A stretch of 64,000 bases of DNA from Alphaproteobacteria bacterium (lineage in GTDB: Bacteria; Pseudomonadota; Alphaproteobacteria; UBA9219; RFNS01). Below the pieces are notes generated by a model. It searched no databases. It was not told the DNA's origin and was given only the letters and a program-made list of their open reading frames with translations. A program made the position numbers and the translations under genes. Where the stretch lies: contig JBBCGY010000001.1 of the NCBI GenBank assembly GCA_037200005.1, positions 42,416 to 106,415 on the forward strand, given 5' to 3'. Of the stretch, positions 1 through 64,000 are shown one piece after another (the stretch's first letter is position 1; every line of letters begins with the position of its first letter).

Positions 1-59
1 TCACTTAACCGCGCACCGGCCTCCGATGCGCGGTTTTTCTATGCCGACTGATCGCCAAT

Positions 60-545
60 TTACGTTTTGAATGGATTATCGAAAACGAGACCGACCTTGC
101 CTGAGAGCGGCCAAATACCATGCTCAGAACCGAATCCTAATTCGAGGGAGAGTTCGCGCAAGGATTTAAAGATTAGAGAAAAGATGCTCCATATCTTACA
201 TGCGATAGAGACGACGTATTCTTTGACCCGCTCGATGAATTCGATAAGCGCATCTCTGGTTCGTCGTGCATAAGTTCTAAGAGAGGCCAACACGCTAGAG
301 GCCAAAGATTTTACATGCAGGAGAAATCGCTCGGCATGCCCTTTGGTCAATTCAACTCCTCTCGCTATTCTATCTGGCATGATGTCGCAATATTCTAGAA
401 AAGCAGAAAAAAGTTCACCTTCTTCCTTTGGAAATTCTCTAGTCGCATCGGTATCTTTGGCGATCCTTATGTCCTGTTTTAGACTCACGAGGATGGCATT
501 GACGGCTGCATCGTCAGCTTTTTCAGATAGTTCTAGAATAAGCAT
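60..545 (-). CDS. hypothetical protein (lower-GC, accessory)
   Basis: 161-aa ORF with no recognisable motifs; AT-richer than the core genome. Confidence 0.3.
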   Translation of the reverse strand: MLILELSEKADDAAVNAILVSLKQDIRIAKDTDATREFPKEEGELFSAFLEYCDIMPDRIARGVELTKGHAERFLLHVKSLASSVLASLRTYARRTRDALIEFIERVKEYVVSIACKIWSIFSLIFKSLRELSLELGFGSEHGIWPLSGKVGLVFDNPFKT

Positions 546-745
546 GGGCTTGATCCTCCCCTATAGATTGCAAAGACTAAATTAAACACATCCATTCCTT
601 AGAATCCAAGCTTCTTCATACCGAACAACTGAAACATACACCGTTATGTGTCTGACCGATAAACCGTCAGCTACTGCTGCGCAGCATTTAAACGCACCCA
701 TCTCTTCAAAACAATTTCCCCCTCACCTCATAGAAAGGAAAGCAT

Positions 746-1006
746 ATGAAAACATCCATGTCCGAAATCATTGATCTTACCCTCACGCAAGCTATTGAGC
801 GTTACATGGAGATGGAGCCGGAGGCGGTTCACGATGCCATTGTCGCCGAATGGCCGGAACAACTGGCCGTCATTCTGGTGGAGTTCTTTTTCAAAACCAC
901 ATGCGGCAATTGCGACGGCTTGCCGGATTTTATCCAAATCCCAAGAGAGCAGAGCGACATTTATTACATCGTCCCGCTATGCGGCTGCGAATGGGGCGGC
1001 GAATAG
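746..1006 (+). CDS. small hypothetical protein with CxxC...CxC cysteines
   Basis: 86-aa ORF preceded by RBS-like 'aggaaagca'; contains CGNC and CGC motifs. Confidence 0.3.
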   Translation: MKTSMSEIIDLTLTQAIERYMEMEPEAVHDAIVAEWPEQLAVILVEFFFKTTCGNCDGLPDFIQIPREQSDIYYIVPLCGCEWGGE

Positions 1007-1091
1007 CGTCTTAACCATACTGAGGGCGTGCGCACGACTTCGCCAAAGATTTTAAGCCCCGATTATTCCAACCATAGAAAGGAACCCTATT

Positions 1092-1772
1092 ATGAAAGCC
1101 GGAAACACCCATACCACGCGCGAAAGCTGGCTGCGGTCGGCGACGAATGAATTACGCCCGTATTTCAGCAAGCTCGGCTACGAATTGCCGGAGAAGATTC
1201 GTTTTGCCATCGCGTTCACATCAACCGGCAAGCGCGGACACATGGCCGGAGAATGCTGGCATCCGGCGTCATCGGCAGACGGGCATTATGAAATCATCAT
1301 CCGCGCGGATATTGCCGATCCCGCAGAAGTCCTTGGCATTCTTGTGCACGAACTTGTGCATACGTTGTTGCCGCCCGAAGTGAAACACGGGAAAGAATTC
1401 AGAGCCATTGCGCTGCGCATCGGCCTTGAAGGCAAAATGCGCGAAACAACGCCCACGCCGATCTTGGCGGAGCGTTTAAACGCTATCGCCATCAATCTCG
1501 GCGCATTGCCTCACGCCAAACTTAATTTTTCCGAGAACGCCGATGCTCCCAAAAAACAAAAAACCCGCTGGCTGAAAGCTGAATGCGGCGCGGCTTGCGG
1601 TTATAGCGTTCAAATCACCGCTAAATGGGCGCGCGCCGGGCTTCCCATTTGTCCAATCGATACCGATCATGGCGCATTGATTTGCAATTTGCCGGATGAT
1701 GGCAAGGACGAAGAAATAACCATGGACAACAAATCGGACATGCAAACAAGCAAAGCAATTTTGCGTTCCTAA
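1092..1772 (+). CDS. SprT-like zinc metallopeptidase domain protein
   Basis: HELVH...HGKEF...IGL matches the SprT pattern HExxH...HGxEW...VG; C-terminal Cys cluster (CGAACGY...CPID...LIC) resembles the SprT zinc ribbon; RBS 'aaggaacc' upstream. Confidence 0.55.
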   Translation: MKAGNTHTTRESWLRSATNELRPYFSKLGYELPEKIRFAIAFTSTGKRGHMAGECWHPASSADGHYEIIIRADIADPAEVLGILVHELVHTLLPPEVKHGKEFRAIALRIGLEGKMRETTPTPILAERLNAIAINLGALPHAKLNFSENADAPKKQKTRWLKAECGAACGYSVQITAKWARAGLPICPIDTDHGALICNLPDDGKDEEITMDNKSDMQTSKAILRS

Positions 1773-1824
1773 ATAACCGACATTGAGAAATTGATTTCGT
1801 CGCAGGCTCCGCAAGGTGTGGGTC

Positions 1825-1871
1825 GTGTGACGTTGTCACACGCCACCCCCTCTGTGTGACGCGTCACACAG
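1825..1871. promoter_or_regulatory. two adjacent palindromic operator-like sites (GTGTGAC-n3-GTCACAC and CTGTGTGAC-gc-GTCACACAG)
   Basis: 7-3-7 inverted repeat at 1825-1841 and perfect 9-2-9 palindrome at 1852-1871, immediately upstream of / overlapping the start of ORF 1856-2200. Confidence 0.4.
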
Positions 1872-2200
1872 AGATAGCAGGGGCTTCGCCCCATGCACCC
1901 CCATATTCATTTCAGCGAGGATATTCACATGACTATTTCGCAAAAATCACGGTTATCAACCAAGTCCTTTCTCAGCATCCGCGAGAGAAAGACGGAATGC
2001 AGTATCATTCCGTCAATATTGAGTCTCCAGTGTTGCCGACGCCGATCAATGCCGCGCTATTCCAGGACAAGGAGGATGACAGCAAGTTCAACCTCATATG
2101 GAACAGGCCGGAGCAGCAGGGACTCAAGGCCGAAGCCACCCTAAGCGTCGCGGGTCAGCCCCAATCCCGCCGCTTCTCCGGCCCGCGCGCAACGCCGTAG
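1856..2200 (+). CDS. hypothetical protein (start uncertain; alternative ATG at 1893)
   Basis: 114-aa ORF downstream of the palindromic sites; no motifs. Confidence 0.25.
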   Translation: MTRHTEIAGASPHAPPYSFQRGYSHDYFAKITVINQVLSQHPREKDGMQYHSVNIESPVLPTPINAALFQDKEDDSKFNLIWNRPEQQGLKAEATLSVAGQPQSRRFSGPRATP

Positions 2201-2331
2201 GTAGTAACGGAGAGGACGACATCCCCGCAGGACGCTCGTCCTGCGGGGATTAATCGGAAAATATCGAACGAATGCCCTATGGCGCAATCCAGAGGCCGCC
2301 ATTATAATGCGCGGAAACTAAGGGATAGCAT

Positions 2332-3892
2332 ATGGCGCAAGCGAAAAAGGCAAAGAAACAGGGCGGCAATGGGGCTAATTTGGGGTTTGAAGCCCAGATG
2401 TTCCAAGCCGCCGACAAAATGCGCGGCAGCATGGATGCCAGCGAATATAAGCATGTCGCCCTGGGACTGATTTTCTTGAAATATATCTCCGACGCTTTTG
2501 AAGCCAGACATGCGACTGTCAAAGCGGACGGCGAGGACCCGGAAGACCGCGATTTTTATATCGCGGAAAATGTCTTCTGGGTTCCCAAAGAGGCCCGATG
2601 GAACCATCTACAAGCGAATGCCAAGCAACCGACCATCGGTAAATTGATTGATAATGCCATGCTGGCGATTGAGTCGGCGAATGCCTCTTTGAAGGGGGTT
2701 TTGCCAAAGGATTATGCCCGCCCAGCCCCTCAACAAACAAATGCTTGGCGAGCTGATCGACCTTATCAGCGGCATCGGGATGCATGAGGGCGCAGGCAAG
2801 AGCAAAGATATTCTTGGGCGCGTTTACGAATATTTCCTCGGTGGCTTTGCCGGAGCCGAAGGCAAGCGCGGCGGTGAATTTTATACGCCGCGTTCCGTAG
2901 TCATGCTGCTGGTTGAAATGCTGGAGCCTTATAAAGGCCGCATCTATGACCCTTGCTGCGGTTCGGGCGGCATGTTCGTTCAATCGGAGAAATTCGTGCT
3001 GGCGCATGGCGGGCGCATCGGCGACATCGCCATCTATGGCCAGGAAATGAATAACACCACATGGCGCTTGGCCAAAATGAATATGGCGGTGCGCGGCATT
3101 GACACGGATATTCGCTGGAACAATGAAGGCAGCTTCCATAAAGATGAATTCAAAGACTTGAAGGCCGATTATATCCTCGCCAATCCACCGTTCAACGTAT
3201 CGGATTGGGGAGCGGATCGCCTGCGCGAAGATGTGCGGTGGAAATACGGCTTGCCGCCTGCTGGCAATGCCAACTACGGCTGGCTACAGCATATCATCCA
3301 CCATTTAGCGCCGAATGGCGTTGCCGGCGTTGTGCTGGCCAATGGCAGCATGTCTTCCAATCAGTCCGGTGAAGGCGAAATCCGCAAGGCTATGATTGAA
3401 AAGGATTTGGTCGATTGCATGGTGGCCTTGCCAGGGCAGCTATTCTATTCAACCCAGATTCCGGCCTGCCTGTGGTTCTTGGCGCGGAACAAAAAAACAT
3501 CGCATCCGCGCAATCGCAGCGGCGAAGTCTTGTTCATTGATGCCCGGAAAATGGGTGTCATGATTGACCGCACCCGCCGTGAGTTAACGGAAGATGACGT
3601 TAAGAAGATCGGCGCTCTCTATCATGCCTGGCGCGGTGAAAAAGACGCCGGGAAATATGCCGACATTCCTGGTCTTTGCAAGGCGGCAAAGTTGGATGAA
3701 GTCTCCGGTCATGGCTTTGTCCTCACCCCTGGCCGCTATGTCGGCAGCGAAGCGGTGGAAGATGACGATGAACCGTTTGAGGTGAAATTTCCCCGACTGG
3801 TTGTTGAGTTGGAAAACCAGTTTGAAGAAAGCGATAAACTCACTGCCCAAATTCGGCGGAATCTGACTTTGTTGGGAGGGTCGCAAAAATGA
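2332..3892 (+). pseudogene. hsdM: type I restriction-modification DNA methyltransferase subunit M, frameshifted (+1 in a C-tract near 2725-2735)
   Basis: N-terminal '[31 protein letters not shown]' in frame 1 continues in frame 2 as '[17 protein letters not shown]...[11 protein letters not shown]...[10 protein letters not shown]...LANPPFN' (SAM-MTase motifs I and IV). Removing one C from 'gcccct' restores ...[19 protein letters not shown]. Confidence 0.8.
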
Positions 3893-4380
3893 CGCTCAAC
3901 CACAAATACATCAAACAGATATTGATTTCCTTGCGGGACAATCCAGCTCCCAGCATGGACAGTTATGATCTGGCAAAAATTTGTGGCGTTGATATGAACC
4001 ATATTGATGAATTGGCGTTTGGTAAGTTTGTGACCCAACTGCGCCTGCTAAAGGATATGGCATGCATAGACTGTCCCGTGGACAATCTCGGCTTTAGCCA
4101 GAACATCAATCGCCACTGGATAATTTGTCGCACCACCTATCGGCTCTCCAGCCAGGGGCACAGTTTTCTGGACACAGAAAACAAAAATACCCTGTTCAAT
4201 AAGGGAAAGGCGTTCTTCTTTTCAGCCTTTACGGAAGCTGGAAAGCGTTTTCTGATTCAGGCAATAACGGCAATTTTTATTGTTGTGCTGGCTACCGTTG
4301 CCGCAAACGCTGGTCTTTTCAAAATTTCGAGTTCGCATGGCCTAGCTAATCTCAAAAATCCAAAAGAGCGAGGGCTATGA
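3889..4380 (+). CDS. hypothetical protein with C-terminal transmembrane helix, inserted between hsdM and hsdS
   Basis: 163 aa; ATGA overlap with the hsdM stop; AT-rich codon usage; C-terminal hydrophobic segment [23 protein letters not shown]; its stop overlaps the hsdS start. Confidence 0.45.
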
Positions 4381-5696
4381 TGTCTCTTTCGGAATGGCAA
4401 ATATTATCATTTAAAGAAGCTGGTGTTCAGTTGATTGATTGCGATCACAAAACACCCCCGGCATCTTCTTATGGGTATCCATATGTTACGATCCCTCAAA
4501 TCAAAAATGGGCGCATAGATGTGTCTGAAGCAAGGCGGATTACCGCAGAACATTTCAAAGAGTGGACAAGGAAGGCCAATCCAAAGCCCTTTGACGTTGT
4601 CTTATCTCGTAGATGCAACCCAGGAGAAACTGCCCATGTCCCTGCGGGGCTAGAGTTCGCTCTTGGACAAAATCTCGTTTTGTTGCGTGCAAATGGTGAA
4701 AAGGTATTTCCGCGATATTTACGATGGCTTACGCGGGGAGTGTTATGGTGGGAACAGATATCAAAGTTTATTAATGTGGGCGCCGTTTTCGATAGTTTGA
4801 GATGTGCGGACGTTCCAAATTTTCAATTTCCAATACCAGCACTGCATGAACAAAAAGCAATTGCTTCAATATTGACCGCACTGGACGATAAGATCGAACT
4901 GAACCGCCGGATGAATGCGAACCTGGAGGCGATGGCGCGGGCGGTGTTCAAAAGTTGGTTTGTCGATTTCGACCCCGTCCGCGCCAAAATGGCAGGCCGC
5001 CAACCCTTCGGTATGAGCGCGGCTACCGCTGCCTTGTTCCCCTCGCGCCTCGCCCCCTCCGAACTCGGCGATATTCCGGAGGGGTGGTCGGTCGATCAAA
5101 TCGGGAACGCGGTCACCGCCGTTGGCGGCAGCACCCCCAGCACCGAAAATCTAGAATATTGGACTGATGGGCAGTATGCCTGGGTAACGCCAAAAGACCT
5201 CTCTGCACTGAAATCGCCTGTTTTGTTCACAACGGAACGCAGGATAACAGATGCAGGAATCCGTGTTATCAGTTCCGGACTTCTGCCGTCGGGTACTGTT
5301 TTGATGTCTTCCCGTGCGCCAATCGGCTATATCGCAATCGCCGAAACGTCCGTTGCCATCAATCAAGGCTTCATAGCCATCGTTTGTGACAAAGAGCTTC
5401 CCAATTTATACGTCTGGCAATGGCTGCACGCCAATCTTGACATGATCAAAAGCCATGCAAACGGCTCAACCTTTCAGGAAATCAGCAAAGGCAGTTTCCG
5501 GCCTCTCCCCTGCATCATTCCATCAGCAAAGGTTCTCGAAAAATTTCAGGCAATCGTTTTGCCTATCTGGCAAAAACTCGTTGCGAATGAAAAAGAGTGT
5601 CTGGGGCTAGAAAAAACGCGCGACTACCTTCTTCCCAAACTAATCTCCGGCGACATCCGCATCCGCGACGCCGAGAAATTTATGGAGGCTGCATAA
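4377..5696 (+). CDS. hsdS: type I restriction-modification specificity subunit S (two target-recognition domains)
   Basis: Central conserved 'LHEQKAIASILTALDDKIELNRRMNANLEAMARAVFKSWFVDFDPV' and C-terminal 'LPKLISGDIRI' repeats typical of HsdS; intact 439-aa ORF. Confidence 0.9.
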   Translation: MMSLSEWQILSFKEAGVQLIDCDHKTPPASSYGYPYVTIPQIKNGRIDVSEARRITAEHFKEWTRKANPKPFDVVLSRRCNPGETAHVPAGLEFALGQNLVLLRANGEKVFPRYLRWLTRGVLWWEQISKFINVGAVFDSLRCADVPNFQFPIPALHEQKAIASILTALDDKIELNRRMNANLEAMARAVFKSWFVDFDPVRAKMAGRQPFGMSAATAALFPSRLAPSELGDIPEGWSVDQIGNAVTAVGGSTPSTENLEYWTDGQYAWVTPKDLSALKSPVLFTTERRITDAGIRVISSGLLPSGTVLMSSRAPIGYIAIAETSVAINQGFIAIVCDKELPNLYVWQWLHANLDMIKSHANGSTFQEISKGSFRPLPCIIPSAKVLEKFQAIVLPIWQKLVANEKECLGLEKTRDYLLPKLISGDIRIRDAEKFMEAA

Positions 5697-7150
5697 TGAA
5701 TCGCTGGGTAAATTCGTTCCAGAACCATCCTTTCCAAAAGCCATGGAAAGATATTGTGGAGCTTTCAGAAAAGATTGCTCTTCAAGATGAGACTGTCGCA
5801 ACTGACGTCCAAGAGCTTGCGCGTCTAAAAAAGGTTATAACCTATGTTGGCCAGTTAATAGGTGCAGCTGATCCGGAATTGATTCCATTAAGCATATGGA
5901 GTTCTTTTCAGGACCAGGCCACGCAGTGTGCAGATCAAATCAATCAGTACAACAGCAATAAGAACATTACTCACCTCAGCAACGCTAATAGCAATCTAGA
6001 TAATTTATTGACATATGTTCGCCCTTATGTGGTTTCTGCAGAGGGGGCGGCTCAGGCGGCAATGTCTGCGTTCATAGTGTATTCCGACACCATCAATACA
6101 CAGACCGATCTGATACAATCAAAAACCCAAGCCTCTGTTAACGGTACGCAGGCGAACAAAGAAAAGTCTGATGAAATATACAAAGAAATAGAGCAGTCAA
6201 AGCACAACATTCAACAATTGGAACAAAAATTTTTGATCGGCGATAGCAATGAGAAGAGCCTCCAGGAAAGAATGCAGATTCTTCTTGGGGAAGCCCAGGA
6301 GTGGAATAAAATAATTGGTGAGTTTCACAAACGGCTGACAAGCGGCAATGAACAAGAAAGCGCAATTTCGCTACAAATCGAAGAAGCAAAAAATAAAGCT
6401 ACTAAGGATAAGGAGGCTATAGAAAGTGCCCTTCAATTATCTGAAAATTTAATCAAAGACCTCAAAGAGTTTTATGAGCGAGTTTTTGGCAAAGAAGGCA
6501 GTGACGGAAACGTCATGGTCGGTCTAAAGCAAGAATTGGATAACCGCATTAAAGAGCTTGATAATTTTAAAATTAATCAAGGAACAGCCTACAATACCTT
6601 ATTTCAAAAAATTGAATCTCTACTGCCCGGAGCAACAAGCACTGGTCTTGCCAGTGCGTATAGAGAATTAAGAGACTCTTTTGCTGCGCCCATCAATATC
6701 TATACGCTAGTGTTTTGCTTCACCCTAGCAGTGATGTTTTTTGTTGGCTTGTGGGGTGTTGACTTCGGTGATGATGTGGGATTGAACAAGATGCTCGGCA
6801 GTCTCTATCACAAACTCCCACTTTTACTGCCCATCCTGTGGCTGGCAATTTTTGCTTCCAGACGAAGAAGCGAAAGTCAAAGGTTGCAACAAGAATATGC
6901 CCATAAAGAGGCGCTCGCAAAATCATTTCAAAGCTTCAAAAAACAAATTGATGCATTGCAGGAGAAGGACGAGGTCCTTACCAAGAAACTCCTGGATGCT
7001 ATGATCGGTGCCGTGTCCCATAATGCATCACAAACACTGGATGGAAAACATGGAGATAAAATTCCAACGCAAGAACTTCTAGAGGGAGTTATCAAGAAAT
7101 TTCCTGCGCAAAGCTTTTTTGAAAAATTAGTCGATAAAATCCTTAAATAG
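5696..7150 (+). CDS. coiled-coil protein with two C-terminal-proximal transmembrane helices, unknown function (candidate defence/abortive-infection effector)
   Basis: 484 aa from an ATG overlapping the hsdS stop (TAATG). N-terminal half is long Q/E/K-rich heptad-like stretches; TM helices 'INIYTLVFCFTLAVMFFVGLWGV' and 'LPLLLPILWLAIFAS'; AT-rich relative to flanks. Confidence 0.6.
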   Translation: MNRWVNSFQNHPFQKPWKDIVELSEKIALQDETVATDVQELARLKKVITYVGQLIGAADPELIPLSIWSSFQDQATQCADQINQYNSNKNITHLSNANSNLDNLLTYVRPYVVSAEGAAQAAMSAFIVYSDTINTQTDLIQSKTQASVNGTQANKEKSDEIYKEIEQSKHNIQQLEQKFLIGDSNEKSLQERMQILLGEAQEWNKIIGEFHKRLTSGNEQESAISLQIEEAKNKATKDKEAIESALQLSENLIKDLKEFYERVFGKEGSDGNVMVGLKQELDNRIKELDNFKINQGTAYNTLFQKIESLLPGATSTGLASAYRELRDSFAAPINIYTLVFCFTLAVMFFVGLWGVDFGDDVGLNKMLGSLYHKLPLLLPILWLAIFASRRRSESQRLQQEYAHKEALAKSFQSFKKQIDALQEKDEVLTKKLLDAMIGAVSHNASQTLDGKHGDKIPTQELLEGVIKKFPAQSFFEKLVDKILK

Positions 7151-7233
7151 GGAACAATGTGAATGGTCTGTTAGGGGCAAAAAACTCGTCACATCCAACT
7201 TATCAAGTACGTTCCTCGGAAAGAGCTACTCAC

Positions 7234-8319
7234 ATGACCTTTGACCGCAACACACCCTACAACGATCTTCCGCTTTTGCCACCGGCGCAGATCGACCTGG
7301 AAACAAAGCCTATTCTCAAAAAGGCGATCACGGCGAATATCGCGCTTGCCAAGCTGTTCGACGCGGGAAAGTTGATTCCCAATCAGGCGCTTCTGGTTCA
7401 GGCGATTGGGTTGCAGGAAGCCAAGCTGTCCAGTGAAATCGAGAATATCGTCACGACCAATGACGATCTTTACCGCGCTTTCGCGGATGAGGGCGTGCAT
7501 TCCAGCCCCGCAGCCAAAGAGGTTCTGTTTTACAAGGACGCGCTCTGGAAAGGCTATAACGCGATCAAACTGGAAAAGCGCCCGCTCTCCACGCGCCTTT
7601 TTGAAGATACGTTCCGCATTATCAAGCAATCCTCTGACGGCATCCGGCGTTTGCCGGGCACGAAATTATCGAACCCGGCAGGCGAGATTATCTACACGCC
7701 GCCCGAAGGCGAAAATCTTTTGCGTGACAAGCTCTCCAATCTCGAAAAATTTCTTTACGCCGAAGACGGGCTTGATCCTTTGATCAAAATGGCCGTCATG
7801 CACTATCAATTCGAGGCTATTCATCCCTTCACCGACGGCAATGGGCGCACGGGGCGCATTCTCAATCTTTTATATTTGATCGAGTGCGGGTTGCTGGAGA
7901 TTCCGGTTTTGTATCTATCCCGCTACATCATCGAACACAAAACGGATTATTATCTGGGACTGCGCGGCGTAACCGAGGGGCAAAATTGGGAATCGTGGAT
8001 TCTCTATATTCTCGATGCGATTGAAGTGACGGCGCAGATGACCAGAGATCGGATTCTTCGCATTCATTCTTTAATGGACAAGACGGCGGAGGCGGTCAAA
8101 GCCCAGGCTCCCAAAATCTATTCCAAAGACCTTATTGAGGTGATTTTCCGCCAACCCTACTGTAAAATTCGCTTTTTGGAGGAGGCAGGGATTGCCCAAA
8201 GGCAGACCGCCTCCACTTATCTCTCCAAATTAGAGGCTTTGGGTATTTTGGAGTCCGTAAAGGCTGGACGCGAGAAATATTATATTAATCCGGCATTCTT
8301 TAACCTTTTGGCAGAATGA
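7234..8319 (+). CDS. Fic family protein (AMPylase-type Fic, class II with N-terminal inhibitory motif, C-terminal wHTH)
   Basis: Canonical Fic motif HPFTDGNGRTGR; N-terminal 'MTFDRNTPYNDLPLLPP' typical of the Fic N-terminal domain; 'SSEIEN' fits the (S/T)xxxE(G/N) inhibitory motif; start taken at an internal Met of ORF 7159-8319. Confidence 0.85.
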   Translation: MTFDRNTPYNDLPLLPPAQIDLETKPILKKAITANIALAKLFDAGKLIPNQALLVQAIGLQEAKLSSEIENIVTTNDDLYRAFADEGVHSSPAAKEVLFYKDALWKGYNAIKLEKRPLSTRLFEDTFRIIKQSSDGIRRLPGTKLSNPAGEIIYTPPEGENLLRDKLSNLEKFLYAEDGLDPLIKMAVMHYQFEAIHPFTDGNGRTGRILNLLYLIECGLLEIPVLYLSRYIIEHKTDYYLGLRGVTEGQNWESWILYILDAIEVTAQMTRDRILRIHSLMDKTAEAVKAQAPKIYSKDLIEVIFRQPYCKIRFLEEAGIAQRQTASTYLSKLEALGILESVKAGREKYYINPAFFNLLAE

Positions 8320-8386
8320 CATGGTTATTTTCTGCATGTTTATGAAGTGCTTAGGTGATATGTTGTTTTGATCGACACATCGTTCC

Positions 8387-8421
8387 AACATGTCGAAAAA
8401 ATCAGAAAATTTCGACATGTT
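8387..8421. promoter_or_regulatory. inverted repeat AACATGTCGAAA-n11-TTTCGACATGTT upstream of hsdR
   Basis: perfect 12-nt arms at 8387-8398 and 8410-8421, ~85 nt upstream of the hsdR ATG. Confidence 0.3.
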
Positions 8422-8503
8422 GAGGCTTGTGCCCTTGTTGGTTCTAAAATGCGCTTAACCGAGGCCAAACAGGCAACGGCATCGCAGTCCAAAGAGAAAA
8501 TCG

Positions 8504-11500
8504 ATGGTCGCTGACATTCAATACACCCAGCCGGAACCGAATTATGACGGATTCCGCGAAGCGCATGTTGAAGAAGCAACTTTCGATTGGCTCTCTGGGC
8601 TTGGCTGGACACTCGCGCATGGGCCGGATTTGGCACCGGAAGGCAAAGCCCCGGAGCGGGCCAGTTATGGCGACGTGCTGTTGTTGGGGCGGTTGAGGAC
8701 AGCCTTGGCCGCGATCAACCCGCAACTCCCCGCCGATGCGATTGACGACGTGGTGCGTAAGATTATCGCAGTCGAAATGCCGTCTTTGGTCGAAGAAAAC
8801 CGGCGCTTGCATAAACTGATGGTCGATGGCGTGGCTGTGCAATACATGCAGGCCGACGGCACGATCAAAAACGACATCGCGTGGCTGATCGACTGGGAAA
8901 ACAAAAAGAACGATTGGCTGGCCGTCAATCAATTCACGGTCATCGAAGAACGCAACAATCGCCGCCCCGACGTGGTGATGTTTATCAACGGTTTGCCCCT
9001 TGCCGTTATTGAATTGAAGAACGCGGGAGACGAAAACGCGACAATCGAAGGCGCGTTCCGCCAGACGCAAGCTTACAAGCAATTGATCCCTTCTCTGTTT
9101 CGCACGAACGGCATACTGATTATTTCCGACGGACTGAAAGCCCGCATCGGCAGCCTGACCGCAGATTATGAGCGTTTCATGCCATGGCGCACGGTGGATG
9201 GGGCCGGTGTCGCGGCCAAAGGAACGCCCGAATTACACACAATGATTCACGGCGTTTTTGAGCAAGGGCGTTTTCTGGAGTTATTGCGCCGGTTCACCGT
9301 GTTTCAAAGCAACGGCAAAGATATTTTCAAAATCGTAGCAGGATATCACCAGTTCCACGCCGTAAAGCTCGCCGTTGCCAGCACCATCGACGCAACGGCC
9401 AGTGAAGGAAATCGCAAAGTCGGCGTCATCTGGCATACGCAAGGATCGGGCAAAAGCCTGTTGATGGCATTTTATGCGGGCAGCGTGATTGCCAATCCTG
9501 CGATGGCCAATCCGACTCTGGTTGTGCTGACCGACCGGAATGATCTGGACGACCAGCTTTTTTAACACTTTCAGCCTATCTCGTGATCTTATCCGCCAGA
9601 CGCCCGCGCAAGCGGGAGATCGCGATGAATTGCGGAAGCTTCTGGCGGTATCATCTGGCGGCGTTATCTTTACGACCATTCAAAAATTTCTGCCCGCTGA
9701 TAGTGAAAAAACTTTCCCGCTGTTGACTGACCGCAAGAATGTCATCGTCATCGCCGATGAAGCGCACCGCAGCCAATATGGCTTCAAGGCCAAGTTGGAT
9801 AAAAAGTCGGGCGAATTAGCTTATGGTTTTGCGAAACACCTGCGCGATGCGCTGCCGAATGCGTCCTTCATTGGCTTTACAGGAACGCCTATTGAGAAAG
9901 CAGATGTCAATACGCCCGCCGTATTCGGCGATTATATTGATGTCTATGATATTCAACGCGCGGTCGAAGACGGCGCGACGGTGCCAATCTATTACGAAAG
10001 CCGCCTAGCCAAACTCCAGCTTGACGAAGAGGAAGTCAAAAATCTTGATGCTGAGGTCGAAGAACTGACCGAAGACGAAGAATCCAGCGAGCGCGAGCGT
10101 AAGAAAAGCAAATGGTCGCGCGTTGAAGCCCTGTGGGAGCCGAAACACGCTTGGCTCAAGTAGCCGCCGATATTGTTCAGCATTTTGAGAACCGTATCAG
10201 CGCCTTAGACGGCAAAGGCATGACCGTATGCATGAGTCGCCGTATTTGCGTGGCGCTCTATAACGAGATTATTAAATTACGGCCCGCATGGCATTCAGAC
10301 GATGACGCGCAAGGCGCTATCAAGATTGTGATGACGGGCAATATCGCCAACGATCCGCCTGAATGGTTGAAACATACGGGCAGCAAGGCGCGCCGTGATT
10401 TCCTGGCAAAGCGGGCGCGCGACGCTAAAGACCCGCTAAAACTTGTTATCGTTCGTGATATGTGGCTTACGGGCTTTGATGCGCCCTGCATGCACACGAT
10501 GTATGTCGATAAGCCGATGCATGGTCATGGCTTGATGCAGGCCATTGCCCGTGTAAATCGCGTATTCCGCGACAAGCCAGGCGGCTTGATCGTTGATTAT
10601 ATCGGGATTGCCCATAATCTGAAACAAGCTCTCTCTATTTATTCCCCCGGCGACCGCGAAGAAGTCGGCATTGACGAGCAGCAAGCCGTCGCAGAGATGA
10701 TGCGCCGCTATGAAATCGTCCGGGATATGTTTTATGGATTCGATTATATGCGCGCGCTGCACGGCACACCGGCTGAACGCTTAGTGCTGATGGCCGAGGC
10801 TCTGGAGTGGATTCTCGATTTGCAGCAACGTGAAGCTGCAAAAGAACAGACCGAACAAGCCAGGAAAGAGGTGCGCCGCAAATTCTCAGACGCCGTTGTT
10901 GGCTTATCGCGCGCCTATGCGCTGGCCGCAACCTCGCCAGAAGCGGGGAAAATTCGTGATGAAGTCGGTTTCTTCCAGGCTATTCGTGCAGCCCTGGCAA
11001 AAAATGAGCCGGGCAAAGGTAGCACACAGGCGGAAATCGATGTGGCCGTCCAACAAATGGTCAGTCGTGCCGTGGTGTCAACGGAGATTGTCGATATTCT
11101 GGCGGCGGCAGGCATTAGAACCCCGGATATATCCATCCTCTCAGATGAATTTCTGGCAGAAATTCAAGGCATGAAGAAGCGTAACCTTGCATTGGAAGCC
11201 TTACAGAAACTCATCAATGGAGAAATAAAATCCCGCATCAAATCGAACGTGGTGCAATCTAAGAAATTCAGCGAACGACTGGAAGCCGCCGTCCGGCGCT
11301 ATCATAACAACGCTATAACTGCCGCGCAGCTTTTGGAGGAGCTGATTGCCATCGCAAAGGATATTAAAGCTGACCGCGAACGAGGAGAAGAACAAGGACT
11401 TAGCGAAGAGGAAATCGCTTTTTATGATGCTCTGGCTGAAAATGAAAGCGCATTGCAGTTGTTGGGCGATGAGAAATTACGAGTGATTGCTACTGAACTG

Positions 11501-11680
11501 GTTGTCTCCGTTCGCAATAATGTGTCTGTTGACTGGATGCACCGCGATAGCGCCCGCGCCAAGTTGCGCATCGAAGTCAAAAAGATTCTCAAGAAATATG
11601 GCTATCCGCCAGATTTACAGGATGCAGCGGTGCAACTGGTGTTGCAGCAGGCCGAAGTTTTGGCCCCACTCTGGGCATAA
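8504..11680 (+). pseudogene. hsdR: type I restriction enzyme R subunit (HsdR), disrupted by two frameshifts (~9555 and ~10140)
   Basis: Three consecutive ORFs (frames 2/3/2) cover an HsdR: N-terminal domain, DEAD-box helicase motifs 'HTQGSGKS', '[12 protein letters not shown]', 'FTGTP', C-terminal domain. First break is in a T6 run (ctttttt; dropping one T reads DDQLFNTF). Second is a 1-nt loss at 'ctgtggga' (restoring g gives [17 protein letters not shown]). Confidence 0.85.
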
Positions 11681-11772
11681 CAATCGCTGACGGCGATCTT
11701 TGGAATTCTATGTAAGAGGCTGCAACAGGTAAGGCCAGATTATGACCGAGAGGAACGAAGATTCTTAAACAA

Positions 11773-12903
11773 TCAAAGCGCCAGCCGGGGCCGGATTAGC
11801 GACAAAGGCCGGGCAGTGGAAAGCTGGAGGCCAACAGCTTCGTTTGGAACATTGGAAAAATCGGTAATAAGCGGCAGCATGGCGTTAGGGCCAAGGGCGC
11901 GTGGTGAGGCACCTAGTTCTTTAAGAGCGGAAACAATTTCCGGTTCATTTAGCGCATGAATGCGCATAAGGGGTTGCGTAGTGTCAGGAATCCATTTCCT
12001 GCGCGAGACTTCATCGCGGCCCGTCGAGATAAGTGCCGCGACCACGTCCTTGAGTTTGTCGCCTTTCGGCAGATTGCCGTTGCTGGTGATTTGAGCGCGG
12101 ACAATCGGCTCGCCCAGGAAGGTCGAAATGGCTTCCGTAAAACTGGCGGCGATTTTCTGATTGCCGTCCTCACTTTGCCAATTCGCCAGGAACACATTTG
12201 GCAAGCTGGAGTCTTTGCCGGGTTTCGCGGCGAAGTCCGCGAGCTGGATTGCAACTCGTGAGCGGCCCGTTTCAATGGGCGCATCGCCGATAAATTCCAG
12301 AACGGCGCTATCGTCCGGCGCTCCCATCGTCGCACCGAGTTTCTTGAAGATGCCGGTCATGGCCGCATTGCCGCCCGCATATTCGCCGACGCGGCCGCGC
12401 GAGACGAGGCCATAGGGCGAATAGCCTTGTTCGCGGCTGACGGATCGCCGGATTTTCTCGTAGATAAAATGCGAGCCAAGTCCAATGCCATTCGGGTATT
12501 CCGCGCTTTTTGTGCGATTACGGAATTCCTGGGATAGTTCCGGCGACACATAGGTATCTTCGCCATAGATAGCAGGATAATGGCGGAAATCCCGGCCATT
12601 GCGTTCCGTGAGAACGGTCGGAAACTCGATTGAGCCACCGGCGAGTTTGGGGCTGCAATTTTCCCACTCCACGATGGCGAAATAAGCCTGAATTTTATTT
12701 TTCTTGATGGCCTCGATAACTTTGCCGAATTTGGCGTTATCAGCGGACGCTCCATGCGTCACGGCTTCACTTTCGACGATTCTATAAAGAATCTCATCAA
12801 GCGCCATATGATGAACGACGTCCGTACCGTTCATGCGCACGATGCTGGCTTTGGCGTTTCCCGGCAGCAGACCGGGCATATTATCGAGCGCAACGGAAGA
12901 CAT
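11773..12903 (-). CDS. hypothetical protein, family A (paralog of 24000-25298)
   Basis: 376 aa; shares blocks with the 432-aa protein at 24000 (KLAGGSIEFPTV/KLAGAAIELPTV, HYPAIYGEDT, YPNGIGLGS/YPNGLGLGT, KIAASFTEAISTF, PIVR.Q.TSNGNLP.GD, MRIHAL.EPEIV.ALK.LGA.PR.LGP); immediately downstream of the HTH regulator gene (2-nt gap). Confidence 0.6.
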   Translation of the reverse strand: MSSVALDNMPGLLPGNAKASIVRMNGTDVVHHMALDEILYRIVESEAVTHGASADNAKFGKVIEAIKKNKIQAYFAIVEWENCSPKLAGGSIEFPTVLTERNGRDFRHYPAIYGEDTYVSPELSQEFRNRTKSAEYPNGIGLGSHFIYEKIRRSVSREQGYSPYGLVSRGRVGEYAGGNAAMTGIFKKLGATMGAPDDSAVLEFIGDAPIETGRSRVAIQLADFAAKPGKDSSLPNVFLANWQSEDGNQKIAASFTEAISTFLGEPIVRAQITSNGNLPKGDKLKDVVAALISTGRDEVSRRKWIPDTTQPLMRIHALNEPEIVSALKELGASPRALGPNAMLPLITDFSNVPNEAVGLQLSTARPLSLIRPRLAL

Positions 12904-12905
12904 GA

Positions 12906-13556
12906 TTATATTTTCCCCTTGTCGTCGGGGATCGAAGCATTTTCCCAGAATGATTCAAATTGCTCGACATATCTTTCGGCCAAGGGCTTGGAGTGTATCG
13001 AAACGACTTCGACATTATGATCGCTGCGATGCACCGCCTGGGCGATATAGTCATTATAGACGTAATAGGGAATGAGGATTTTCGTCGTCTTATCCAGCCA
13101 GCGATATTCGCAATAGCTGGCGGAGAAATTATAGTCGCCATCCAGGATAAGAACGCGGGCGTCAAGATTCGGAAGCTTGCTCATTCTTTCCATATGCTCG
13201 GTCGCATAATCTTGCGCATAGGAAAGGGTCTTGCCGTCGCTGGAATTAAACTGGCGAATGCGTCCACCGTCTTTCAGCGTTTCGTATATATGATCGAGGA
13301 ATTGTCGGTATCCGGCTTTGCCCGAAAAAACCCTGACTTGGTTTCTCCGCATCCGAACGCCCTCGTCATCCAGGAATTCGACGCCGTGCCGGTCGAAAGC
13401 ATTGGTTATGCTGGCGATGGTCTTCTCATGCGGTTGTACCGTATCGGCCTCGATTTTGCTCACGGTCACGCGGGTAAGCCCGGCCTCCCTAGCCAAGTCT
13501 TCCGCTTTCCATTCCAGTAAGCTGCGCGCTGCGCGAATTTGACGCCCGGTAATCAT
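12906..13556 (-). CDS. XRE-family HTH transcriptional regulator with C-terminal domain of unknown function
   Basis: N-terminal 'RQIRAARSLLEWKAEDLAREAGLTRVTVSKIE' is a typical Cro/C1 HTH; ~150-aa C-terminal domain unassigned. Confidence 0.7.
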   Translation of the reverse strand: MITGRQIRAARSLLEWKAEDLAREAGLTRVTVSKIEADTVQPHEKTIASITNAFDRHGVEFLDDEGVRMRRNQVRVFSGKAGYRQFLDHIYETLKDGGRIRQFNSSDGKTLSYAQDYATEHMERMSKLPNLDARVLILDGDYNFSASYCEYRWLDKTTKILIPYYVYNDYIAQAVHRSDHNVEVVSIHSKPLAERYVEQFESFWENASIPDDKGKI

Positions 13557-13817
13557 AAAGTTAGCACTAGCATATGGTTTAGTTAAAAATAGATAACAAT
13601 CGAGATAACTAAAATTGGCAATAACATATTAATATTTGTAAAAACATGCCCTGTCAATTCAGAAACATTAGTTTCATGTAAAATTTACTGATACCATAAG
13701 TATATTCTTCTTGATTCCCAGTCGGCTTTGCATTTATGTTCCCAAATATTGGTAATGCCTAATGGTTGAAATTAGCTCGATTAAGCCATTTAAAGCGATT
13801 TTCAAGGGGAATTTCAG

Positions 13818-13990
13818 ATGACCAATTCATTTAACGCTTATGTCATGCGCCAGGGCGAACCGGCCATTACCGCCATCATCGAAAATTGGGAAAGGCTTGT
13901 CGGCTTGCGGGCCGAGGCCGAAACGCCGCTTGAGCAGCGCTGGGCGGCGATGATGCATGGTTATGAGCCACAGGCAATGGCAGTCGCATG
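13818..13990 (+). CDS. small hypothetical ORF (57 aa), first gene of a small-gene operon
   Basis: ATG after 'aggggaatttcag' RBS-like sequence; stop overlaps the next ORF start (ATGA); not in the supplied ORF track (<60 aa). Confidence 0.3.
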
Positions 13991-14278
13991 AGCCGGAAAG
14001 CCGAAAAACCTTTCAGCCCGGTTGACGAGATGCAGCTTTCTCAGCCGATGGGCAATCGAACCGCCGAACATTTCCGCGATGCCCTGGATGATTTGGAGCA
14101 TGAGGCGACCGCGCAGGACGCAAAAATAAAGCAATTGCGCCAAGCTATTCTGCAACGCGCACAAGAACTCGACACTACCGTTTGCCAATCCTGGCTGGAT
14201 TCAGAAATCGAAAAAGCGGACCACCTCGCGTTGGAAGCGCGGCTGGAAAAACTCATCAAGTTCCTATCGGAAAAATGA
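13988..14278 (+). CDS. hypothetical protein (96 aa, predicted helical)
   Basis: ORF translationally coupled to flanking small ORFs. Confidence 0.4.
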   Translation: MSRKAEKPFSPVDEMQLSQPMGNRTAEHFRDALDDLEHEATAQDAKIKQLRQAILQRAQELDTTVCQSWLDSEIEKADHLALEARLEKLIKFLSEK

Positions 14279-14493
14279 TGATGGCGAATTTTCATGAACG
14301 CCCCATGACATATAAAAAGCTCGTCGCTCGTTACGGCCATGACATGGCTTTCGATTTACTCGTCACTATCGAGAGCCTTGCGAAGATTAAGCACGACATC
14401 ATCGAGATCAACGAAGAAATTCGTCTGCAACGCGCGCTGGAAGTTTTGGACGAGGCGGAATTCGGACAGGCAGATAAAGGCGGGGTCAAATGA
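14275..14493 (+). CDS. hypothetical protein (72 aa)
   Basis: ATG cluster 'atgatgatgg' overlapping the previous stop; stop overlaps the LuxR-type gene start. Confidence 0.35.
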   Translation: MMMANFHERPMTYKKLVARYGHDMAFDLLVTIESLAKIKHDIIEINEEIRLQRALEVLDEAEFGQADKGGVK

Positions 14494-14738
14494 TTTCCGG
14501 TAATAACATACCCAATAAAAAGCTTGCGCCGCGTGAAATCGAAGTCATGACCTTAACGGCGCGTGGCAAGACGACCACCGAAATTGCAATGCTTCTCTCG
14601 ATTGCCGAGGATACAGTTAAGACTCACATCAAACGATCCTGCCAGAAATTGAACGCGGCCAATAAAACACACGCCGTTGCTCTCGTTATGGCTCGCGGCA
14701 TAATAGAATGTTCCTGTTGTCACCCGAAAGGGGGATAG
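14490..14738 (+). CDS. LuxR/GerE-type HTH DNA-binding protein (stand-alone)
   Basis: 'LAPREIEVMTLTARGKTTTEIAMLLSIAEDTVKTHIKRSCQKLNAANKTHAV' matches the GerE/LuxR C-terminal HTH consensus. Confidence 0.6.
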   Translation: MISGNNIPNKKLAPREIEVMTLTARGKTTTEIAMLLSIAEDTVKTHIKRSCQKLNAANKTHAVALVMARGIIECSCCHPKGG

Positions 14739-14820
14739 AACTGCATTTTTATTTGCGCTACATAGTTGCGGCGCATTGGCGATGAAGTTAGAGTAAATTT
14801 TCGCGAAGGGGAGAACGGCG

Positions 14821-17800
14821 ATGGTGGCACCTGCGAAGAAATTTCACGAAGCGAACGGCGAACTCACCAATGAGGCAGGGGCAACGCGACCGCCGCTCTC
14901 GAGGAACAGCCTCTGGCGGACACTGCGCCCCGGGATCTCGGTGGGAGTAAGCCTCGCGGCAGTCGTCGCTTGCGAAAGCGGCGAACCCAACGCTTCAAAT
15001 GACAACATCGTTTCGATTTCCCAAGCGATAGGCTCTGCGACAATCTATAGCTTGCCTACCAATGTTTTGATGCCCAATGCCATCAATAATCAAAATCTCA
15101 TTGTGGGCCAGGGTCTGCCTTCGATCTATGATGCCAACACGGGAACATTTAGTAGCCTTGAAGTAAACCAGCCTTCGGGGGCGGTCACTTCCTATGCAAT
15201 TAGCAATGCCGGTCACGTTGTCGGCAATTCATTCAATGTTGGGCCGGTTTCCAATTCGGCGTTCATTTCACAGGGCGGACATTTGTCCGATCTATACGCC
15301 GGCAACAACAACGGGGTGACCAGCGTCGCTTACGGCGTCAACAATTATGGCCAAGTCGTCGGCACGATGCCGGTGACGGTCAACGATGCGAACAATAGTC
15401 CACATCCTTTCACGCATGCGTTCTCGTGGCAGGGCAGCGTTACAGACCTTACACCGAACTACTATGGAAATTCAGCCGCCTATGGCATCAACGATGCTGG
15501 GCAGATCGTGGGAACGATAGGAACTGCGGGGGTCAAGTGGCAGGGCGGATCGTCAAGCACGCTGCCGAGCGGCACCAGCACGCCCGCCATGATCAACAAT
15601 GTCGGTCAGATCGTCGGGACATATAGTTCAGGCGGTTCGTCGCACGCTTTCCTTGTGCAGAGCGGCACCCTGACCGATCTCGGAGCCATACAGGGAAGCA
15701 CACCTGTGAGGATCAACAACAAAGGACAAGTTACGGGCGGCTTCTACAACACGGGTGCCGGACAATATTACCCGAGCGTCTGGCAGAATGGCGTCGTGGT
15801 TACGATTCCCACTCTGTCGGGCATTCCCGCAGGCTGGTCTATCACGTCGATAAACGGCATCAATGACAGCGGAACCGTCGTAGGGCAAGGCACGCTTTCG
15901 GGTTCTTCACGGGGTTTTTACCTAACTTCGCCGCAGCTTCTGAACTACGCCATTGCCGGAAAGCCCTACGATCCGAAAGCGAATGGTGGTGAGGATTCGG
16001 CGTCAACCCCGACAGACGATCTATGTGGAACTCATGGCATGTGTGTGCCCAACGCGCAATTGCTGTCGGCCAGCTTGAATTTGAACGATACGCCGATTGG
16101 GTATCAGCCGCCCAAAGGGCCACCAGCCTATATCCGGCTTACATATAATCATCGTGACAGTGTCGCGCCCAGCAGCACTTCCTCGCATGTTGGGCCAAAC
16201 TGGACTCTGAATGTCATTTCTTACATTCAGGATGATCCGGCCAGCCCGGGCCAGAGCGTCACGCGCAACGTGGCGGGCGGCGGTATCGTCGACTACACTT
16301 TTGAGGCAGGGCAGTTCAATACCACCACGGGTGCATTCGGGCCGGAGAAGCAAACCGGGGCGATCTTGAAACGGACTCCCGCGACAGGGTTCAGCGCCAG
16401 TGCTTCCTATGAGCTTTCCTTTCCCGATGGGGCCAAGCAAATATTCTCCTACCCGGATGGAAGCTTCAATTATCCGCGCCGCGCATTCCTGACGGATATC
16501 GTTGATGCCTCAGGCCAGGGCCTGCATTTTGGCTACAATTATCTTCAAGGAACTTTCGGCGCGATCAATTGCACGCCGGGATGTCCGCAACTGCAATCAG
16601 TTTCTGATGCTAATTTCCGTGCAACAAACTTCGTCTACGGTGACGCATCTAATGTCTTGCGCGTGACGCGGATTAATGACCCGTTCGGGCGTCACGCCGA
16701 TTTAGCTTATGATGGCAGCGGACGGCTTTCGTCAATCACGGATGTGATCGGCATTCAATCGTCTTTCACCTATGACACCACCGACCCTACTTTCATCAAA
16801 AAGCTAACGACACCCTATGGCGATAGCAATTTCGTCTTTGGGCAAGATACGGCGACGGATCGTCGTTGGCTCACACTCTCCGATGCCGTGGGCAATACGG
16901 AAAAAGTGGAATACCGGGGCAGCAGCGCCAGCGGCATAGCGGCGTGCGACAAAAACACGAGCGATGCGTCGTGCAGTGTCTCGACCTCCGTGCCGACAGG
17001 CATGCCTAACGGCATCAATAACGCCGATCTCGACAAGCGCAACACCTTTGTCTGGAACAAATGGATGTATGCGAATGGCTATGGCAGCGATTACACGCAG
17101 GCGAATGTTACCCATTGGCTCAAGGACGGTGCGGGCAATCCCGTGGGGATTCCGGAAAGCGTCAAGCCGCTGTACGAATCCCGCATTTGGTATAATTATC
17201 CCGGCCAGAACGATCCTAGCACCCCAGGAACCCTGTCTGTGCCGAGGGCGACGGGCCGCGTGATCACCGATCCGCTTTACGGGCAAGCGCCGCAGAATCA
17301 GGTTTACCAAAGTCAATATAACAGCCTCGGCAAGCCCACCTTGACCGTCGATCCCTACAAGGTTTCAGGCAACAACAATGAAGGCCGAACTACACGCATG
17401 ACCTATGATGCCTCCGGCGTCGATCTTTTGACGGTGGAACAGAAAACCGGCAGCGGAACGCCGGGGACATGGGCGACGATTGCTTCCTACGTCTATACCG
17501 ATCCGACAGAACAGCCCACATCGATCCACAAACCGATCCGCTATACCGACGCGGCGGGGCAAACTTATAAATTCAAATACAATGGCGACGGCCAATTGAT
17601 CTATGCCGCCAATCCCTACAACGATACGACGTATAATGAATATCATCCGTCCGGCAAGCTCCTGCGGACGACCATGCCTGTGCCGAGCGTAAACTGGAAT
17701 ACCATCGATTATGGAACCGATATTAACGGCGCGCCGACGGGGGCGAGCAACAGCAGCGCCCTAAGGGACACCGCCATTACCTACGACTCCGCCGATCGTC

Positions 17801-20202
17801 CGTATGACGTGACCGACCGGATGGGTCTGGTGAAGCGTTTCGGCTACGACAATCTCGACCGGGTAACGCGGGTGGATTACGCCCCCGGCACGGCGGGCAC
17901 GACCTATGAGACGAACACCTATACCAACCTCGACCTGACATCGCACCGCGACCGGCTTGGCCGGGTTAGCACCGATGTTTACACGGCGAACCGGCAGCTG
18001 TGGCTGAGCTTCAATGCTTCGGGAACGCGGCGGGGCTTCACCTATTACCCGAACGGCGCGCTACAAGGCTACTACGACGAGAACGACCATCCTACAATCT
18101 ACGGCATCGACGGCCAGGGACGCGCCAACGCCGTCGTCTATCCCAATGGCAACCAGACGAATTACTACTACGATGATGGCGGGCGGATGCGCACCATTGT
18201 CGATCTCGACGGCTCGAACCAGCGCTGGCGGAACATTAAATATAACGTCGATAATAGCGTCCATATCCGCGACTATACCAACCCGGCAAATCCGTCCGAT
18301 CCCGTGGTTCTGGCGACGACAACCGCGACCTTCACCTACGATCCATGGTTCCCCGGACAAATGACTTCAATGGCCGATGCCAGCGGAACGACCAACTATA
18401 CATACAAAACCGTAGGCACCGTCGGCGCCTTACAACTCGCGACCGAAAATCCGCCGACGGTAAGCGGCGACGCGGATAAAATCACCTACACCTATGACCA
18501 GAAGGGACGGCTCGCCTCGCGCCAGATCGGTATCGGCACGGCGAGCGTGCTGCCGCAGGAAAGCTGGGTGCGCGACACCTATGGCCGCATTAACAGGCAC
18601 ATCATTCCCGACGGCAACCTGTTCTATTACGACTTCAACGGCGCGAGCAATCAGGTGACAATGCGCGCGTTTCGCAATCAGGCGCTGACGGAGATCGACC
18701 CGCTGAATACGCGCACGATGATGAGCTACGACACGGCGGCGAACGACTCGCGGCTGCTGACGATCAACAACCCGCCCTACGACAACAGCGCGCCCGGCGC
18801 GCGGGACTTCACCCTCAATTGGGGATCGTCGCCCGCCAATCCGTACGTTCCGGCGACGATCACCGACTCCGCTGGAGGCCCCGGCGGGGCGTGGGGACAG
18901 CGGGTGTGGACGATGGGCTATGACGCGCGCGACCGGCTGACCTCGGCGGTCGCCGCCGACCGCAGCTATTCGTTTACCCTGGACGCGCCGGGCAACGCGA
19001 CGAGCTTCACCAGCACGCACTATCCGAGCGGCGGGCTGTATAGCTTTAACTCGACCTACAACACGTCGAACCAGATGACGGTGGCGAACGGCAACGCGCT
19101 GATCTACGACCCCTACGGCAACCTCGTCACCCACACGAACTACCGCAGCTTCAAGTACGACGCCGAGAACCGCCTGATCGAGGTCGACTTCCCCGCCGCG
19201 CCCGCCGACAAGGTTGAGATGCAATATGACGGTCTTGGTCGCCGCACGCAGATCAAATCCACCATCGGCGGCGTCGTCACGACGCGGAACCTGCAATGGT
19301 GCGCCCAGACGACCTCGCCGCCGTTCCAGGGCGCGGCGGAAGAGATATGCGTCGAGCGCGACGCATCGGGCGGCATGCAGCGCATGGTCTATCCCGAGGG
19401 CGAATATCGCGCCAACGGCGGCCGGTACTTTTATGAACGCGACCAGACCGGCAACATCCGCGACGTGATGAAGATGGCGGCGGGATTGACGACCGCCGCG
19501 CGCGATAGCTCCTTCAACTACACGCCTTATGGCGGCGTCGACGGCAAAGACGGCACTGCCGAGCCGCTGCAGCAGTTCGCGGGACTGCTGTATGAGAAGA
19601 ACAGCAACCTGTTCCTCTCCCGCACCCGCGCCTATGCCCCATGGATCGGCAGATGGCTCCAGCGCGATCCGATTGGGCAGAATGGGGGGAGTAATGTTTA
19701 TGAGTATGCGGGGGCGAGTCCGATTAACAAGATTGATCCGAGCGGGTTGCAGGGGGTGCGACCTGGGTTAATAGAAACGATGCGACCTACAATAGGAGTG
19801 CCACCAGCAGCGGGGATCAACGAGGGGGCAGGAAATTACGCCGATTATCTTCAAGAAAATGGAGAAATGATGGGTGATCTAGCCACCCTTTATAGGGCCA
19901 CTAGCGCGGCGGTTGCCGGTGCGAGCAACCAATCAATGCGAGAGGATATTGAAAAAGCAAAAGTATGCACATCGTTTGGAAACAGCATGTCGGCGGATCA
20001 GCCGTTATGGTGCGGGCCTGGCGGATGCGCGGATAGCGTCAGGCAGCAGTGGCTGGATGCGACCGGCGGCTTAGTGTATCCACAAATCATCGAGTCTTTC
20101 AAAAAGAGGTTTGAACCGGCTCCCTCGCGGCTTGTGTCGACGCCGATGCGTGGCAATGACTTCGGTAATTCGGTTTTATTCCCTAATGTGGGCCCAGGTT
20201 AG
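14821..20202 (+). CDS. RHS/YD-repeat toxin with N-terminal HAF-type extracellular repeats and a C-terminal variable toxin domain
   Basis: 1793 aa. N-terminal repeated 'GINDAGQIVG' and 'HAFLVQSGTLTDLG' motifs (HAF-repeat-like); many YD-type repeats (YDxxGRL, YTYD, YDALGR). RHS core end motif 'YEYAGASPINKIDPSGL' is followed by a ~150-aa Cys-containing CT domain. Confidence 0.9.
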   Translation: MVAPAKKFHEANGELTNEAGATRPPLSRNSLWRTLRPGISVGVSLAAVVACESGEPNASNDNIVSISQAIGSATIYSLPTNVLMPNAINNQNLIVGQGLPSIYDANTGTFSSLEVNQPSGAVTSYAISNAGHVVGNSFNVGPVSNSAFISQGGHLSDLYAGNNNGVTSVAYGVNNYGQVVGTMPVTVNDANNSPHPFTHAFSWQGSVTDLTPNYYGNSAAYGINDAGQIVGTIGTAGVKWQGGSSSTLPSGTSTPAMINNVGQIVGTYSSGGSSHAFLVQSGTLTDLGAIQGSTPVRINNKGQVTGGFYNTGAGQYYPSVWQNGVVVTIPTLSGIPAGWSITSINGINDSGTVVGQGTLSGSSRGFYLTSPQLLNYAIAGKPYDPKANGGEDSASTPTDDLCGTHGMCVPNAQLLSASLNLNDTPIGYQPPKGPPAYIRLTYNHRDSVAPSSTSSHVGPNWTLNVISYIQDDPASPGQSVTRNVAGGGIVDYTFEAGQFNTTTGAFGPEKQTGAILKRTPATGFSASASYELSFPDGAKQIFSYPDGSFNYPRRAFLTDIVDASGQGLHFGYNYLQGTFGAINCTPGCPQLQSVSDANFRATNFVYGDASNVLRVTRINDPFGRHADLAYDGSGRLSSITDVIGIQSSFTYDTTDPTFIKKLTTPYGDSNFVFGQDTATDRRWLTLSDAVGNTEKVEYRGSSASGIAACDKNTSDASCSVSTSVPTGMPNGINNADLDKRNTFVWNKWMYANGYGSDYTQANVTHWLKDGAGNPVGIPESVKPLYESRIWYNYPGQNDPSTPGTLSVPRATGRVITDPLYGQAPQNQVYQSQYNSLGKPTLTVDPYKVSGNNNEGRTTRMTYDASGVDLLTVEQKTGSGTPGTWATIASYVYTDPTEQPTSIHKPIRYTDAAGQTYKFKYNGDGQLIYAANPYNDTTYNEYHPSGKLLRTTMPVPSVNWNTIDYGTDINGAPTGASNSSALRDTAITYDSADRPYDVTDRMGLVKRFGYDNLDRVTRVDYAPGTAGTTYETNTYTNLDLTSHRDRLGRVSTDVYTANRQLWLSFNASGTRRGFTYYPNGALQGYYDENDHPTIYGIDGQGRANAVVYPNGNQTNYYYDDGGRMRTIVDLDGSNQRWRNIKYNVDNSVHIRDYTNPANPSDPVVLATTTATFTYDPWFPGQMTSMADASGTTNYTYKTVGTVGALQLATENPPTVSGDADKITYTYDQKGRLASRQIGIGTASVLPQESWVRDTYGRINRHIIPDGNLFYYDFNGASNQVTMRAFRNQALTEIDPLNTRTMMSYDTAANDSRLLTINNPPYDNSAPGARDFTLNWGSSPANPYVPATITDSAGGPGGAWGQRVWTMGYDARDRLTSAVAADRSYSFTLDAPGNATSFTSTHYPSGGLYSFNSTYNTSNQMTVANGNALIYDPYGNLVTHTNYRSFKYDAENRLIEVDFPAAPADKVEMQYDGLGRRTQIKSTIGGVVTTRNLQWCAQTTSPPFQGAAEEICVERDASGGMQRMVYPEGEYRANGGRYFYERDQTGNIRDVMKMAAGLTTAARDSSFNYTPYGGVDGKDGTAEPLQQFAGLLYEKNSNLFLSRTRAYAPWIGRWLQRDPIGQNGGSNVYEYAGASPINKIDPSGLQGVRPGLIETMRPTIGVPPAAGINEGAGNYADYLQENGEMMGDLATLYRATSAAVAGASNQSMREDIEKAKVCTSFGNSMSADQPLWCGPGGCADSVRQQWLDATGGLVYPQIIESFKKRFEPAPSRLVSTPMRGNDFGNSVLFPNVGPG
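18992..19752. repeat. direct repeat copy 1 (3' part of RHS core), ~99% identical to 21503-22263
   Basis: identical antisense ORFs 19140-19385 and 21651-21896 in the track; aligned offset 2511 nt; the few mismatches give G->D and K->R differences. Confidence 0.85.
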
Positions 20203-20206
20203 TCCT

Positions 20207-21478
20207 ATGAAAAAGTTTACTCTATTGCTTGTCGCGCTTTGTAGTCTGACAATGTTACCGGCTCATGCCGCTGACCAAGACTCCAAACCACCCGTCATTG
20301 ATATTCCTGCCACGCGAAAAGAGGCGGAGTCTGGAGATGCTCGGGCTCAATATAATCTGGGCATAGCTTATCTCAACGGTTACGGGGTGAAGAAAAATAA
20401 AGATGAAGCTATTGAATGGATTTACAAAGCAGGGAAGAACAATGATGCCCTCGCAATATATTTCTTGGGCAGCGCATATCATGATGGCGACCTTTTGCCA
20501 CAAGACTACGCCAAGGCTATGAAGTGGTATCACAGGTCCGATGAATTATACGGCAGTCCCCTTGCGCAGAATATGCTTGGCGTGATGCACGAAAACGGTC
20601 AGGGGGCTCCACAGAATTATGAAGAAGCGGCTAGGTGGTATCGCAAAGCTGCCGAGAATATTTACGCACCGGCTCAATCCCATCTTGGATTCCTATACTA
20701 CGCTGGACGCGGCGTTCCTAAGGACGATCAAAAGGCTCTATATTGGCTTAAGAAAGCAGCCATACAAAACGATGCGCCAGCAAAGCTTATGCTAGGCATT
20801 ATGCACTATAAAGGCGAAGGAGTGGAAAAGAATTACGTTAAAGCTGTCAGCTATTTTCGCGAAGCCGCAGACGTCGGAATATCGATAGCTGAACGATATT
20901 TGGGAAATATGTATTACCACGGCGAAGGCGTTTCCAAGGATGAAGCCCAGGCTGTGTCTTGGTGGCGCAAAGCCGCCGAACAAGGGGATAGGGAGTCGGA
21001 AAAGATCATAGGTGGTATGTACTATTATGGCACAGGAGTGTCGAAGGATTTTTCCCAAGCCGTTTTATGGTGGCAAAAAGCTGCGGAAAAGGGTGATGTC
21101 GATGCTCAATGCAACTTGGCGAAAGCTTACTATCATGGAGAAGGTATAGGAAAAGATGAAACTCAAGCTGTGTTATGGTGGCGGAGGGCCGCGGCACAAG
21201 GACATGGAGAATCCCTCCTTTATTTAGGACAAGCGTATTTTAGTAGCATAGGCGTATCGCAAGATGATGTGCAGGCTTATATATGGCTAAGCTTGGCGGC
21301 TACAAGAAATCAGTCGTCAGCGGTTGCAACACTCACGGAACTCGAAAAGTCCATGACGCCGGAACAAATCGCTGAAGCCAGAAAACGCGTGGCAGAATGG
21401 AAACCCAAGCCTGAGCCAAAGCCTGCCCCAATAGGGCCAATACCCGAAATTCTAAAAGAAGTCCGTGAAGATTTATGA
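20207..21478 (+). CDS. Sel1-repeat (SLR/TPR-like) periplasmic protein, probable cognate immunity protein for the RHS CT toxin
   Basis: Starts 5 nt after the RHS stop; signal peptide MKKFTLLLVALCSLTMLPAHA; ~9 Sel1 repeats (AQYNLGIAYLNGYGVKKN..., AxxWYRKAAE...); start taken at an internal Met of ORF 20111-21478. Confidence 0.75.
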   Translation: MKKFTLLLVALCSLTMLPAHAADQDSKPPVIDIPATRKEAESGDARAQYNLGIAYLNGYGVKKNKDEAIEWIYKAGKNNDALAIYFLGSAYHDGDLLPQDYAKAMKWYHRSDELYGSPLAQNMLGVMHENGQGAPQNYEEAARWYRKAAENIYAPAQSHLGFLYYAGRGVPKDDQKALYWLKKAAIQNDAPAKLMLGIMHYKGEGVEKNYVKAVSYFREAADVGISIAERYLGNMYYHGEGVSKDEAQAVSWWRKAAEQGDRESEKIIGGMYYYGTGVSKDFSQAVLWWQKAAEKGDVDAQCNLAKAYYHGEGIGKDETQAVLWWRRAAAQGHGESLLYLGQAYFSSIGVSQDDVQAYIWLSLAATRNQSSAVATLTELEKSMTPEQIAEARKRVAEWKPKPEPKPAPIGPIPEILKEVREDL

Positions 21479-22668
21479 TCTCGACTTCGAGGATGCATTT
21501 GGGCAATGCGACGAGCTTCACCAGCACGCACTATCCGAGCGGCGGGCTGTATAGCTTTAACTCGACCTACAACACGTCGAACCAGATGACGGTGGCGAAC
21601 GGCAACGCGCTGATCTACGACCCCTACGGCAACCTCGTCACCCACACGAACTACCGCAGCTTCAAGTACGACGCCGAGAATCGCCTGATCGAGGTCGACT
21701 TCCCCGCCGCGCCCGCCGACAAGGTTGAGATGCAATATGACGGTCTTGGCCGCCGCACGCAGATCAAATCCACCATCGGGGGCGTCGTCACGACGCGGAA
21801 TCTGCAATGGTGCGCCCAGACGACCTCGCCGCCGTTCCAGGGCGCGGCGGAAGAGATATGCGTCGAGCGCGACGCATCGGGCGGCATGCAGCGCATGGTC
21901 TATCCCGAGGGCGAATATCGCGCCAACGGCGACCGGTACTTTTATGAACGCGACCAGACCGGCAACATCCGCGACGTGATGAAGATGGCGGCGGGATTGA
22001 CGACCGCCGCGCGCGACAGCTCCTTCAACTACACGCCTTATGGCGGCGTCGACGGCAGAGACGGCACCGCCGAGCCGCTGCAGCAGTTCGCGGGACTGCT
22101 GTATGAGAAGAACAGCAACCTGTTCCTCTCCCGCACCCGCGCCTACGCCCCATGGATCGGCAGATGGCTCCAGCGCGATCCGATTGGGCAGAATGGCGGC
22201 GCGAATGTTTATGAATATGCGGGGGCGAGTCCGATTAACAAGATTGATCCGAGCGGGCTTCAAAGCATCCAGAATGCGGATGACTGGATAAAACAGAGAA
22301 ATGCCCCTGCTCAGCCGTCAAATAGTATTTGGAGTGAGATCCTAGATAAAATCAGAGAACCTGTGTCTAGAAATGAAGCCATTAGTGAGATTACAAATTT
22401 CCGTCAATCTGGAGAGGCCCAAACTGAAGCACAGATAGCTAGAATGCTCATGGGTTTACCCGTCGAACCTGATTTTTCTGTTGCTATAGGAGGGGCTGAA
22501 GGTGAGCAAGATCTTGGCAGAGCGATTATGTCGGTAGCGCGCGAGATTTTGCGCCGCCCTGCGGAGCAGTCGTGCCCAATAGTTCAGAGAAAAGTCTTCG
22601 GTCAATCCTTGCCACCAAGTGATTTTGGTGACAAGAATCTCCCACTGCCATCTATATTAACCCTTTAA
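21475..22668 (+). CDS. orphan RHS C-terminal module (core tail + alternative CT toxin domain)
   Basis: ATGA overlap with the preceding Sel1 gene. After a 9-aa unique leader, residues match RHS 1391-1644 nearly identically through 'DPSGLQ', then diverge into a different ~135-aa C-terminal domain. Confidence 0.8.
   Translation: MISTSRMHLGNATSFTSTHYPSGGLYSFNSTYNTSNQMTVANGNALIYDPYGNLVTHTNYRSFKYDAENRLIEVDFPAAPADKVEMQYDGLGRRTQIKSTIGGVVTTRNLQWCAQTTSPPFQGAAEEICVERDASGGMQRMVYPEGEYRANGDRYFYERDQTGNIRDVMKMAAGLTTAARDSSFNYTPYGGVDGRDGTAEPLQQFAGLLYEKNSNLFLSRTRAYAPWIGRWLQRDPIGQNGGANVYEYAGASPINKIDPSGLQSIQNADDWIKQRNAPAQPSNSIWSEILDKIREPVSRNEAISEITNFRQSGEAQTEAQIARMLMGLPVEPDFSVAIGGAEGEQDLGRAIMSVAREILRRPAEQSCPIVQRKVFGQSLPPSDFGDKNLPLPSILTL
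21503..22263. repeat. direct repeat copy 2 (orphan RHS core tail)
   Basis: see copy 1. Confidence 0.85.
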
Positions 22669-22700
22669 AGAATATGAGTGGAATTGAGGGAGTTAATGCA

Positions 22701-23489
22701 ATGAAGAAGATAATTATTATTACGGCATTTGCTTTGATGGTCGCATCAGTTCAAGCTTATGCTGCCGTCCAGGATGAAAAAGCCGACAGTTTGTTAGGGC
22801 ATCGCCTGTCCGAACAATTACGGAAAACAGAAGCGCAGACAACTCTTGCTGCGGGAAAAGAGCTATTTAAAACAGGCGAAGGTCTTTCTAAGGATAATGT
22901 CGATGCAGTAAAGCTATTTCGCGTAGCTGCCAATCTTGGCTCGATGGAGGCACAAACAATTCTCGGCGCTGCATACCTTAGTGGCGATGGAGTGCAAAAA
23001 GATATTCCTGAAGCTTTAAAATGGATACAAAAATCTGCCGCCCAAGGAGACGCCAAGGCTCAACATTTATTGGGTGTATTGTATCATGAAGGATCAGACG
23101 TAAAAAAAGACAATGTGAAATCGTTAAAATGGATACGGAAAGCAGCGGAGCAAGGTTTGCCATCGGCACAATTTAGTCTTGGCACTATGCTTTCTAAAGG
23201 ATATGGAACACACCGAGATGAAACTTCAGCGATGGAATGGTTTCATAAATCCGCAAACCAAGGCTATGCTAAGGCCCAAATTATGCTCGGAATTGCATAT
23301 CACCTAGGTAAAGATATATCTAAAGACGATATTCTAGCTGATCAATGGCTGATATTGGCCGGGGAAAAAGAGGCACGTGATGATTTGGAAAAATCCATGA
23401 CCCCCGAACAAATCGCCGAAGCTATAAACCGCGCGGCGGAATGGAAGCCGAAACCACCAACCAAGCCCGATCCTGAATCCAAACCGTAG
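22701..23489 (+). CDS. Sel1-repeat periplasmic protein, probable immunity protein for the orphan CT toxin
   Basis: RBS 'gaggga' 9 nt upstream; signal peptide MKKIIIITAFALMVASVQAYA; Sel1 repeats; C-terminal tail 'EKSMTPEQIAEAINRAAEWKPKPPTKP' resembles the first Sel1 protein ('EKSMTPEQIAEARKRVAEWKPKPEPKP'). Confidence 0.7.
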   Translation: MKKIIIITAFALMVASVQAYAAVQDEKADSLLGHRLSEQLRKTEAQTTLAAGKELFKTGEGLSKDNVDAVKLFRVAANLGSMEAQTILGAAYLSGDGVQKDIPEALKWIQKSAAQGDAKAQHLLGVLYHEGSDVKKDNVKSLKWIRKAAEQGLPSAQFSLGTMLSKGYGTHRDETSAMEWFHKSANQGYAKAQIMLGIAYHLGKDISKDDILADQWLILAGEKEARDDLEKSMTPEQIAEAINRAAEWKPKPPTKPDPESKP

Positions 23490-23513
23490 CGTCTAATTTC
23501 AAGGCAAGAAGCG

Positions 23514-23882
23514 ATGAAATTTATCCGATTTTATGTCGTTGCATCTCTTGTTCTTGGAGTTTTGCAGATTGCTGACGGCATCGTTCTTGTTTCGTATGGC
23601 ACAATAGCAATTAGTAATATTTTCTCTTTGCTCGAAGCTATATGGGTTGTTGTCTCGATGATAGCGCTTTGGTTTTTCATAAAAAGCAAATTTCCAATAT
23701 TCATTCCGACGACATATATTTTATACAATGTTGCTGGCTGGGGATACGGGGCCTATTTGTTTTCACAATTGCAAAATTCTGACCAAATAATCGACGTTCC
23801 TCTTTGGTTTAAAATTGCGGGTATTTGTTTTGGCATCTATTTTGCCTGCGTAAATTTCATATTGTATAAACGAAAACTGTGA
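23514..23882 (+). CDS. small 4-TM membrane protein (AT-rich), unknown; possible orphan immunity-like gene
   Basis: 122 aa with four hydrophobic segments; very low GC compared with surroundings. Confidence 0.45.
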   Translation: MKFIRFYVVASLVLGVLQIADGIVLVSYGTIAISNIFSLLEAIWVVVSMIALWFFIKSKFPIFIPTTYILYNVAGWGYGAYLFSQLQNSDQIIDVPLWFKIAGICFGIYFACVNFILYKRKL

Positions 23883-23999
23883 ATCATCTTCCAGCAAGCT
23901 GGGTAGCGCACTGACTTTGGCGATGAAACTAAATTGATTGATTGCCCCATGCTGGCATTAAATTGTATATTCTGAGGTACATTTTAGGGCGGCATATTT

Positions 24000-25298
24000 A
24001 TGAATCAGGCATTTAACTCCGATCCCTATAAGCGCCTGCCCGGCGGCATCCGGGCGGCGGTTTTGCCGATGCAGGGGGCCGACCTTGTGCATCAAGCCAC
24101 GCTCGGCGCGGCGCTTGAGCATATCATCGGTCATGAGGCTGCGGTTCATGAAGCGGCTTTCCAAAGCCAGCATTTTCACAAGATTTTGAAGGCAAGCGAG
24201 AAAGGCGAAATCAACGTCCTTTTTCTTATGGCCGCGATGCATACATGTTTGCCGAAATTGGCGGGCGCGGCGATTGAACTTCCGACCGTCATTACGAAAT
24301 GGCAAGGCAACGAGTTTAAGCACTATCCCGCCATCTATGGCGAAGATACATGCGTTCTGCCGGAATTCTCCAAAACCTTCCGCGAAAAGACGGCGGGCGC
24401 GCTTTATCCTAATGGCCTGGGCCTTGGCACATGGTTCGCCAAAGAACGGATCGAAGGATCGGTATCGGGCCGCTCTGGGTTCGCGCCTCTCGGCATGGTG
24501 TCCCAAGGCCGTGTTTGTGAATATTCCGGGCATAACGGGCCGATGATTGGACTCTTGAACAAATTCGGTGCAACGACTGCGCCGGACGCGAGCGCAGTCC
24601 TCGAACTCGACGGCCTCACTCCCACGATGAAAAGCCGCTGGCAAGTGCCGGTCGATACTGAAGCCTTGGCCGATCAGAACGGCAAGCCCCTCGACAATAT
24701 TTTCGTAACGAGATGGTCAGGCGAAAGCGGCAAGCAACAAATCGCCGCAAGCTTTACGAAAACCATCTCCACCTTTACCGGCGATCCTATTGTGCGCGTT
24801 CAGCTAACGAGCAACGGCAATCTTCCGAATGGCGATATGCTGCAAAATGTACTATCTTCACTGCTGGCTGCCGGTCACGACGAAATCCGCGAGCGGAAAT
24901 GGGCCATAGCAGGCGAATTAAAAAGTGTTGCTAGCAACCGAAGCCCGATCATCCCGCTCCTTGCTTCCCGGCAGCAGCAAATGGCTGCGCTTCTGTCCGC
25001 AGGGCGAGATGAAATTCTATCCCGGCGTATCGGCATGGATGATTTAAGCCATATTTTCGGCGGCGCGGTTCCGACAATGCGGATTCATGCGCTCAGGAAG
25101 CCGGAAATAGTCGCGGCCTTGAAAGACTTAGGTGCACAACCCCGTATTCTCGGCCCCCACGTCATGCTGCCCGCGATTATGGACTTCGCCAATATGCCGC
25201 AGGAGGCGCTTAATTTCGATCTGCCCCCGGCGAGGCCGCTGAATACGGTCAATCATAGAGGCGCAACCAGCACGCCGCTTTTCTCTCTGGCGGCATAA
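24000..25298 (+). CDS. hypothetical protein, family A paralog
   Basis: 432 aa; conserved blocks shared with 11773-12903 (see that feature). Confidence 0.6.
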   Translation: MNQAFNSDPYKRLPGGIRAAVLPMQGADLVHQATLGAALEHIIGHEAAVHEAAFQSQHFHKILKASEKGEINVLFLMAAMHTCLPKLAGAAIELPTVITKWQGNEFKHYPAIYGEDTCVLPEFSKTFREKTAGALYPNGLGLGTWFAKERIEGSVSGRSGFAPLGMVSQGRVCEYSGHNGPMIGLLNKFGATTAPDASAVLELDGLTPTMKSRWQVPVDTEALADQNGKPLDNIFVTRWSGESGKQQIAASFTKTISTFTGDPIVRVQLTSNGNLPNGDMLQNVLSSLLAAGHDEIRERKWAIAGELKSVASNRSPIIPLLASRQQQMAALLSAGRDEILSRRIGMDDLSHIFGGAVPTMRIHALRKPEIVAALKDLGAQPRILGPHVMLPAIMDFANMPQEALNFDLPPARPLNTVNHRGATSTPLFSLAA

Positions 25299-25524
25299 CC
25301 ACCTCTTGATCTAAATTCCAACAATAGATCGACTTTCCGCGAGGGCGCGGAAAGCGGTTCCCGCCGCCGTTCTGCCGCGTAAAGAACGCGGCGCGGTGGC
25401 TCGCTACGCGCTGCGCCGACAAGAGCGGCTTACGCTTTCGCGCCCCCAAGCGGGCGCATTTGCTTACCGGCATGAGTGAGCGCGGCCAGCACCACTCTCT
25501 ATTTCCAACCGCCTTTTTCTAACC

Positions 25525-25552
25525 CCCTCTTTCGCCGAAAGAGGGTTTTTTC
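25525..25552 (+). terminator. putative rho-independent terminator
   Basis: 'cccctctttcgccgaaagagggtttttt': GC stem with T-run, downstream of 24000-25298. Confidence 0.4.
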
Positions 25553-25584
25553 ATTTCAACCACAGCATAACAAGGGAGGAAGAT

Positions 25585-25776
25585 ATGAGCCAGGAAGCAT
25601 ATCGCGTGAAAGAATTCTGCAACCGCTACGCCATTTCAAAAGCCAGCTTCTACCGGGAAACAGCGGCGAAGCGGCTGCATATCCTAAAACGTGGCCGTAC
25701 AACGCTCGTTGCCCGCACCGAAGCCGAACGCTGGTTTGAAAGCCTTGGCCAAGGCCAGCCGCAGCAATCAGCCTGA
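25585..25776 (+). CDS. AlpA/Xis-like DNA-binding protein (prophage CP4-57 regulatory family)
   Basis: 63 aa, 'KEFCNRYAISKASFYRETAAKRLHILKRGRTTLV' fits the AlpA HTH; strong RBS 'gggaggaag'; sits directly upstream of the integrase. Confidence 0.65.
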   Translation: MSQEAYRVKEFCNRYAISKASFYRETAAKRLHILKRGRTTLVARTEAERWFESLGQGQPQQSA

Positions 25777-25843
25777 TCGCATTCAATATCCCGAATATTT
25801 CCAAAGCCATTTTTCGTCAATCTTATTCTCATGGAGGCATGTC

Positions 25844-27031
25844 ATGCGCCATACGGGACATATTCGCCAGCGTTCAGAAGGGAGTTTCGAGCTTCGCTAT
25901 AGCATCGGCACCGATCCGGTCACGGGAAAATGGAAAGTCAAAACCGTCACCGTTAAGGGAACGCGCAAAGCTGCCGAGAAAGAATTGCGCCGCATACTCG
26001 ATGCAATCGATGACAATGATTATGTCGAACCCAATAAAATCACTACCCGTGATTTTTTGACACAATGGCTTGAAACAATGCGTTCCCAGATAACCCCCAA
26101 ATCCTATGAAAGCTACGCTGAAATAGTCGATAACTTCCTTATCCCAACTCTTGGCGGTCATATTCTGGCGAAACTTGCTCCGGCTGTTATCCAAAAAGCC
26201 TACAATGGATGGGAAGCTGGTGGCCGCAGGGATAAAAAGGCGGGCGGGCTGGCGGCGCGTTCCCGTCTCTATATCCACCGCATCCTTAAATCGGCACTCA
26301 AACATGCCGTGCAAATACAGCTAATCGCCCGCAATCCCGCCGACGCGGTTAAAGCGCCGCGCGTCAAGAAAGCCGCCATAACTACATTGACCGTGGATCA
26401 ATCGGCGGCGCTGCTCGATGCCCTGTCCGGCAAGCCGCTTTATTGGCCTGTGTTGCTTGCCCTAACAACGGGCATGCGCCGGGGTGAAATTCTGGCGCTT
26501 CGCTGGAAGAATATCGACTTTGAAAAGAAAACTGTTCGCGTCGTCGAAAGTCTAGAGCAAACCAACACAGGCATTCGCTTCAAGGCTCCGAAAACGGAAC
26601 GGAGTCGTGCCGTCATGTTGCCGGATTATGCCGTTGAAGAACTGCGGAGACTGAAAAAAGAACAGGAGAAAAAATTGTCGGAATCAGGAATCGGCCAAAC
26701 CACTGAAACGCTGGTTTGCGGTCGCTATGACGGCGAACCGCTATGGCCTACCTCACTTACGCATGAATTCGTGAAGGCCATGAAGAAACTGCCGAAACTG
26801 CCGCGCGCCAGATTCCATGATTTGCGCCATTCCCATGCCACGCAACTCCTGACAGCAGGAATCCATCCCAAAATCGCGCAAGAACGGCTGGGACATACCA
26901 CGATTACGACAACCCTAGACCTCTATTCCCATGCGACGGACACCATGCAAGACGAGGCTGCATCAAAGCTCGACAATGCCTTCCGTTCTGCTATAAAGGC
27001 CCGTTCCGACCAAGCGCCACGACTAGGATAA
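25844..27031 (+). CDS. int: tyrosine-type site-specific recombinase / phage integrase
   Basis: C-terminal catalytic signature 'RFHDLRHSHAT...LGHTTITTTLDLYSH' (R..HxxR..Y); N-terminal SAM-like domain; start taken at the internal ATG with 'ggaggc' RBS. Confidence 0.9.
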   Translation: MRHTGHIRQRSEGSFELRYSIGTDPVTGKWKVKTVTVKGTRKAAEKELRRILDAIDDNDYVEPNKITTRDFLTQWLETMRSQITPKSYESYAEIVDNFLIPTLGGHILAKLAPAVIQKAYNGWEAGGRRDKKAGGLAARSRLYIHRILKSALKHAVQIQLIARNPADAVKAPRVKKAAITTLTVDQSAALLDALSGKPLYWPVLLALTTGMRRGEILALRWKNIDFEKKTVRVVESLEQTNTGIRFKAPKTERSRAVMLPDYAVEELRRLKKEQEKKLSESGIGQTTETLVCGRYDGEPLWPTSLTHEFVKAMKKLPKLPRARFHDLRHSHATQLLTAGIHPKIAQERLGHTTITTTLDLYSHATDTMQDEAASKLDNAFRSAIKARSDQAPRLG

Positions 27032-27111
27032 ATTGGTTCTGTAGCAATTTCTGTAGCAAAATCGATTTTGCTTCCGGTAGGAATACTCTAAGTGTATGTT
27101 TTTGCTGATGT

Positions 27112-27187
27112 GACCTTGTAGCTCAGCCGGTAGAGCATCTGACTTTTAATCAGGGGGTCGCGGGTTCGAACCCCGCCGAGGTCACCA
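27112..27187 (+). tRNA. tRNA-Lys (anticodon UUU)
   Basis: 76-nt cloverleaf folded by hand: acceptor GACCTTG/CGAGGTC, D-stem GCTC/GAGC, anticodon loop CTTTTAA, T-arm GCGGG-TTCGAAC-CCCGC, encoded CCA. Confidence 0.9.
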
Positions 27188-27220
27188 GCTATAAACGGAC
27201 TTTTAAGTCCGTTTATAGCT
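27187..27220 (+). terminator. perfect 14-bp hairpin immediately after the tRNA
   Basis: agctataaacggac-ttttaa-gtccgtttatagct. Confidence 0.4.
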
Positions 27221-27228
27221 GGTTATGA

Positions 27229-27250
27229 AGTTGGGTTCGAACCCGCGACA
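27229..27250. repeat. tRNA 3'-end-like fragment (GGGTTCGAACCCGCGAC), possible att-site remnant
   Basis: 12/12 match to the tRNA T-arm 'GGGTTCGAACCC', located 45 nt downstream of the tRNA. Confidence 0.3.
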
Positions 27251-27268
27251 AAATAACAGTCGGGTTCA

Positions 27269-27291
27269 CTTCCTGCCCAAGAGGCAGGAAG
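27269..27291 (-). terminator. hairpin downstream of the EAL regulator gene (possible terminator)
   Basis: cttcctgcc-caaga-ggcaggaag, ~70 nt beyond the stop of 27361-28557. Confidence 0.3.
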
Positions 27292-27360
27292 CCACGCGGC
27301 AAAAAATCCAATAAAACACTTCGCGTACAACCCCGCCACAGCGCCGCCATACACGAGGCT

Positions 27361-28557
27361 CTAACCCCGCCCATAACCCGCGCAGAATTCGACGAGCGAT
27401 TCCAAATTCATCGGCCTGGCGATAAAATATCCCTGAGCGAGATCGCATCCCATGCCCTTCACGGTCTCCCAGTCTTTCTCAGTTTCGATTCCTTCCGCGA
27501 CGCATTGGATCTCCAGCTGATGCGCCATCTCAATGCTGGATTTTACGATGATGCCCAATGCGTTGTTGTCGGCGCAGTCTCTGATGAAGGACTGGTCGAT
27601 TTTCAGTTCTCTGAAATCGATGCGCATCATCTGCTGGATATTGGAAAATCCCGTGCCGTAATCGTCGATGGAAAGCGGAAAGCCGTGCATCCTCAGCCTG
27701 GCCAGATTTTCCAGGGAATGCGCGACATTCAGCATGGCCGCGGACTCGGTGATCTCGAACATGACGAGATTCGGATTGATGCCCGCATCGCGCACGACCC
27801 GCAGGATTTTATCCGCGAGATCGGGATTGTCCAGGAGACTGGGGGATAGATTGACGGAGACGGAAAGCGGATGGCCGTTGTCGTGCAGAAGCCGGCAAGC
27901 GGCGATGGATTTTTCCATAATGAGGTAGGTCAGCTTCTCGATATTATCGCTTTTCTCGAGCGGCTCGATGAAGGCGTAGGGGGAGATGACGCCATGTTCG
28001 GGGTGAATCCACCGGGCGAGCGCCTCCGCGCCATGCACGATGCCGGTCTTAAACCCGACCTTGGGCTGATAGAAAGGCTCGAACTGCTTCTGCTCTATGC
28101 CGTTCAGAATATCCTCGATGGTAAAATCAGGCGTCGCCGCCTGCCTGGACGTCCTGGACTGGAGGGCGCGATGCCGTGAAATAAAGGCTTCGATATGCAA
28201 CGGCGAAAGAGGCTTCTGTATCGCTCCCAGCAGCCTGACATTATAGGCGGCGGCCATTTTCTTCACCGTCCCGATGAGGGCGCCGTCGTGCGAGCTTATG
28301 ATGACGACGGAAACGTCCGGATGATTCTTCCCCAAATGGCGGAGAAATTCCATGCCGTCCATTCCGGGCATATTGAGATCGCAAAGAACGATATCGATCG
28401 AATTTCCGTCCTGGCGCCGGAGTATCTCCAGCGCCATTTTGCCGTCGGATGCTTCCAATACCGGCTTGGAGCTATGCGGGCGCAGCATATTCGCCGTCGT
28501 CAGCCGCAAGAAATCGTCATCGTCCAGCACCAGGAAATTCAACTCATCTTTGCTCAT
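27361..28557 (-). CDS. response regulator with REC and EAL (c-di-GMP phosphodiesterase) domains, RocR/PvrR-like
   Basis: N-terminal REC (LVLDDDDF...DIVLCDLNMPGMDG); EAL motifs 'EALARW', 'DDYGTG', 'EGIET', 'QGYFIARP'. Confidence 0.9.
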   Translation of the reverse strand: MSKDELNFLVLDDDDFLRLTTANMLRPHSSKPVLEASDGKMALEILRRQDGNSIDIVLCDLNMPGMDGMEFLRHLGKNHPDVSVVIISSHDGALIGTVKKMAAAYNVRLLGAIQKPLSPLHIEAFISRHRALQSRTSRQAATPDFTIEDILNGIEQKQFEPFYQPKVGFKTGIVHGAEALARWIHPEHGVISPYAFIEPLEKSDNIEKLTYLIMEKSIAACRLLHDNGHPLSVSVNLSPSLLDNPDLADKILRVVRDAGINPNLVMFEITESAAMLNVAHSLENLARLRMHGFPLSIDDYGTGFSNIQQMMRIDFRELKIDQSFIRDCADNNALGIIVKSSIEMAHQLEIQCVAEGIETEKDWETVKGMGCDLAQGYFIARPMNLESLVEFCAGYGRG

Positions 28558-29338
28558 GGGCCGCCTTCCTATGCATCACGGTCGGACAGTTGGTATAGTA
28601 ATATTCGAGCTTCTCGGGAGAAAAATTCTTGGCGACGAAGCCCTTGGCGCCGAGATTCTTAGCGGTCAGGACATTATCCTTCACGCTGTCGCTGCTGATA
28701 ATAATAACATAAGCGCTGGGGTCGAAGCTAAGAATCTCGGATAACGCTTCCATGCCCGAGCCTCCAGGCAGATGAATATCGAGAAAAAGTATGTCGGGGA
28801 GCATACTTAAGTATGTTTCCACGAGGCCGTCGATGCCGCCCACTTCGACGACATGTATTTTGGGATGGAAAACCCTGGCGATCAGCGACCTGACGAACAT
28901 ATCGTCCTCGACCACCATGACGATGTCGCGCGCCCTTTCCATTCTCGCCGTGAGCAAAGGAGGCGTGTCCGATTTTTCCTTCATGGCGTCCTGAAGCCGA
29001 AGCTGGAGCCTGGGCAGCCCTCCCATGGCGGCGGGCATCGCCTCGACGGAACAGCTATATTGCGGCATTGTCTTTTCAATATCCGAGCACAGGCCGTCAG
29101 GATCCGTTTGCGGCCCCATATTGACGAGCGCCAGAATCTCCCGGCCGGCGCATACGAAAATAACCCCATCGATGCCGCGAAAGTACTCGCGCAACTTCCA
29201 TGCTATATGGGGCGCGTTATGCGTGGTCTTCCCTGTCAGGGAGACGGCGACGAATTGCCACGCGTTTATATCTTTTTTGACTTTGGCGGCGAATTGTAAG
29301 AGCTTCGCATGATCATAGGAAGGCAGAAACTCCATCAT
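28544..29338 (-). CDS. response regulator: C-terminal REC domain with N-terminal domain of unknown function
   Basis: 'VMVVEDDMFVRSLIARVF...ILFLDIHLPGGSGMEALSEI...AKGFVAK' is a CheY-like receiver; 14-nt overlap with the downstream EAL gene. Confidence 0.75.
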   Translation of the reverse strand: MMEFLPSYDHAKLLQFAAKVKKDINAWQFVAVSLTGKTTHNAPHIAWKLREYFRGIDGVIFVCAGREILALVNMGPQTDPDGLCSDIEKTMPQYSCSVEAMPAAMGGLPRLQLRLQDAMKEKSDTPPLLTARMERARDIVMVVEDDMFVRSLIARVFHPKIHVVEVGGIDGLVETYLSMLPDILFLDIHLPGGSGMEALSEILSFDPSAYVIIISSDSVKDNVLTAKNLGAKGFVAKNFSPEKLEYYYTNCPTVMHRKAAHEQR

Positions 29339-29346
29339 CTTCTCCC

Positions 29347-31860
29347 ATGCCGCATAAGGTGGCCTTATGCATAAGGAATGAAACCGTGGCCGAGCCGTAT
29401 AATGAACAATTTTTGACTAAACTCCACCTGTTTGTCAAAGCCGCAAGCGTAGCCATTATTCTGGGCGGCTGCGCCTCTATTGCCGGGTGGCAATTCGATA
29501 TTGCCGCGCTGCGGAGCCTCGGGCCGGGCTTCACGGCGATGAATCCCGGCTCGACGGCGATCGGCTTTTTGCTGACGGGCTGGGCGCTATGGGGCCGGCA
29601 GGCGGGAGTGCCTCACCGTCTAAAATATCAGGCTCATATATGCGCTTTCGGCATTCTGGCGATCGCTATCTGCTGGATCGTCGTCCGATGGCTCGGCTGC
29701 GATTGCGGCATGGACCAGATGCTGTATCGGGATAAGCTTCACATGGAAGCTCTGCTCACCGGCCGTCCCAACCGCATGGCGCCGAACACGGCGGCGACGT
29801 TTCTTCTTGCCGGGCTTGCGCTGCTGTTTCTCGACGTCAAATACCGCCGCATACGCATATGGCCGGCGCAGTTTCTCGCCGTAGGCGTCATATTAAGCTC
29901 CCTGCTGACACTTATCGGCTATTTATACAACTCGATCTCCTTGATCGGCTTCAAGAATTTTACGCCCATGGCGCCCAATACGGCCACCTTGTTCCTGCTG
30001 ACGGGCGGCGCGATTCTATGCCTGCGTCCCAAACGCGGCCTGATGGCCATTATAAGCGGCGCAGGCGCGGGCGGCATGCAAGCGCGCCGCCTGCTGCCTT
30101 TGATCGTCGCGATCCCCGCCAGCGTCGGCTTGATAGAAGAACACGCCCAGTCGGCGGGCCTGCTGGATCAAGCCCTCCTGCTGCCGGTTTTCGCGCTGAC
30201 CAATATCGTCGCCCTTGCGGCATTGATCTGGTGGGGCTCGGCTTCCGTAGGAAAATTGGATCGCCAGAGGCGGCACGCCGAGGAGGATCTGCAAAAAGAA
30301 AAAGCCGCTTCCGACAAAGCCAATCAGGCCAAATCCGAATTCCTGGCCAATATGTCGCATGAGCTGAGAACGCCGCTCAACAGCATCATCGGCCTGAACC
30401 GGATGCTTTACGAAGATAAAACCCTCGATGCCGAGCATAAGGAAATGGTCGGCATTTCCTTCCGGGCGGCCACCAATCTGCTGAACATCGTCAATGATAT
30501 TCTCGATTTATCGAAGATCGAGGCCGGAGCCCTGGAACTCGAAAAGATCATCTTCTCGCCGGAAGAAGTGGCCAACAACATCATGGAGGTATTCCTTCCT
30601 CTATGCAGTCAGAAGGGCCTGGCGCTGACGTGCGATTTCGCCACCGGCACCGCGCCTTATCTCGTCGGCGATCCGCTCCGGCTGGGGCGCATCATGCTCA
30701 ACCTGGTCAGCAATGCCGTCAAATACACCGAGAAGGGATCGATCAAGATCGATATCTCGTTTTCTCCCGCCGGTCCGGATTACCTGACGATGGATTGCGG
30801 CGTCACGGACACGGGTATCGGGATACCGGCGGACAGGCTGGACCGCATCTTCGACAAATTCATGCAGGCGGATTCTTCCATCACGCGCAAATATGGCGGC
30901 ACCGGGCTTGGCCTGAATATCGCCCAGCATTTGACCGCGCAGATGGGAGGGCAGATGGGCGTGGAGAGCGCCGAAGGCGTAGGGTCGCGTTTTTGGTTCA
31001 GAATTCCGTTCCCGACTTCGGAAATCAGGCCCATGCTCGATAAAAGAATCTTCCAGGGCCAGCATCCGGACAGGCTGCCCGAAGAACGGCGGAAAAGAAT
31101 GGAGGATATCAGCATTCTGGTCGGGGAGGACCATCTGCTGAATCAGGAATATGTGACAAGGCTTCTGGCCAGAATGGGCCTCGGCAACCATCATATCGTG
31201 GACAGCGGGAAAATGATCCTGGAGGCCCTGGACCGGAAATCATACGATCTCATCCTGATGGATTGCCACATGCCCCTCCTGAGCGGATATGAGGCGACGA
31301 AGGCGATCCGGCTCAAGGAAAAAGAAACCGAGAACCATGTTCCCATCATCGCCATGACGGCGGACGCCATGCCCGGAACGCGGGAACGGTGCCTGATCTC
31401 GGGCATGGATGATTATATCAGCAAGCCGATCAATCCCGACGAACTGCGTCATATCATGAGCCGGTGGGTGACGTTCGCGGACGATGATAGCGCGGACGGC
31501 CCCCATGAAGCCGCGGCGGCGCTCGGCGGCGCATTCGGTCTTCCCACCTTGATGGCTTTCGCGAAAAGCGACGACGATCTGCGGCGGCTGCAGGAAGTGT
31601 TCGTGCGGCAGTCGGAGCACACCCTCGAAGGCTTGCGCAATAATCGCAGCGACGGAGAGAATGCGGCATGGGTCGAAGCGGCGCATAAATTAATGGGAAG
31701 CGCGACGGCGGCAAAGGCGGAAAAACTAAGGGCCGCGTGCGAACGGGCGCAAGAAATGGCAAACGCCGCCGCCATTCAGCGCCAGGCGATCTTCGATGAG
31801 ATTTGCGCGGCCTATGACGAAGTCAAGAAAATCCTTCTGGAAGAAAAATGGCATGGCTGA
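29347..31860 (+). CDS. hybrid sensor histidine kinase (membrane sensor - HisKA - HATPase_c - REC - Hpt), RocS1/unorthodox-type
   Basis: Multiple N-terminal TM segments; H-box 'ANMSHELRTPLNSIIGL'; ATPase G-boxes 'DTGIGIP', 'GGTGLGL'; REC 'LILMDCHMPLLSGYEATKAIR'; C-terminal Hpt-like 'AHKLMGSATAAKAEKL'. Confidence 0.9.
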   Translation: MPHKVALCIRNETVAEPYNEQFLTKLHLFVKAASVAIILGGCASIAGWQFDIAALRSLGPGFTAMNPGSTAIGFLLTGWALWGRQAGVPHRLKYQAHICAFGILAIAICWIVVRWLGCDCGMDQMLYRDKLHMEALLTGRPNRMAPNTAATFLLAGLALLFLDVKYRRIRIWPAQFLAVGVILSSLLTLIGYLYNSISLIGFKNFTPMAPNTATLFLLTGGAILCLRPKRGLMAIISGAGAGGMQARRLLPLIVAIPASVGLIEEHAQSAGLLDQALLLPVFALTNIVALAALIWWGSASVGKLDRQRRHAEEDLQKEKAASDKANQAKSEFLANMSHELRTPLNSIIGLNRMLYEDKTLDAEHKEMVGISFRAATNLLNIVNDILDLSKIEAGALELEKIIFSPEEVANNIMEVFLPLCSQKGLALTCDFATGTAPYLVGDPLRLGRIMLNLVSNAVKYTEKGSIKIDISFSPAGPDYLTMDCGVTDTGIGIPADRLDRIFDKFMQADSSITRKYGGTGLGLNIAQHLTAQMGGQMGVESAEGVGSRFWFRIPFPTSEIRPMLDKRIFQGQHPDRLPEERRKRMEDISILVGEDHLLNQEYVTRLLARMGLGNHHIVDSGKMILEALDRKSYDLILMDCHMPLLSGYEATKAIRLKEKETENHVPIIAMTADAMPGTRERCLISGMDDYISKPINPDELRHIMSRWVTFADDDSADGPHEAAAALGGAFGLPTLMAFAKSDDDLRRLQEVFVRQSEHTLEGLRNNRSDGENAAWVEAAHKLMGSATAAKAEKLRAACERAQEMANAAAIQRQAIFDEICAAYDEVKKILLEEKWHG

Positions 31861-31961
31861 TGACGGCCCGCGGAAAGTCGCGGCCGGGCGCATCGCCGTC
31901 TTGAATTCTTCACAATTCCATGCGTCAATGATGGCATCATTTTTTTCAGACGGGGTGCGTC

Positions 31962-32405
31962 ATGATGCGTCATTTATTCTTGGGACTTGGCCTTATGCTG
32001 CTCTCGGACTGCGCGGCGGCCGATACGATGGCTGAGGGGATGGCCAATGGGATGGAAAGCCCATCCTGGCAGGGAGCGATAGCGGCGCATGCGGATGTGT
32101 CCGATTTCGCCGTCGCCATAGACGAAAATTCATGGCGGGAATTATGGCAGCGGATCGGACAGCCCGCCCCTTCTCCCTTGCCGGAAGGCCAAATGGCGGT
32201 CGCGGTTTTCCTGGGACAGAAGCGAAGCGGGGGCTATAAAGCCGAAATCGTCGGGGTGCAGGAGCATGAGAGCAACCTGACCGTTTCTTACCGCGAGCAT
32301 CGCCCCCGCCTCGGCGCCATGGTGACGCAGGTGATCACGTCGCCCTATGCGGTGACGCTTCTGCCGCTCACGACACTGCCGGTCAAATTCGAAAAGGCCG
32401 ATTAG
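31962..32405 (+). CDS. exported hypothetical protein (possible PrcB_C-like domain)
   Basis: signal peptide MMRHLFLGLGLMLLSDCAAA; 'GQKRSGGYKAEIVGV' resembles the PrcB C-terminal TGGY motif. Confidence 0.4.
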   Translation: MMRHLFLGLGLMLLSDCAAADTMAEGMANGMESPSWQGAIAAHADVSDFAVAIDENSWRELWQRIGQPAPSPLPEGQMAVAVFLGQKRSGGYKAEIVGVQEHESNLTVSYREHRPRLGAMVTQVITSPYAVTLLPLTTLPVKFEKAD

Positions 32406-33733
32406 CCGGCAGCGGCAGGGGCCTCAGGGGCTTCTTTCCGCGCCATGATCGCCGTGAAGAATCCGTCCGTGCCGTGCTGGGCCGGGGTCAGACGCATGAC
32501 ATCCCCTTCGCACGGCGGCGGCGCCGAGGCGACTTCGCGCCAGACCTCGCTATAGGGCATAAGCGTGAAATCCTCATGCGCGGCGAGAAATGTTTCCACC
32601 TGCTGCTGATTTTCTTCCGCGAGTAATGAGCATGTCGCATAAATCAGCCGCCCGCCCGGCTTGACCAGCCGCGCGGCGCTGGCGAGAATCCGCGCCTGAA
32701 GCGGCAGAAGCTCGGCAAGTCCTGGGCCTAGCTTTTTCCAGCGCGCGTCGGGATTGCGCCGCCAGGTGCCCGTGCCGGAACAGGGCGCGTCGGCCAGCAC
32801 GCGGTCGAACGCGCCTTTCTGCCGCTTGACCCAAGGATCGGATTCCGCCGCCAGAGTCCGGGTTTCGATATTATGCAGCCCGGCGCGGCGGAACCGTTCT
32901 GTCGCCCGTTCCAGGCGCTTGCCGAGAACGTCGCAGGCCGAGACGCGCCCCTTATTCGCCATCGCCGCCGCCATGGCCAGGGTTTTGCCGCCCGCTCCGG
33001 CGCAGAAATCGGCGACGCGCATGCCCGGACGGGCGTCGGCCAGCAGCGCGGCGAGCTGCGAGCCTTCATCCTGAATCTCCACCCTGCCTTCCTTGAAGGC
33101 CGCGAGCGTCGGCAGCGCGGCGCGCGCGCCGAGCCGCAGCCCGTAAGGCGCATAGCGGCTTGGCTTGGCCGAAAGCCCGGCTTCCGCAAGCTCGCGGATA
33201 ACGTCGTCGCGGTTTGCCTTGACCTGATTGACCCGCAGGTCGAACGGCGCGGGCGCGCATAGCGCCTCGAGCTCTTCTTCGCATCGCGCGCCGAACTGCG
33301 CCTCGAACAGCGGCCATAAATCTTCGGGACATTCCACGCGGACATGGACGGGCATGCGGGGATGCAGAAGGTCATGCCCCTTGAGCTTGCCGAGAAATTT
33401 TTCCTCCTCCATGCCGAGCATGTCGGGCGCGAATCGCGCGCCGGAAAAATAGGCGGCGGTCGGCGCTTCCTTCTCGTCCAGCACCAATCGCAGATACGCA
33501 ATCGTCAGCAGGCGCGGCGACGGCGAAGCCCCGTAATGCCCGCACCACCAGGAAAGCCGCGCCCTGTGGCGCAGGATGCCGTAAGCGGTCTCCGCGACCG
33601 AGGTGCGGTCTTTCGCGCCGATATAGCGATGGCCGCGGAAATACGCGGATATCAGCGCGTCGGCGGGCCGCGCCTCCTGCTCGATCATGCCGAGAATATC
33701 GATGACGGCTTGCAGCCGCGCGGCGGGGCTCAT
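32402..33733 (-). CDS. rsmB: 16S rRNA (cytosine967-C5)-methyltransferase RsmB/Sun
   Basis: N-terminal NusB-like domain; SAM motif 'DFCAGAGGKT'; catalytic 'DAPCSGTG' and 'LIYATCS'; C-terminal 'GTDGFF'. Confidence 0.85.
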   Translation of the reverse strand: MSPAARLQAVIDILGMIEQEARPADALISAYFRGHRYIGAKDRTSVAETAYGILRHRARLSWWCGHYGASPSPRLLTIAYLRLVLDEKEAPTAAYFSGARFAPDMLGMEEEKFLGKLKGHDLLHPRMPVHVRVECPEDLWPLFEAQFGARCEEELEALCAPAPFDLRVNQVKANRDDVIRELAEAGLSAKPSRYAPYGLRLGARAALPTLAAFKEGRVEIQDEGSQLAALLADARPGMRVADFCAGAGGKTLAMAAAMANKGRVSACDVLGKRLERATERFRRAGLHNIETRTLAAESDPWVKRQKGAFDRVLADAPCSGTGTWRRNPDARWKKLGPGLAELLPLQARILASAARLVKPGGRLIYATCSLLAEENQQQVETFLAAHEDFTLMPYSEVWREVASAPPPCEGDVMRLTPAQHGTDGFFTAIMARKEAPEAPAAAG

Positions 33734-34959
33734 GGCTCACCTATAAGACGCCGCGCCTCGGCCAGGCAAGCATCGCGCTCCGCCTTGAAACCGCCCGCGA
33801 TCCACCAATCCTCGATCTCGCGCATCATGACGCCGAGGCGCGGCGACGACGCAAGACCAAGCTTCAAGAAATCCTCGCCGGTCAGAGGAAAGCGCGGCGC
33901 GTTCCACGCAGCGGCAGCCGCCAGCAATTCCGGCAATAGGGGCGGCAGGCCGTCCGCTGCCGCCTGCAGCAGCAGCCGCGCCTTGCCGTAAGGTGCGCCG
34001 TAACGGTACAGCGCCTTGTTAAACGCCTTGCGGTCGGGCGCGGCGGCGCGCGCCGGATCGAGCAGATCGAGAATATCGCGCATCTCGCGGTTCGGCAGGC
34101 GCAGCGCGGCATGCAGCACCGGCTCGAGCTGCCTGTCCTCGCGCAGCAGCGCCGCGAAACGCAGTGCGAAACCGGCATCGGGCGCAAGGGACAGCAAGCG
34201 CCCCAGCCGCTCAAGATCGAGATCGAGCGGCAGGACTTCCGCCAGCACGCCGTGTTTTTTCATCAAGGCGAGCGCGGACGCGGGATCGGGCGCGAGCAAC
34301 AATTTCCGCCATTCCTGCGTGATCCGTTCGCGCGAAAGCTGGACCATGCCGCCCGCAGCTTCGGCGCAGGCGGCAAGCGCCGCCTCATCGGCTTTGGCGC
34401 GCCCGTACCAGGCATGAAAGCGGAAGAACCTTAAAATCCGCAGATAATCCTCGGCGATTCTTTCCTCGGCACGGCCGATGAACCGCACGCGCCCGGCGCG
34501 CAAATCCTCCAGCCCGCAATGATAGTCATAAACGCGGCCCTCGGAATCGGCATAAAGCGCGTTCATCGTAAAATCGCGCCGCGCCGCGTCTTCGGCCCAT
34601 TCGTCGGTATAGGCGACTTCGGCATGGCGGCCGTCGGTTTCCACGTCGCGGCGCAGGCTGGTGATCTCGTAGCCCCTGCCCTTGACCACCGCCGTGACGG
34701 TGCCGTGCGCGAAGCCGGTGCGGACCACCTTGATCCCCGCCTGCAGCAAAAGCGCCTCGGCGATTTCGGGCGGACGGTTTACGGCGAGATCGACCTCCCC
34801 CACCAGCCTGCCCAGAAACATATCCCGCACCGCGCCGCCGACGGCCCGCGCCTCGGCTCCCGCCGCCGCGAAGATGGTGAAAATCGCGCGCAGGCTTTTA
34901 TCGCGCAGCCATGGTTGCTGCGCGGCGTCGATGGCCGTCGCGGGTTGTCCTGTATTCAT
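33730..34959 (-). CDS. cca: CCA-adding tRNA nucleotidyltransferase / poly(A) polymerase family protein
   Basis: head motif 'GGAVRDMFLG...DLAV' (GGxVRD...DxD) of class II nucleotidyltransferases; 4-nt overlap with rsmB. Confidence 0.8.
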   Translation of the reverse strand: MNTGQPATAIDAAQQPWLRDKSLRAIFTIFAAAGAEARAVGGAVRDMFLGRLVGEVDLAVNRPPEIAEALLLQAGIKVVRTGFAHGTVTAVVKGRGYEITSLRRDVETDGRHAEVAYTDEWAEDAARRDFTMNALYADSEGRVYDYHCGLEDLRAGRVRFIGRAEERIAEDYLRILRFFRFHAWYGRAKADEAALAACAEAAGGMVQLSRERITQEWRKLLLAPDPASALALMKKHGVLAEVLPLDLDLERLGRLLSLAPDAGFALRFAALLREDRQLEPVLHAALRLPNREMRDILDLLDPARAAAPDRKAFNKALYRYGAPYGKARLLLQAAADGLPPLLPELLAAAAAWNAPRFPLTGEDFLKLGLASSPRLGVMMREIEDWWIAGGFKAERDACLAEARRLIGEP

Positions 34960-35007
34960 GTGACGAGGGTTATAGAACAGATTGCGCGGCGGGGGAACTT
35001 CCGAAAA

Positions 35008-35658
35008 TTACATGGTTCCGAACATGCGGTCCCCGGCATCGCCGATGCCGGGAACGATATAGGCGTTCTCGTTGAGCCGGTCGTCGAGGGCGGCGCAATA
35101 GACCCTGATCGCGGGATGCTTGGCGAAAAAGGCGCGCAGGCCTTCCGGCGCGGCGATCAAGGCCATGACGCGGATTTTTTCCGGCGCGATGCCCTGCTTG
35201 AGGACGAGATCGCAGGCATGAATCAGCGAGTTGCCGGTCGCCAGCATCGGGTCGACGACGAAAAACATCTGCCCCCTGTCCTTGGGCAGACGCACCAGAT
35301 ATTCGACGGGCATTTTGGTGTCGTGGTCGCGATACACGCCGATATGCCCCACCTGAGCGGTCGGCATCAGGTCGAGCAGGCTTTCCGCCATGACGAGGCC
35401 GGCGCGCAGCACCGGCACGATGCAGGGTGGCGGCCCGGCCAGCGCCGGCGCCATCATCTCGGCGAGCGGCGTTTTGATGGGACGCTTGGTGGTCTCGAGG
35501 CCGCGCGTCACTTCATAGCCGACCAAAAGCGAGATTTCGCGCAATAAGGTGCGGAAGCCGTAAGCCTCGCGCGACACTTCGCGCATCTGCGTCAGTTTAT
35601 GCTGGATAAGGGGATGATCGACGATGAAGAAATTGGGGTACTCGCTGACCTTTTGCAT
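35008..35658 (-). CDS. upp: uracil phosphoribosyltransferase
   Basis: 'VVDPMLATGNS' PRPP-binding motif and C-terminal 'YIVPGIGDAGDRMFGT'; start taken at MQKVSEYPN. Confidence 0.9.
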   Translation of the reverse strand: MQKVSEYPNFFIVDHPLIQHKLTQMREVSREAYGFRTLLREISLLVGYEVTRGLETTKRPIKTPLAEMMAPALAGPPPCIVPVLRAGLVMAESLLDLMPTAQVGHIGVYRDHDTKMPVEYLVRLPKDRGQMFFVVDPMLATGNSLIHACDLVLKQGIAPEKIRVMALIAAPEGLRAFFAKHPAIRVYCAALDDRLNENAYIVPGIGDAGDRMFGTM

Positions 35659-35663
35659 CGCTT

Positions 35664-36284
35664 CTATTCCCCAAAGACCCAATCGACCGGTATATAGACA
35701 TTCGCGGATAGAATCTCGGTGCCTGGATTAAGATAGGTCAGCCCGGCATTCGATATATGCCCGAAGGAAGCGGCGATCCGCATATCGTTATCGAAGCGCC
35801 AGCCCACCTCCATGGTGGAGCGGAACTCGACGAAAGAGCCAAGCCTCTTGCCGTTGCCGCGGTAATAAACGCCGACGACCTCGTTGGGAGCTATGAAGAA
35901 ATTCCTGCCGAAAGGAAAAATATCGAACATGAAGCCGCCATAGCCGTACAGCGCCCCCGAACTGGTGCCCTCGATTCCGGTCATGGGACGAATCTGAAAA
36001 TATTTATCCCAGCTCTTGAAACTATCCGACACGATCGGCAGCAGCGACGTGCCCCAGCGATATTCGGCGCGGAAATCCACCGCCTGATGGCGGGGATTAT
36101 TCTGGTCGACGTCATAATAGCCAACGCTGAAGCCCAGAAGATCGGGCTGCTTCCACCACAGCAAATTCCTGTCCTCGGCGGACGCGTCCTGCGACCGCAC
36201 ATAGGTCAAGGGCGGCTCGGCAGCGTGGGCCAGGCCGGCGATCAGGCATGAAAGAACGAGCGCGGCGCAGAACTTCATGGGCAT
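35664..36284 (-). CDS. outer-membrane acyloxyacyl hydrolase / lipid A 3-O-deacylase (PagL-like)
   Basis: signal peptide MKFCAALVLSCLIAGLAHA; 'FGHISNAG' matches the PagL catalytic His-Ser motif; beta-barrel-like alternating pattern. Confidence 0.55.
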   Translation of the reverse strand: MPMKFCAALVLSCLIAGLAHAAEPPLTYVRSQDASAEDRNLLWWKQPDLLGFSVGYYDVDQNNPRHQAVDFRAEYRWGTSLLPIVSDSFKSWDKYFQIRPMTGIEGTSSGALYGYGGFMFDIFPFGRNFFIAPNEVVGVYYRGNGKRLGSFVEFRSTMEVGWRFDNDMRIAASFGHISNAGLTYLNPGTEILSANVYIPVDWVFGE

Positions 36285-36351
36285 GGGAGAACCTTCGGAA
36301 AGAGCGATCTTCGGAGACGGAGCCGGATTCTGCGCAGAGGCGGGAATTTTA

Positions 36352-39054
36352 TCAAGGACGTTTTGCTTGCCGCCCCGGCGAGGCGAGGGATTTCGTGACG
36401 ATTTCATAGCTATTGGTCGAAAGGCCCCTGACCGCCTGCAATTCCTTAAGCGCCGCCTGCATCAATTTCTGCCGCGCGGGATCGAAGCTCCGCCAGCGGT
36501 CGAACGCCCCGGCAAGCCGGGCGGCCATCTGCGGATTGAGCTTATCGACCTTGCTGATTTCCTCCACCAGCAAACGATAGCCCGCGCCCGACGCCGCGTG
36601 AAAGGCGAACAGATTGCCGGCAAAGCCGCCGATCAGCGAACGCAGCTTGTTGGGATTGGCGCGGTCGAAGTCCGGATGTTTCAATAGTTCCCTAACCCGC
36701 CGCACCGTATCGCCGCGCCCTGCCGACGCTTGCACCGCGAACCATTTATTAATGACGAGCTCGTCCTCGCGCCAGCGGGCATAGAAATCCATCAGCGCGC
36801 GGATTCTGAGCTTGTCGCCGCTTTGCACGAGCACGCCGAGCGCGGCGGCCTGATCGGTCATGTTGGGCGACTGCCGCACTTGCGCCGCCGCCGCGGCCAA
36901 AGCCTTCCCATCGCCGCTCAGTCCCAGATAGCCAAGGCACAGGTTTTTCAAGGCGCGCGCGCCCATCGCCTTGCCGTCCACCCCATAGGGATCGGGCGCG
37001 AGATCGCGCCAGCGCGCCCAGAACAAATCGCGATGCTCGCGGGCGATCGCGCGGCGCAAGGCATCGCGCGCCTTCTGCACGGCGGCCGGATCGACGGTCT
37101 TGCCCGCCGCCGCGAGCAACAGCGCGATTTCATGCTCGCCGGGTATTTGCAAAAGCAGCGCGGCGAAGGCCGGATCGAGCGTCTTGTCGGCCAGAACCGC
37201 GCCCAGCGCCGCGATGAATTTTTCCGGCATCGCCGGTTTGCGCCCGGCCTTGAAAGCGGCGACGAGGCGCAGCAATATGCGGTTGAACAATGTCTGTCCG
37301 GCATCGAAACGGCTGAAGGAATCTGTATCGTGCGCCAGCAGAAAAAGCAGTTCCGATTCCCGCCAGGCGTAATCAACCCGCACCGGCGCCGAGAAATTCC
37401 GCAACAGAGAGGGGATCGGCTCGGATTCGATATTCTTGAACGTGAAATTCTCGACCGGCTTGCGCAGCTGCAAAATCTCGGTGCCGATAAGATCGCGCCC
37501 GCTTTTATCCAGAAGGCCGATAGCGAAAGGAATATGCAGCGGGCGCTTCTTCGGCTGCCCCGGCGTCGGCGGGCAGGATTGCCTGACCTGCAGGGCATAA
37601 GTCTGTTTCTTCTTGTTATAGCGCGACGTCACCTTGAGCAGCGGCGTGCCCGCCTGGCTGTACCACAGCTTGAATTGATCGAGATCGACGCGGTTGGCAT
37701 CGCTCATCGCGGCGACGAAATCGTCGCAGGTCGCGGCGCTGCCGTCATGCCGCTTGACATAGAGCTTCATCCCGCGCTGCCAGCCGGTTTCGCCGAGCAT
37801 GAGATGGAGCATATGGCATAATTCCGCGCCCTTCTGGTAAATCGTCGACGTATAGAAATTGTCGATGGTGAGATAGCTTTCGGGACGGACGGGGTGCGCG
37901 TTCGGCCCGGAATCTTCGGCGAATTGCTGAATTCGCAGCCCGCGCACTTCACGTACCCGCTCGACGGCGGGCGAATTCATCGCCTCGACGAATTGCCGCT
38001 CGCGGAATACCGTCAGCCCTTCTTTCAAACTCAGCTGAAACCAGTCGCGGCAGGTGATGCGGTTGCCGGTCCAGTTATGGAAATATTCATGGCCGACGAC
38101 GCGCTCGACGAAGGAAATATCGCCGTCGGTCGCGGTTTCCGGGCGCGCCAGCACGCAATCGGAATTAAAGATATTGAGTCCCTTATTCTCCATCGCGCCC
38201 ATATTGAAGAAGCGCGTGGCGACGATCATGAACCGGTCGAGATCGTATTCGAGGCCGTAGGCCTCTTCGTCCCAGCGCATCGAATTCTTGAGCGCGCGCA
38301 GCGCGATGGCCGTCTGGCTTCCGTTGCCCGGCTCGACATAGATTTCGAGCAGCACCTTGCGCCCGGATTGGGTGACGAATTTGTCCGGCACGCGGTCAAG
38401 CTTGCCCGCGACCATGGCGAACAGATAACAGGGTTTCGGAAACGGGTCTTCCCACGACACCCAATGCCTTCCACGGAGCCGTCCGCCGGCAATCCTGCCC
38501 TTGCCGATGAGATTGCCGTTCGAGAGCAGCACCGGATATCGCGCCGCGTCCGCTTCGATCCGCACGCGAAACCGCGCCAGCACGTCGGGCCGGTCGGGAT
38601 AATAGGTGATGCGGCGAAATCCTTCGGCCTCGCATTGGGTGCAAAGCATGTCGCCGGACTGATAAAAACCGGACAGCGCGGTATTTTTATGCGGCTCGTG
38701 CGTGCTGACGATCTCGAGCGTAAAGGGCTTGCCGCCATCCGGCACGAGCTTTTTCAGGACGATAAGATGCTCCGGCGTGACCTCATATTCCGCCGCCGCG
38801 AGCTTGCGGCCATCGAGGCGGACTTCCTTCAAATCCTGCGCTTCGCCGTTCAGGGTCAGCGCGCCGCCCGCGGACGCGGCGGGATTGCGCTTCATGCGCA
38901 GCGTCGCGTGGACCCGCGTATGATCGTCATGAATTTGCACATCGAGCGCCGTATCCGTAACCAGAAACGGCGGGGGCGAATAATCGGCCCGCAGCACGGG
39001 CATGGGCTTGGGCGGCGTGGGCGCGTCATAGGGGAATTTAGAAAATTTAGACAC
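36352..39054 (-). CDS. pepN: aminopeptidase N
   Basis: 'GAMEN' exopeptidase motif and 'HEYFHNWTGNRIT...E' (HExxH-x18-E) zincin motif; 900 aa. Confidence 0.9.
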   Translation of the reverse strand: MSKFSKFPYDAPTPPKPMPVLRADYSPPPFLVTDTALDVQIHDDHTRVHATLRMKRNPAASAGGALTLNGEAQDLKEVRLDGRKLAAAEYEVTPEHLIVLKKLVPDGGKPFTLEIVSTHEPHKNTALSGFYQSGDMLCTQCEAEGFRRITYYPDRPDVLARFRVRIEADAARYPVLLSNGNLIGKGRIAGGRLRGRHWVSWEDPFPKPCYLFAMVAGKLDRVPDKFVTQSGRKVLLEIYVEPGNGSQTAIALRALKNSMRWDEEAYGLEYDLDRFMIVATRFFNMGAMENKGLNIFNSDCVLARPETATDGDISFVERVVGHEYFHNWTGNRITCRDWFQLSLKEGLTVFRERQFVEAMNSPAVERVREVRGLRIQQFAEDSGPNAHPVRPESYLTIDNFYTSTIYQKGAELCHMLHLMLGETGWQRGMKLYVKRHDGSAATCDDFVAAMSDANRVDLDQFKLWYSQAGTPLLKVTSRYNKKKQTYALQVRQSCPPTPGQPKKRPLHIPFAIGLLDKSGRDLIGTEILQLRKPVENFTFKNIESEPIPSLLRNFSAPVRVDYAWRESELLFLLAHDTDSFSRFDAGQTLFNRILLRLVAAFKAGRKPAMPEKFIAALGAVLADKTLDPAFAALLLQIPGEHEIALLLAAAGKTVDPAAVQKARDALRRAIAREHRDLFWARWRDLAPDPYGVDGKAMGARALKNLCLGYLGLSGDGKALAAAAAQVRQSPNMTDQAAALGVLVQSGDKLRIRALMDFYARWREDELVINKWFAVQASAGRGDTVRRVRELLKHPDFDRANPNKLRSLIGGFAGNLFAFHAASGAGYRLLVEEISKVDKLNPQMAARLAGAFDRWRSFDPARQKLMQAALKELQAVRGLSTNSYEIVTKSLASPGRQAKRP

Positions 39055-39133
39055 GGGCTGATCTCCGACGGAACCATATAGACATCAGAGAAGCTTGCGG
39101 CAAAAGTCAATCGGACTCAAGCGCCGTCCGGCA

Positions 39134-39805
39134 TTAGGCCTCCAGCGCGGTCTTCTGGAACGTACGGCGCAGCATCGTCTGGTCTATATTATAGCGCTGT
39201 TCCGCATCATAGCCGAGCACGGGCATATTGCCCGGCGTCGCCCCTTCGCGCGGCTTCAGCGCGCCGAGATAAAGGAAACCGACCTGCCCAAGAATCATGT
39301 TCCGCATCACGAAAGGCAGATAGCCCGGACGGGGCCAGCCGTCGGCGATGCCGCGCGGCTTGTCGTAATCGGGATAGCCGAAAATCTCCGCGCCGCGCAT
39401 GGTGCGAAAACCGCCCGCGCCGCCGCCCGTCTTGCCGCCGGTCTCTCCGCCGCTTTTTTCGCCGGAATTTTTCTTTTCACCGTCGTCATTGGCGGCAAAG
39501 CCGCCGCGCCAGTCGTCATGCAGCAAATCCTGCAGCGTTTTCGAAGTATCCGGCAATTCGCGCAGGAACCGCCTGTAGACCATCGCGTAATTATGCCGGT
39601 AAAGATCGCCATGCTCCCGGTCGCGCTGCGTTTTCAGCCAAAGCGCTTTCAGCTCTGACCGGTAGTACCGGAAAAAGTCGGCCTCTTTTTCCCTGTCATG
39701 CTCGGCGAGGGTATATTGGATGACGCCCATCTGGTCATAGACGATGTCGCTCCATTCCCACCAGAAACGCATGGGGATCTTTTTTTGCGGTACGAGTAGA
39801 GTCAT
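39134..39805 (-). CDS. hypothetical protein with Gly/Lys-rich low-complexity segment
   Basis: 223-aa ORF; no recognisable catalytic motif. Confidence 0.4.
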   Translation of the reverse strand: MTLLVPQKKIPMRFWWEWSDIVYDQMGVIQYTLAEHDREKEADFFRYYRSELKALWLKTQRDREHGDLYRHNYAMVYRRFLRELPDTSKTLQDLLHDDWRGGFAANDDGEKKNSGEKSGGETGGKTGGGAGGFRTMRGAEIFGYPDYDKPRGIADGWPRPGYLPFVMRNMILGQVGFLYLGALKPREGATPGNMPVLGYDAEQRYNIDQTMLRRTFQKTALEA

Positions 39806-39915
39806 GGCCGGATTATTGCTCCTTCCCGTTGCAAAAGTAAATTCCTGTTTTTAGGCAAGTCATGAGTATATATCTTGTATGAACCGGTCTTGCGTTAACT
39901 ATAATAAACTCCGCC

Positions 39916-41109
39916 ATGAATGATCCTGCCGCCGATTCTCGCCCCTTGCTCCTTTATCTCGTCACCGAGGATTGGGCCTTTATGTCCCATCGGCTTCCGG
40001 TGGCGCGGGGGGCCGAAGAAGCCGGGATGCGCGTCGGCGTCATGACGCGCGTCGGACGGCATGGCGGGGACATTCAGGCGCTCGGCTATGATTTATATCC
40101 CCTTCAATGGGTCAGGCGCAGCCTTAACCCGCTCAGGATTCTGCGCGATCTTACGCAGATTATCGCGCTATATCGCCGCCTTCGCCCGCGCATCGCGCAG
40201 CATGTGGCCCTCAAGGCCGTTCTCATAGGAGGCCTCGCGGCGCGGTTCGCCGATATCCCGGCGCAAATCGCCGCGATCAACGGCGTGGGTTTCGTCTTTA
40301 CCGATCCGGGGCTGAAGGCGCGCCTCATGCGCCTCGCTTTCGTGCCCATGCTGCGTTTTGTCCTGCGCCGCGAGCATGTCATGGCATGGTTCCAGAATGC
40401 GGACGACCGCGATTTATTCATCAGGCTCGGCATCGTCGTGCCGGAACAAACCGTCATCCTGCGCGGCGCGGGCGTCGATACCGATATATTGCAGCCGGCG
40501 CCGGAAGCGGCCGGCCCCATCACATGCGCTTATGCCGGACGGATGCTGCGCTCGAAAGGCGTGGACGCGCTGGTCGAGGCCGTGCGGCGATGCAGGGCCG
40601 AAGGCATGGATCTTCGCCTTCTTCTGGCCGGATCGGCCGACGACAATCCGACCAGTTTCTCGCAGCAACAGCTCGAAGCCTGGAATCGCATGGAAGGGAT
40701 CGAGCATCTTGGCCACATTTCGGACATCGGCGATCTGTGGAGACGGGCGCATATCGCCGTCCTGCCCTGCCGCGTGCGCGAGGGAATGCCGAAAACCCTG
40801 CTCGACGCGGCGGCATGCGGGCGGCCCATCGTGGCCAGCGACCTCGAAGGCGTGCGGGAAGTCGCGCGGCACGGGCATAACGCCATCCTCGTTCCGCCTG
40901 GCGATACGAATGCGCTCGCGGCGGCGCTCGCGGCGCTGACGAAAGACGCGGCGCGGCGGCAAAATATGGGGCGCGAAAGCCGCGCCATGGTCATGGGAGA
41001 AATGTCGGCAGCCGCCATTCAGGCAGGCGCGGCGGCGATTTACCGCCGGATCATAGCGTCTTCCCGATCAGCGCCGGATTCCCTTCGGCGTCGCGGGCCC
41101 GCATCGTGA
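39916..41109 (+). CDS. glycosyltransferase family 1 (GT4-like)
   Basis: C-terminal 'LLLAGSADD...EGMPKTLLDAAACGRPIVASDLEGVREVARHGHNAILVPPGD' matches the GT1 EX7E region. Confidence 0.8.
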   Translation: MNDPAADSRPLLLYLVTEDWAFMSHRLPVARGAEEAGMRVGVMTRVGRHGGDIQALGYDLYPLQWVRRSLNPLRILRDLTQIIALYRRLRPRIAQHVALKAVLIGGLAARFADIPAQIAAINGVGFVFTDPGLKARLMRLAFVPMLRFVLRREHVMAWFQNADDRDLFIRLGIVVPEQTVILRGAGVDTDILQPAPEAAGPITCAYAGRMLRSKGVDALVEAVRRCRAEGMDLRLLLAGSADDNPTSFSQQQLEAWNRMEGIEHLGHISDIGDLWRRAHIAVLPCRVREGMPKTLLDAAACGRPIVASDLEGVREVARHGHNAILVPPGDTNALAAALAALTKDAARRQNMGRESRAMVMGEMSAAAIQAGAAAIYRRIIASSRSAPDSLRRRGPAS

Positions 41110-41803
41110 ACGTGCCGCGCGCGCAAAGCCGCCGCGCGCCGGTCAGAAAATTTTCGGCGGTCATGGCGACCGAAACCGTGACGTCGCTTCCGGAAACGGC
41201 CGTGGGATGAGCGACCAGATCGATCAATTCGCCCTGATAAGAGGGCAAATGGAAGTCGATCTCCCCTGACGCGATCATGATCATGGACTGACGGCAAAAG
41301 CGCGACGCCGCCACGAAGGCGGCCTTGCCCATCAACCCGAGCGCCGCGCCATGATCGAGTTCGCCATGATGATCGGTGGAGTCGGGAAAGATCATTTCCA
41401 TCATATGCGCCGCGTGAGGCGGCAAGGGCCGGTCGTCGCCGGGCGCCGCGCGGATCGGCTCCTTGCCGTCCACCGCCACGAGAACGAAGCTGCCGCGCGC
41501 GCAAAGCTTGCGCGTTCCCGCGATCAGGTCTTCGGCATAGAGTTCGACTCCGGCGGCGAGCGATGTGTTGCCGACTCGCTCGATGCTGCCGGCAAGTTCG
41601 ACAAGCTGACCCTGGCGCGCCGGAGCGAGGAAATCGATCTGAGCCGCGGAGGCCGTGACGAAATTGCGCCGCGCATAGCGGCTCCCGGTCAGGAAGGCCG
41701 TCTTATCCATCAGTGCCAGCGCCGTGCCGCCGTAAAGCGTGCCGTGATGATTGGCCTGCTTCGGCACGACGAGTTCGACGATCTTGGTGACGGCGAGAGG
41801 CAT
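41051..41803 (-). CDS. tandem hotdog-fold acyl-CoA thioesterase
   Basis: two repeats of 'HHG.L.GG.AL.LMDKAAF' (4HBT/YciA-like) in one 250-aa protein. Confidence 0.7.
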   Translation of the reverse strand: MPLAVTKIVELVVPKQANHHGTLYGGTALALMDKTAFLTGSRYARRNFVTASAAQIDFLAPARQGQLVELAGSIERVGNTSLAAGVELYAEDLIAGTRKLCARGSFVLVAVDGKEPIRAAPGDDRPLPPHAAHMMEMIFPDSTDHHGELDHGAALGLMGKAAFVAASRFCRQSMIMIASGEIDFHLPSYQGELIDLVAHPTAVSGSDVTVSVAMTAENFLTGARRLCARGTFTMRARDAEGNPALIGKTL

Positions 41804-41806
41804 GCT

Positions 41807-42673
41807 TTATCCTGCGCGGGATTTCGGGAACATGAAAGCGAGCGGCAGCGCCAAAGTCTGCATGATGAGAATCAGCACCCGGAAGCTCAGAGCGTAAAGC
41901 GCCGCCACGCCCTTAGCGTCGCCCCACAGCATCAGCGAGAAAACCCAGCCCCATTCGGCGAGGCCGAGATTGCCCGGCGTCAGCGGGACCAGCACCGTCA
42001 AAGTGGCGAACGGCAGGGCGTAGGCGATATGGGCGGGCGCAAGCGCCAGATTGAACGCCATCGCTCCCAAGAGCAGACGCAGCGTCATGAACAGGATGCG
42101 CAGGAACGACCACATCAAGGCTTCGGGAAAGACCAGGCGCGGAAAAATTTTAACGCCTGCCGCGCCGCCCAGCACAGCGACCCCAAGCCCGCATATCAGC
42201 CAGGCCGGGAAGCTGATATCCATCCATAGCTGCAGCAGGCTGCCGGGCATGAACGCCATGACGATGAACAATTCCCCCAGCTGGTCGACCATCGCATTCT
42301 TGAAACCACGCTTCCAGTTGCGCTCTCCGCCGCCATGCGTCGCCAGCGCGCGTCCGGCGATCAACGCCACGGTCGAGGGCAGGATTTGCGCGAGCCAGCT
42401 TTGCCAGACGAAATGCCGCCAGTAATAACCGGTGGCGTGCGGCGCATGATGATCGAGGGCGCGGTCGAGAAACGCCCATTTGCGCGCGCCCGTCCACAGC
42501 ATCAGGAATGTCAGCGCGACGACCCCGATCAAGGCCTGAATATTGATATTCTCGAGAAGCTGCCGCCGGTCGTCGCCGGTCAACGCCGTCTGCCGCACGA
42601 GATAAATGCAAAGCCCCAGGCCGAGCGCGAGGCCCGCCGCGGCCTGAAGAGCCAGAGGAATACGTTTTTTCAT
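41807..42673 (-). CDS. integral membrane protein, lysylphosphatidylglycerol-synthase TM-region/flippase-like family
   Basis: 288 aa from internal Met (MKKRIPLALQ...) with 'aggag'-free ATGA overlap with the upstream GT gene; ~8 TM helices; the upstream part of the ORF is Arg-rich and implausible. Confidence 0.5.
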   Translation of the reverse strand: MKKRIPLALQAAAGLALGLGLCIYLVRQTALTGDDRRQLLENINIQALIGVVALTFLMLWTGARKWAFLDRALDHHAPHATGYYWRHFVWQSWLAQILPSTVALIAGRALATHGGGERNWKRGFKNAMVDQLGELFIVMAFMPGSLLQLWMDISFPAWLICGLGVAVLGGAAGVKIFPRLVFPEALMWSFLRILFMTLRLLLGAMAFNLALAPAHIAYALPFATLTVLVPLTPGNLGLAEWGWVFSLMLWGDAKGVAALYALSFRVLILIMQTLALPLAFMFPKSRAG

Positions 42674-43824
42674 GGGATCAGCCCGCGAAAAATCGCCGCG
42701 TAATTCTCGACGGCGTCCGGCCACGACCAGTTGGACAATGCGAAGGCTGCCAGCTCGGCGCGCCGCGTCTCCAGTTTTTCCGGATCGGCCAGAACAGCCT
42801 TGATTCTTTCCGCCCAGCGCGCCGCCGTCGCCTCGGGATCGGCGGAATCGACGGTTTCCGTAAACAATATCTCCGGCAGGCGCGCGTCGGCTCCCGCGAT
42901 CTCGGCGCCGCAAAGAATCGGAAGACCGCAGGCGGCGGCTTCCTGAACCACCAGCGGAAAGCCCTCGCCGCTGCTGGGCAAAACCAGAAGATCGGCGGCC
43001 TGATAAAGTTCGGCGACGCCCGCGCCATTGCGATCCCGCACCGCCATGCAATTGCGCAATCCCCACAGCGCGGGATCGAGCGGGCCGCGCCCGGCGAACA
43101 TCCAGTCATATTCCGGCAGCGAAGCCGCGAGGCGCTTCAGCGCCGGCAATCCCTTTTTCTCGACGAAGCGCCCCACGAACAGCATGGCGGGCTGTTCGTC
43201 CAGGCCGAATTTCTGCCGCAGCACATGGCGCCGGTCGGACGTGACCGGCTTGAAAACGCTGGTCAGCACGCCGTTGGGAATTAATTGCGGCGCGTGCTTC
43301 CATTTGCCGATCAGGCCGGAGAAATAATCCTGCACCTGCGCGGCGATGAACACCGTCTGGTCGGCATGCTGGAGCATCTTCGCGGCGATCCAGCGATTCC
43401 CGTGACGCATAAGGTCGCGCAGCAGGCGGTTTTGATAAGGCACCGCGCCGATATGCTGGGTAATCACCACCGGCCTTTTAAAGACTTTCGCGAACAGATA
43501 CGCGGCGATATTGCCGGAATAAAGCGTATCATGCAGCCACAGCGCGTCATGCTCGCGCACCGCTCTCGCCAGCTTCATCAGCGCCCGCGGCGACCAGACC
43601 GGCATCGGCACGCCGTATTTCCGCTCGATGATGTTGGTGCCTCCCATCGGCAGATAGGTCACGCCCGGCAGCTCGACCACCGGATCGCAGGCCGTTGCCG
43701 CCCAGGTGAAATCGATGCCCGGCGCGACCTGGCGCATCGTCAGCAGCAATTGCCGCGCGACCAGCTCAATCCCGCCGCCATGAGCGGGGTAATAATGCGT
43801 GACGACCAGAACCTTCATAACCAC
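42670..43824 (-). CDS. glycosyltransferase family 1 (GT4)
   Basis: 'VLPSSGEGFPLVVQEAAACGLPIL' EX7E motif; N-terminal 'KVLVVTHYYPAHGGGIE'. Confidence 0.8.
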   Translation of the reverse strand: MVMKVLVVTHYYPAHGGGIELVARQLLLTMRQVAPGIDFTWAATACDPVVELPGVTYLPMGGTNIIERKYGVPMPVWSPRALMKLARAVREHDALWLHDTLYSGNIAAYLFAKVFKRPVVITQHIGAVPYQNRLLRDLMRHGNRWIAAKMLQHADQTVFIAAQVQDYFSGLIGKWKHAPQLIPNGVLTSVFKPVTSDRRHVLRQKFGLDEQPAMLFVGRFVEKKGLPALKRLAASLPEYDWMFAGRGPLDPALWGLRNCMAVRDRNGAGVAELYQAADLLVLPSSGEGFPLVVQEAAACGLPILCGAEIAGADARLPEILFTETVDSADPEATAARWAERIKAVLADPEKLETRRAELAAFALSNWSWPDAVENYAAIFRGLIP

Positions 43825-44849
43825 CGCACCTGCCCGGCAGCCTGCTGCTGCAGATCCAGCACCGCCATCGCATCCGCCGCGTCGATGCCTTGCGGCTTGG
43901 CGCCGGACGTCATGGCATCGGAGAAACGGCGGAACACTTCGTCATTGCCGTAATCTAGGCGTCCGCGAAGATAGGCGATGCCGTTCGGAACATATTGCGC
44001 CATATGCCAGGCGCAGGCGCGCAGACTCGTCCCCACGATCTGCGGCAGTTCATGCGCGCCGTCCTGCGGCAGGCGGATATAGAAATCGCGGAAGATATCG
44101 ACGATGCCCAGCGCCTTCTCGCCGCCGACGGTGAGCGTCCATTCGCTCAGCGGGCTGACAAAGTTGCAGCCTATCGTCACCGGAATATCGCGCTCGCCCT
44201 GATAGACGAGGCGGATTTCGTCCGGAGTATTGTCCTTCCCCTTCCGCCACGCCACCGCGTCGCGCAGCCGCATGCCGCCCGCGAGCCGCCGCAGCAGATA
44301 GAAGAAATGCGGACTTTCGTCATAAAACAGTCCAAGCGGCAATTGCTGATACCATACCGGCAGGCGGCGGCGCGGATTGCCGAGTTGCTGCGCCGCGATC
44401 CATTTCACCGCGCCCAGCCGCCCAGCCGCGATATCGCGCTCCAGCCGGGCGAAAGCGCGGGAGAACTGAAAATTATGCACGACCGCCAGAATCTTTCCCG
44501 AATCCGCCGAGGCTTTAAGCATGGCCCTGCCTTCGTCCCCGCTCATGGCGAAAGGCTTTTCGGTCAGCACATGCTTGCCCATGCCGAGCGCCTCGCGCGC
44601 AAGCTCCGCATGCGCAAAGGGCGGCGCGGCGATCGTCATTGCTTCGATTTCATCGCGCCACGGCGCATCGGCCAGGCTCATGCCGGCCGCGTGATAGGGA
44701 ATGCCGAACCGCTCGGCGACCATTTTAGCTTTGTCGGCATGCCGGTCGATGACTCCGGCAAGCTCGAGGCCGCCGCAGCGCATGATCGAGGGAATGTGCC
44801 GCGCCTGCGCGACCCAGCCCAGGCCGATGACGGCAACCTTACGCGCCAT
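43815..44849 (-). CDS. Gfo/Idh/MocA family oxidoreductase
   Basis: N-terminal Rossmann 'KVAVIGLGWVAQARHIP' and 'HVLTEKPFA' motif. Confidence 0.8.
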   Translation of the reverse strand: MARKVAVIGLGWVAQARHIPSIMRCGGLELAGVIDRHADKAKMVAERFGIPYHAAGMSLADAPWRDEIEAMTIAAPPFAHAELAREALGMGKHVLTEKPFAMSGDEGRAMLKASADSGKILAVVHNFQFSRAFARLERDIAAGRLGAVKWIAAQQLGNPRRRLPVWYQQLPLGLFYDESPHFFYLLRRLAGGMRLRDAVAWRKGKDNTPDEIRLVYQGERDIPVTIGCNFVSPLSEWTLTVGGEKALGIVDIFRDFYIRLPQDGAHELPQIVGTSLRACAWHMAQYVPNGIAYLRGRLDYGNDEVFRRFSDAMTSGAKPQGIDAADAMAVLDLQQQAAGQVRWL

Positions 44850-45975
44850 GGCGGGACGATCGCTTGGAAGTCAGGAACAGCACCATGTAACCCATCACGG
44901 CGGCAAGGAACGATCCGGTCATAATGGCAAGCCGCGTCCTATCGATCAAGGCTCCATCCTGAAAGCTGAGGCTGCCGATGAACAGGGCCATAGTGAAGCC
45001 GACGCCGCCCAGAATGCTCATGCCATAGACCTGCGCCCAGCCGGCATGCGGCGGCAGGCGCGAGATTCCCGATTTCACCGCCACCGCGATCGCGGAGAAA
45101 ATGCCGATCTGCTTGCCGAGAAACATGCCCAGCACGATGCCCCAGAAGACCGGATGATCGAGGGATTCAATCGTCATGCCTTTCAGCGTCACCCCCGCAT
45201 TGGCGAAGGCGAACACCGGAAGAATGGCGAAAGCCACCCATGCATGCAGCGCCGACAATACCTTCTTGCCGCTGGCGCGCGGCAGCGCGAAAGCCAGAAT
45301 CACGCCCGCGATGGTGGCGTGGATGCCGCTGTGATGCACGCAGTACCATAGCGGCACGCTCAGCAGCAGATACGGCCAAGCCCTGTCGATTTTCAGGCGG
45401 CGCAGTCCCCACATGGCGCCGACGATGGCAAGCGCATTGCCGACATACAGCGCGTCGAGCTGCCCGGCGTAAAATAATCCGATGATGAGGATCGAGCCGA
45501 GATCGTCCACGATGGCGAGCGTCAGCATGAAGACGCGCAGGCTGGGGGGCAGGCGCTTGGCCAGCAGTGCCATGATTCCCACGGCGAAAGCGATATCGGT
45601 CGCCGCCGGGACCGCCCAGCCGCGATAAAACTCCGGATGGCCTGCTACACAGATGAAATAGACGATGGCGGGTGCCACCATGCCGCCGAGCGCAGCGATG
45701 ATCGGCAGGCTGGCGCGCCGCCAATCGGAAAGCGAGCCGTGGGAACCCATTTCGCGTTTGATTTCCAGCCCGACGACCAGATAAAAAACCGGGATCAGCG
45801 CGTCGTTGATCCAGCCGGCATAATGGATGCCGAGAAACTCGACGCGCCAGAAAGCGTGATAGAAATCGGCCAGCGGCGTATTGGCCAAAATCAGCCCCGC
45901 CGATCCCGCCAGCAGCAGCACGATCCCGGACGCGGCTTCGTCGCGCAGAATTTTATGCAGCCATGATTTGGGCAC
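44839..45975 (-). CDS. nhaA: Na+/H+ antiporter NhaA
   Basis: 'AVPAATDIAFAVG' and 'LAIVDDLGSI' NhaA signatures; start assigned to GTG (VPKSWLHKIL) preceded by 'aggag'; the long upstream extension in the track is Arg/Pro-rich and implausible. Confidence 0.85.
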   Translation of the reverse strand: MPKSWLHKILRDEAASGIVLLLAGSAGLILANTPLADFYHAFWRVEFLGIHYAGWINDALIPVFYLVVGLEIKREMGSHGSLSDWRRASLPIIAALGGMVAPAIVYFICVAGHPEFYRGWAVPAATDIAFAVGIMALLAKRLPPSLRVFMLTLAIVDDLGSILIIGLFYAGQLDALYVGNALAIVGAMWGLRRLKIDRAWPYLLLSVPLWYCVHHSGIHATIAGVILAFALPRASGKKVLSALHAWVAFAILPVFAFANAGVTLKGMTIESLDHPVFWGIVLGMFLGKQIGIFSAIAVAVKSGISRLPPHAGWAQVYGMSILGGVGFTMALFIGSLSFQDGALIDRTRLAIMTGSFLAAVMGYMVLFLTSKRSSRHGA

Positions 45976-46024
45976 GGAAACTCCTGGAAACAACGGATGG
46001 ATTCGCGAGGATGGAATTATAGAA

Positions 46025-46639
46025 TCAGTCAGCGCGCAAACGATAGCCGAAACGCACCTTCGCCGTCGCGTTTTCGGAACATTGCCCGGCGGCGGTGCCG
46101 ATGATCGCGGTCGGGTTGGGCGGCAAAGCGGTGATTGGGGCGTCATTGATCGAAGCCGCGGCAAGTCCGCGGGAAATTTCGCCCGGTGCTGTCGCTTTCA
46201 AGACCAGCGCGGCGCAGGCGGCAGGCGGCAGATTCAGGTAATCGACGGTGTATTGGAACGCTTCGGGCGCATCGCATCCCGCCGCGCCGGTTCCCGCCAC
46301 CGTTCCGCGCGTTACCGTCACCGCCGTGCCCCAGGGGCTGGAGATGTTATTCGCCTGCAGCATTTCGCGCGGGATGAGGGGCGGATTGATCGCCGTCAGC
46401 GTCGCCGTCAAATCGCCGGTCGCGGCGATGCAGGGCCGCTCCTGGTAATAAGTGCGGATATTCTTGTTGATAACGAGGAGTTGCTCGCCGGTCTGCTGAA
46501 GTTTTACCGAATCGCGCGTGCTGACGATCACCAGCCATACGCCGCCGAGAATTACGCCCGCGACCCCGAACACGATGGCAAGCTCGATGAGCGTCACCCC
46601 GGCGCAGAACTTTCTGGCTCTTAATCGATGCTGTTTCAT
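46025..46639 (-). CDS. type IVb prepilin-like protein (N-terminal methylation motif)
   Basis: leader MKQHRLRARKFCAG followed by 'VTLIELAIVFGVAGVILGG' hydrophobic alpha1 segment; C-terminal Cys pair. Confidence 0.7.
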   Translation of the reverse strand: MKQHRLRARKFCAGVTLIELAIVFGVAGVILGGVWLVIVSTRDSVKLQQTGEQLLVINKNIRTYYQERPCIAATGDLTATLTAINPPLIPREMLQANNISSPWGTAVTVTRGTVAGTGAAGCDAPEAFQYTVDYLNLPPAACAALVLKATAPGEISRGLAAASINDAPITALPPNPTAIIGTAAGQCSENATAKVRFGYRLRAD

Positions 46640-47304
46640 GACGGATTCAGCCTGAAGGCAAAATAAAGACGGTTGGCATTGGCGCTGGTGCAACTGGCGG
46701 CGAGCCAGGTAGGCGTAGGCGGCATAGGAGTGGCAATCGCGCCGGGAATGGCGGCGTCTCCCGTATCGACGCCGATACCGACCAAACCGACCTGATCCAT
46801 GACCCCCAACAATTTAGTGCCCAGATCGATGCATGCGGCTTGCGGCAGATTGCGCAGCATAATCGTAATGCCATAGCGGGGATTCACGTTGCCGAAGGCA
46901 TTGGCGACGGGGGAAGCGGACACGCAAATCGTACCGTCGCCGCAAATCGATCCCGCGCCGTCGGAACTCCAGGGATGGGCGAAATAGCAGGGCGCTCCCA
47001 GACCGCAAGTCTTCGGATCGGCATCGGGCGTCAATTTGGTTTCGGCGGGAAATACATCTTTCCTCGCGACCCTTTGCGTGAAAAGAATATAGTCCTCATC
47101 CGGCAAGATCGCCGCATTCGTATAAGCGTCGCGGACATTTTCCACGATCTGCTGCAATTGATCGACGGCGCGGTTGATGTTGTGATGATGGGCCACGGCG
47201 CGCGCGCCGAGCCATATGGCGCCCGCCAGCATGCCCGCCACGCCCAGCACGATCGCAAGCTCGATAAGGTTGAACCCGCGCTGTCGATGCGGCATGCGGC
47301 GCAT
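46636..47304 (-). CDS. type IVb prepilin-like protein
   Basis: leader MRRMPHRQRG then FNLIELAIVLGVAGML; paralogous architecture to neighbours ('NLPQAACIDLGTKL' vs 'NLPPAACAALVLK' vs 'NLPVDVCIALASR'). Confidence 0.7.
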   Translation of the reverse strand: MRRMPHRQRGFNLIELAIVLGVAGMLAGAIWLGARAVAHHHNINRAVDQLQQIVENVRDAYTNAAILPDEDYILFTQRVARKDVFPAETKLTPDADPKTCGLGAPCYFAHPWSSDGAGSICGDGTICVSASPVANAFGNVNPRYGITIMLRNLPQAACIDLGTKLLGVMDQVGLVGIGVDTGDAAIPGAIATPMPPTPTWLAASCTSANANRLYFAFRLNPS

Positions 47305-47325
47305 TGTCCGTTCTCCATTCCCTGA

Positions 47326-48003
47326 TTACCGCAGCATAAACGCCCATTCCAGCGTCACCAGACCGCCCGCCGCCGCATTCTGGCATTCCGTGACCGCCTG
47401 CGTCGGATTAACCGGCAGGCTGGTCCCATTCGCCCACACCGTTCCCGCCGCCGTATAGGCCGTCCCGGCAGGGCCGCCGAATAGAACCGCCCGCAGCATC
47501 ATTTTCTGATCCGGCGCGGAGATGCGCGACGCGAGCGCGATACAAACGTCAACCGGCAAATTGGCATAACGCACGCCAAAACTTGTTTCGCCCGGCGCGG
47601 CGGCGGCGGCCGTATTCAGATCCTTGTCCATCGGCTCGACGACAACCGCTCCCCAATCATTGGCGGGCGGAGTGCCGGGCACGCCGCCGATCATGTCGCT
47701 CGGAAAAGCGCCCTGGCAGCTCAATTTGGCCGTCAAATCCGCAGGATTGCAGCCGCCAATCGGGCTGTTGTCATGATAAATTCCCCGCTGGCTGGTATAA
47801 ATGCCGCGCACATTGGCGACAATTTCGAACAGCTGTTCGCCCGCCTTGTTGATGGAAGTGGAGCGGCTCACCCGGCCCGCCGCGAACATAATCCCGGCGA
47901 CGACCATTCCAGCGACGCCCAGCACGATGGCGGCCTCGACCAAAGAGAAGCCGGAGAATGAGCGGCCCCGCCTTCTGTTTTTTTCTCTCCGGCTAAAATC
48001 CAC
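47326..48003 (-). CDS. type IVb prepilin-like protein
   Basis: leader ...RSFSG then FSLVEAAIVLGVAGMV. Confidence 0.7.
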   Translation of the reverse strand: MDFSRREKNRRRGRSFSGFSLVEAAIVLGVAGMVVAGIMFAAGRVSRSTSINKAGEQLFEIVANVRGIYTSQRGIYHDNSPIGGCNPADLTAKLSCQGAFPSDMIGGVPGTPPANDWGAVVVEPMDKDLNTAAAAAPGETSFGVRYANLPVDVCIALASRISAPDQKMMLRAVLFGGPAGTAYTAAGTVWANGTSLPVNPTQAVTECQNAAAGGLVTLEWAFMLR

Positions 48004-49084
48004 TGCCGCCGCCCTTGCTCGAGTCGCTGATGACCACGGTGATATGCAGGATCGAGCTCATGGCGAAGGCGATGACGGTGCCGACCACGGCGAGGCCGAT
48101 ATTCCGCACCACCACCGACTGCGCCTTAAGCTCGTCGATCTGCTCCCTGATCCATTCCTGGGTCACTTCCTCGATCACCGAGCCGATATCGCCGCGCTCG
48201 GAGAGAATTTCCATGTCGAGCGCGACCTGCGGATCGGGGAAACCGTAATTGCCCTGGCGCAGCGCCTCGCCGAGATTCTTGCCCTGCAGCACCGCTTCGA
48301 CTGCCGACGCGATCCGCTCCTTGATCCAGGGATTGCCCTGCTGTTCCAGGATTTCCAGCGCGCGGCGCAGCGGCACCTGCGCGCCCATGAGCGCCGAAAG
48401 GCCGAGCATGAAGCCGCTGCCCTGCCAGATGCGGAACCACGACCAGGGCGGATATTTATCGAACTTCGCCCGCGTCTTGCCCCTCCAGAACGGCATCGTG
48501 ACCGAAGTGATGACGGCGAGCGTGCCGATCGACAAAAGAATGGCGATGCCCCATTTCATGATGAAATCCGACACGTCGGCGAGCGGCCCGATCGATTCCA
48601 GCACCGCTTTCGGCGCGTTCTTGCGCATATTCTGGATCAGGTTGACGCCGAACATCCACAAGACGCCAGAAATCAGGATGATCATGAAGGCGGGATAGGT
48701 GATCGCCTGCATGACGGCGGTGCGCATTTCCTTGGCGCTCTCGCCCATCATCATGATGGAACGCAGCGACTTCGCCACGGTGCCCGATTCTTCCCCGGCG
48801 CGGAGCATGTATAATTCCGCCGACGGCACCCATCCGGCCATCGCCTGCGAAAGCGAATCTCCCGCCCGGTCGCGCTGCAGCCATTCGCGCAGCGCCATCG
48901 CCGCGGGGCGATTCGGGTATTTGCCCATCTCGCTGGAATTGTACCAAAGCCGCTCCAAGGCGCGCGACAGCGCCTCGTTCATCGCCAGCATGCCCTGAAG
49001 CTTGCGATAGACGCGAAAGCGCATCTTCGTGTTGCTGCGGAATTTCCACATGGCGTAGGAGCGTGAGAACTCTGCGCTATTCAT
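47993..49084 (-). CDS. type IV pilus / T2SS inner-membrane platform protein (GspF/PilC family; R64 PilR-like)
   Basis: 363 aa, two GspF-type repeats with TM segments; start ATG forms ATGA overlap with the ATPase stop. Confidence 0.8.
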   Translation of the reverse strand: MNSAEFSRSYAMWKFRSNTKMRFRVYRKLQGMLAMNEALSRALERLWYNSSEMGKYPNRPAAMALREWLQRDRAGDSLSQAMAGWVPSAELYMLRAGEESGTVAKSLRSIMMMGESAKEMRTAVMQAITYPAFMIILISGVLWMFGVNLIQNMRKNAPKAVLESIGPLADVSDFIMKWGIAILLSIGTLAVITSVTMPFWRGKTRAKFDKYPPWSWFRIWQGSGFMLGLSALMGAQVPLRRALEILEQQGNPWIKERIASAVEAVLQGKNLGEALRQGNYGFPDPQVALDMEILSERGDIGSVIEEVTQEWIREQIDELKAQSVVVRNIGLAVVGTVIAFAMSSILHITVVISDSSKGGGSGF

Positions 49085-51009
49085 CGCCATACACCGAGGC
49101 GCTGCTCGACTTCGGCGATCTCGCGTTCGCGGGCGAGCGGCCCGACCTCGACTTCGGCGTCGGCGGGAGAAACTTCGCCGCGGCGGATTTTTTCGAGAGC
49201 GTGCCAGGCCATCGTGATGCCATTCAGCCCATGGGGCGAAAGCCAGTATTCCTCGGCCTCGATGATCTTGCCCTCCTGGAGCAGATTCATCAGCTTGATA
49301 TCGGTTTCCGCTACCTCGGCGCAAACTGTGCGCCCGCTGCGCCCCTTGAAGCATTTCGGGCAGCCGTCGGGATTGGCGACGTAAATCTGGCTCATGTCAG
49401 GCTCCTCGATCCGGTCGAGGGCGGGCTGTCCCGGATCGGCCTTCATGCGGCGCGCGATCATCAGCGCGAGGCCGGTCCGCACCCGGCGCGCGAGGTCTTC
49501 GTAATCCGGCCCGAACTGCTTGGGCGCTTCCTTGATCGGAACGCGGCAAGAGGGGCACAGGCCCTTGAGCAGCCTTTGGCAGAACATGCCGCACAGCAGA
49601 TGCGGATCATAAATCAGATAAGGCTCGATGCCGAGATCGAGCAGGCGGCGCGGCACGGCGATCGCCGAATAGACGTGCAGCGTCGTGTAAATCTGCCGCC
49701 CGGAAAGCGCCAGGCGGAAGGCGAATTTGGCGGTCTGGATGTCGCGGATTTCGCCGAGCATGACGATGTCGGGATCGAGGCGCAGGGCGCTGCGCATCAC
49801 TTCCGAAAAGCTTTTCTCGCGCTGCTCTTCCTTGACTGACGCGGACACGCCGATCTGGCTCGCGCCCATCACGCCGCCTTCCGGCGGGTCTTCGATCAGA
49901 TAGCATTTGCGGTCGAAATTGGTTTCCACCATGCGCCGGTTGAGCATCACGCGCAGCGTCGTGGTCTTGCCTTGGTTCACCGGGCCGGAAAATATCCGCA
50001 TGCCGCCGGGCAGGCTGCGCAGGAAGCGCACCGTCTTGAGCTGTTCCTGGGAAAAGCCGATCGAATCGACATCCGCCATGGCGAAATTCTCGCCGAACAG
50101 ATGCGCCGAGTCATATTGCAGGCGCATATTGAGATAGCGCCCCCCGTCCGACAGCGGCACCCACTGGCAGCGCATCGACGGCACGCCGATCGGAAGCTGG
50201 ACGGATTCCTGACCGCCGGTTCCGGCCAGCATCGCCGCCTGCGGCTCGAGCCAGTTGGCGGTCGCGCCCGACTGGCCGATCGAATGCGAATAGACGGCGG
50301 ACAGAACCTGCTCGCCTTCGCGCTGAGTCCAGGTTTCCCACAGGCGCAGCGCGCCATCGACGCGGAACTCCACCTTGGCGCGGCCGCCCGCCGCCTCGAT
50401 GTGAATGTCGTTGGCGCCCATGTCGGCGGCCTGCTGGATCATCTCGACGATCTTGCGCCTGACGGCATTGTCGTCGAGGCGAACCATCGCCGCCTGGCGC
50501 TCGGCATAGGCATAGGCCTGCTGCACGATATTCGGGGTGACGTAATGCGGCTCGTCGACTTTATAGCCTTGCCGCCGCGCCTGCAGCGCCACCGAAGTGA
50601 CGAGCGGCGAATTGCGGTGCGCGGCGCTGACCAGCCACATGCCGTTATCGAACAGCGCGCAGAAATTGCGCGACTCGGCAGTGATTTTGAGCGTGCTGCC
50701 CTCGACGGTCAGCACCAGGCCGGTGAATTTCAGCGCCCCGGACAGCGCCATCGAGCGCTCGTCAACGATCTTGATCTGCTGCTGCGCCGCAATGGCGGTT
50801 TTGGCCGCGTTATCCGCGCCCGAGGACGCCGCCTTGCCCTGCGCGGACGGCGCTTGATCGGGGGATGGCGGGGCTTCCGGCGGAGGGGACGGCGGCGCAA
50901 CGGCTCCCTTGGCCGGCGCGGTCAGCTCTCCGGACTTCGGCGCTGGTTTCGACGCCTCCGGTGCCTTATTGATAAGTTTGCGGGTGCGGTCGGCGAGATC
51001 GGACAGCAT
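49081..51009 (-). CDS. type IV pilus assembly ATPase (GspE/PilB family; R64 PilQ/TcpT/BfpD-like)
   Basis: Walker A 'GPVNQGKTTT', 'YLIEDPPE', Walker B 'DPDIVMLGEIRD', His box, tetracysteine 'CPSC...CPKC'; Pro/Ala-rich N-terminus. Confidence 0.9.
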   Translation of the reverse strand: MLSDLADRTRKLINKAPEASKPAPKSGELTAPAKGAVAPPSPPPEAPPSPDQAPSAQGKAASSGADNAAKTAIAAQQQIKIVDERSMALSGALKFTGLVLTVEGSTLKITAESRNFCALFDNGMWLVSAAHRNSPLVTSVALQARRQGYKVDEPHYVTPNIVQQAYAYAERQAAMVRLDDNAVRRKIVEMIQQAADMGANDIHIEAAGGRAKVEFRVDGALRLWETWTQREGEQVLSAVYSHSIGQSGATANWLEPQAAMLAGTGGQESVQLPIGVPSMRCQWVPLSDGGRYLNMRLQYDSAHLFGENFAMADVDSIGFSQEQLKTVRFLRSLPGGMRIFSGPVNQGKTTTLRVMLNRRMVETNFDRKCYLIEDPPEGGVMGASQIGVSASVKEEQREKSFSEVMRSALRLDPDIVMLGEIRDIQTAKFAFRLALSGRQIYTTLHVYSAIAVPRRLLDLGIEPYLIYDPHLLCGMFCQRLLKGLCPSCRVPIKEAPKQFGPDYEDLARRVRTGLALMIARRMKADPGQPALDRIEEPDMSQIYVANPDGCPKCFKGRSGRTVCAEVAETDIKLMNLLQEGKIIEAEEYWLSPHGLNGITMAWHALEKIRRGEVSPADAEVEVGPLAREREIAEVEQRLGVWR

Positions 51010-51015
51010 AATATC

Positions 51016-51855
51016 TCACGGCGCCCCGCGCCCATGGCTTAAAGCGCCGGCATTGTCGATGCGAAGGCTGTGCTCGTTTTTATCGCCCGGAGATTTAAGT
51101 TGAACCGTCGTGGCGTCGATGAGCTGGACTTCGGTGCCATCGGCGAGCTTGTCGCCGGCGCGCACATTGATCGTCTTGCCGTCCTGCGCAGAATCCAGAT
51201 CGGCGCTGTATCTTCCGCCGGCGCCGACGATCTTGTGCACTTCATAATCCGCGGGCGAAACGGCCGATGGCGTCCGGCGCGGCGCGGAAGCCGAGGCAAG
51301 CTCGGTCACCGGCACGGCCAGAGAGGCCTTTTGCATTCCCCTGGGCATTTTCGTGACGCCGGAGGGCAGCATGGCGCCGACTTCGCTCGCCATGTCGTCC
51401 CCGCCCTCGCGCTTGGCGCGAGCTTTTTCGAGATCATGCATTTTCTGCTCGAGTTCCAGCAGAAGATCGAGGCGCGCCAGCGCTGCGCGCGCCTGATTCA
51501 TGTCTTCGAGGCTGAGATCGATTTTTCCCGTCTCGAGCTTTTTCATCACGCTTTTAACCTGATCGGGAATTTCCTTGTCTTCGCCGGTCCCATCAGTCGC
51601 ACTAGCCGAAGCGGCTTTGGTTTCCTCGGTCGTCCCTACTCCCGGGCCGCCGGGAGGATGGGCGAGATTGATTCCGCCGCCGGGCTGTCCCGCCTGCGCG
51701 GGGATCGATGGCGCGGCCGATGATGCGGCGCCCGTCATGGCAGCGGTATGGGCGACGGCGAGATCGGTTACGGTCGTTTGGGCAAAAGCCATGGAAGACG
51801 CGGCGCCGAGGGCCAGCACAAAGGCCGGAAACCAAGATCTAAAGGCAATTCTCAT
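51016..51855 (-). CDS. periplasmic pilus-assembly accessory protein (PilP-like), signal peptide
   Basis: signal peptide MRIAFRSWFPAFVLALGAASSMAFA; operon position between the ATPase and PilO-like genes. Confidence 0.4.
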   Translation of the reverse strand: MRIAFRSWFPAFVLALGAASSMAFAQTTVTDLAVAHTAAMTGAASSAAPSIPAQAGQPGGGINLAHPPGGPGVGTTEETKAASASATDGTGEDKEIPDQVKSVMKKLETGKIDLSLEDMNQARAALARLDLLLELEQKMHDLEKARAKREGGDDMASEVGAMLPSGVTKMPRGMQKASLAVPVTELASASAPRRTPSAVSPADYEVHKIVGAGGRYSADLDSAQDGKTINVRAGDKLADGTEVQLIDATTVQLKSPGDKNEHSLRIDNAGALSHGRGAP

Positions 51856-52129
51856 CCTACACTCCTTCGACCAGCCAGGGATCGTCCGATCGGTCAAACT
51901 TCTGATAAAGCCCCCAGGATCGGAGGCCCCATACCTAATCTGGGAAGTCGGTTCATCATCGGCGAATAGGGTTAAGTTCCCGTAAACATAGGCTTTATGA
52001 ACCTCGTGCCATTAACGAATGGTTATCGCCCTGCGGCAAGGCGTCAGTTTTGAAATCGGGCATGGAGGGGGATTGGCCTTCATGTCGGCCTAGACGCGGC
52101 GCGGCGCGGCGGCAGGGCGACAAAAAGCG

Positions 52130-53386
52130 TTATTTTCTGTTTTCGTAGATCACGCCGCTGATCTGCCAGCTTCCGCTCTGCGAGACGATGCTGTTGATGA
52201 TAACGCCGGGAACGCCGCCGAAATATTGCGGCAATTCGCCTGGTAAATCGGTAACCTTCAGCGTGAATCCGCGCTTGATCCAGGGCGTAGGCGGCGGATT
52301 CCAGTCTTCCGGCCGCACATTTTCCGGTTTCGGCGGCGGCGGATCGTCAGGCAGGCGCGAAATCGTGCCGTTCCAGTTCTGCGCCAGATAGCGTTTGGTG
52401 ATTTCCGCCGGATCGATCAAATCCTGGGGGCCGCGATTTTTCAGGCCCTCGATCGGCACGCCGCGCGAAGCGTTCGACCCCGATGGATCGATGGAGGCAT
52501 CGGCAAGGGGCTGAGTGTAGCCGACGATGCGGGTCCATGACAGCGACAGGCCGCCCTTCGCGCAACTTAATGTGCTAAGATTCCATCCCAGCCTCGCCTG
52601 CGGCACCTTGTCCAGCGCGACGCGGCACGCCTCTATCAATTCCAGAGGATGAGGCTCATCCTCCCAGAACCGCTTCGGCGGCGGATACGCGATCTGAATC
52701 GGACCGCCGAGACCCGCCGCTTTCATTTCGATCGCACGCTTCTGGGCCTCGATCCTGATCAATTCCCTTTGCGCTTCCTGCGCTTTTTCTTCCTGGTATT
52801 GGTAATACCAGAATCCCGCGATACCCAATACGACGACGAGCGCCGTGACGGCCACGCCGATAAGGATCGCGCGCGGTATCTTGACCGGCTGCAAGGGGCA
52901 GTCGCCGCGATTTTGCAGCACGAAGGGAAGCGCGACCGTTTCCGAAGCGGGAATCGACCATGCTTCAGGAGCATAGATGCGCTGCAGGCCGCCAAGCGTG
53001 ACTTCCTGGATAAGACGGTCGCGGGCGCTGGCGTCATCGAGATATATCTGGTCACCGTCCGGCGCGATCAAATCGTCGCGCACCACGATGACCACGATGC
53101 CTTCGCTTAACTTGAAGGCGCCCGCCCATGAACCCGGCAGCCGGTTGGCAAGCGACGCGGCCAAGGTCGCCATGCCGAGCTTGTGGCCGGATTGCTGAAG
53201 CCCCAGACCGAACTGGGCGACGCGGCCGCCCTTGACGCCGGGACGCACCGCAAAAAAGTCGGCGTGCTGGCCCGGCTGGCGCGCCGCCTCTTTAGCCGCT
53301 TGCGCGACACGGCCGCTCGGCGAAGGCTGCCAATAGAGGCCGACCGCGTATTTGCGCCGTCCGACTGTCGCGACGCCAGATCCCAT
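52130..53386 (-). CDS. bitopic membrane pilus-assembly protein (R64 PilO-like)
   Basis: 418 aa with a single central TM 'AILIGVAVTALVVVLGIAGFWYY'; size and position match PilO of IncI thin-pilus operons. Confidence 0.45.
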   Translation of the reverse strand: MGSGVATVGRRKYAVGLYWQPSPSGRVAQAAKEAARQPGQHADFFAVRPGVKGGRVAQFGLGLQQSGHKLGMATLAASLANRLPGSWAGAFKLSEGIVVIVVRDDLIAPDGDQIYLDDASARDRLIQEVTLGGLQRIYAPEAWSIPASETVALPFVLQNRGDCPLQPVKIPRAILIGVAVTALVVVLGIAGFWYYQYQEEKAQEAQRELIRIEAQKRAIEMKAAGLGGPIQIAYPPPKRFWEDEPHPLELIEACRVALDKVPQARLGWNLSTLSCAKGGLSLSWTRIVGYTQPLADASIDPSGSNASRGVPIEGLKNRGPQDLIDPAEITKRYLAQNWNGTISRLPDDPPPPKPENVRPEDWNPPPTPWIKRGFTLKVTDLPGELPQYFGGVPGVIINSIVSQSGSWQISGVIYENRK

Positions 53387-53388
53387 TA

Positions 53389-53651
53389 GGGTCCAACCTT
53401 AATTAGAATGGGGTTTCGCGCAGGCGAAAAAGCCGCCCGGCTACGAAAAGACAGAAGCAGGTATCGGCGACTACCTGCGAGGTCTTTGAGAACGCCGGTC
53501 GGCTTTTTCGCCGCGCCCCTTGGGTATGCAAAAGAAGGCCGATCTGCGTTGTCGGCTTCGCTCGCCGTAGATTGACTACGGCTTCGCTCGCCTCCTAGCA
53601 TCTCAGCCTTCTTTTGCATACGAAACTCCCATTCTAATTAAGGTTGGACCC
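53389..53651. mobile_element. 263-bp MITE-like element with ~31-bp terminal inverted repeats and TA target-site duplication (Tc1/IS630-like)
   Basis: TIR-L GGGTCCAACCTTAATTAGAATGGGGTTTCG (53389-) vs TIR-R CGAAACTCCCATTCTAATTAAGGTTGGACCC (-53651), 30/31 complementary; flanked by TA on both sides; internal sub-palindromes; no ORF. Confidence 0.6.
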
Positions 53652-55207
53652 TAGGGCTGCTCCGCCGAGGGAACGTCCAGCTCCTGCGGCGTAATGGCGA
53701 TAAGGAGAAGCTGTTTCGTCTTGGAATTGCCGATGCCGCCGCCGAGGAGATAATTATAGGGATTGATGGTTCCCGAGGCCGCTTGGCTGGTTTGATCCTG
53801 GCCGTAACCGGCAAGCACGAGCGTGGAACCGCTGCGCAGCAGGGATTGCTGCACGAAAACCCGGCTCGTGGTTTCCGGCAGCTGCACGCTGCTGGTCCCG
53901 GAGGTGAAGGCGGTGATTCGGACCAGATCGATCAGGTTCAGCGAATATTGCATGAGCACGCGTCCGTCGGCCAGCAGGCGCGGCGTCAGCTGGATCGAAA
54001 AACCTTCGCGCAGCGTGCCGGGCGTCAGCGTCGTGGTCGTCGTGCCGCTGGTTCCGGTCGTCGTCGTGGAGGACGAAGCCAGATAGGCGATATCGCGTCC
54101 GACCCGGCGCGTAATGGTGCGCCCGTTCAGCGTCGTCATCGGGAATTGCGCGACCCGCACATTATGCGAGATCTTCGATATCGCCCGCAGAACCGAGTCC
54201 GCCGACACATTGGCGTTGTCGATGATGCCGATGGTCAGATTGCTGAAATCCGCCACGTTGGTCGCGAAAGCGGGCGCGGCGACGCCGGCGAAGGTGAAGG
54301 GCTTGATGGTCTTCAGCGCCGCCGTGAGCTGGTTGTTGAAATCGTCCTCGTTATCGATCTCGGCGGTGTAAATTTCGACATTGATGGCAAGCTGGCGGAC
54401 AAGCCGCTTGTTTTCCTCGGCGACATAATGCGCTATGCTCTTCATGATTTCAGGCGTCGTCGTCACGGTGATGGTGCCGACCGCGGGCGAAATCACCGCC
54501 GTGCCGGTGCCGCCGAGAATGGAATTCACGGTATTGCCGATCTCGGCCCACATATCGATATCGGCCTTCATTTCGATTTCTTGCTTCAGGCTGTTCGAGC
54601 CGGCTTCCGTGGGGATGGAATCCTCAAATTTGCCCTTGCCGGCCATGACCTCGACCAGAAATACGCGCGTCTCGTAACGGCTGAAAAGAATCGCGCTGCC
54701 GTCATAGCGCCAGTCGACGCCGAACCGCGAACTGGCGTGATCCAGAAGCCCGGAAAGCGGCCCCTCATAAGCGACGCTCATCGTATCGCCGGCATCGGCC
54801 ACGGGAGCGCCCGCGCCGCGGGCGACGACGGGCACTGCCGCGGAAGCGGAAGGGCCGGCCGGAACGCCGGGTCCCAGACGGACCGGAATGCCGGTTTGGC
54901 TGGAAAGCGTCGAGGCGATATCGCCCAGCGACTGCGGCGTGCGCGCGACGAACGTCACGCCCTTCGCCGTCTCATATTTTTCGGGAAGCGGCAGCCCTCT
55001 ATGCAAGCGCACCGCCTGGCTTCCCACCCAAAGCCGGTCGGTCACGACGAGCGGATTGCTTTTGAAGGGAGGCAGGGGCTGCTGGGCGCGGACGAGATTT
55101 TGTTCGACTTGCTGCGCCTTCTGTTCGATTTCCTCGCGTACCGCGCCCGTATCACAAGCGGCGACGGCACAAACAACCGCTACTAAGAACAGGTTCCGCA
55201 GTTTCAT
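53651..55207 (-). CDS. type IVb pilus secretin lipoprotein (R64 PilN / BfpB / TcpC-like)
   Basis: lipobox LFLVAVVCAVAAC; C-terminal secretin-like 'GSTLVLAGYGQD...KTKQLLLIAITPQ'; Thr/Gly-rich linker. Confidence 0.8.
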   Translation of the reverse strand: MKLRNLFLVAVVCAVAACDTGAVREEIEQKAQQVEQNLVRAQQPLPPFKSNPLVVTDRLWVGSQAVRLHRGLPLPEKYETAKGVTFVARTPQSLGDIASTLSSQTGIPVRLGPGVPAGPSASAAVPVVARGAGAPVADAGDTMSVAYEGPLSGLLDHASSRFGVDWRYDGSAILFSRYETRVFLVEVMAGKGKFEDSIPTEAGSNSLKQEIEMKADIDMWAEIGNTVNSILGGTGTAVISPAVGTITVTTTPEIMKSIAHYVAEENKRLVRQLAINVEIYTAEIDNEDDFNNQLTAALKTIKPFTFAGVAAPAFATNVADFSNLTIGIIDNANVSADSVLRAISKISHNVRVAQFPMTTLNGRTITRRVGRDIAYLASSSTTTTGTSGTTTTTLTPGTLREGFSIQLTPRLLADGRVLMQYSLNLIDLVRITAFTSGTSSVQLPETTSRVFVQQSLLRSGSTLVLAGYGQDQTSQAASGTINPYNYLLGGGIGNSKTKQLLLIAITPQELDVPSAEQP

Positions 55208-55270
55208 CATTCTTTCCATCCAAGGCTAATTGAGGCGCGAACCTTATGACTTAATTGTTAACATTGGCTT

Positions 55271-56713
55271 TCATTCTCCGCCGCTGTTGCCGCGCGTTTC
55301 GATCACCAGAATTCTCTGCCCCGCGGTCGGATTATCATGCAAGCGCCCGAAAGGCTGCGGCTTGGCGTCGACAAAACCGCTAAGCAGATTGCGCACGGCG
55401 TCTTCGAACGAGCCGGAGAAATTCACGCTGGCCTGAATCGGATAGTCATATTCGGTCGCCCATACCAGTTCGACATTGGCGCGCTCGCTCCACTTTTTGA
55501 TGACGGCGCGCAGCTGATCACCCGGTTCGGCTTTCCACGCTTCCGCCGGAGCGGCTTGCGTCGCAGGCGTGAGGGGACTCGGTGTCACGACGGAGCCCGT
55601 TACCGGCGGCGCATCGGACGGCGGCGCGGCGGTAATAGGCTGAACCGCATCCACCGCATCTTTCGCGGGAGGCACGGAAGCCGGCGCGGGCTCAACCGGC
55701 GGCAAGGGTGGCGGGGCATCGGCGGCAAGCGCGGGCGCGGCGGCCGCGGCAATCATCGAATCATCCACGACCGGCGGCAGCGCGGCAGCCGTAGCCGGCG
55801 TTTCCAGCGGCGGCAGAGGCACCATCATGGCCTCGGGGGGAGCACCCGCCACAGGCGCGGGCATATCGGAGCCGGCCGGCGTTGCGGCAGCGGCCGCCGA
55901 AGGAACAGGCGGCGCCTCGGTGGGCAACTCGGCTACCGGCAAAGGCGCGGGAACTTCCAGCGGAGCGGCGGACGCTGCATGCACCCCTGTTTTACCGCCC
56001 AGACCCGCGCGGGCAATTTTGACGATTTTACCCTCTTCCTGGGCCGACAGCCCCGCGCCCGTCAGAGCATCATTCAGCACCGTCCGCCAAGGCTTGCCGC
56101 CCTGCCAGTCGACCGACGTGGAATTGTCTATTCCCTGCTCCAGCGCAAAACCGTAATCCGGCGGCAAAATCTGTTTGAGCGCGACCGTAAGCGGAATCTT
56201 CTTGCCAAATCCCACAATGGCCGGCCCTTGGTCAACCGGAAGAGGAGGCGGGACATCGGCGGCAAGCGTGGGCGCCAATTCCGGCGGCGGGACGGATAGC
56301 GGCGCAGACGGCTCTATCGGCGACGGCTCTATCGGCGGCAAGGGCACCGGAGAAGCAACGGCAGCCATAGGCTCAAGCGGCAATGGCTCCATCGGCGCCA
56401 AGGCTTGCGGCGACGATGCCACAGGAGAGGCGGCCGCCGGGGGGCTTACTTCCGGCAATTGCATGGGAGCGGGCAAAGCGGCCTGATCGGCAGGCGCTGG
56501 CGCAAGCGGAACTGCCGGCACATCCTCGACAGGAGCGGGAACGGGCGCGGGTGCAAGCGGAACCGCGGCAGGAGCCTCTTCAAGCGGCGTGACCCACTGA
56601 AACCCGGCCTGGGCGGTGCCGCACATAAGCGTAACGCCGATGATGCCTAATGCGAGACTGAGCAAGAGACGATGTTGTCGGGCAAACCAGGCCATGAGCG
56701 AACACTTCCGCAT
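55271..56713 (-). CDS. Pro/Ala-rich periplasmic protein with C-terminal TcpQ-like domain (pilus secretin-associated)
   Basis: signal peptide; >300 aa of PAPV-type low-complexity with short tandem DNA repeats (e.g. gacggctctatcggc x2 at 56309-56338); conserved C-terminal ~110 aa 'LRAVIKKWSERANVELVW...NFSGSFEDAVRNLL'. Confidence 0.45.
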   Translation of the reverse strand: MRKCSLMAWFARQHRLLLSLALGIIGVTLMCGTAQAGFQWVTPLEEAPAAVPLAPAPVPAPVEDVPAVPLAPAPADQAALPAPMQLPEVSPPAAASPVASSPQALAPMEPLPLEPMAAVASPVPLPPIEPSPIEPSAPLSVPPPELAPTLAADVPPPLPVDQGPAIVGFGKKIPLTVALKQILPPDYGFALEQGIDNSTSVDWQGGKPWRTVLNDALTGAGLSAQEEGKIVKIARAGLGGKTGVHAASAAPLEVPAPLPVAELPTEAPPVPSAAAAATPAGSDMPAPVAGAPPEAMMVPLPPLETPATAAALPPVVDDSMIAAAAAPALAADAPPPLPPVEPAPASVPPAKDAVDAVQPITAAPPSDAPPVTGSVVTPSPLTPATQAAPAEAWKAEPGDQLRAVIKKWSERANVELVWATEYDYPIQASVNFSGSFEDAVRNLLSGFVDAKPQPFGRLHDNPTAGQRILVIETRGNSGGE

Positions 56714-56762
56714 AGGAGGGATAAAACCGATTCGTGATTCATACTACGTTATAGTCAGTCCG

Positions 56763-56962
56763 CTTGAAAACCCGAAAAAACTCCGTCGCGCCTACCCCGT
56801 CATTAAGGAGGAAACCCATCGCGAGCGCGACATAGATTTTTCGGATTTTTAGGCGGACGTCATCCACATCACTTGAAAACCCAAAAAATATTCTGTCGCA
56901 TCCGCATGGCTTTACTGCTTGGGGGAGAACGATGGCGACGGAATATTTTTTGGGTTTTCAAG
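56763..56962. promoter_or_regulatory. three copies of a ~28-nt motif CTTGAAAACCC(A/G)AAAAA...TC(C/T)GTCGC (two direct, one inverted) in the 400-bp gap upstream of the pil genes
   Basis: 56763-56790 and 56872-56900 are direct copies; 56936-56962 is the reverse complement of copy 2 (1 mismatch). Confidence 0.4.
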
Positions 56963-57115
56963 CCAAGTAACTATAGGAAATAGCCGGAAAAGCGCCATGA
57001 GAAAACAACAATTTTCGACTTTTCCCCAGAAGCAGGCGTGACATGGGTGCAACGGACGGTGAACAACAAAGATTAACGGATAGATAAGCGGGAAACAAAC
57101 CGCTCGATAGCGGCT

Positions 57116-57427
57116 TTATGAAGCGGTTTCGTCGCTCTCTTCCTGCGCCCGGGCATCTGCGGCGCCATAATCGGTCATGCGCCGCCGCAAAAGACGGATT
57201 GTTGCCGGACGCTCTTGGCCAAGAACCCAGCAGCGCAGGGCGCGCAGCGCCGACTCGAAGCTCAAGCCGCGCTGCTCGACGGCCCAGAAGATCAAAATCG
57301 TGATGACGGTCAGCGTCAAGGTCCAAAGCTGGATATACATCAAGCAGGCCAGAACCACGAAAAAAAGCCGCGCGTCAAAGATAAAGAAGCGGGCGATTTT
57401 CTGACTATTGCGCCAATGATCATCCAT
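57116..57427 (-). CDS. IcmT/TraK-like small inner-membrane protein (type IVB secretion/conjugation)
   Basis: 103 aa; N-terminal 'DDHWRNSQKIARFFIFDARLFFVVLACLMYIQLWT' resembles the IcmT HWR...RFF...D.R...F pattern; RBS 'ggag' upstream. Confidence 0.45.
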   Translation of the reverse strand: MDDHWRNSQKIARFFIFDARLFFVVLACLMYIQLWTLTLTVITILIFWAVEQRGLSFESALRALRCWVLGQERPATIRLLRRRMTDYGAADARAQEESDETAS

Positions 57428-57513
57428 AATTCAGACTCCAGATGTCGGTGATCGGAAAGGGCAACGCGCGCCCTATCCGCCGGTTTCGGATAACTGGCAA
57501 CCGGTATTCGACT

Positions 57514-58743
57514 TTATACGTCCGTCGTTACGGTATCGTTAACGGCTTGCGTCGCCAAAGGCTCGAAATTCTGGTCTTCCCGTTCGTCGCCGGAGAAGCC
57601 CTTGGTAAGCAGCAGATACCAGCGGCGATCGATCAGCCCCGCCTTGAACGCCGATGTCGCCGATTGTTCCATGGTCTTGCCGTAGCGCACGAGCAAACGC
57701 TGGGCCTCGCTGGTCCAGCGCTCGATCGGCATATCAAGCAGAATTTCGCGGACATTCTCGTCAAAGATCATGAATTCGCGCAATCCCATGCGGCCGCCGC
57801 CGACTTTAGGCACGAGCGCCTGCGTGACGATCATGCGCAGCGTTTCCATCAGGGCGAAAGCGCGCTCGGAACGCTCGGAGGGCTCAAACACGCTGACCAT
57901 GCGTCGAATGGTGGCCGCCACCCCGGTCGTATGGGCCGTGGAATAGACCGCGTGGCCGGTTTGCCCTGCCTCAATGGAGGCCGAGACCGTTTCGCGATCG
58001 CGCGATTCGCCGACCAGGATAATGTTGGGCTTGCGGCGCAGCGCGTTGCGCACCCCGGCCGCGAAATTAGGCAAATGCTTTGGGATTTCCGATTGCGAAA
58101 CCAGCGACCGCTCGCCGACGATCGAATCGTACACATATTCGATCGGGGCTTCATAGGTCAGCATCTTGCCGCAGCCCTGAGCCCGCTCGATCAGCATCCG
58201 GTTGCCCGCGGCAAGCAATGTCGATTTGCCGCTGCCGGTCGGTCCCGTCACCAGGATCAGCCCCTGGCGCGGCGCCCAATTATCGATGATTTTTTCCTCG
58301 ATCCCCAGTTCGTGCATCGTCGGGGGAAGATTGGGCAGCGACCGCATGGTGATCTGCACCCCGTCCCGCCCTCTGCTCAGCATGGCCGTGATGTTGACGC
58401 GAAAACGGTAACGCGTGTTGCGATCGGGCCTAACCTCGTAGGACAAATCGAGATCGACGCCCGACGCAAGCTTGGCGATAGCGTCCTGGCCGTAAATTTT
58501 GGCCAGGACATTGGCCATATCCGCCGAATCGATCGATCGCCTGGTTATCGGAAACAGGACGCCGTCGACTTCGATATAAACCGGGCGGTCGGTTTGAATG
58601 CTGACGTCGGTGGTGCGCCGCTCGACGCACCACATCAGCAGGCCGTCGACATGCTCTTCGCGAATGCGCAAAGGCTCATCGGTCCAGGTTCCAAGCTCTT
58701 CGCTTTTGCGCCTGGCATCCGCTAGCGTAGCGTCGACTGCCAC
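57514..58743 (-). CDS. DotB/TraJ-family secretion ATPase (PilT-like hexameric ATPase of T4BSS)
   Basis: Walker A 'GPTGSGKST', Asp box 'YEAPIEY', Walker B 'PNIILVGESRD', His box 'GHAVYSTAHT'; GTG start. Confidence 0.85.
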   Translation of the reverse strand: MAVDATLADARRKSEELGTWTDEPLRIREEHVDGLLMWCVERRTTDVSIQTDRPVYIEVDGVLFPITRRSIDSADMANVLAKIYGQDAIAKLASGVDLDLSYEVRPDRNTRYRFRVNITAMLSRGRDGVQITMRSLPNLPPTMHELGIEEKIIDNWAPRQGLILVTGPTGSGKSTLLAAGNRMLIERAQGCGKMLTYEAPIEYVYDSIVGERSLVSQSEIPKHLPNFAAGVRNALRRKPNIILVGESRDRETVSASIEAGQTGHAVYSTAHTTGVAATIRRMVSVFEPSERSERAFALMETLRMIVTQALVPKVGGGRMGLREFMIFDENVREILLDMPIERWTSEAQRLLVRYGKTMEQSATSAFKAGLIDRRWYLLLTKGFSGDEREDQNFEPLATQAVNDTVTTDV

Positions 58744-59549
58744 TGTTCGCTCCGCGGAATAAGCGTGGATTGGCCGGTGATGGTAACGCCCCGGTCGCCG
58801 ATGCGCATTTCGGCGCCTCCGCCCGTGATGCCGCGATCCTCGTGAATCGCGAAGGGCGGAGAAATCATCCCCTGCGCCAGCAATTCACGGTAATGCACCA
58901 TGCCGACGAAATCGCTCGTCATGCGATCGAGATCGGCCTCGAAAGTATCGTCCGCCTGAATCACGCCGGCGTCCCACCCTTCCTTGACCCATTTGCGCCA
59001 ATCGGCGCGCTCTTCCTTGGTCTTGGGCACCAGGAGGCCCGGCGGCGGCTCCACTTTGCCCCAATCGCGCTCCAGATACAGGCGCCAGTCGCGCGAGGCC
59101 GTGACGATGCGGGCGATGCGATTGATGCGGATAATCCGGTCGGCAACGGCAGCCTTTTGACCGCCGCCGGTCACGATCACGGCGCGCTGGGCGTCCGAGA
59201 CGATCGGCGGCTCGATCAAAAGCCCCGAAGGAGCGTTAATGAGCAGCCTTTTGAAATCGAAAGTTTTGCTGAGGGTCGCTTCCTGTTCGGCAAGACGGCG
59301 CTGGATTTCAAAAGTGCGGTGGGCAAGGCCGCCGCGAGCGCCGTATGAAAGGGCCGCTTCGCGCAGCGCGTCATGACGGATTTGAAGCCCCATATTCTCG
59401 CTGGGCTTGGCGTTGACGCCTTCCGTCTGTTCCTGCAGCTGCCACAGATCGGGAGGCGGTTCGAGCGGCCCGACTGGCGTGCTGTCGGCCCACGCCGGCA
59501 TTGCCGCCAACAACAGCAGTCCGATCACGATAGCGGAAAGCCTGCGCAT
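58722..59549 (-). CDS. DotC/TraI-like lipoprotein (assignment by synteny and size)
   Basis: signal/lipoprotein-like N-terminus MRRLSAIVIGLLLLAAMPAWA; lies between DotD-like and DotB genes, as in Legionella dotDCB and R64 traHIJ. Confidence 0.45.
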   Translation of the reverse strand: MRRLSAIVIGLLLLAAMPAWADSTPVGPLEPPPDLWQLQEQTEGVNAKPSENMGLQIRHDALREAALSYGARGGLAHRTFEIQRRLAEQEATLSKTFDFKRLLINAPSGLLIEPPIVSDAQRAVIVTGGGQKAAVADRIIRINRIARIVTASRDWRLYLERDWGKVEPPPGLLVPKTKEERADWRKWVKEGWDAGVIQADDTFEADLDRMTSDFVGMVHYRELLAQGMISPPFAIHEDRGITGGGAEMRIGDRGVTITGQSTLIPRSEQWQSTLR

Positions 59550-59550
59550 T

Positions 59551-60072
59551 TCAGATTTTACCGTCGGTTGGAGCATAACGCAATTGCACCGCGCCGGCCT
59601 TGGCATCGACCGCGACATCGGCCCGGTTGCCCAGCTGCAGCCCGATATCGCGCAAGATATCGATCAGCGGCCGCTCGTAAACATCGACCGCGACCGTAAG
59701 GGGGACGGGCGTAGGCATACCCGCCGTCCGATAGGCGTAACCGGCCTTGGCCGCCAGAGTCTGCACCAACTGCTCCGCCGGTCCGTTCCAGGTTATGGTC
59801 ACGGGCTGCGAGAGGGCGTGCGGCGCGCCCATGAAATCTTCCATCGGCGGCAGCGGATTGCGATATTGCTCGATCCCAGCGACGGTATTGAGCGCTTTAG
59901 CCGCCTTTTCCGAAGCCTGGGCAATACGAAAAGCAACCGGATCGTTTTCAGCGACGAGAGGAGACACCGTTGGATTCGGCTCCTGACATGCCGCGAGCGG
60001 CATCAGCAGGATGAGAAATAAAGCGCCCGTGAAAGCGCCGGCGCAAGTAAGTGTAAATTTGGGCATGAACAT
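59551..60072 (-). CDS. DotD/TraH-like outer-membrane lipoprotein
   Basis: lipobox LMPLAAC; C-terminal 'VTITWNGPAEQLVQTLAAKAGYAYRTAG.PTPVPLTVAVDVYERPLIDILRDIGLQLGNRADVAVDAKAGAVQLRY' resembles the DotD N0-like domain. Confidence 0.55.
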   Translation of the reverse strand: MFMPKFTLTCAGAFTGALFLILLMPLAACQEPNPTVSPLVAENDPVAFRIAQASEKAAKALNTVAGIEQYRNPLPPMEDFMGAPHALSQPVTITWNGPAEQLVQTLAAKAGYAYRTAGMPTPVPLTVAVDVYERPLIDILRDIGLQLGNRADVAVDAKAGAVQLRYAPTDGKI

Positions 60073-60217
60073 CGATCCCTGTCGATATCGGAAGTCAAGG
60101 GGCGATTCTGTTTTAAGCACAAGCACAGCCAAAAACCAAGCCCTAAACCGACATAGAGCGCGATCATTCCTCAGTGAAGTGTGTCTGCGCGTCCATGGGG
60201 ATGATCGCGCTCTAGCT

Positions 60218-60517
60218 CTAAGTCCTGAAGCGCATGAAGAACATCGCGTAGCCGAACAGCGCTCCGGCAAGAAGCAGAAGCAGAAGGCCGTTGAGCCACA
60301 CGCCGTTAATAAGAAAATAAAGCCCGAGCGCCGCGATCACGGCGGACGCTATGCCGTAAATCACCGTCGCATTCGGCATGGCGCCCTGCTTGGGCGGCGG
60401 GCTGGCCGGCCCCGACGGCACATAGGGAGAAACCGTCTGCCCGTTTCCCGGGGCCTGCAACGATTTGCCGCCGCCTATGGCGGGAACGGCGGGCGGCTTC
60501 TCTGAATCACGGGCCAT
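60218..60517 (-). CDS. small membrane protein (Pro-rich N-terminus, 2 TM)
   Basis: 99-aa ORF in the tra-like operon. Confidence 0.4.
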   Translation of the reverse strand: MARDSEKPPAVPAIGGGKSLQAPGNGQTVSPYVPSGPASPPPKQGAMPNATVIYGIASAVIAALGLYFLINGVWLNGLLLLLLAGALFGYAMFFMRFRT

Positions 60518-60549
60518 GGATCACCTCTTCCCCGCATTGCCGATGATCG

Positions 60550-61536
60550 TCATGGCGACAGATCCGACAGGATGGTGGCGACCTTGTCAGGCTTCCCGAG
60601 CACGACTTTGATCTTGCCGTCCTTGCCGCGATAAACAATGTAGGGCGTCGCGGAAATTTTCCATTCCTTGGTCATCTCCATGGTCGCCCGCACCGCCGTA
60701 ATATCGGCGGTGGGCGGCACGCCGGCAAGAGCGTTGGCATCGCCATCCACGAACTGGCTCCAAGCCTTGAAAGGCTCGGCCACGCGCAGGAATATTGCAG
60801 ACTGGCGCTCGTCTTCGCTGTCAGGCGCGCCGATGGGCAGTAATTTGACGCGCAGCTCTCCCTTGTCGACATGATCCTTGAGTTCTTTCCATGTCGCCTT
60901 GCAGAAGGGGCAATGGGGCTCGACCAGCATTACCACGAGCGGCTTGTCGCCTTGGCCCATGGTCACGCCCACCGCTCCCTGGAAATCCTGATAGAGTCGC
61001 TCGCCGGGCGACAGGGACACGAGTTCCGGCGGTCCACTTTTCGACGCAGGCTGCGGGTCACTGCCGCCACCGCCGCCCACCTTTTGAATTTCTTCCTGTT
61101 TTTCTGCCGCCGAAGTCAGCAGCGCCTTGATCTGGGGTATCTGCATGCCGACCGTATTCATTTGCTCGGCGGTAATATTGGTGCCCTCGGCCGAGAACAT
61201 CGCGCCGAAAAGCAATGACTGGCGATCGGGAGCGATATAGAAAAACTGAAGCTGCCCGTCTTTCTGCAGCATGAAGCCGGGCATGCCGGAACGCTCGCCC
61301 ATATAATAAAGCTCGGCGCCTTGCTGCAGCATCGTACGCAACACCGGTATCCTCTTGATATCCACATCGGTCGCAGGCATCTGCTGCGCCTTGGCGATCT
61401 CCGCCGGATCGGCCTTGAGCAGGGCGCCCACCGGTATTTGCGAGGATTTCTGGGCCGCCGCTGGAAACGCAAAAAGCGCAACCGCCAGAGTCAAAGGAAA
61501 AAGCCGCTTTGTCAGGGATTTCATCGTCATGGTCAT
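60550..61536 (-). CDS. periplasmic thiol:disulfide interchange protein, DsbC/TrbB-like
   Basis: signal peptide; thioredoxin active site 'CPFC'; N-terminal dimerisation-like domain. Confidence 0.75.
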   Translation of the reverse strand: MTMTMKSLTKRLFPLTLAVALFAFPAAAQKSSQIPVGALLKADPAEIAKAQQMPATDVDIKRIPVLRTMLQQGAELYYMGERSGMPGFMLQKDGQLQFFYIAPDRQSLLFGAMFSAEGTNITAEQMNTVGMQIPQIKALLTSAAEKQEEIQKVGGGGGSDPQPASKSGPPELVSLSPGERLYQDFQGAVGVTMGQGDKPLVVMLVEPHCPFCKATWKELKDHVDKGELRVKLLPIGAPDSEDERQSAIFLRVAEPFKAWSQFVDGDANALAGVPPTADITAVRATMEMTKEWKISATPYIVYRGKDGKIKVVLGKPDKVATILSDLSP

Positions 61537-62021
61537 TCGTCCACCTTGGCTATTTTAACGTTCCGATTCTCGGCTCCCGCCGCTGATTTCGGCGGCGGAT
61601 TTGCGGCGTATAACTCGTGCGCCACCAGCCCCTTATGCTCCATCACATCGATGACTTTGCCAGCATATCGCCCGCCGCGCCAGGGGGTAGCGGAATGATA
61701 ACGCGCGATACCGCCGCGCAAATAACCCGCTTCATCGATTTTCTGCCGCAGAATCCAGGCGGAAACATAAACATTGACGCAGCCGTTATCGCGCACCCAT
61801 TGCCGCGCGGTGCCGCCATCCACGCCCCACAGCCGCGCCAATTGCGGCATCCATACCGTGTTGACTTGCATCGGGCCTAAATCGTAGCTGCCATTGGTAT
61901 TATGGACTTCCTGGCCCACGCGGCCGCCCTCGACATGCATCATGGCAATCATCACCGCCGGCGGTACATGATAGGTTTGAGCGGCGAGCAGCAGGCATGC
62001 TGCGATCATTTGCGAAGTCAT
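61533..62021 (-). CDS. lytic transglycosylase (SLT domain; VirB1/PilT(R64)/IagB-like)
   Basis: 'MHVEGG' catalytic Glu region, 'DLGPMQVN', 'ARYHS' motifs; signal peptide. Confidence 0.8.
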   Translation of the reverse strand: MTSQMIAACLLLAAQTYHVPPAVMIAMMHVEGGRVGQEVHNTNGSYDLGPMQVNTVWMPQLARLWGVDGGTARQWVRDNGCVNVYVSAWILRQKIDEAGYLRGGIARYHSATPWRGGRYAGKVIDVMEHKGLVAHELYAANPPPKSAAGAENRNVKIAKVDE

Positions 62022-62025
62022 GGCG

Positions 62026-62907
62026 TTAGCTCCATCCTTCTTCTTCCAGCTTGGCGGCAGACGGCACCTCTAGATAAGTGCCCAGCGTCGCAAGCAGCGC
62101 CATGCGCTGGTTGAATTCTTGCCATACTTGGGCCATCGGCACAACATTGCCGTGCTTGGCGAAATAGGCCGCGCGATCATCAGGATTCATGTAAAGCAGC
62201 CGGTCCGCCTCGGCATAATGGCTATCGGCATAAATCTGCCCCGCGGATTTCAGAACCGCCCAGCACAGCAGCCGCCATTGCTCCGGGCTGGCCCCGGCCG
62301 GCGCCAGCGAACGCGTAATCTGATCGGCGGTTTTGACGAGCCGCTCCGCCACCTCGGCAAGCAAACCGTGCTCGCCGCGCCCGAAAGAATATTGCGAGAT
62401 GGCGCCAACCACGGGCACCAGCGTCTCCAGCATTTTGGCGCGAAAAGTCGCCACTTGATTGGGGACAGGCTCGATGCCGCCGGTCACAAGGTTCTTGAAT
62501 TTTTCCGGCAGCGCGCCAATGACCGCGAGAATCGGCTCGGCCGCGCCCGCATCAAGCATATGTCCCGTTGCCCGGTAATTGGCCGCGACCAATTGACAGG
62601 CGGCGCCGATAGCGCCCCAGCGCAGAGCGGCGGGGGCGGCCGCGCCCTCCATTTTATCCGCCATCTGGCGCGCTAAATTGGCGGCATTTTCGATCAGAAG
62701 CGGAAATGCCTCAAAATTCGCTTTACGGGTTGCGCCGGCGCCGGCCGCGTTGCGGTCTTGCTGGCCGGCTTCCAGCAACGCCGTCAATAAGGGCGTTCCG
62801 ACAAGACGCAGCGCCGCCGCCAGCGTTTGCATGCGCTGACCGGCGTCAATTTCGCTCTGTGCTCCCGCACTATCCATGAATAAAATCCAACCGGCATCGC
62901 CAGCCAT
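62026..62907 (-). CDS. hypothetical cytoplasmic protein in tra-like operon
   Basis: 293-aa Ala/Leu-rich ORF, no motifs. Confidence 0.4.
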   Translation of the reverse strand: MAGDAGWILFMDSAGAQSEIDAGQRMQTLAAALRLVGTPLLTALLEAGQQDRNAAGAGATRKANFEAFPLLIENAANLARQMADKMEGAAAPAALRWGAIGAACQLVAANYRATGHMLDAGAAEPILAVIGALPEKFKNLVTGGIEPVPNQVATFRAKMLETLVPVVGAISQYSFGRGEHGLLAEVAERLVKTADQITRSLAPAGASPEQWRLLCWAVLKSAGQIYADSHYAEADRLLYMNPDDRAAYFAKHGNVVPMAQVWQEFNQRMALLATLGTYLEVPSAAKLEEEGWS

Positions 62908-62996
62908 CCTGGGATGAACACGCCATAGCTTTCACGAAAACGGTTAACACTTGCCTTATGCCATGACAAGAAGTCATTAAGAAAACTAAAAGCGCC

Positions 62997-63971
62997 TTAC
63001 ATGCCCTTGGATTTCGACGCGGGGCCGGGGACGGTATATTTCACCCGCCGCGGGCCGGACTCGTTTTCGACCTTGATCGGACTGGCGACGCCCTCCGTAA
63101 AGTCCTTGCTGATACTGTCAACGCCGATGACAAACTGATTGAAAGTCGCCCGATAGGTTTCGTCCCGCTGTTCGGCTATGCTTTTAAGCTGGTTGCATTG
63201 CGCCAAAACGGCGGTTTTGACTGAGTCGGGACCGGTATCGGCCTCGAAGCTGTGATTGTTTTTGCAAAAAACAATATCGCGGTAATGCTGCAAGAGGGCT
63301 TGGCTCACATATGTTCTCGGATCGGGAGTGCCATCGCCGTCGATATCTTCACCCACCACCGCGTTACCGTTGCTGTCATAAGCCTGGAATATCTTCTGGT
63401 CATAGCCCGACTTGACCATATTATAGCCGATACGGATGCCATTCTCGCCGATGGAATTGGCTTTCATCAGCGGGTCGCCGACGGCGAGCTTCGTGCCGTC
63501 GGCAAGCTTGCCGTCGGGATCGGGAGCGGTGCGCCGCGCAATTTCATCGTAACAGGTGCGAATAAGCGTGCTGACCTTATCGAGCGTGCTGAAATTCTTC
63601 ATGATCACATGCACATTTTTCGGATCCATCGCCCTATCGCCGGTGATCGTATTCGGCTGGATCGCTTGAAGCTCGATATTTTGGCAAAAACGCACGGCCG
63701 ACACATACAGTTTCTGCTTGTCCGTCATGGAGTCCCACGCGCCCTTGGCCGAACCGGTCCACTTCGTGCAGGGAGAGTTGGGAATGGTGCTATCATAAGC
63801 ATCGGGACTATCGAGGCAGGTCATCTGCTCCGCGCTCGGCTGAACCATAACCAAATTGGCGAGAATGGTCGAAGGCTTGACGAAAGCGTGGGCAAAAGCA
63901 GGGTCCTCGAAGCAGGGATTGGCGGCGCTTCCCATGGCATTCCACCACTTCATGCCGAAATCGCCCTTCAA
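62997..63971 (-). CDS. hypothetical protein (324 aa)
   Basis: ORF with several Cys residues; no recognisable domain. Confidence 0.4.
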   Translation of the reverse strand: MKGDFGMKWWNAMGSAANPCFEDPAFAHAFVKPSTILANLVMVQPSAEQMTCLDSPDAYDSTIPNSPCTKWTGSAKGAWDSMTDKQKLYVSAVRFCQNIELQAIQPNTITGDRAMDPKNVHVIMKNFSTLDKVSTLIRTCYDEIARRTAPDPDGKLADGTKLAVGDPLMKANSIGENGIRIGYNMVKSGYDQKIFQAYDSNGNAVVGEDIDGDGTPDPRTYVSQALLQHYRDIVFCKNNHSFEADTGPDSVKTAVLAQCNQLKSIAEQRDETYRATFNQFVIGVDSISKDFTEGVASPIKVENESGPRRVKYTVPGPASKSKGM

Positions 63972-64000
63972 AAACTGTCCGTTCTTGCATAGCCTCTGCA

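Follow-up and report, generated by a model that had tools for sequence, protein, structure and literature searches.

Rhs toxins are mostly discussed as T6SS cargo, and a cleavable Sec/SPII signal is unexpected on a T6SS substrate, since loading is cytoplasmic. The T6SS effectors RhsA of P. protegens, Tre23, Tse5 and Tse15 have no Sec signal and begin with a PAAR or VgrG-binding N-terminus, often together with EagR chaperones and vgrG linkage. A "T2SS" class of Rhs was reportedly distinguished by Zhang et al. in 2012, and WapA of Bacillus/Streptococcus is a Sec-dependent, T6SS-independent YD-repeat polymorphic toxin with a downstream immunity gene. The T2SS-linked Rhs of Xanthomonas and Ralstonia (XRhs family VIII, RRhs family II and Bcn-A of X. 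perforans) have a signal peptide and no PAAR; in XRhs family VIII and RRhs family II, a TPR plus C39-like module forms the N-terminus, a DPxGL-delimited tip is followed by the immunity gene, and the neighbours are of the gspG type. In Ralstonia family II, every one of the 56 Rhs was described as linked to gspG, and so were the 180 Rhs of Xanthomonas family VIII (10.1101/2025.05.08.652813). The activity of Bcn-A was found in the supernatant and was lost in an xpsD mutant, and in its model a YD barrel is accompanied by a plug and a propeller (PMC7259588). Teneurin-like proteins (TLPs) are likewise secreted YD-shell toxins with a beta-propeller, arranged as FN-plug, NHL propeller and YD shell. 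Those of Gram-negative bacteria carry SPII lipoprotein signals and have no dedicated delivery machine, and how they and other Gram-negative signal-peptide Rhs gain access to their targets has been called an open question (PMC13018210).

Here, we analysed a 64-kb window (the whole stretch of DNA under study) in which an rhs gene encodes a protein of 1793 aa (Table 1). Like the T2SS-linked Rhs, this protein has a signal peptide, lacks PAAR and ends in a DPxGL-delimited tip, with an immunity gene downstream. In contrast to them, it has a lipobox, a HAF propeller, a location on a tRNA-Lys island and an alphaproteobacterial host, while the TPR plus C39-like module and the gspG-type neighbours are both missing. 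The propeller and the YD shell are shared with TLPs, and the VVAC lipobox appears to be of the SPII type found in the Gram-negative members. However, the propeller is of the HAF type and lies N-terminal to the plug, and neither NHL nor TEN_YD-shell had a Pfam match in the protein. The T6SS effectors share the toxin-enclosing YD shell, the aspartyl autoprotease motif, the polymorphic tips and the orphan modules, but their loading N-termini, EagR chaperones and vgrG linkage have no counterpart at the locus, where a Sec signal is found instead. WapA resembles the protein in its downstream immunity gene and probably in its Sec-dependent, T6SS-independent export; unlike it, WapA comes from Gram-positive bacteria, where no outer membrane stands in the way, and its N-terminal domains bind the cell wall. 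Finally, the same repeats occur in HAF-repeat/DUF3466 extracellular proteins (TIGR02913). These are about 330-850 aa long, often with a PEP-CTERM anchor and without a toxin, whereas here the repeats are fused to an Rhs shell. We consider it probable that the locus is an Rhs polymorphic toxin-immunity cassette gained by horizontal transfer, with a toxin that leaves as a lipoprotein via the general Sec pathway and not by a T6SS.

Table 1. Features of the rhs locus and its surroundings (positions in the 64-kb window)
Feature	Position	Strand	Description
Three small ORFs (57, 96 and 72 aa)	13818..14493	+	ATGA overlaps; head of putative operon
Stand-alone GerE/LuxR-type HTH, 82 aa	14490..14738	+	Pfam GerE E=1.3e-17; ends 82 nt 5' of rhs
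rhs gene	14821..20202	+	Open frame, 1793 aa; lipoprotein signal, HAF propeller, YD shell, C-terminal toxin
Signal peptide with lipobox (predicted)	14821..14973	+	aa 1-51; h-region aa 38-50; V-V-A-C51; regular expression and hydropathy
Seven HAF repeats	15082..15945	+	aa 88-375; TIGR02913 match, repeat register; predicted beta-propeller
Pre-plug motif STPTDDLCGTHGMC	16006..16044	+	aa 396-408; Cys402 and Cys408
Plug and YD-repeat shell	16045..19749	+	aa 409-1643; RHS_repeat, YD_repeat_2x and Rhs_assc_core matches
C-terminal toxin domain	19750..20202	+	aa 1644-1793; 150 aa, 3 Cys, pI 4.9; no recognisable family
Immunity candidate 1, Sel1-repeat, 423 aa	20207..21478	+	Sec signal (AHA|AD); Pfam Sel1, 9 stretches, E=1e-85
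Orphan rhs fragment, 397 aa	21475..22668	+	Last ~260 aa of shell and a different 135-aa tip (1 Cys); Rhs_assc_core match
Immunity candidate 2, Sel1-repeat with signal peptide	22674..23489	+	Pfam Sel1 E=1.7e-40; likely start Met10, position 22701
Tyrosine recombinase (island integrase)	25691..27031	+	Phage_integrase and SAM-like N-terminal domain matches
tRNA-Lys(UUU), 27112-27187	27109..27187	+	ARAGORN; 5' part 27109-27150 is one (the right) of two perfect 42-bp direct repeats bounding the island

Signal peptide and route of export

The initial annotation described the product as an Rhs polymorphic toxin of 1793 aa with a HAF-repeat N-terminus, and searches of NCBIfam and Pfam agree with this; the strings that it cited (HAFLVQSGTLTDLG, GINDAGQIVG, SLAAVVAC, DPSGL and CTSFGNSMSADQPLWCGPGGCADS) were all found in the translation. 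The GenBank record MEJ0061671.1 is an alternative call of the gene that starts at codon 155 and drops the signal peptide and HAF repeats 1-2, while an identical protein of 1793 aa was recorded from GCA_037975565.1. The lipobox-like signal noticed at the outset was recovered by a motif scan as VVAC at aa 48-51 after the hydrophobic aa 38-50, in a call made by regular expression and a hydropathy heuristic. Its n-region is unusually long (37 residues), and position -3 of the lipobox is Val, not Leu.

A PAAR or T6SS adaptor domain at the N-terminus, which the initial annotation had named as evidence that would refute it, was absent from the Pfam and NCBIfam results, and neither PAAR, VgrG, DUF4150 nor any other adaptor or T6SS-loading domain was found in the full protein. 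Among the called genes, PAAR, VgrG and Hcp are indeed not encoded within 15 kb on either side of rhs. Moreover, no vgrG, hcp, eagR or tss gene was found among the called genes and scanned ORFs of the window or of about 9 kb to its left, the search for T6SS and T2SS genes covering 64 kb of a 1.83-Mb contig and short flanks. No gspG or other T2SS genes adjoin rhs. The sole secretin cluster in the window, at 46.6-56.7 kb, also encodes an ATPase and a platform protein and contains PAP_PilO, TcpQ and T4SS_TraI; these mark it as more likely an R64/PAPI-type IVb conjugative pilus, and a T2SS serving the Rhs protein is the less likely reading of it.

The exhaustive HMMER search with aa 1-1200 yielded relatives that were 35-46% identical from aa ~380 onward. 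In most of them the N-terminus is hydrophobic and resembles a signal peptide, and lipoboxes occur in several. One N-terminal family is common to 92 of the 121 relatives that have an N-terminal region, and its tested members match Peptidase_C39 and TPR; PAAR was found in none of nine clade N-termini tested. A relative of this TPR-C39 type on a Ralstonia megaplasmid, to which the shell is 40% identical over aa 329-693, directly adjoins a cluster of gspG, T2SS-F, T2SS-E and secretin genes, and T6SS genes were absent from three further clade contexts. The initial annotation had not decided whether delivery uses a T6SS encoded elsewhere or is independent of T6SS. Based on the lipoprotein signal, the signal-peptide clade, the Ralstonia gspG linkage and the T6SS-free clade contexts, export of the toxin is most likely Sec dependent and T6SS independent.

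According to another explanation, the protein is a PAAR-less cargo effector loaded by a T6SS, VgrG and adaptor encoded elsewhere, and the hydrophobic N-terminal stretch does not serve as a signal. The search covered part of the genome, and PAAR-less Rhs effectors have been proposed before (e.g., RhsP, in a paper since retracted); the GenBank start codon, moreover, leaves the signal out. Nevertheless, HAF repeats 1-2, which directly follow the h-region and lipobox and are likewise lost with the GenBank start, fold confidently within the propeller model, and the HAF-Rhs relatives P0122 and P0129 likewise start with Sec signals at the same place. Considering also that a lipobox signal is found at aa 38-51, where cytoplasmic loading would call for no Sec signal, that the window holds no T6SS gene or adaptor domain, and that the shell clade is linked to signal peptides and T2SS genes, not to T6SS, we regard such loading as unlikely.

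HAF propeller and Rhs shell

The HAF repeats scored 55-64 bits with HAF_rpt TIGR02913, against a curated cutoff of 22.65 (NCBIfam), and they are 30-39% identical to stand-alone HAF proteins. The AlphaFold2 model of aa 52-400 was all-beta (pLDDT 85.8, pTM 0.84). Its Foldseek matches were beta-propellers (Pizza6/PknD of the NHL type, strictosidine synthase and TolB). NHL-type propellers were the nearest solved folds, although the resemblance to them was limited to TM 0.4-0.56. This front end is rare in the clade, being shared by only three further proteins in the set of the 150 best representatives. All three (P0122, P0126 and P0129) exceed the TIGR02913 cutoff and are 35-43% identical over the HAF and plug regions; thus, the HAF-Rhs fusion appears to be recurrent. 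The propeller is most likely a binding or display module, substituting for the TPR plus C39-like module of most clade members. The locus is a clean case of a delivery module exchanged for a HAF propeller with a putative lipid anchor, and it suggests for the HAF repeat family a function in display or binding that can be put to the test.

Word-index matches to the N-terminus and plug region comprised HAF-only proteins and short Rhs fragments, with no HAF-Rhs fusion among them, and HAF-only proteins swamped the matches of a metagenome scan with the HAF-Rhs alignment. Of two metagenomic candidates, L043 was rejected as a HAF protein with a different C-terminus, and L010 is a TPR-C39 Rhs. The genome-collection scan with aa 301-860 returned a single distant Akkermansia MAG locus, the source genome lying outside the representatives searched.

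The shell was recognised by RHS_repeat PF05593 (E=3e-24, Pfam) and by the YD repeats TIGR01643 (E=1.3e-22, NCBIfam), with Rhs_assc_core TIGR03696 at aa 1567-1643 (NCBIfam). Within the latter segment, the aspartyl autoprotease motif RDPIG...x18...DPSGL (NKIDPSGL) is intact, with two Asp and an ending of the PxxxxDPxGL type, and the core aligns with the corresponding ends of the cores in solved Rhs structures and in TcdB2-TccC3. The tip is thus delimited by DPSGL at the shell end, as first proposed. The plug region matched only YD repeats in the PDB, and no FN-plug similarity was found there.

A protein of this layout might also serve adhesion or cell-cell recognition at the surface or in the periplasm, in a teneurin-like social role for which the tip would not be primarily antibacterial. 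The propeller and YD shell, together with a lipoprotein signal, recall Gram-negative TLPs, for which signalling roles have been discussed (PMC13018210), and HAF proteins are typically extracellular repeat proteins. However, the intact autoprotease motif, the hypervariable tip, the two cognate-looking immunity genes and the orphan tip with its 98%-identical stretch form the signature of a polymorphic toxin, and we find a purely social role improbable.

Toxin tip, immunity genes and pre-plug cysteines

No homologue of the tip was found in a search of 5.8 billion proteins, in PDB sequences, in Pfam at E<=1, among 150 clade representatives or in the fetched loci, and its single-sequence AlphaFold2 model was unusable (pLDDT 34.5). 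Few of 52 clade tips match Pfam, the families being Tlde1 (two tips), YkuD, Zn phospholipase C, lipase/alpha-beta hydrolase families and glycine zipper, besides YbjQ_1 and a plant cysteine-rich domain; nuclease, deaminase and ART families were not found by Pfam among them. The clade tips with a Pfam match thus seem to belong mostly to envelope-acting families, which fits the periplasmic immunity of the rhs locus. As an unplanned result that concerns the signal-peptide clade only, the Cys count was odd in 96 of 104 clade tips (p=2.8e-20).

The Sel1 immunity protein had been credited with a signal peptide, and this is seen in the translation from ATG 20207 (MKKFTLLLVALCSLTMLPAHA|AD), which is the start of the gene, and not the overlapping TTG 20111. 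The second immunity candidate is 35-42% identical to the first. Between them, DNA 21501-22257 in the orphan fragment is 98% identical to 18990-19746 over 757 bp. The two tips were also compared as possible relatives, and this was rejected, the sequences being unrelated. The order of a variable tip and an immunity gene, followed by an orphan tip-immunity module, fits Rhs/YD polymorphic toxins, and periplasmic Sel1-like immunity proteins are known from PldB (PMC13133936). Because both immunity proteins carry signal peptides, we propose an envelope target; a periplasmic target would be consistent with the clade toxin families as well as with the immunity signal peptide. The tip and its Sel1 partner, which have no known relatives, are therefore a candidate for a new envelope-acting toxin-immunity pair. 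A toxin directed at a eukaryotic host or grazer, as are Tc toxins or RhsT, would agree with a tip that matches no family in the PDB, the 5.8-billion-protein search or Pfam. It is nevertheless quite improbable in view of the dedicated immunity genes with periplasmic targeting and the orphan tip-immunity pair, and neither a TcA- or TcB-like partner nor SpvB or TcdB domains were found with Pfam and NCBIfam.

For the Sec-exported lipoprotein toxin that we favour, the lipobox signal seen in the sequence would carry the protein over the inner membrane, and Cys51 would be lipidated. After export, a flexible linker would be followed by the seven-repeat propeller, the Cys-containing pre-plug linker and the shell enclosing the 150-aa tip, which the shell's aspartyl protease, whose motif is intact, would cut behind DPSGL. 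The complex would then get to the cell surface or the medium, for which the best precedent is the T2SS-type route of Bcn-A and the gspG-linked Xanthomonas/Ralstonia Rhs, and the lipid anchor may hold the toxin on the producer, as proposed for Gram-negative TLPs. With the propeller acting as a binding or display module, the tip would hit the envelope (periplasm or membrane) of neighbouring bacteria, while the secreted Sel1-repeat protein would neutralise it in the periplasm of sister cells. The orphan tip and its immunity gene could swap in for the current tip by recombination over the 757-bp stretch.

Clade members share the TTPxD...C...GM motif before the plug even where their N-terminal domains differ. 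In the alignment column of Cys402, 37 of 45 sequences have Cys, and all four HAF-Rhs proteins have G406 and M407. In the BiTLP structure, a disulfide joins plug C719 to C2216 of the CTD, that is, a pre-cleavage plug Cys to the toxin (PMC13018210). The odd Cys count of the clade tips suggests that a comparable plug-to-toxin disulfide may exist here, as in the teneurin-like protein. Taking the odd tip counts together with the conserved pre-plug Cys and the BiTLP disulfide, one of the three Cys of the tip might, more tentatively, be paired with Cys402 or Cys408, which would tether the toxin to the N-terminal module; the Cys parity of the pre-plug region and shell by itself singles out no partner for the odd tip Cys. 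If confirmed, the odd-Cys regularity would make toxin tethering and release easily accessible to experiment throughout a large protein clade.

A broader hypothesis, conceivable although doubtful, is that the signal-peptide Rhs clade as a whole, including its HAF-Rhs members, consists of self-contained two-chain toxins that work without a dedicated injection machine. After two autocleavages following export, the N-terminal module (here the lipid-anchored HAF propeller) would stay disulfide-held to the encapsulated toxin via the conserved pre-plug Cys and the odd tip Cys, and thiol-disulfide exchange with the second pre-plug Cys would free the toxin at the target envelope. The odd-Cys rule would then reveal, at the sequence level, a release mechanism general to secreted YD-shell toxins, and the 150-aa tip would be a new envelope-acting family.

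Genomic island and upstream operon

The locus is on a tRNA-Lys integrative island of about 31.7 kb in an alphaproteobacterial MAG. The left copy of the 42-bp repeat is found 4.56 kb to the left of the window, at a point where the GC content drops from 0.62 to 0.50. We infer that the cassette is mobile from the integrase, the tRNA-Lys, the 42-bp direct repeats and the GC shift. Since the island carries no secretion genes, the cassette would need nothing beyond ubiquitous export machinery, which bears on the spread of such weapons. That the gene is an inactive remnant carried passively on a decaying island is highly improbable. In favour of decay, the neighbouring type I restriction gene hsdR is broken into three ORFs, and the protein is a database singleton apart from the alternative gene call. 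Against it, the 5.4-kb frame is uninterrupted (ORF list and translation) and has a good ribosome-binding site (GGGGAG, 8 nt 5' of the ATG), the catalytic motif and the immunity genes are intact, and the propeller folds well in its model.

The three tiny ORFs and the stand-alone LuxR-type HTH described upstream of rhs (13818-14738) are present, as judged from the ORFs and the Pfam GerE match. The three small ORFs had no Pfam match at E<=0.01, and DNA similar to the four-gene operon was not found in the plasmid collection. Co-transcription of the operon with rhs is plausible, because no sigma-70-like site was found between the HTH gene and rhs. Its own four ORFs (13818-13991, 13988-14278, 14275-14493 and 14490-14738) are translationally coupled.

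Architecture of a probably secreted Rhs protein with HAF repeats

The product of the rhs gene falls within the Rhs polymorphic toxin superfamily and, there, in the signal-peptide, T6SS-independent branch. The initial annotation had read the gene correctly as an Rhs protein with a HAF-repeat N-terminus, a possible lipobox-like signal and a C-terminal domain delimited by DPSGL, and the finding is real. RHS_repeat was matched in Pfam, and YD repeats, the Rhs-associated core (aa 1567-1643) and HAF_rpt (TIGR02913) were matched in NCBIfam. The domain search that had been proposed as a check found no PAAR, VgrG, DUF4150 or any T6SS adaptor in the protein with either database. Motif and hydropathy scans located a hydrophobic segment (aa 38-50) leading to a lipobox-like V-V-A-C51, and seven (I/V)N(N/D)xGQ(I/V)VG...HAF(L/S)W repeats were found by motif scan at aa 88-375. 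By the same means DPSGL was placed at aa 1639-1643, with RDPIG 22 residues ahead, and a residue-level alignment matched this end of the core to the autoproteolytic termini of TcdB2-TccC3 and of Rhs proteins with solved structures. The protein has an undescribed N-terminal module, composed of the lipobox and a predicted HAF propeller, and an orphan toxin tip that has candidate Sel1 immunity.

Features of the rhs cassette and its surroundings (window coordinates)
Feature	Position	Strand	Remarks
Type I restriction-modification system	2332-11680		hsdM, hsdS, 517-aa unknown ORF, inserted Fic/SoFic gene; hsdR in three ORFs (8504-9565, 9540-10163, 10133-11680)
Left paralogue	11773-12903	-	376 aa
rhs	14821-20202	+	unbroken frame, 1793 aa
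Sel1-repeat immunity gene 1	true start 20207	+	Pfam Sel1; typical Sec signal MKKFTLLLVALCSLTMLPAHA|AD
Orphan rhs fragment	21475-22668	+	shell end, then 135-aa tip
Second signal-peptide Sel1 protein	22674-23489	+	35-42% identical to the first Sel1 protein
Right paralogue	24000-25298	+	432 aa
Tyrosine recombinase	25691-27031	+	island integrase, adjoins tRNA
tRNA-Lys(UUU)	27112-27187	+	ARAGORN
Secretin, PAP_PilO, T2SS-E-type ATPase, T2SS-F-type platform, TcpQ-like cluster, T4SS_TraI nearby	46636-59618	-	host-like GC; sole secretin system in window

The relatives of the protein were collected by an exhaustive HMMER search with aa 1-1200 against 1.84 billion representatives, which gave 22,119 matches. 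The best 150, hereafter the clade, were analysed and were 35-46% identical to the query from about aa 380 on, from the plug into the shell. Their N-termini mostly began with a hydrophobic, signal-like segment, a number carried lipoboxes, and PAAR was absent from all nine tested. When the N-terminal regions were clustered, one family accounted for 92 of 121, and its representatives matched Peptidase_C39 and TPR; minor groups were Cys-rich or BNR-like. Only four sequences among these best 150, including that of the window, were of the HAF type. The three others (P0122, P0126 and P0129) all exceeded the TIGR02913 cutoff and aligned with the window protein across HAF repeats, linker and plug at 35-43% identity; therefore, the HAF-Rhs fusion represents a small subfamily and not an assembly accident.

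The only record of the exact protein comes from GCA_037975565.1 ("MAG: Alphaproteobacteria bacterium"), where a contig of 1.83 Mb encodes it. The GenBank form (MEJ0061671.1) has 1639 aa and starts at codon 155 (region 14821-15283 of the window); it is thus without the signal peptide and the first two HAF repeats. The long form looks right, because these two repeats fold confidently within the propeller, because Sec signals stand immediately before the HAF arrays of P0122 and P0129, and because the ribosome-binding site (GGGGAG, 8 nt 5' of the ATG at 14821) belongs to it.

HAF repeats have essentially no description in the searchable literature. An AlphaFold2 model of aa 52-400, built with 70 HAF homologues, had about 29 strands (pLDDT 85.8, pTM 0.84). 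Foldseek matched it in the PDB to beta-propellers exclusively, the best being Pizza6 designer proteins, the Mycobacterium tuberculosis PknD sensor domain, strictosidine synthase and TolB (TM 0.4-0.56), so the HAF repeats are predicted to form a beta-propeller. Teneurin-like proteins (TLPs) have a similar overall layout. However, the propeller of the window protein is of the HAF type and lies ahead of the plug, and no NHL or TEN_YD-shell match was found in it; it was accordingly not classed as a TLP.

Route of delivery

The initial annotation had noticed no PAAR, VgrG or Hcp gene nearby. This held for a larger region: no T6SS gene turned up when every called gene between a point about 9 kb left of the window and position 35 kb, and another 20 ORFs reaching to 64 kb, was scanned or judged by precomputed Pfam labels. 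Three more genomic contexts of clade members were also free of T6SS genes. A search of a plasmid collection returned 127 records with rhs relatives, mostly Ralstonia megaplasmids. One of them, from Ralstonia solanacearum (CP052083.1, 1-13594), encodes an Rhs of the TPR-C39 type whose shell is 40% identical to ours. Its gene stands head to head with gspG, T2SS-F, T2SS-E, four small genes and a secretin, and next to it comes the gene of a small multi-pass membrane protein, likely the immunity protein. A 2025 preprint reports gspG linkage for all 56 Ralstonia family II Rhs proteins and for Xanthomonas family VIII with its 180 members, and predicts T2SS export (10.1101/2025.05.08.652813). Signal-peptide RHS toxins had already been placed under "T2SS" by Zhang et al. 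(2012). Moreover, Bcn-A, an Rhs bacteriocin of Xanthomonas perforans modelled with plug, propeller and YD barrel, is active in the supernatant, exceeds 100 kDa and is lost in an xpsD mutant (PMC7259588).

Based on the gspG/T2SS-linked relatives, Bcn-A, the T6SS-free contexts and the cleavable lipoprotein signal, Sec-dependent, T6SS-independent export is the best-supported route. A lipoprotein of about 190 kDa would then cross or decorate the outer membrane; Gram-negative TLPs have SPII signals too, and the same outer-membrane gap was acknowledged for them (PMC13018210). The sole secretion-type genes in the window were a cluster at 46.6-56.7 kb and T4SS_TraI at 58.7-59.6 kb. This cluster probably encodes a type IVb pilus (R64/PAPI-1-like) belonging to an integrative conjugative element, and it could conceivably export the Rhs protein.

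Toxin tip, immunity and cysteines

No homologue of the 150-aa tip was found among 5.8 billion proteins, the PDB, Pfam, the 150 clade representatives or the fetched loci, and its AlphaFold2 model was unusable. Few of 52 aligned clade tips matched Pfam. The families were Tlde1 (two tips), YkuD, Zn phospholipase C, lipase/alpha-beta hydrolases (including the tip of P0126), glycine zipper, YbjQ_1 and a plant cysteine-rich domain; all but the last two are envelope-acting. No nuclease, deaminase or ADP-ribosyltransferase tip was detected by Pfam among the 52, and this spectrum is unlike the usual one of T6SS Rhs tips. A number of unannotated tips looked Gly/Ala-rich and hydrophobic by eye. The signal peptide that had been ascribed to the immunity protein was found, and periplasmic immunity proteins of a Sel1-like kind have been described for the phospholipase PldB (PMC13133936). 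Since both Sel1 immunity proteins are exported, and given the PldB precedent and the envelope-type families among clade tips, indirect evidence points to an envelope target for the tip.

Cysteine made up 2.5% of clade tips vs. 0.55% of the remainder of the same proteins, and only one tip was Cys-free. Within this clade, an odd number was counted in 47 of 51 tips when these were defined by motif and in 96 of 104 when defined by profile (binomial p=2.8e-20). Both window tips were odd too, with three Cys (19750-20199) and one (22261-22665). The shell has a conserved pair, C1494/C1510, and the pre-plug C402 column held Cys in 37 of 45 sequences, often with a second Cys a few residues away inside a conserved TTPxD...C...GM. 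In the cryo-EM structure of a Bacillus TLP, a disulfide joins C2216 of the enclosed toxin to C719, which lies four residues ahead of the N-terminal autocleavage site; the authors termed this link surprising and described it for one protein (PMC13018210). A single plug-to-toxin bond of this kind matches the odd tip Cys and the conserved pre-plug Cys of the clade. Based on these three observations, we propose that a plug-to-toxin disulfide may be general in this secreted Rhs clade; in the window protein, such a bond would hold the tip to the fragment with the HAF propeller. The parity of the Cys outside the tip picked out no single partner. The interest would rise if the tether or the activity of the tip proved new.

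The cassette and its island

Upstream of rhs, where small ORFs and a LuxR-type HTH had been noted, four translationally coupled small genes were found, the last encoding the GerE/LuxR HTH; the first three had no match in Pfam or to DNA of the plasmid collection. Downstream, the orphan fragment is 98% identical over 21501-22257 to 18990-19746 of the main gene and diverges exactly past DPSGL into a tip unrelated to the main one.

An integrative island of about 31.7 kb and low GC (about 50% in the left part of the window vs. about 62% in the right) harbours the cassette. The island is bounded by a perfect 42-bp direct repeat, at 27109-27150 in the 5' part of tRNA-Lys and at 4347-4388 of L005, the locus just left of the window, 4.56 kb before the window start, where GC also jumps (0.50 vs. 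0.62). An additional 22-bp repeat lies close by (27037-27058 and L005 4503-4524). An imperfect 93-nt palindrome (27157-27249) covers the 3' end of the tRNA and adjoining downstream sequence, with an inverted partial T-arm copy. The island also carries the restriction-modification system. Two paralogues with 44% identity and no Pfam match are inverted around the cassette, the left one accompanied by an XRE HTH gene. Just outside the window on its left, the same island has two further pairs of an HTH gene and a gene of about 320-420 aa (L005 4533-5801 and 6475-7425).

Follow-up and report, generated by a model that had tools for sequence, protein, structure and literature searches.

A locus in the metagenome-assembled genome (MAG) of an uncultured alphaproteobacterium probably consists of a Rhs/YD-repeat polymorphic toxin gene and one displaced orphan toxin/immunity module, situated in an integrase island beside tRNA-Lys. 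The analyzed window, which means the whole stretch of 64 kb, includes in this order the main Rhs gene with its C-terminal tip CT1, a gene for a Sel1-repeat protein (Sel1-1), an orphan Rhs core fragment with another tip (CT2), a second Sel1-repeat gene (Sel1-2), and a small ORF with four hydrophobic segments (4-TM ORF). The main/orphan anatomy had been proposed in a sequence-only reading, and it is borne out by an in-frame direct repeat that ends at the DPSGL boundary between core and toxin. The integrase and tRNA-Lys(UUU) genes mark the edge of the genomic island bearing the cassette. The features are listed in Table 1.

Table 1. Features of the Rhs locus, in coordinates of the 64-kb window.
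Feature	Position	Strand	Remarks
LuxR/GerE-type HTH regulator (predicted)	14490..14738	+	82 aa; directly 5' of the Rhs gene; context
Main Rhs/YD-repeat toxin gene	14821..20202	+	1793 aa; Pfam and NCBIfam matches
Direct repeat, copy 1	18990..19752	+	final 254 codons of the main Rhs core
CT1, putative toxin tip	19753..20199	+	149 aa; C-terminal end of the main Rhs
Sel1-1	20207..21478	+	423 aa; immunity position for CT1; nine Sel1 repeats, predicted signal peptide
Orphan rhs fragment	21475..22668	+	397 aa; NCBIfam Rhs_assc_core 2.9e-20; CDS in the source record
Direct repeat, copy 2	21501..22263	+	inside the orphan ORF
CT2, putative alternative toxin tip	22264..22665	+	134-135 aa; C-terminal end of the orphan ORF
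Sel1-2	22701..23489	+	262 aa; immunity position for CT2; at least 4 Sel1 repeats, predicted signal peptide
4-TM ORF	23514..23882	+	122 aa; 36% GC; four hydrophobic segments (hydropathy)
Tyrosine integrase	25691..27031	+	Pfam Phage_integrase 6e-29
tRNA-Lys(UUU)	27112..27187	+	ARAGORN

The main gene encodes a long leader, HAF repeats, YD repeats, and a Rhs-associated core, followed by CT1. Profile matches were obtained with Pfam RHS_repeat (3e-24) and with NCBIfam YD_repeat (1.3e-22), Rhs_assc_core (2.5e-18), and HAF_rpt (4.2e-15). The core domain (TIGR03696) occupies residues 1567-1643, and its conserved end reads …RDPIGQNGG…NKIDPSGL, in which …RDPIGQNGG…DPSGL forms the aspartyl self-cleavage motif of Rhs proteins. 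Solved Rhs structures, with the shell structure 7q97 aligning best (3.7e-19), can be aligned as far as residue 1642-1643, and several of those chains, from cleaved Rhs proteins, stop there. The multiple YD/RHS repeats and the core ending in a DPxGL motif, by which Rhs polymorphic toxins are recognized, are both present, and the product is a YD-repeat shell with a variable tip, CT1, in the 150 residues that follow the cleavage motif. The ATG is preceded by a Shine-Dalgarno sequence, GGGGAG. The HTH protein encoded directly upstream matches LuxR-family HTH models of NCBIfam (best EpsA, 5.7e-15) and carries a GerE domain in the source record; it may regulate the locus.

The leader of the main Rhs protein contains a signal-peptide/lipobox-like segment (…RTLRPGISVGVSLAAVVAC). 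No PAAR domain was found in the protein with Pfam or NCBIfam, and no type VI secretion system (T6SS) families, such as PAAR and VgrG, were found among the scanned ORFs of the window. The PAAR/prePAAR domain or the neighboring vgrG, EagR, or T6SS genes that characterize a T6SS-delivered Rhs effector are thus absent from these 64 kb, and a T6SS could be encoded elsewhere on the 1.83-Mb contig. The leader and HAF repeats, together with the lack of PAAR/VgrG/T6SS genes in the window, make Sec/lipoprotein-dependent export more probable than type VI-dependent export.

The sequence-only reading had described a direct repeat of 18992-19752 at 21503-22263 with an offset of 2511 nt and few mismatches; this was reproduced, with both copies starting 2 nt earlier. 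The offset equals 3 × 837, and the copies are therefore in frame. They differ at 18 of 762 nt (19 counting the last base), an identity of ~97.6%, and tblastn gives 257 aa at 97.7% identity. The longest blocks of perfect identity reach 173 bp. At both flanks, the identity ends sharply and leaves clean boundaries; the end of the repeat lies one codon past the DPSGL core/toxin boundary. Chance cannot produce so long and so similar a repeat. Sixteen codons differ between the copies and 13 of them are synonymous (pN/pS 0.12), which indicates that the orphan core segment diverged as functional coding sequence.

A repeat of this kind could be an assembly artefact, arising either from duplication or collapse of a contig or from the tandem joining of two strain alleles of the metagenome. 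The sequence does come from a MAG, and a neighboring hsdR gene is broken beside a homopolymer, possibly through an indel error. Against this stand the 18 differences between the copies and their unique, clean boundaries, and strain alleles alone offer no means of making the junction from Sel1-1 to the core. An independent k-mer assembly (k=31 graph) of the short-read run SRR28211700 was compared with the window. One contig corresponds to 19717-21537 with 100% identity; it starts in the end of copy 1, takes in CT1 and Sel1-1, and continues over the ATGA junction and the 26-nt linker for 37 nt into copy 2, where it has the base at 21507 that is specific to this copy. Another corresponds to 22228-26882, also with 100% identity. 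Both contigs end at exactly 30 nt within the repeat, which is where a k=31 graph should break if the repeat truly exists in two copies. The assembly duplication that the sequence-only reading had named as its possible refutation is excluded by these two contigs, and an artefact of either kind is extremely improbable.

The promoter-less orphan ORF consists of 9 unique codons, 254 core codons with the Rhs_assc_core domain (TIGR03696) at residues 186-262, and CT2. It begins, as had been read, with its own ATG overlapping the Sel1-1 stop codon (TTATGA), and 26 nt of unique sequence precede the repeat. Only a weak purine-rich stretch is seen 5' of this ATG, and no export signal was recognized in the sequence of the ORF. 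The CT2 reading frame is intact, with no stop or frameshift. The fragment shows these features of an orphan module: it is 5'-truncated, lies on the same strand, and has a high-identity core, a different C-terminal tip, and its own downstream gene. Unlike its counterpart in Salmonella, the orphan has an ATG coupled to the stop of Sel1-1 and may be translated as a fragment, which counts against the proposed reading. The GC content is 62% in the core, 54% in CT1, 48% in Sel1-1, 46% in CT2, 44% in Sel1-2, and 36% in the 4-TM ORF, and the fall from the core to the tip and Sel1 modules fits horizontal acquisition of the modules.

The AT-rich 4-TM gene that had been noticed downstream of Sel1-2 is called by the Logan gene caller and is not in the NCBI record. 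Searches against Pfam, NCBIfam, PHROGs, PADLOC, and plasmids gave no family or plasmid match for it. It is possibly an immunity gene, either lone or second, or a partner of the downstream 432-aa gene.

Both tips are acidic (pI 4.9); CT1 has 3 Cys and CT2 is predicted to be helical. No family match was found for CT1 in Pfam (E<=1), NCBIfam, PHROGs, PADLOC, or PDB sequences, nor for CT2 in Pfam, NCBIfam, PHROGs, PADLOC, PDB, or plasmids. Word-indexed searches returned no homologues of either, and in an exhaustive phmmer search of CT1 against 1.84 billion representatives, the sole real match was the CT1 protein itself. AlphaFold2 models were not confident (mean pLDDT 35 for CT1 and 48 for CT2). 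The orphan tip of ~135 aa had been considered unrelated to the main tip, in agreement with the absence of any BLASTP hit between them and a Smith-Waterman z of -0.8 against shuffles. CT1 and CT2 are putative toxins whose toxicity is assumed from their position, and this counts against the proposed reading.

A signal-peptide Sel1-repeat gene follows each tip, as the earlier reading had stated. Sel1-1 matches Pfam Sel1 in 9 stretches (4.5e-86). It starts with MKKFTLLLVALCSLTMLPAHA/A 4 nt past the Rhs stop, and its leader reads MKK-hydrophobic-AHA/A. Sel1-2 (Pfam Sel1, 1.7e-40) lies 32 nt from CT2; its likely start (MKKIIIITAFALMVASVQAYA/A) has a Shine-Dalgarno sequence, GAGGGAG, 8 nt upstream, and its leader ends in AYA/A. 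Both leaders were recognized by inspection of the sequence. With an alternative ATG at 22674, Sel1-2 would have 271 aa, but both NCBI and Logan call the 262-aa form. The nearest database homologue of Sel1-2 has only 43% identity, and many database Sel1 proteins are at least as near to Sel1-2 as Sel1-1 is. The two proteins do end in the common tail that had been pointed out (MTPEQIAEA..EWKPK; 20/23 residues and 56/69 nt identical), with the copies differing by synonymous changes. As a cassette-specific feature, this tail was rejected: of 120 unrelated Sel1 homologues, about 40 carry MTPxQIAEAQxLAREWKPK, mostly at the C-end, and the motif is generic to the C-termini of the Sel1 family.

The arrangement matches the experimentally proven main/orphan rhs of Salmonella, and its kind is already known. 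In Salmonella Typhimurium LT2, the main rhs gene STM0291 and the orphan rhs-CT STM0292 are accompanied by rhsI genes (Koskiniemi et al. 2014, PMC3967940). In both loci, a full-length rhs gene, an immunity or immunity-position gene, and a 5'-truncated rhs with a near-identical core, a different tip, and its own downstream gene are found on one strand. In Salmonella, 522 bp of in-frame homology at 95% identity supports recombination between main and orphan genes, as shown by experiment (PMC3967940), and the present repeat has 762 bp at 97.6%. While the Rhs of Salmonella is associated with a T6SS, no T6SS genes are nearby here and the protein has the signal-peptide/lipobox-like leader and HAF repeats. 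The Salmonella orphan lacks a start codon, while the present one has an ATG overlapping the preceding stop, and the genes in the immunity position here, unlike those of LT2, encode large Sel1-repeat proteins with predicted export. Recombination was seen in Salmonella and is a prediction here.

Large Sel1-repeat immunity proteins had been called unusual; they are uncommon, but not new. Sel1E neutralizes VgrG4 in Klebsiella pneumoniae (PMC7108748), and Tli5b (PA5086-5088) is a periplasmic Sel1-like-repeat immunity protein to PldB in Pseudomonas aeruginosa (PMC13133936). Sel1-1 and Sel1-2 share with them Sel1 repeats and a predicted export signal, encoded directly 3' of a toxin or putative toxin gene, where the known systems sometimes have arrays of several paralogues. 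Tli5b is partnered with a phospholipase D and Sel1E with the C-terminal domain of a VgrG, while here the partners would be Rhs tips and the Sel1 function is putative. Sel1-1 and Sel1-2 are not specifically related to Tli5b or Sel1E; their matches to generic Sel1 proteins (1e-86) are much stronger than those to the weakest Sel1 structures of the PDB list. Zhang et al. (2012, PMC3482391) list a class of Sec-dependent polymorphic toxins that have RHS and beta-propeller repeats. As in that class, a signal peptide replaces the T5/T6/T7 trafficking domains, RHS is combined with propeller-type repeats, and a variable tip, a downstream putative immunity gene, and stand-alone cassettes are present. Unlike in that class, CT1 and CT2 belong to no described Tox/Ntox family detectable by Pfam, and the N-terminal HAF-repeat module is no described trafficking domain.

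Under the proposed explanation, a horizontally acquired core end with CT1 and Sel1-1 would have recombined into a resident rhs gene, and the insertion would have displaced the former tip CT2 and Sel1-2 downstream along with 762 bp of the core. RecA recombination between the copies could delete 2511 bp, so that the full-length exported protein would end in CT2; if the locus were first duplicated, the outcome could instead be a second, chimeric gene, as shown in Salmonella. Actual toxin switching at the locus is a prediction. The Sel1 proteins would be periplasmic immunity proteins, and if so, CT1 and CT2 would act on the envelope of target cells or in their periplasm. The 4-TM ORF is possibly one more immunity gene, without a toxin of its own. 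No close relative of the main Rhs, in which a natural recombinant could have shown itself, was found in genome or metagenome collections, which counts against this explanation.

It is somewhat unlikely that the orphan is a fossil of a past tip replacement with no present switching, in which selection maintains Sel1-2, perhaps with the 4-TM gene, as a reserve of immunity to neighbors still firing CT2, and the 762-bp repeat is an undecayed remnant. Such a fossil would account for an orphan without an export signal, and divergence before the copies came together could explain the low pN/pS. Simple recombination would also remove Sel1-1 and expose the cell to sibling CT1, a cost noted in PMC3967940, and the existence of orphan immunity genes is recognized (PMC10539506). 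However, the CT2 ORF is intact and in frame with the 97.6%-identical repeat, and its homology is greater than that of the Salmonella stretch shown to recombine. A fossil and the main/orphan explanation can both hold. The immunity role of the Sel1 proteins, deduced from their position and leaders, faces its own alternative, which is quite unlikely: they could be exported accessory or host-interaction factors, such as periplasmic chaperones, adaptors, or surface-binding factors, with the true immunity absent, because the toxins would target eukaryotes, or supplied otherwise, for example by the 4-TM protein. The same generic repeat family accompanies two unrelated tips, which is atypical of specific toxin/immunity co-evolution; a Sel1 gene was found near none of 70 related Rhs genes; and the closest Sel1 homologues occur in unrelated gene contexts. 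All three count against immunity. Homologous tip/Sel1 pairs, whose co-variation could be compared, were not found elsewhere. Sel1 repeats are also general protein-binding scaffolds, tied to host-directed toxins of intracellular bacteria (PMC3482391). The close spacing, with no room for another ORF between either tip and its Sel1 gene, the GC content of the Sel1 genes, which follows the adjacent tip and not the core, and the retention of tip and Sel1 gene as a unit on displacement all argue for immunity instead, as do the experimental precedents.

For Rhs and CDI systems, the main/orphan design and the way it recombines are textbook knowledge, and the locus therefore adds nothing new in principle. 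Its worth lies in the parts it supplies, with CT1 and CT2 as candidate new toxin families that have no detectable relatives. A bolder reading, which is rather doubtful, is a type-VI-independent Rhs weapon combining Sec/lipoprotein export, a HAF-repeat propeller, two unseen periplasm-acting toxin folds (CT1 and CT2 being singletons among 1.8 billion protein representatives), and a Sel1 scaffold that serves as a general, evolvable platform for immunity and was fitted separately to each of two unrelated toxins. The locus is a clean natural case for testing whether specific immunity against unrelated toxins can come from Sel1-repeat proteins, and it is an example of a Rhs protein apparently using Sec/lipoprotein export and HAF repeats, not type VI secretion, in a poorly studied alphaproteobacterial lineage.

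The cassette is a main/orphan Rhs toxin-immunity locus, which is a known type. The main protein is of the Rhs/YD-repeat type, with matches to Pfam RHS_repeat (3e-24) and NCBIfam YD_repeat (1.3e-22); its Rhs-associated core (TIGR03696) covers residues 1567-1643 and ends in …RDPIGQNGGSNVYEYAGASPINKIDPSGL. Its alignment to solved Rhs structures (RhsA 7q97, 8h8a, Tse5 8cp6, 8qjd, and YenC2 4igl) stops at query residue 1642-1643, where several solved Rhs chains also end, and this position marks the self-cleavage site. The direct repeat shared by the main gene and the orphan ends one codon past this position, so its 3' edge corresponds to the core/toxin boundary, with the variable tip beyond. The orphan ORF also carries TIGR03696 (2.9e-20), while the N-terminal shell and the export signal are absent from it.

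Features of the Rhs cassette and its surroundings, in window coordinates
Feature	Position	Strand	Remarks
Fic/SoFic-type adenylyltransferase	7159-8319	+	between hsdM/S region and hsdR
Type I restriction-modification hsdR	8504-11680	+	upstream; three overlapping ORFs (8504-9565, 9540-10163, 10133-11680)
p432 paralogue, 376 aa	11773-12903	-	upstream of cassette; 44% identical to p432
XRE-type HTH gene	12906-13556		upstream of Rhs; precedes left p432 paralogue
LuxR/GerE HTH, stand-alone, 82 aa	14490-14738	+	82 nt upstream of Rhs start
Main Rhs gene, 1793 aa	14821-20202	+
Repeat copy 1	18990-19752		62% GC
CT1, tip of main Rhs	19753-20199		149-150 aa; 54% GC
Sel1-1, Sel1-repeat gene	20207-21478		begins 4 nt past main Rhs stop; 48% GC
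Orphan rhs fragment, 397 aa	21475-22668	+	ATG overlaps Sel1-1 stop (TTATGA)
Repeat copy 2	21501-22263		62% GC
CT2, tip of orphan	22264-22665		134-135 aa; 46% GC
Sel1-2, Sel1-repeat gene	22701-23489		44% GC
4-TM ORF	23514-23882	+	36% GC; four hydrophobic segments
p432, 432 aa	24000-25298	+	just downstream of cassette; 4-TM ORF precedes
AlpA-like 63-aa ORF, tyrosine integrase, tRNA-Lys(UUU)	25585-27187	+	right island edge

The offset between the two copies is constant at 2511 nt (3 × 837), and therefore they are in frame. They differ by 18 mismatches in 762 nt (19 when the last base is counted), with perfect-identity blocks of up to 173 bp, and the identity falls off sharply at both edges. The translated copies align over 257 residues with 97.7% identity; 13 of the 16 differing codons are synonymous, and pN/pS is about 0.12. 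The orphan starts with 26 unique nucleotides before entering the repeat. Relative to a window mean of 57%, GC content decreases stepwise from the repeat to the 4-TM ORF, and such downward steps are the usual sign of foreign tip and immunity modules. The sequence-only reading was correct on the reality of the direct repeat, the overlap of the orphan ATG with the Sel1-1 stop, the two Sel1 genes, and the AT-rich ORF with four hydrophobic segments.

The concern that the repeat represents an assembly duplication was not borne out by an independent check with the Logan k-mer assembly of run SRR28211700, in which two relevant contigs are 100% identical to the window. One of them (1821 bp, corresponding to 19717-21537) spans the end of copy 1, CT1, Sel1-1, the ATGA junction, the 26-nt linker, and 37 nt of copy 2, including the base at 21507, which is specific to copy 2. 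The other corresponds to 22228-26882. Each contig breaks with exactly 30 nt of the repeat at its end, as is characteristic of a k=31 graph when a sequence is truly present in two copies. The first contig crosses the Sel1-1/core boundary, and therefore the Sel1-1-to-core junction is present in the reads; assembly duplication or stitching of strain alleles is effectively excluded.

CT2 had been described as unrelated to CT1, and this holds: BLASTP between them yielded no alignment of note, and a Smith-Waterman comparison with shuffles (z = -0.8) rejected hidden similarity. Neither tip matched anything in Pfam (E ≤ 1), NCBIfam, PHROGs, PADLOC, or a PDB sequence search at E ≤ 10, and no homologue was found by a word-indexed search of 5.8 billion proteins. 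Exhaustive phmmer with CT1 against 1.84 billion representatives returned only CT1 itself and one spurious low-complexity match; tblastn with CT2 against plasmids returned no match. Single-sequence AlphaFold2 models of the tips were unusable (mean pLDDT 35 and 48). Both are acidic (pI 4.9) and predicted to be helical, and CT1 contains three cysteines. At the level of sequence, the two tips are singletons in the databases searched, and they are designated here as two candidate new toxin families.

Each tip is followed by a Sel1-repeat gene with a signal peptide, as had been claimed; Sec leaders of the textbook type were read from both proteins, MKKFTLLLVALCSLTMLPAHA/A in Sel1-1 and MKKIIIITAFALMVASVQAYA/A in Sel1-2. 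GAGGGAG precedes the leader start of Sel1-2, and both NCBI and Logan call that start. Sel1-1 and Sel1-2 are 42% identical across the best 196 residues, and among ordinary database Sel1 proteins compared with Sel1-2, Sel1-1 comes third when HMMER scores are summed and 33rd when the best local alignment is used; the two are not recent paralogues. Their common C-terminal tail is real, with 20 of 23 residues and 56 of 69 nucleotides identical, but it is not specific to the cassette. The motif MTPxQIAEAQxLAREWKPK is present in about 40 of 120 unrelated Sel1 homologues, mostly at the C-terminal end, and two solved Sel1 proteins show weaker versions of it. The tail is therefore a capping motif of the family, and it was rejected as a signal of recombination or of the cassette. 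Several close Sel1-repeat homologues from other organisms (P0084, P0051, P0063, P0012, and P0014) are fused to domains resembling those of toxins or effectors (HNH, TIR, staphylococcal nuclease, and trypsin), and Sel1 arrays have therefore been joined repeatedly with conflict-type domains.

The putative assignment of the Sel1 proteins as immunity proteins is drawn from where their genes lie, how tightly they are spaced after the tips, a GC content that follows that of the adjacent tip, the retention of the CT and Sel1 as a unit on displacement, and precedent: Sel1E neutralises Klebsiella VgrG4, while its paralogue Sel1D does not (PMC7108748). The pairing of the same repeat family with two unrelated tips weighs against this assignment, and the Sel1 proteins could instead be accessory or host-interaction factors, which we consider distinctly unlikely. 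Sel1-type immunity genes are uncommon for Rhs, with a Sel1 ORF within 10 kb at none of the 70 related Rhs loci from genomes and metagenomes; the earlier description of them as unusual is accurate in this respect, but Sel1E is a precedent. For the four closest Sel1 homologues with inspected contigs, the neighbourhoods are unrelated and include no toxin genes. If the Sel1 proteins are periplasmic immunity proteins, this implies that CT1 and CT2 act in the periplasm or on the envelope, and a toxin acting in the periplasm would explain why an orphan fragment would do no harm when its translation takes place in the cytoplasm.

Displacement and recombination is the standard and best-supported reading of the cassette. 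An incoming core end with CT1 and Sel1-1 would have recombined into the resident rhs gene, displacing CT2, Sel1-2, and 762 bp of the core. Recombination between the copies could then put CT2 on the exported protein, either by a 2511-bp deletion in which Sel1-1 is also lost, or after duplication, a route that has been argued for Salmonella and would keep the CT1 immunity. A stretch of 522 bp with 95% identity is enough for recombination in Salmonella LT2, where both culture and mice selected for recombinants (PMC3967940). The orphan may alternatively be retained mainly for its immunity gene, which is somewhat improbable as the principal reason, though compatible with displacement and recombination. 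Searches of GTDB genomes and JGI metagenomes for natural recombinants or alternative tips yielded only distant Rhs cores, as partial matches with 23-58% identity. No homologues of Sel1, CT1, CT2, the 4-TM protein, or p432 were found in the 70 related Rhs loci. Among about 70 loci, a long orphan-like repeat was seen only in one gammaproteobacterial MAG (L008/L048/L049), and perhaps in L072. The former, a direct repeat of 1171 bp with 98-99% identity (~7192-8360 and 11157-12327) flanking the core/CT boundary, looks like a further main/orphan Rhs arrangement, the only clear one among these loci.

The cassette sits in a mobile island on the 5' side of tRNA-Lys(UUU); the rest of the window contains no att direct repeat derived from this tRNA. 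p432 and its paralogue lie on either side of the Rhs region, with transcription directed outward, and neither had a match among Pfam, NCBIfam, PHROGs, PADLOC, and PDB entries or in plasmids. The first break of hsdR adjoins a T6 homopolymer, and the split marks a pseudogene or else results from an indel error in the MAG assembly. The promoter and terminator scan of the cassette gave counts not above shuffled expectation. At 47801-63971, mostly on the minus strand, a mobile-element-like block with T4SS_TraI, PilO-like, secretin, TcpQ, and T2SSE-family ATPase proteins is similar to conjugative elements that have a type IVb-like pilus.

The Rhs N-terminus has basic residues, a hydrophobic stretch, and VVAC, followed by HAF repeats (TIGR02913, 4.2e-15), and the initial segment reads as a predicted signal peptide with a lipobox. 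HAF repeats are also linked to PEP-CTERM proteins; the best NCBIfam match of the 82-aa LuxR/GerE protein, the HTH of the PEP-CTERM-associated regulator EpsA, is notable for this reason. PAAR, VgrG, Hcp, and other T6SS families were not detected in the Rhs protein or in the scanned ORFs of the 64-kb window. Export of the Rhs protein would probably follow the Sec/lipoprotein route, though a T6SS could lie elsewhere in the genome. A class listed by Zhang et al. (PMC3482391) comprises Sec-dependent polymorphic toxins that combine beta-propeller and RHS repeats.

Compared with Salmonella LT2, the repeat is longer and more identical. The locus further differs from the Salmonella paradigm in four respects: the window shows no T6SS linkage, the Rhs protein has HAF repeats and a Sec/lipobox-like leader, the orphan has a coupled ATG, and predicted exported Sel1-repeat proteins occupy the immunity position. 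The architecture is as expected for Rhs; the parts are worth experiment but open no new question, and they are the two candidate toxin families, Sel1 proteins as putative immunity to unrelated toxins, and possible T6SS-independent Rhs delivery. A broader proposal, rather doubtful at present, is that a Sec-exported HAF-Rhs protein would deliver periplasmic toxins with new folds, and that Sel1 would serve generally as a scaffold for immunity.

Follow-up and report, generated by a model that had tools for sequence, protein, structure and literature searches.

The cluster at 46025-64000 on the minus strand of the analysed DNA (the window, 64,000 nucleotides) is predicted from its sequence to code for a Dot/Icm-type type IVB secretion system (T4BSS) joined to a type IVb pilus operon. 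We suggest that it is probably a domesticated, long-resident and vertically inherited system that has kept its type IVb pilus and combines pilus-aided contact with a delivery mechanism; its function would be contact-dependent protein delivery. The window holds the downstream 18 kb of one chromosomal supercluster, of which about 37 kb was seen in the source genome, and syntenic relatives suggest a full size of about 45 kb.

Gene content of the cluster

Within the window, the Dot block is followed by the pilus block, and all genes are co-directional with short or overlapping junctions. In gene order, the features are as follows.

62997..64000 (-): u6, C-terminal part; by gene call, the full gene (517 aa) reaches about 64550, outside the window
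62026..62907 (-): g2, 293-aa protein with no assigned function, accompanying T4BSS genes
61533..62021 (-): lytic transglycosylase, TrbN/IagB-like (NF010463 TrbN 87 bits; IagB 41 bits)
60550..61536 (-): periplasmic DsbC/DsbG-like thiol:disulfide isomerase (DsbG NF008657 90 bits; Thioredoxin_2 27 bits; DsbC_N weak)
60218..60517 (-): 99-aa small membrane protein, C-terminal half hydrophobic
59551..60072 (-): DotD/TraH lipoprotein, 173 aa (PF16816 94 bits; NF033882 82 bits)
58722..59549 (-): DotC/TraI lipoprotein, 275 aa (PF16932 243 bits)
57514..58743 (-): DotB hexameric ATPase, 409 aa (TIGR02524 405 bits; Walker A GPTGSGKS)
57116..57427 (-): IcmT/TraK small inner-membrane protein, 103 aa (NF038220 81 bits, cutoff 40; PF28014 IcmT_2, precomputed)
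56745..56980 (-): long near-perfect hairpin, nested inverted repeats inside the 402-bp icmT-pilL spacer
55271..56713 (-): PilL-like protein, 480 aa (TcpQ PF10671 57 bits, C-terminal; STN-like 22 bits, weak)
53651..55207 (-): PilN-family type IVb pilus secretin lipoprotein (TIGR02520 240 bits; PF00263; Secretin_N_2)
52130..53386 (-): PilO, PilO2-type pilus accessory protein (PF06864, PAP_PilO, 89 bits, full length)
51016..51855 (-): PilP-like periplasmic protein, by position only, with signal peptide; 293 aa reported for "PilP"
49081..51009 (-): PilQ-type pilus extension ATPase, 642 aa (PF00437, T2SSE, 180 bits; GspE/PilB; Walker A GPVNQGKT)
47993..49090 (-): PilR-type platform protein, about 365 aa (PF00482, T2SSF, 90 bits in two stretches; GspF 75 bits)
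47326..48003 (-): type IVb prepilin 1 (leader ...RSFSG/FSLVE, E5; Bundlin 26 bits; PilS weak)
46636..47304 (-): type IVb prepilin 2 (leader MRRMPHRQRG/FNLIE; N_methyl; TIGR02532)
46025..46639 (-): type IVb prepilin 3, closing the cluster (leader ...KFCAG/VTLIE; PilS N-terminal 24 bits; N_methyl)

The earlier note had described these genes as a one-strand chromosomal MPF-I/T4BSS module in which type IVb pilus genes come straight after DotD-DotC-DotB-IcmT. Profile searches agree: every gene that it named is present in its place, with the PilP-like gene recognized by position, and the assignments of DotC, DotD and IcmT hold. The first hypothetical gene of that list (62997-63971) represents the C-terminal 324 aa of u6.

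DotB scores 405 bits with TIGR02524 against 229 bits with the profile of plasmid TraJ, and aligns with L. pneumophila DotB (6geb) at 46% identity and 358 bits, gap-free across 370 aa. DotC and DotD also match their L. pneumophila counterparts (6x62, E of 9e-41, and 6x62 and 3ady, E of 2e-14, respectively), and the best plasmid homologs of DotC are about 40% identical. The lytic transglycosylase is 40-42% identical to those of alphaproteobacterial MPF-I plasmids, and the 99-aa protein has a counterpart with 47% identity in the same place in the relative locus L003. No family or PDB match was found for g2, the AF2 model of which is all-helical and unreliable (pLDDT 46); its orthologs adjoin the transglycosylase, IcmB or DotD in seven relative loci (L003, L010, L056, L059, L066, L073 and L087). 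The protein u6 closes a row of five tandem paralogs (31-71% identity) in a secreted family without assigned function, in which Cys and Arg columns are invariant and the motif VNMQSKNCRIHT occurs. It has no match in Pfam, NCBIfam or PDB, and its relatives comprise only 23 cluster representatives among 1.84 billion proteins.

In the pilus block, the PilL-like protein consists of a signal peptide, Pro/Ala-rich linkers, an STN-like domain and the TcpQ domain at the C-terminus. The PilN secretin carries a lipobox-like AVAAC by direct reading and shares about 26% identity with BfpB and with plasmid PilN. The PilP-like protein gave no match in Pfam/NCBIfam profile searches, and its slot between PilO and the ATPase matches the type IVb pilus operons of R64, Thalassospira and E. 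coli. The three prepilins are paralogous, with 28% identity between 1 and 2 and 26% between 3 and 2. A 77-aa ORF at 53386-53619 has a GC3 of 0.51 and was not called by the gene caller of the record; it is probably not a gene.

The earlier note had supposed that the remaining components might lie past position 64,000. This proved correct for IcmB/DotO (994 aa), DotM (with a DotM_C domain) and the coupling protein DotL (793 aa; scoring 450 bits with 6sz9, DotL of L. pneumophila), which lie just past the window end on the same 1.83-Mb contig (GCA_037975565.1). A relaxase was not found in the 84 kb examined and might lie elsewhere in the genome. The T4BSS half in the source genome reads IcmB/DotO, DotM, a 171-aa gene, DotL, a GT4 glycosyltransferase, a Wzy_C protein, u1, u2-u6 and g2, where five of the six secreted u proteins are the tandem paralogs; the order continues with the transglycosylase, Dsb, 99-aa gene, DotD, DotC, DotB and IcmT, and then PilL, PilN, PilO, PilP-like, PilQ, PilR, three prepilins and nhaA. 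The ORFs of the approximately 25 genes seen are all uninterrupted, and Walker A motifs were found in IcmB, DotL, DotB and PilQ. In close relatives, where alone these genes were seen, IcmB is preceded by DotI (two copies), DotH, DotG, a 422-aa gene, a DotE-like gene, a 143-aa gene and DotN. This keeps the order DotI-H-G-(F)-E-(P)-N-O known from Legionella and IncI.

Comparison with Dot/Icm systems and MPF-I plasmids

The cluster shares the families DotD, DotC, DotB, IcmT, DotO/IcmB, DotM and DotL with the Dot/Icm system of Legionella pneumophila and Coxiella (MacSyFinder class pT4SSi), and DotI, DotH, DotG, DotE-like and DotN are matched in relatives of the source genome. The genes dotD-dotC-dotB adjoin each other as they do in Legionella region I, and the order icmL-K-E-(G)-C-(D)-J-B in the relatives is that of region II. 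The likeness extends to the ungapped DotB alignment, the DotL score, the chromosomal location and the lack of a relaxase in the 84 kb. However, the host is an alphaproteobacterium rather than a member of the Legionellales, and the complete type IVb pilus operon, the lytic transglycosylase and the DsbC-like gene embedded here are lacking in the Legionella system. GT4, Wzy_C, u1-u6 and g2 are also extra, whereas IcmS, IcmW, IcmQ, IcmR, DotU, IcmF, DotK, DotA and IcmX of Legionella were not found in the DNA seen, and the C-terminal approximately 190 aa of DotL do not align with Legionella DotL. Neither an effector, a translocation signal nor the adaptor LvgA was identified in the DNA seen.

The cluster had also been said to mirror the IncI1 plasmid R64 (tra/trb and pilI-V), and this is only loosely true, for the internal gene orders. 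In both, an MPF-I T4SS is paired with a type IVb pilus; DotD-C-B-IcmT corresponds to TraH-I-J-K of R64, the order of pilL, N, O, P, Q, R and S is the same, and R64 has a transglycosylase (PilT) and a DsbC-like protein (TrbB). The order of the blocks is nevertheless reversed (pil, rci, traEFG, traHIJK), with rci and traEFG between them in R64, and the proteins are remote (28-32% identity); DotB is 30% identical to TraJ compared with 46% to Legionella DotB. PilM, PilU, the large PilV adhesin with its shufflon, Rci, the NikAB relaxase and oriT are R64 features absent here, and unlike R64 the cluster is chromosomal with host-like composition.

The closest plasmid homologs are those of alphaproteobacterial MPF-I plasmids (DotC 40%, IcmB 39%, DotL 40%). 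The Thalassospira xiamenensis plasmid NZ_CP004389.1 shows the dot-then-pil order of the window, with DotD-DotC-DotB followed on the same strand by TcpQ, PilN, PilO2, an unnamed gene, ATPase, T2SSF and pilin, and Roseomonas mucosa pTT14-3 carries DotI-H-G...DotO...DotD-C-B-IcmT...transglycosylase...coupling protein. These plasmids differ from the cluster in that replication and partition genes are interleaved, the pil block has a prepilin peptidase and a second ATPase, the GT4/Wzy_C/u-family/g2 block is missing, and the proteins overall are only 24-42% identical.

Association of the pilus with the secretion system

In the mechanism that we propose, the transglycosylase would open the cell wall, and the Dsb enzyme would oxidise paired cysteines in the pilins and in the secreted u proteins, which contain Cys. 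DotC, DotD, DotH and DotG would form the outer-membrane core complex of a channel energised by DotO and DotB, to which DotL, DotM and DotN would recruit substrates. PilQ, acting on PilR, would extend the type IVb pilus through the PilN secretin, and the pilus would make and hold the contact with a target cell, a role modelled on the thin pilus of IncI plasmids in mating pairs, and the contacted cell would then receive proteins, or less likely DNA.

Alternatively, the pilus operon and the T4BSS could be functionally independent neighbours, with the pilus serving adhesion, aggregation or motility and the adjacency being a relic of a plasmid ancestor. Type IVb pili act alone in many bacteria, and Bfp- and CFA/III-like operons are arranged internally in the same way. 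Moreover, the hairpin in the icmT-pilL spacer folds at -100 kcal/mol (z -8.7), and because this 402-bp spacer holds so strong a hairpin, pilus and T4BSS may be transcribed separately. The motif occurs at this spacer alone, and the corresponding spacer of relatives lacks it; the hairpin might act in regulation, serve as a terminator or represent a MITE-like insertion. In the relative loci L059 and L066, dotD-C-B-icmT is present without pil genes alongside. However, the icmT-pilL junction is kept in all five close loci at hand, including PilL homologs directly after icmT in L003, L087, L088 and L089, the pilus and dot genes share one strand and the same composition, and the transglycosylase and Dsb genes, needed by both machines, belong to the dot block. 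The thin pilus and the transfer machine work together in IncI plasmids such as R64. We therefore consider independence unlikely and favour a pilus that aids delivery.

Lineage and residence in the chromosome

IcmB relatives were found in 181 species-representative genomes; the best 80 of these (64-93% identity) are without exception MAGs from a single alphaproteobacterial group. The relatives are labelled Micavibrio, "Bdellovibrionales" or Rhodospirillaceae, and the closest genomes for the genes of the cluster are labelled Micavibrio, a predatory bacterium. Judging from these record labels, the host would belong to an uncultured alphaproteobacterial lineage. For marine Micavibrionales MAGs, Needham et al. 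2022 (PMC9418006) reported MacSyFinder pT4SSi hits, which concern the same kind of system under the lineage labels of the relatives here, given as a survey count with no gene map, pilus linkage or analysis. The 2011 genome paper of M. aeruginosavorus stated that no T4SS was present.

The earlier note had left the choice between an integrated conjugative element and a domesticated T4BSS, and our results favour the latter, as a lineage-wide chromosomal system. An integrated MPF-I element moving its own DNA, with relaxase, oriT and integrase outside the DNA seen, would account for the IncI-plasmid gene set (DotD/C/B, IcmT, transglycosylase, TrbB-like DsbC, TrbC/DotL-family coupling protein and type IVb pilus) and for the alphaproteobacterial plasmid with the same dot-then-pil order, and the window does hold a tyrosine integrase and a tRNA-Lys. 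However, these two belong to a separate low-GC island (1-27 kb), beyond 19 kb of core genes, and no repeat of the tRNA-Lys was found. In 84 kb, the check for att sites proposed earlier gave no att repeat tied to the cluster, and neither a relaxase or integrase tied to it nor homologs of NikA, NikB or Rci were found. In GC (0.60-0.63) and GC3 (0.72-0.77), the cluster equals the adjacent core genes (0.61 and 0.75), and its codon usage correlates with that of the core at r of 0.93-0.97, compared with 0.78 for the tRNA-Lys island. As described before, it lies next to core genes: nhaA (PF06965, 421 bits) directly adjoins the pilus block, and the downstream flank continues with the housekeeping genes pepN, upp and rsmB. 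In some relatives, the genes are split among housekeeping genes, which a self-transmissible element could not tolerate: an icmB-g2-transglycosylase islet lies between hisS and gdh/coaE in L056, and the gene table of M. aeruginosavorus ARL-13 lists "icmO" beside dnaA-gyrB-argS. The dotDCB-icmT block is rearranged in L059 and L066. Together with the low identity to plasmid proteins, this makes a mobile element quite improbable, and the cluster looks like a long-resident host system and not a recently integrated conjugative element.

A decaying remnant, that is, a formerly complete T4BSS now missing essential components (DotA, IcmX, prepilin peptidase) and out of function, is scarcely credible. 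The 84 kb examined yielded no DotA/TraY, IcmX/TraW, IcmV/TraX or prepilin peptidase, but these genes may be elsewhere in the genome, just as the Legionella system is divided between two regions and the relatives scatter theirs; the genes seen are all intact with conserved ATPase motifs, and IcmB is 57-88% identical across 81 loci, which indicates purifying selection.

Dot/Icm genes within and beyond the window

The minus-strand element of the window is probably a domesticated, lineage-wide Dot/Icm-type type IVB secretion system (T4BSS) that has kept a type IVb pilus. The earlier note, which had described thin pilus genes joined to DotD-DotC-DotB-IcmT-type genes in a chromosomal MPF-I module, reported a real observation, and its overall interpretation was essentially right. 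When 44-64 kb was translated and its ORFs were listed, the minus-strand genes were seen to run unbroken from the window end to 46025. Each gene assignment that had been proposed for 46025-63971 was backed by profile searches, including those of DotC, DotD and IcmT; in the list of genes itself, the first "hypothetical" turned out to be the terminal part of a 517-aa gene that the window truncates.

Minus strand: DotD/TraH; PF16816, 94 bits; NF033882, 82 bits; L. pneumophila DotD, E 2e-14
Minus strand: DotC/TraI; PF16932, 243 bits; L. pneumophila DotC, E 9e-41
Minus strand: DotB; TIGR02524, 405 bits, below the equivalog cutoff of 463; plasmid TraJ model, 229 bits
Minus strand: IcmT/TraK; NF038220, 81 bits, above the cutoff of 40
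Minus strand: lytic transglycosylase, TrbN/IagB-like, from the profile search
Minus strand: DsbG/DsbC-like thioredoxin-fold protein, from the profile search

The window thus holds both the DotC/TraI and DotD/TraH outer-membrane lipoproteins and the DotB/TraJ ATPase with IcmT/TraK that characterize MPF-I/type IVB systems. Walker A motifs are kept in all ATPases, and none of the genes is interrupted.

An exact match to the 293-aa protein g2 placed the window on a 1.83-Mb contig (JBBCBH010010965.1, assembly GCA_037975565.1), at about 808,597-872,596 of its reverse strand. Further Dot/Icm components had been suspected past position 64,000, and they are indeed present, in colinear order and without a change of strand, in the ~20 kb of the same contig beyond the window end (L085). 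The gene order in L085 is a 220-aa gene (only its end is seen, stopping 170 bp before IcmB), IcmB/DotO, DotM, a 171-aa gene, the coupling protein, a GT4 glycosyltransferase and Wzy_C.

L085 180-3164, same strand as the cluster: IcmB/DotO/TraU, 994 aa, 28% identical to R64 TraU (E 4e-104), Walker A kept
L085, between IcmB and the 171-aa gene, same strand: DotM/TrbA, 388 aa, with a DotM_C domain
L085 5140-7521, same strand: DotL/TrbC coupling protein, 793 aa, 450 bits against L. pneumophila DotL (6sz9)
L085 7626-9832, same strand, between the coupling protein and the secreted proteins: GT4 glycosyltransferase and Wzy_C (O-antigen ligase/O-oligosaccharyltransferase-like)
L085 10001-19886 (window-equivalent ~62997-72900), between Wzy_C and g2, a 293-aa protein gene: six secreted proteins, u1-u6

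A VirB4-class ATPase (DotO/IcmB/TraU) and a coupling protein DotL/TrbC accompanied by DotM/TrbA are therefore both encoded. The homologs of the ATPase carry the name IcmB in their source records, and the orthologs of the coupling protein/DotM pair in L003, a 267-kb metagenome contig, scored 385 bits with NF041447 and 180 bits with NF033890. In the 84 kb formed by the window and L085, R64 TraY, TraW and TraX had no homolog, so that DotA/TraY, IcmX/TraW and IcmV/TraX were not found there, and neither IcmS/IcmW/LvgA-type adaptors nor effectors were identified in the DNA seen. The 171-aa protein encoded between DotM and DotL was considered as a TrbB or adaptor homolog and gave no PDB or family match. 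The DotL of L085 aligns to L. pneumophila DotL over residues 14-599 alone, and its C-terminal ~190 aa found no match in a PDB search. The corresponding region in Legionella binds the adaptors IcmS/IcmW/LvgA.

The type IVb pilus and comparison with known systems

The pilus genes follow the dot genes and include the secretin, TcpQ/PilL, PilO2, ATPase and platform proteins expected of a type IVb pilus of the PilN/BfpB-secretin class.

Minus strand: PilL with a TcpQ domain; PF10671, 57 bits
Minus strand: PilN-family type IVB secretin (lipoprotein); TIGR02520, 240 bits, cutoff 288
Minus strand: PilO (PilO2 type); PF06864, 89 bits
Minus strand: T2SSE extension ATPase (PilQ); PF00437, 180 bits
Minus strand: T2SSF platform protein (PilR); PF00482, 90 bits
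Minus strand: three prepilins; Bundlin, PilS and N_methyl matches; TIGR02532

The three prepilins, with nhaA directly after their genes, are paralogs of ~200 aa that are 26-28% identical, each with a C-terminal Cys pair. Their translated leaders read ...G|FSLVE, ...G|FNLIE and ...G|VTLIE, and all three have the type IVb hallmarks of a long basic leader, Gly at -1, Glu at +5 and a mature part of ~190 aa. The name PilP rests on gene position, and the 77-aa ORF at 53386-53619, which lies between pilN and pilO, is unlikely to be a gene. Since two A24 peptidases searched against the window and L085 gave no match at E <= 1, the prepilin peptidase must come from outside the cluster. Identity between the pilus proteins and their plasmid homologs is low throughout, at 24-28%, with PilN equally close to BfpB and to plasmid PilN proteins.

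Between icmT and pilL lies a spacer of 402 bp, of which 236 nt (56745-56980) form a near-perfect nested palindrome that folds as a single long hairpin (-100 kcal/mol, z -8.7); because of this spacer and its hairpin, it is doubtful that icmT and pilL share one transcript. The hairpin motif CTTGAAAACCCRAAAAA has three copies in the spacer and none elsewhere in the 84 kb. The motif is missing from the same spacer in four relatives, and the hairpin was seen in this genome alone; it may represent a terminator, an operator or an insertion of the MITE type. The junction itself recurs in each of the five close loci that could be compared (the window, L003, L087, L088 and L089), three of which came from a metagenome scan with DotB that confirms the junction and is too small to measure its spread. 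Counts of promoters and terminators in 45.5-64 kb equal the shuffled expectation and are uninformative, and a tRNA was the sole Rfam match.

We compared the system with those of L. pneumophila, of Roseomonas and Thalassospira plasmids and of R64. DotB is 46% identical, without gaps over 370 aa, to L. pneumophila 6geb, 33% to 6gef (a second DotB structure), 34-39% to the plasmid proteins and 30% to R64 TraJ. In the same order, DotL scored 450, 339-396 and 226 (R64 TrbC) bits and DotC 143, 118-149 and 97 (R64 TraI) bits, the Legionella (PDB) values being in phmmer bits and those for the plasmids and R64 in BLAST bits, two scales that compare only roughly. The DotI-to-IcmB order of the relatives is shared with icmL-K-E-G-C-D-J-B of Legionella and likewise matches traM-U of R64. 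The ATPases and gene order of the window system are Legionella-like, whereas its type IVb pilus, transglycosylase and DsbC-like protein have no counterpart in the Legionella system. These comparisons of sequence and layout thus describe Legionella-like ATPases and gene order combined with accessories of the conjugation type.

It had also been claimed that the layout mirrors that of R64. However, in the R64 annotation the pil genes and rci come first, followed by traEFG and then traHIJK, whereas the window has dotD-C-B-icmT and then pilL to the pilins, so that the two blocks are in opposite order. R64 also has a thin pilus with the PilU peptidase, the PilV adhesin, a shufflon and Rci, while the window encodes no large PilV, and the R64 relaxase NikB (MOB-P) with NikA has no counterpart in the window and L085. 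A Thalassospira plasmid carries DotD-C-B and, on the same strand, TcpQ, PilN, PilO2, an unnamed gene, an ATPase, T2SSF and a pilin. The dot-then-pil layout thus exists on an alphaproteobacterial MPF-I plasmid, and it is probably ancestral.

Relatives and inheritance of the system

The metagenome contig L003, reached by a match to the u family of secreted proteins, is syntenic gene for gene: IcmB, DotM, p170 (the small gene between DotM and DotL), DotL, GT4, Wzy_C, p244 (a small protein) and three u paralogs are followed by a g2-like gene, the transglycosylase, Dsb, a small gene, DotD, DotC, DotB, IcmT, PilL and PilN. When the C-terminus of IcmB was searched against one genome per species (GTDB representatives), 181 loci were obtained, and the best 80 of the 181 (64-93% identity) were all MAGs labelled as Alphaproteobacteria, Rhodospirillaceae/Rhodospirillales, Micavibrio or "Bdellovibrionales", the last being where NCBI taxonomy places Micavibrio. 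In L005, a close relative, IcmB is preceded by two copies of DotI, DotH (PF12293, 251 bits), DotG (NF033900, 160 bits), a 422-aa gene, a TraQ/DotE-like gene, a 143-aa gene and IcmJ/DotN, and this DotI-to-IcmB order was found in at least 20 loci. The DotN-like gene before IcmB in the relatives scored 92.6 bits with NF038221, the cutoff of which is 100.

The arrangement is not the same in more distant genomes. In L059 and L066, dotD-C-B-icmT is convergent on icmB and the pil genes are not adjacent. In the complete 1.93-Mb chromosome OZ251979.1 (locus L056), an islet of three genes at 8027-12421 consists of icmB, a g2-like gene and the transglycosylase; its neighbours are hisS, topoisomerase IB and asmA at one end and gdh (NAD-glutamate dehydrogenase) and coaE at the other, and the T4BSS genes are dispersed in the genome. 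In L004, the block GT4-Wzy_C-p226-u-u begins beside fhs and yggS.

The earlier note had left two origins standing, an integrated conjugative element (ICE) or a domesticated T4BSS, and had proposed comparing composition with the core genes and looking for att sites. In composition the cluster is like the core.

Composition of the cluster, the adjacent core genes and the low-GC island
pil genes: GC 0.627, GC3 0.746
dot genes in the window: GC 0.604, GC3 0.717
upstream dot genes: GC 0.624, GC3 0.767
adjacent core genes: GC 0.611, GC3 0.749
low-GC island, window 1-27 kb: GC 0.525, GC3 0.58

The codon usage of the cluster correlates with that of the core at r 0.93-0.97, and that of the island at r 0.78. 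No att site was found: the tRNA-Lys region is not repeated in the window or in the 20 kb past it. A tblastn search with R64 NikA and NikB against the window and L085 gave no match at E <= 0.01, and Rci had just a weak match, to the unrelated island integrase, in the 84 kb. The downstream border of the cluster consists of nhaA and core genes, and within the 84 kb no integrase, att repeat or relaxase was found to go with the cluster. The island integrase and tRNA-Lys were considered as a border of a T4BSS element and rejected, because they bound the separate low-GC island, which lies 19 kb from the pilus genes with housekeeping genes between. Composition, the lack of att sites and of a relaxase in the 84 kb and the scattering of the genes in relatives therefore speak against a recent ICE and favour the domesticated, lineage-wide alternative. 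Together with the separateness of the island and the dispersal among core genes, they suggest that the system is an old one of the chromosome, inherited vertically, as far as can be read from the 84 kb.

The island itself carries the following genes. Its far border lies before the window start.

2714-3892 and 4377-5696: hsdM and hsdS of a type I restriction-modification system
7159-8319: Fic protein
8504-9565, 9540-10163 and 10133-11680: hsdR in three ORFs, together holding the HSDR_N, SWI2/SNF2 and C-terminal domains
14821-20202: RHS protein of 1793 aa, then a Sel1-repeat protein
21475-23489: second RHS fragment and another Sel1 protein
25691-27031: tyrosine integrase, beside tRNA-Lys at 27112-27187

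Either frameshifts have made a pseudogene of the split hsdR (8504-11680), or the split is an assembly error. A terminator-like hairpin (27184-27223) lies directly past tRNA-Lys, and an inverted 17-nt copy of its T-arm (27157-27173) is found at 27233-27249.

Lineage-specific genes and possible role

The lineage-specific genes of the system are GT4, Wzy_C, the p244-like gene (u1), the u family and g2. The GT4/Wzy_C pair is kept in L003, L004, L005, L010 and L029, the gene order of the GT4/Wzy_C/u block is conserved across loci, and the pair may glycosylate pilins or u proteins. None of the six secreted proteins matched Pfam. The first, u1, is a Cys/Pro-rich protein of 624 aa, the C-terminal 190 aa of which match the small proteins p244 (L003) and p226 (L004). 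The other five, u2-u6, are tandem paralogs with 31-71% identity, invariant cysteines and the motif VNMQSKNCRIHT. The u family is seldom found, with 4 matches in an index of 5.8 billion proteins and 23 representatives among 1.84 billion clusters, with five copies in this genome and two or three in relatives. Its profile found no match in the PDB, nor did ten members in NCBIfam. A relation to IcmX/TraW is unsupported, as the family HMM matched none of the R64 Tra proteins, TraW/IcmX included. The AlphaFold2 models of u6 (4-sequence alignment, pLDDT 36) and g2 (single sequence, pLDDT 46) are too poor for a fold search. These tandem paralogs, all secreted, make up a small orphan family linked to a T4BSS.

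From the known roles of the families, a mechanism can be proposed. The transglycosylase would open the peptidoglycan, and the Dsb protein would form disulfides in the pilins and the Cys-bearing secreted proteins. DotC, DotD, DotH and DotG would build a core spanning the envelope, DotO and DotB would power the channel, and DotL, DotM and DotN would select substrates. PilQ and PilR would extend the pilins through PilN, assisted by PilL, PilO and PilP, and the pilus would bring and hold a target cell, to which substrates would be delivered on contact.

Cultured Micavibrio is an obligate predator of bacteria. We consider it a speculative and rather unlikely reading that Micavibrio-like epibiotic predators use the Dot/Icm machine and pilus as a contact-dependent apparatus for attack, delivering effectors into bacteria. 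The pilus would then grip the prey and the T4BSS inject effectors into the other bacterium, with the tandemly diversified u family, after GT4/Wzy_C, serving as prey-recognition or delivered factors. If true, this would be a Legionella-type T4BSS turned against bacteria, and a surviving intermediate between a pilus-bearing conjugative MPF-I system and the effector translocator of Legionellales. Whether its target is bacteria or eukaryotic hosts, a complete-looking, host-adapted Dot/Icm-type system is common to small-genome Alphaproteobacteria labelled Micavibrio. Since it retains the pilus, transglycosylase and Dsb genes of MPF-I, it bears on the conversion of conjugation machines into protein injectors, and it offers a concrete candidate for target-cell engagement by epibiotic predators, or possibly protist symbionts.

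Dot/Icm-type effector translocators have been seen as characteristic of Legionellales and some related Gammaproteobacteria with a life inside eukaryotic cells, and reviews assign effector-type T4BSSs to Legionellales, Piscirickettsia and Fangia (PMC11338181). Our literature search found no paper on the architecture, pilus linkage or role of the Micavibrio-type system. One sentence of a 2022 survey mentions pT4SSi matches in seven marine Micavibrionales MAGs (PMC9418006). The text of the M. aeruginosavorus genome paper states that a T4SS is absent, and the gene table of the same paper lists icmO (PMC3189940). This gene of strain ARL-13 (GMV_383, "icmO", 2583 bp) has hypothetical neighbours of 582 bp and 1215 bp (PMC3189940, supplementary file 4), and the three match DotL, p171 and DotM in size. 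The group adjoins dnaA-dnaN-recF-gyrB-argS, and its expression was low in both the attack and the attachment phase (PMC3189940).
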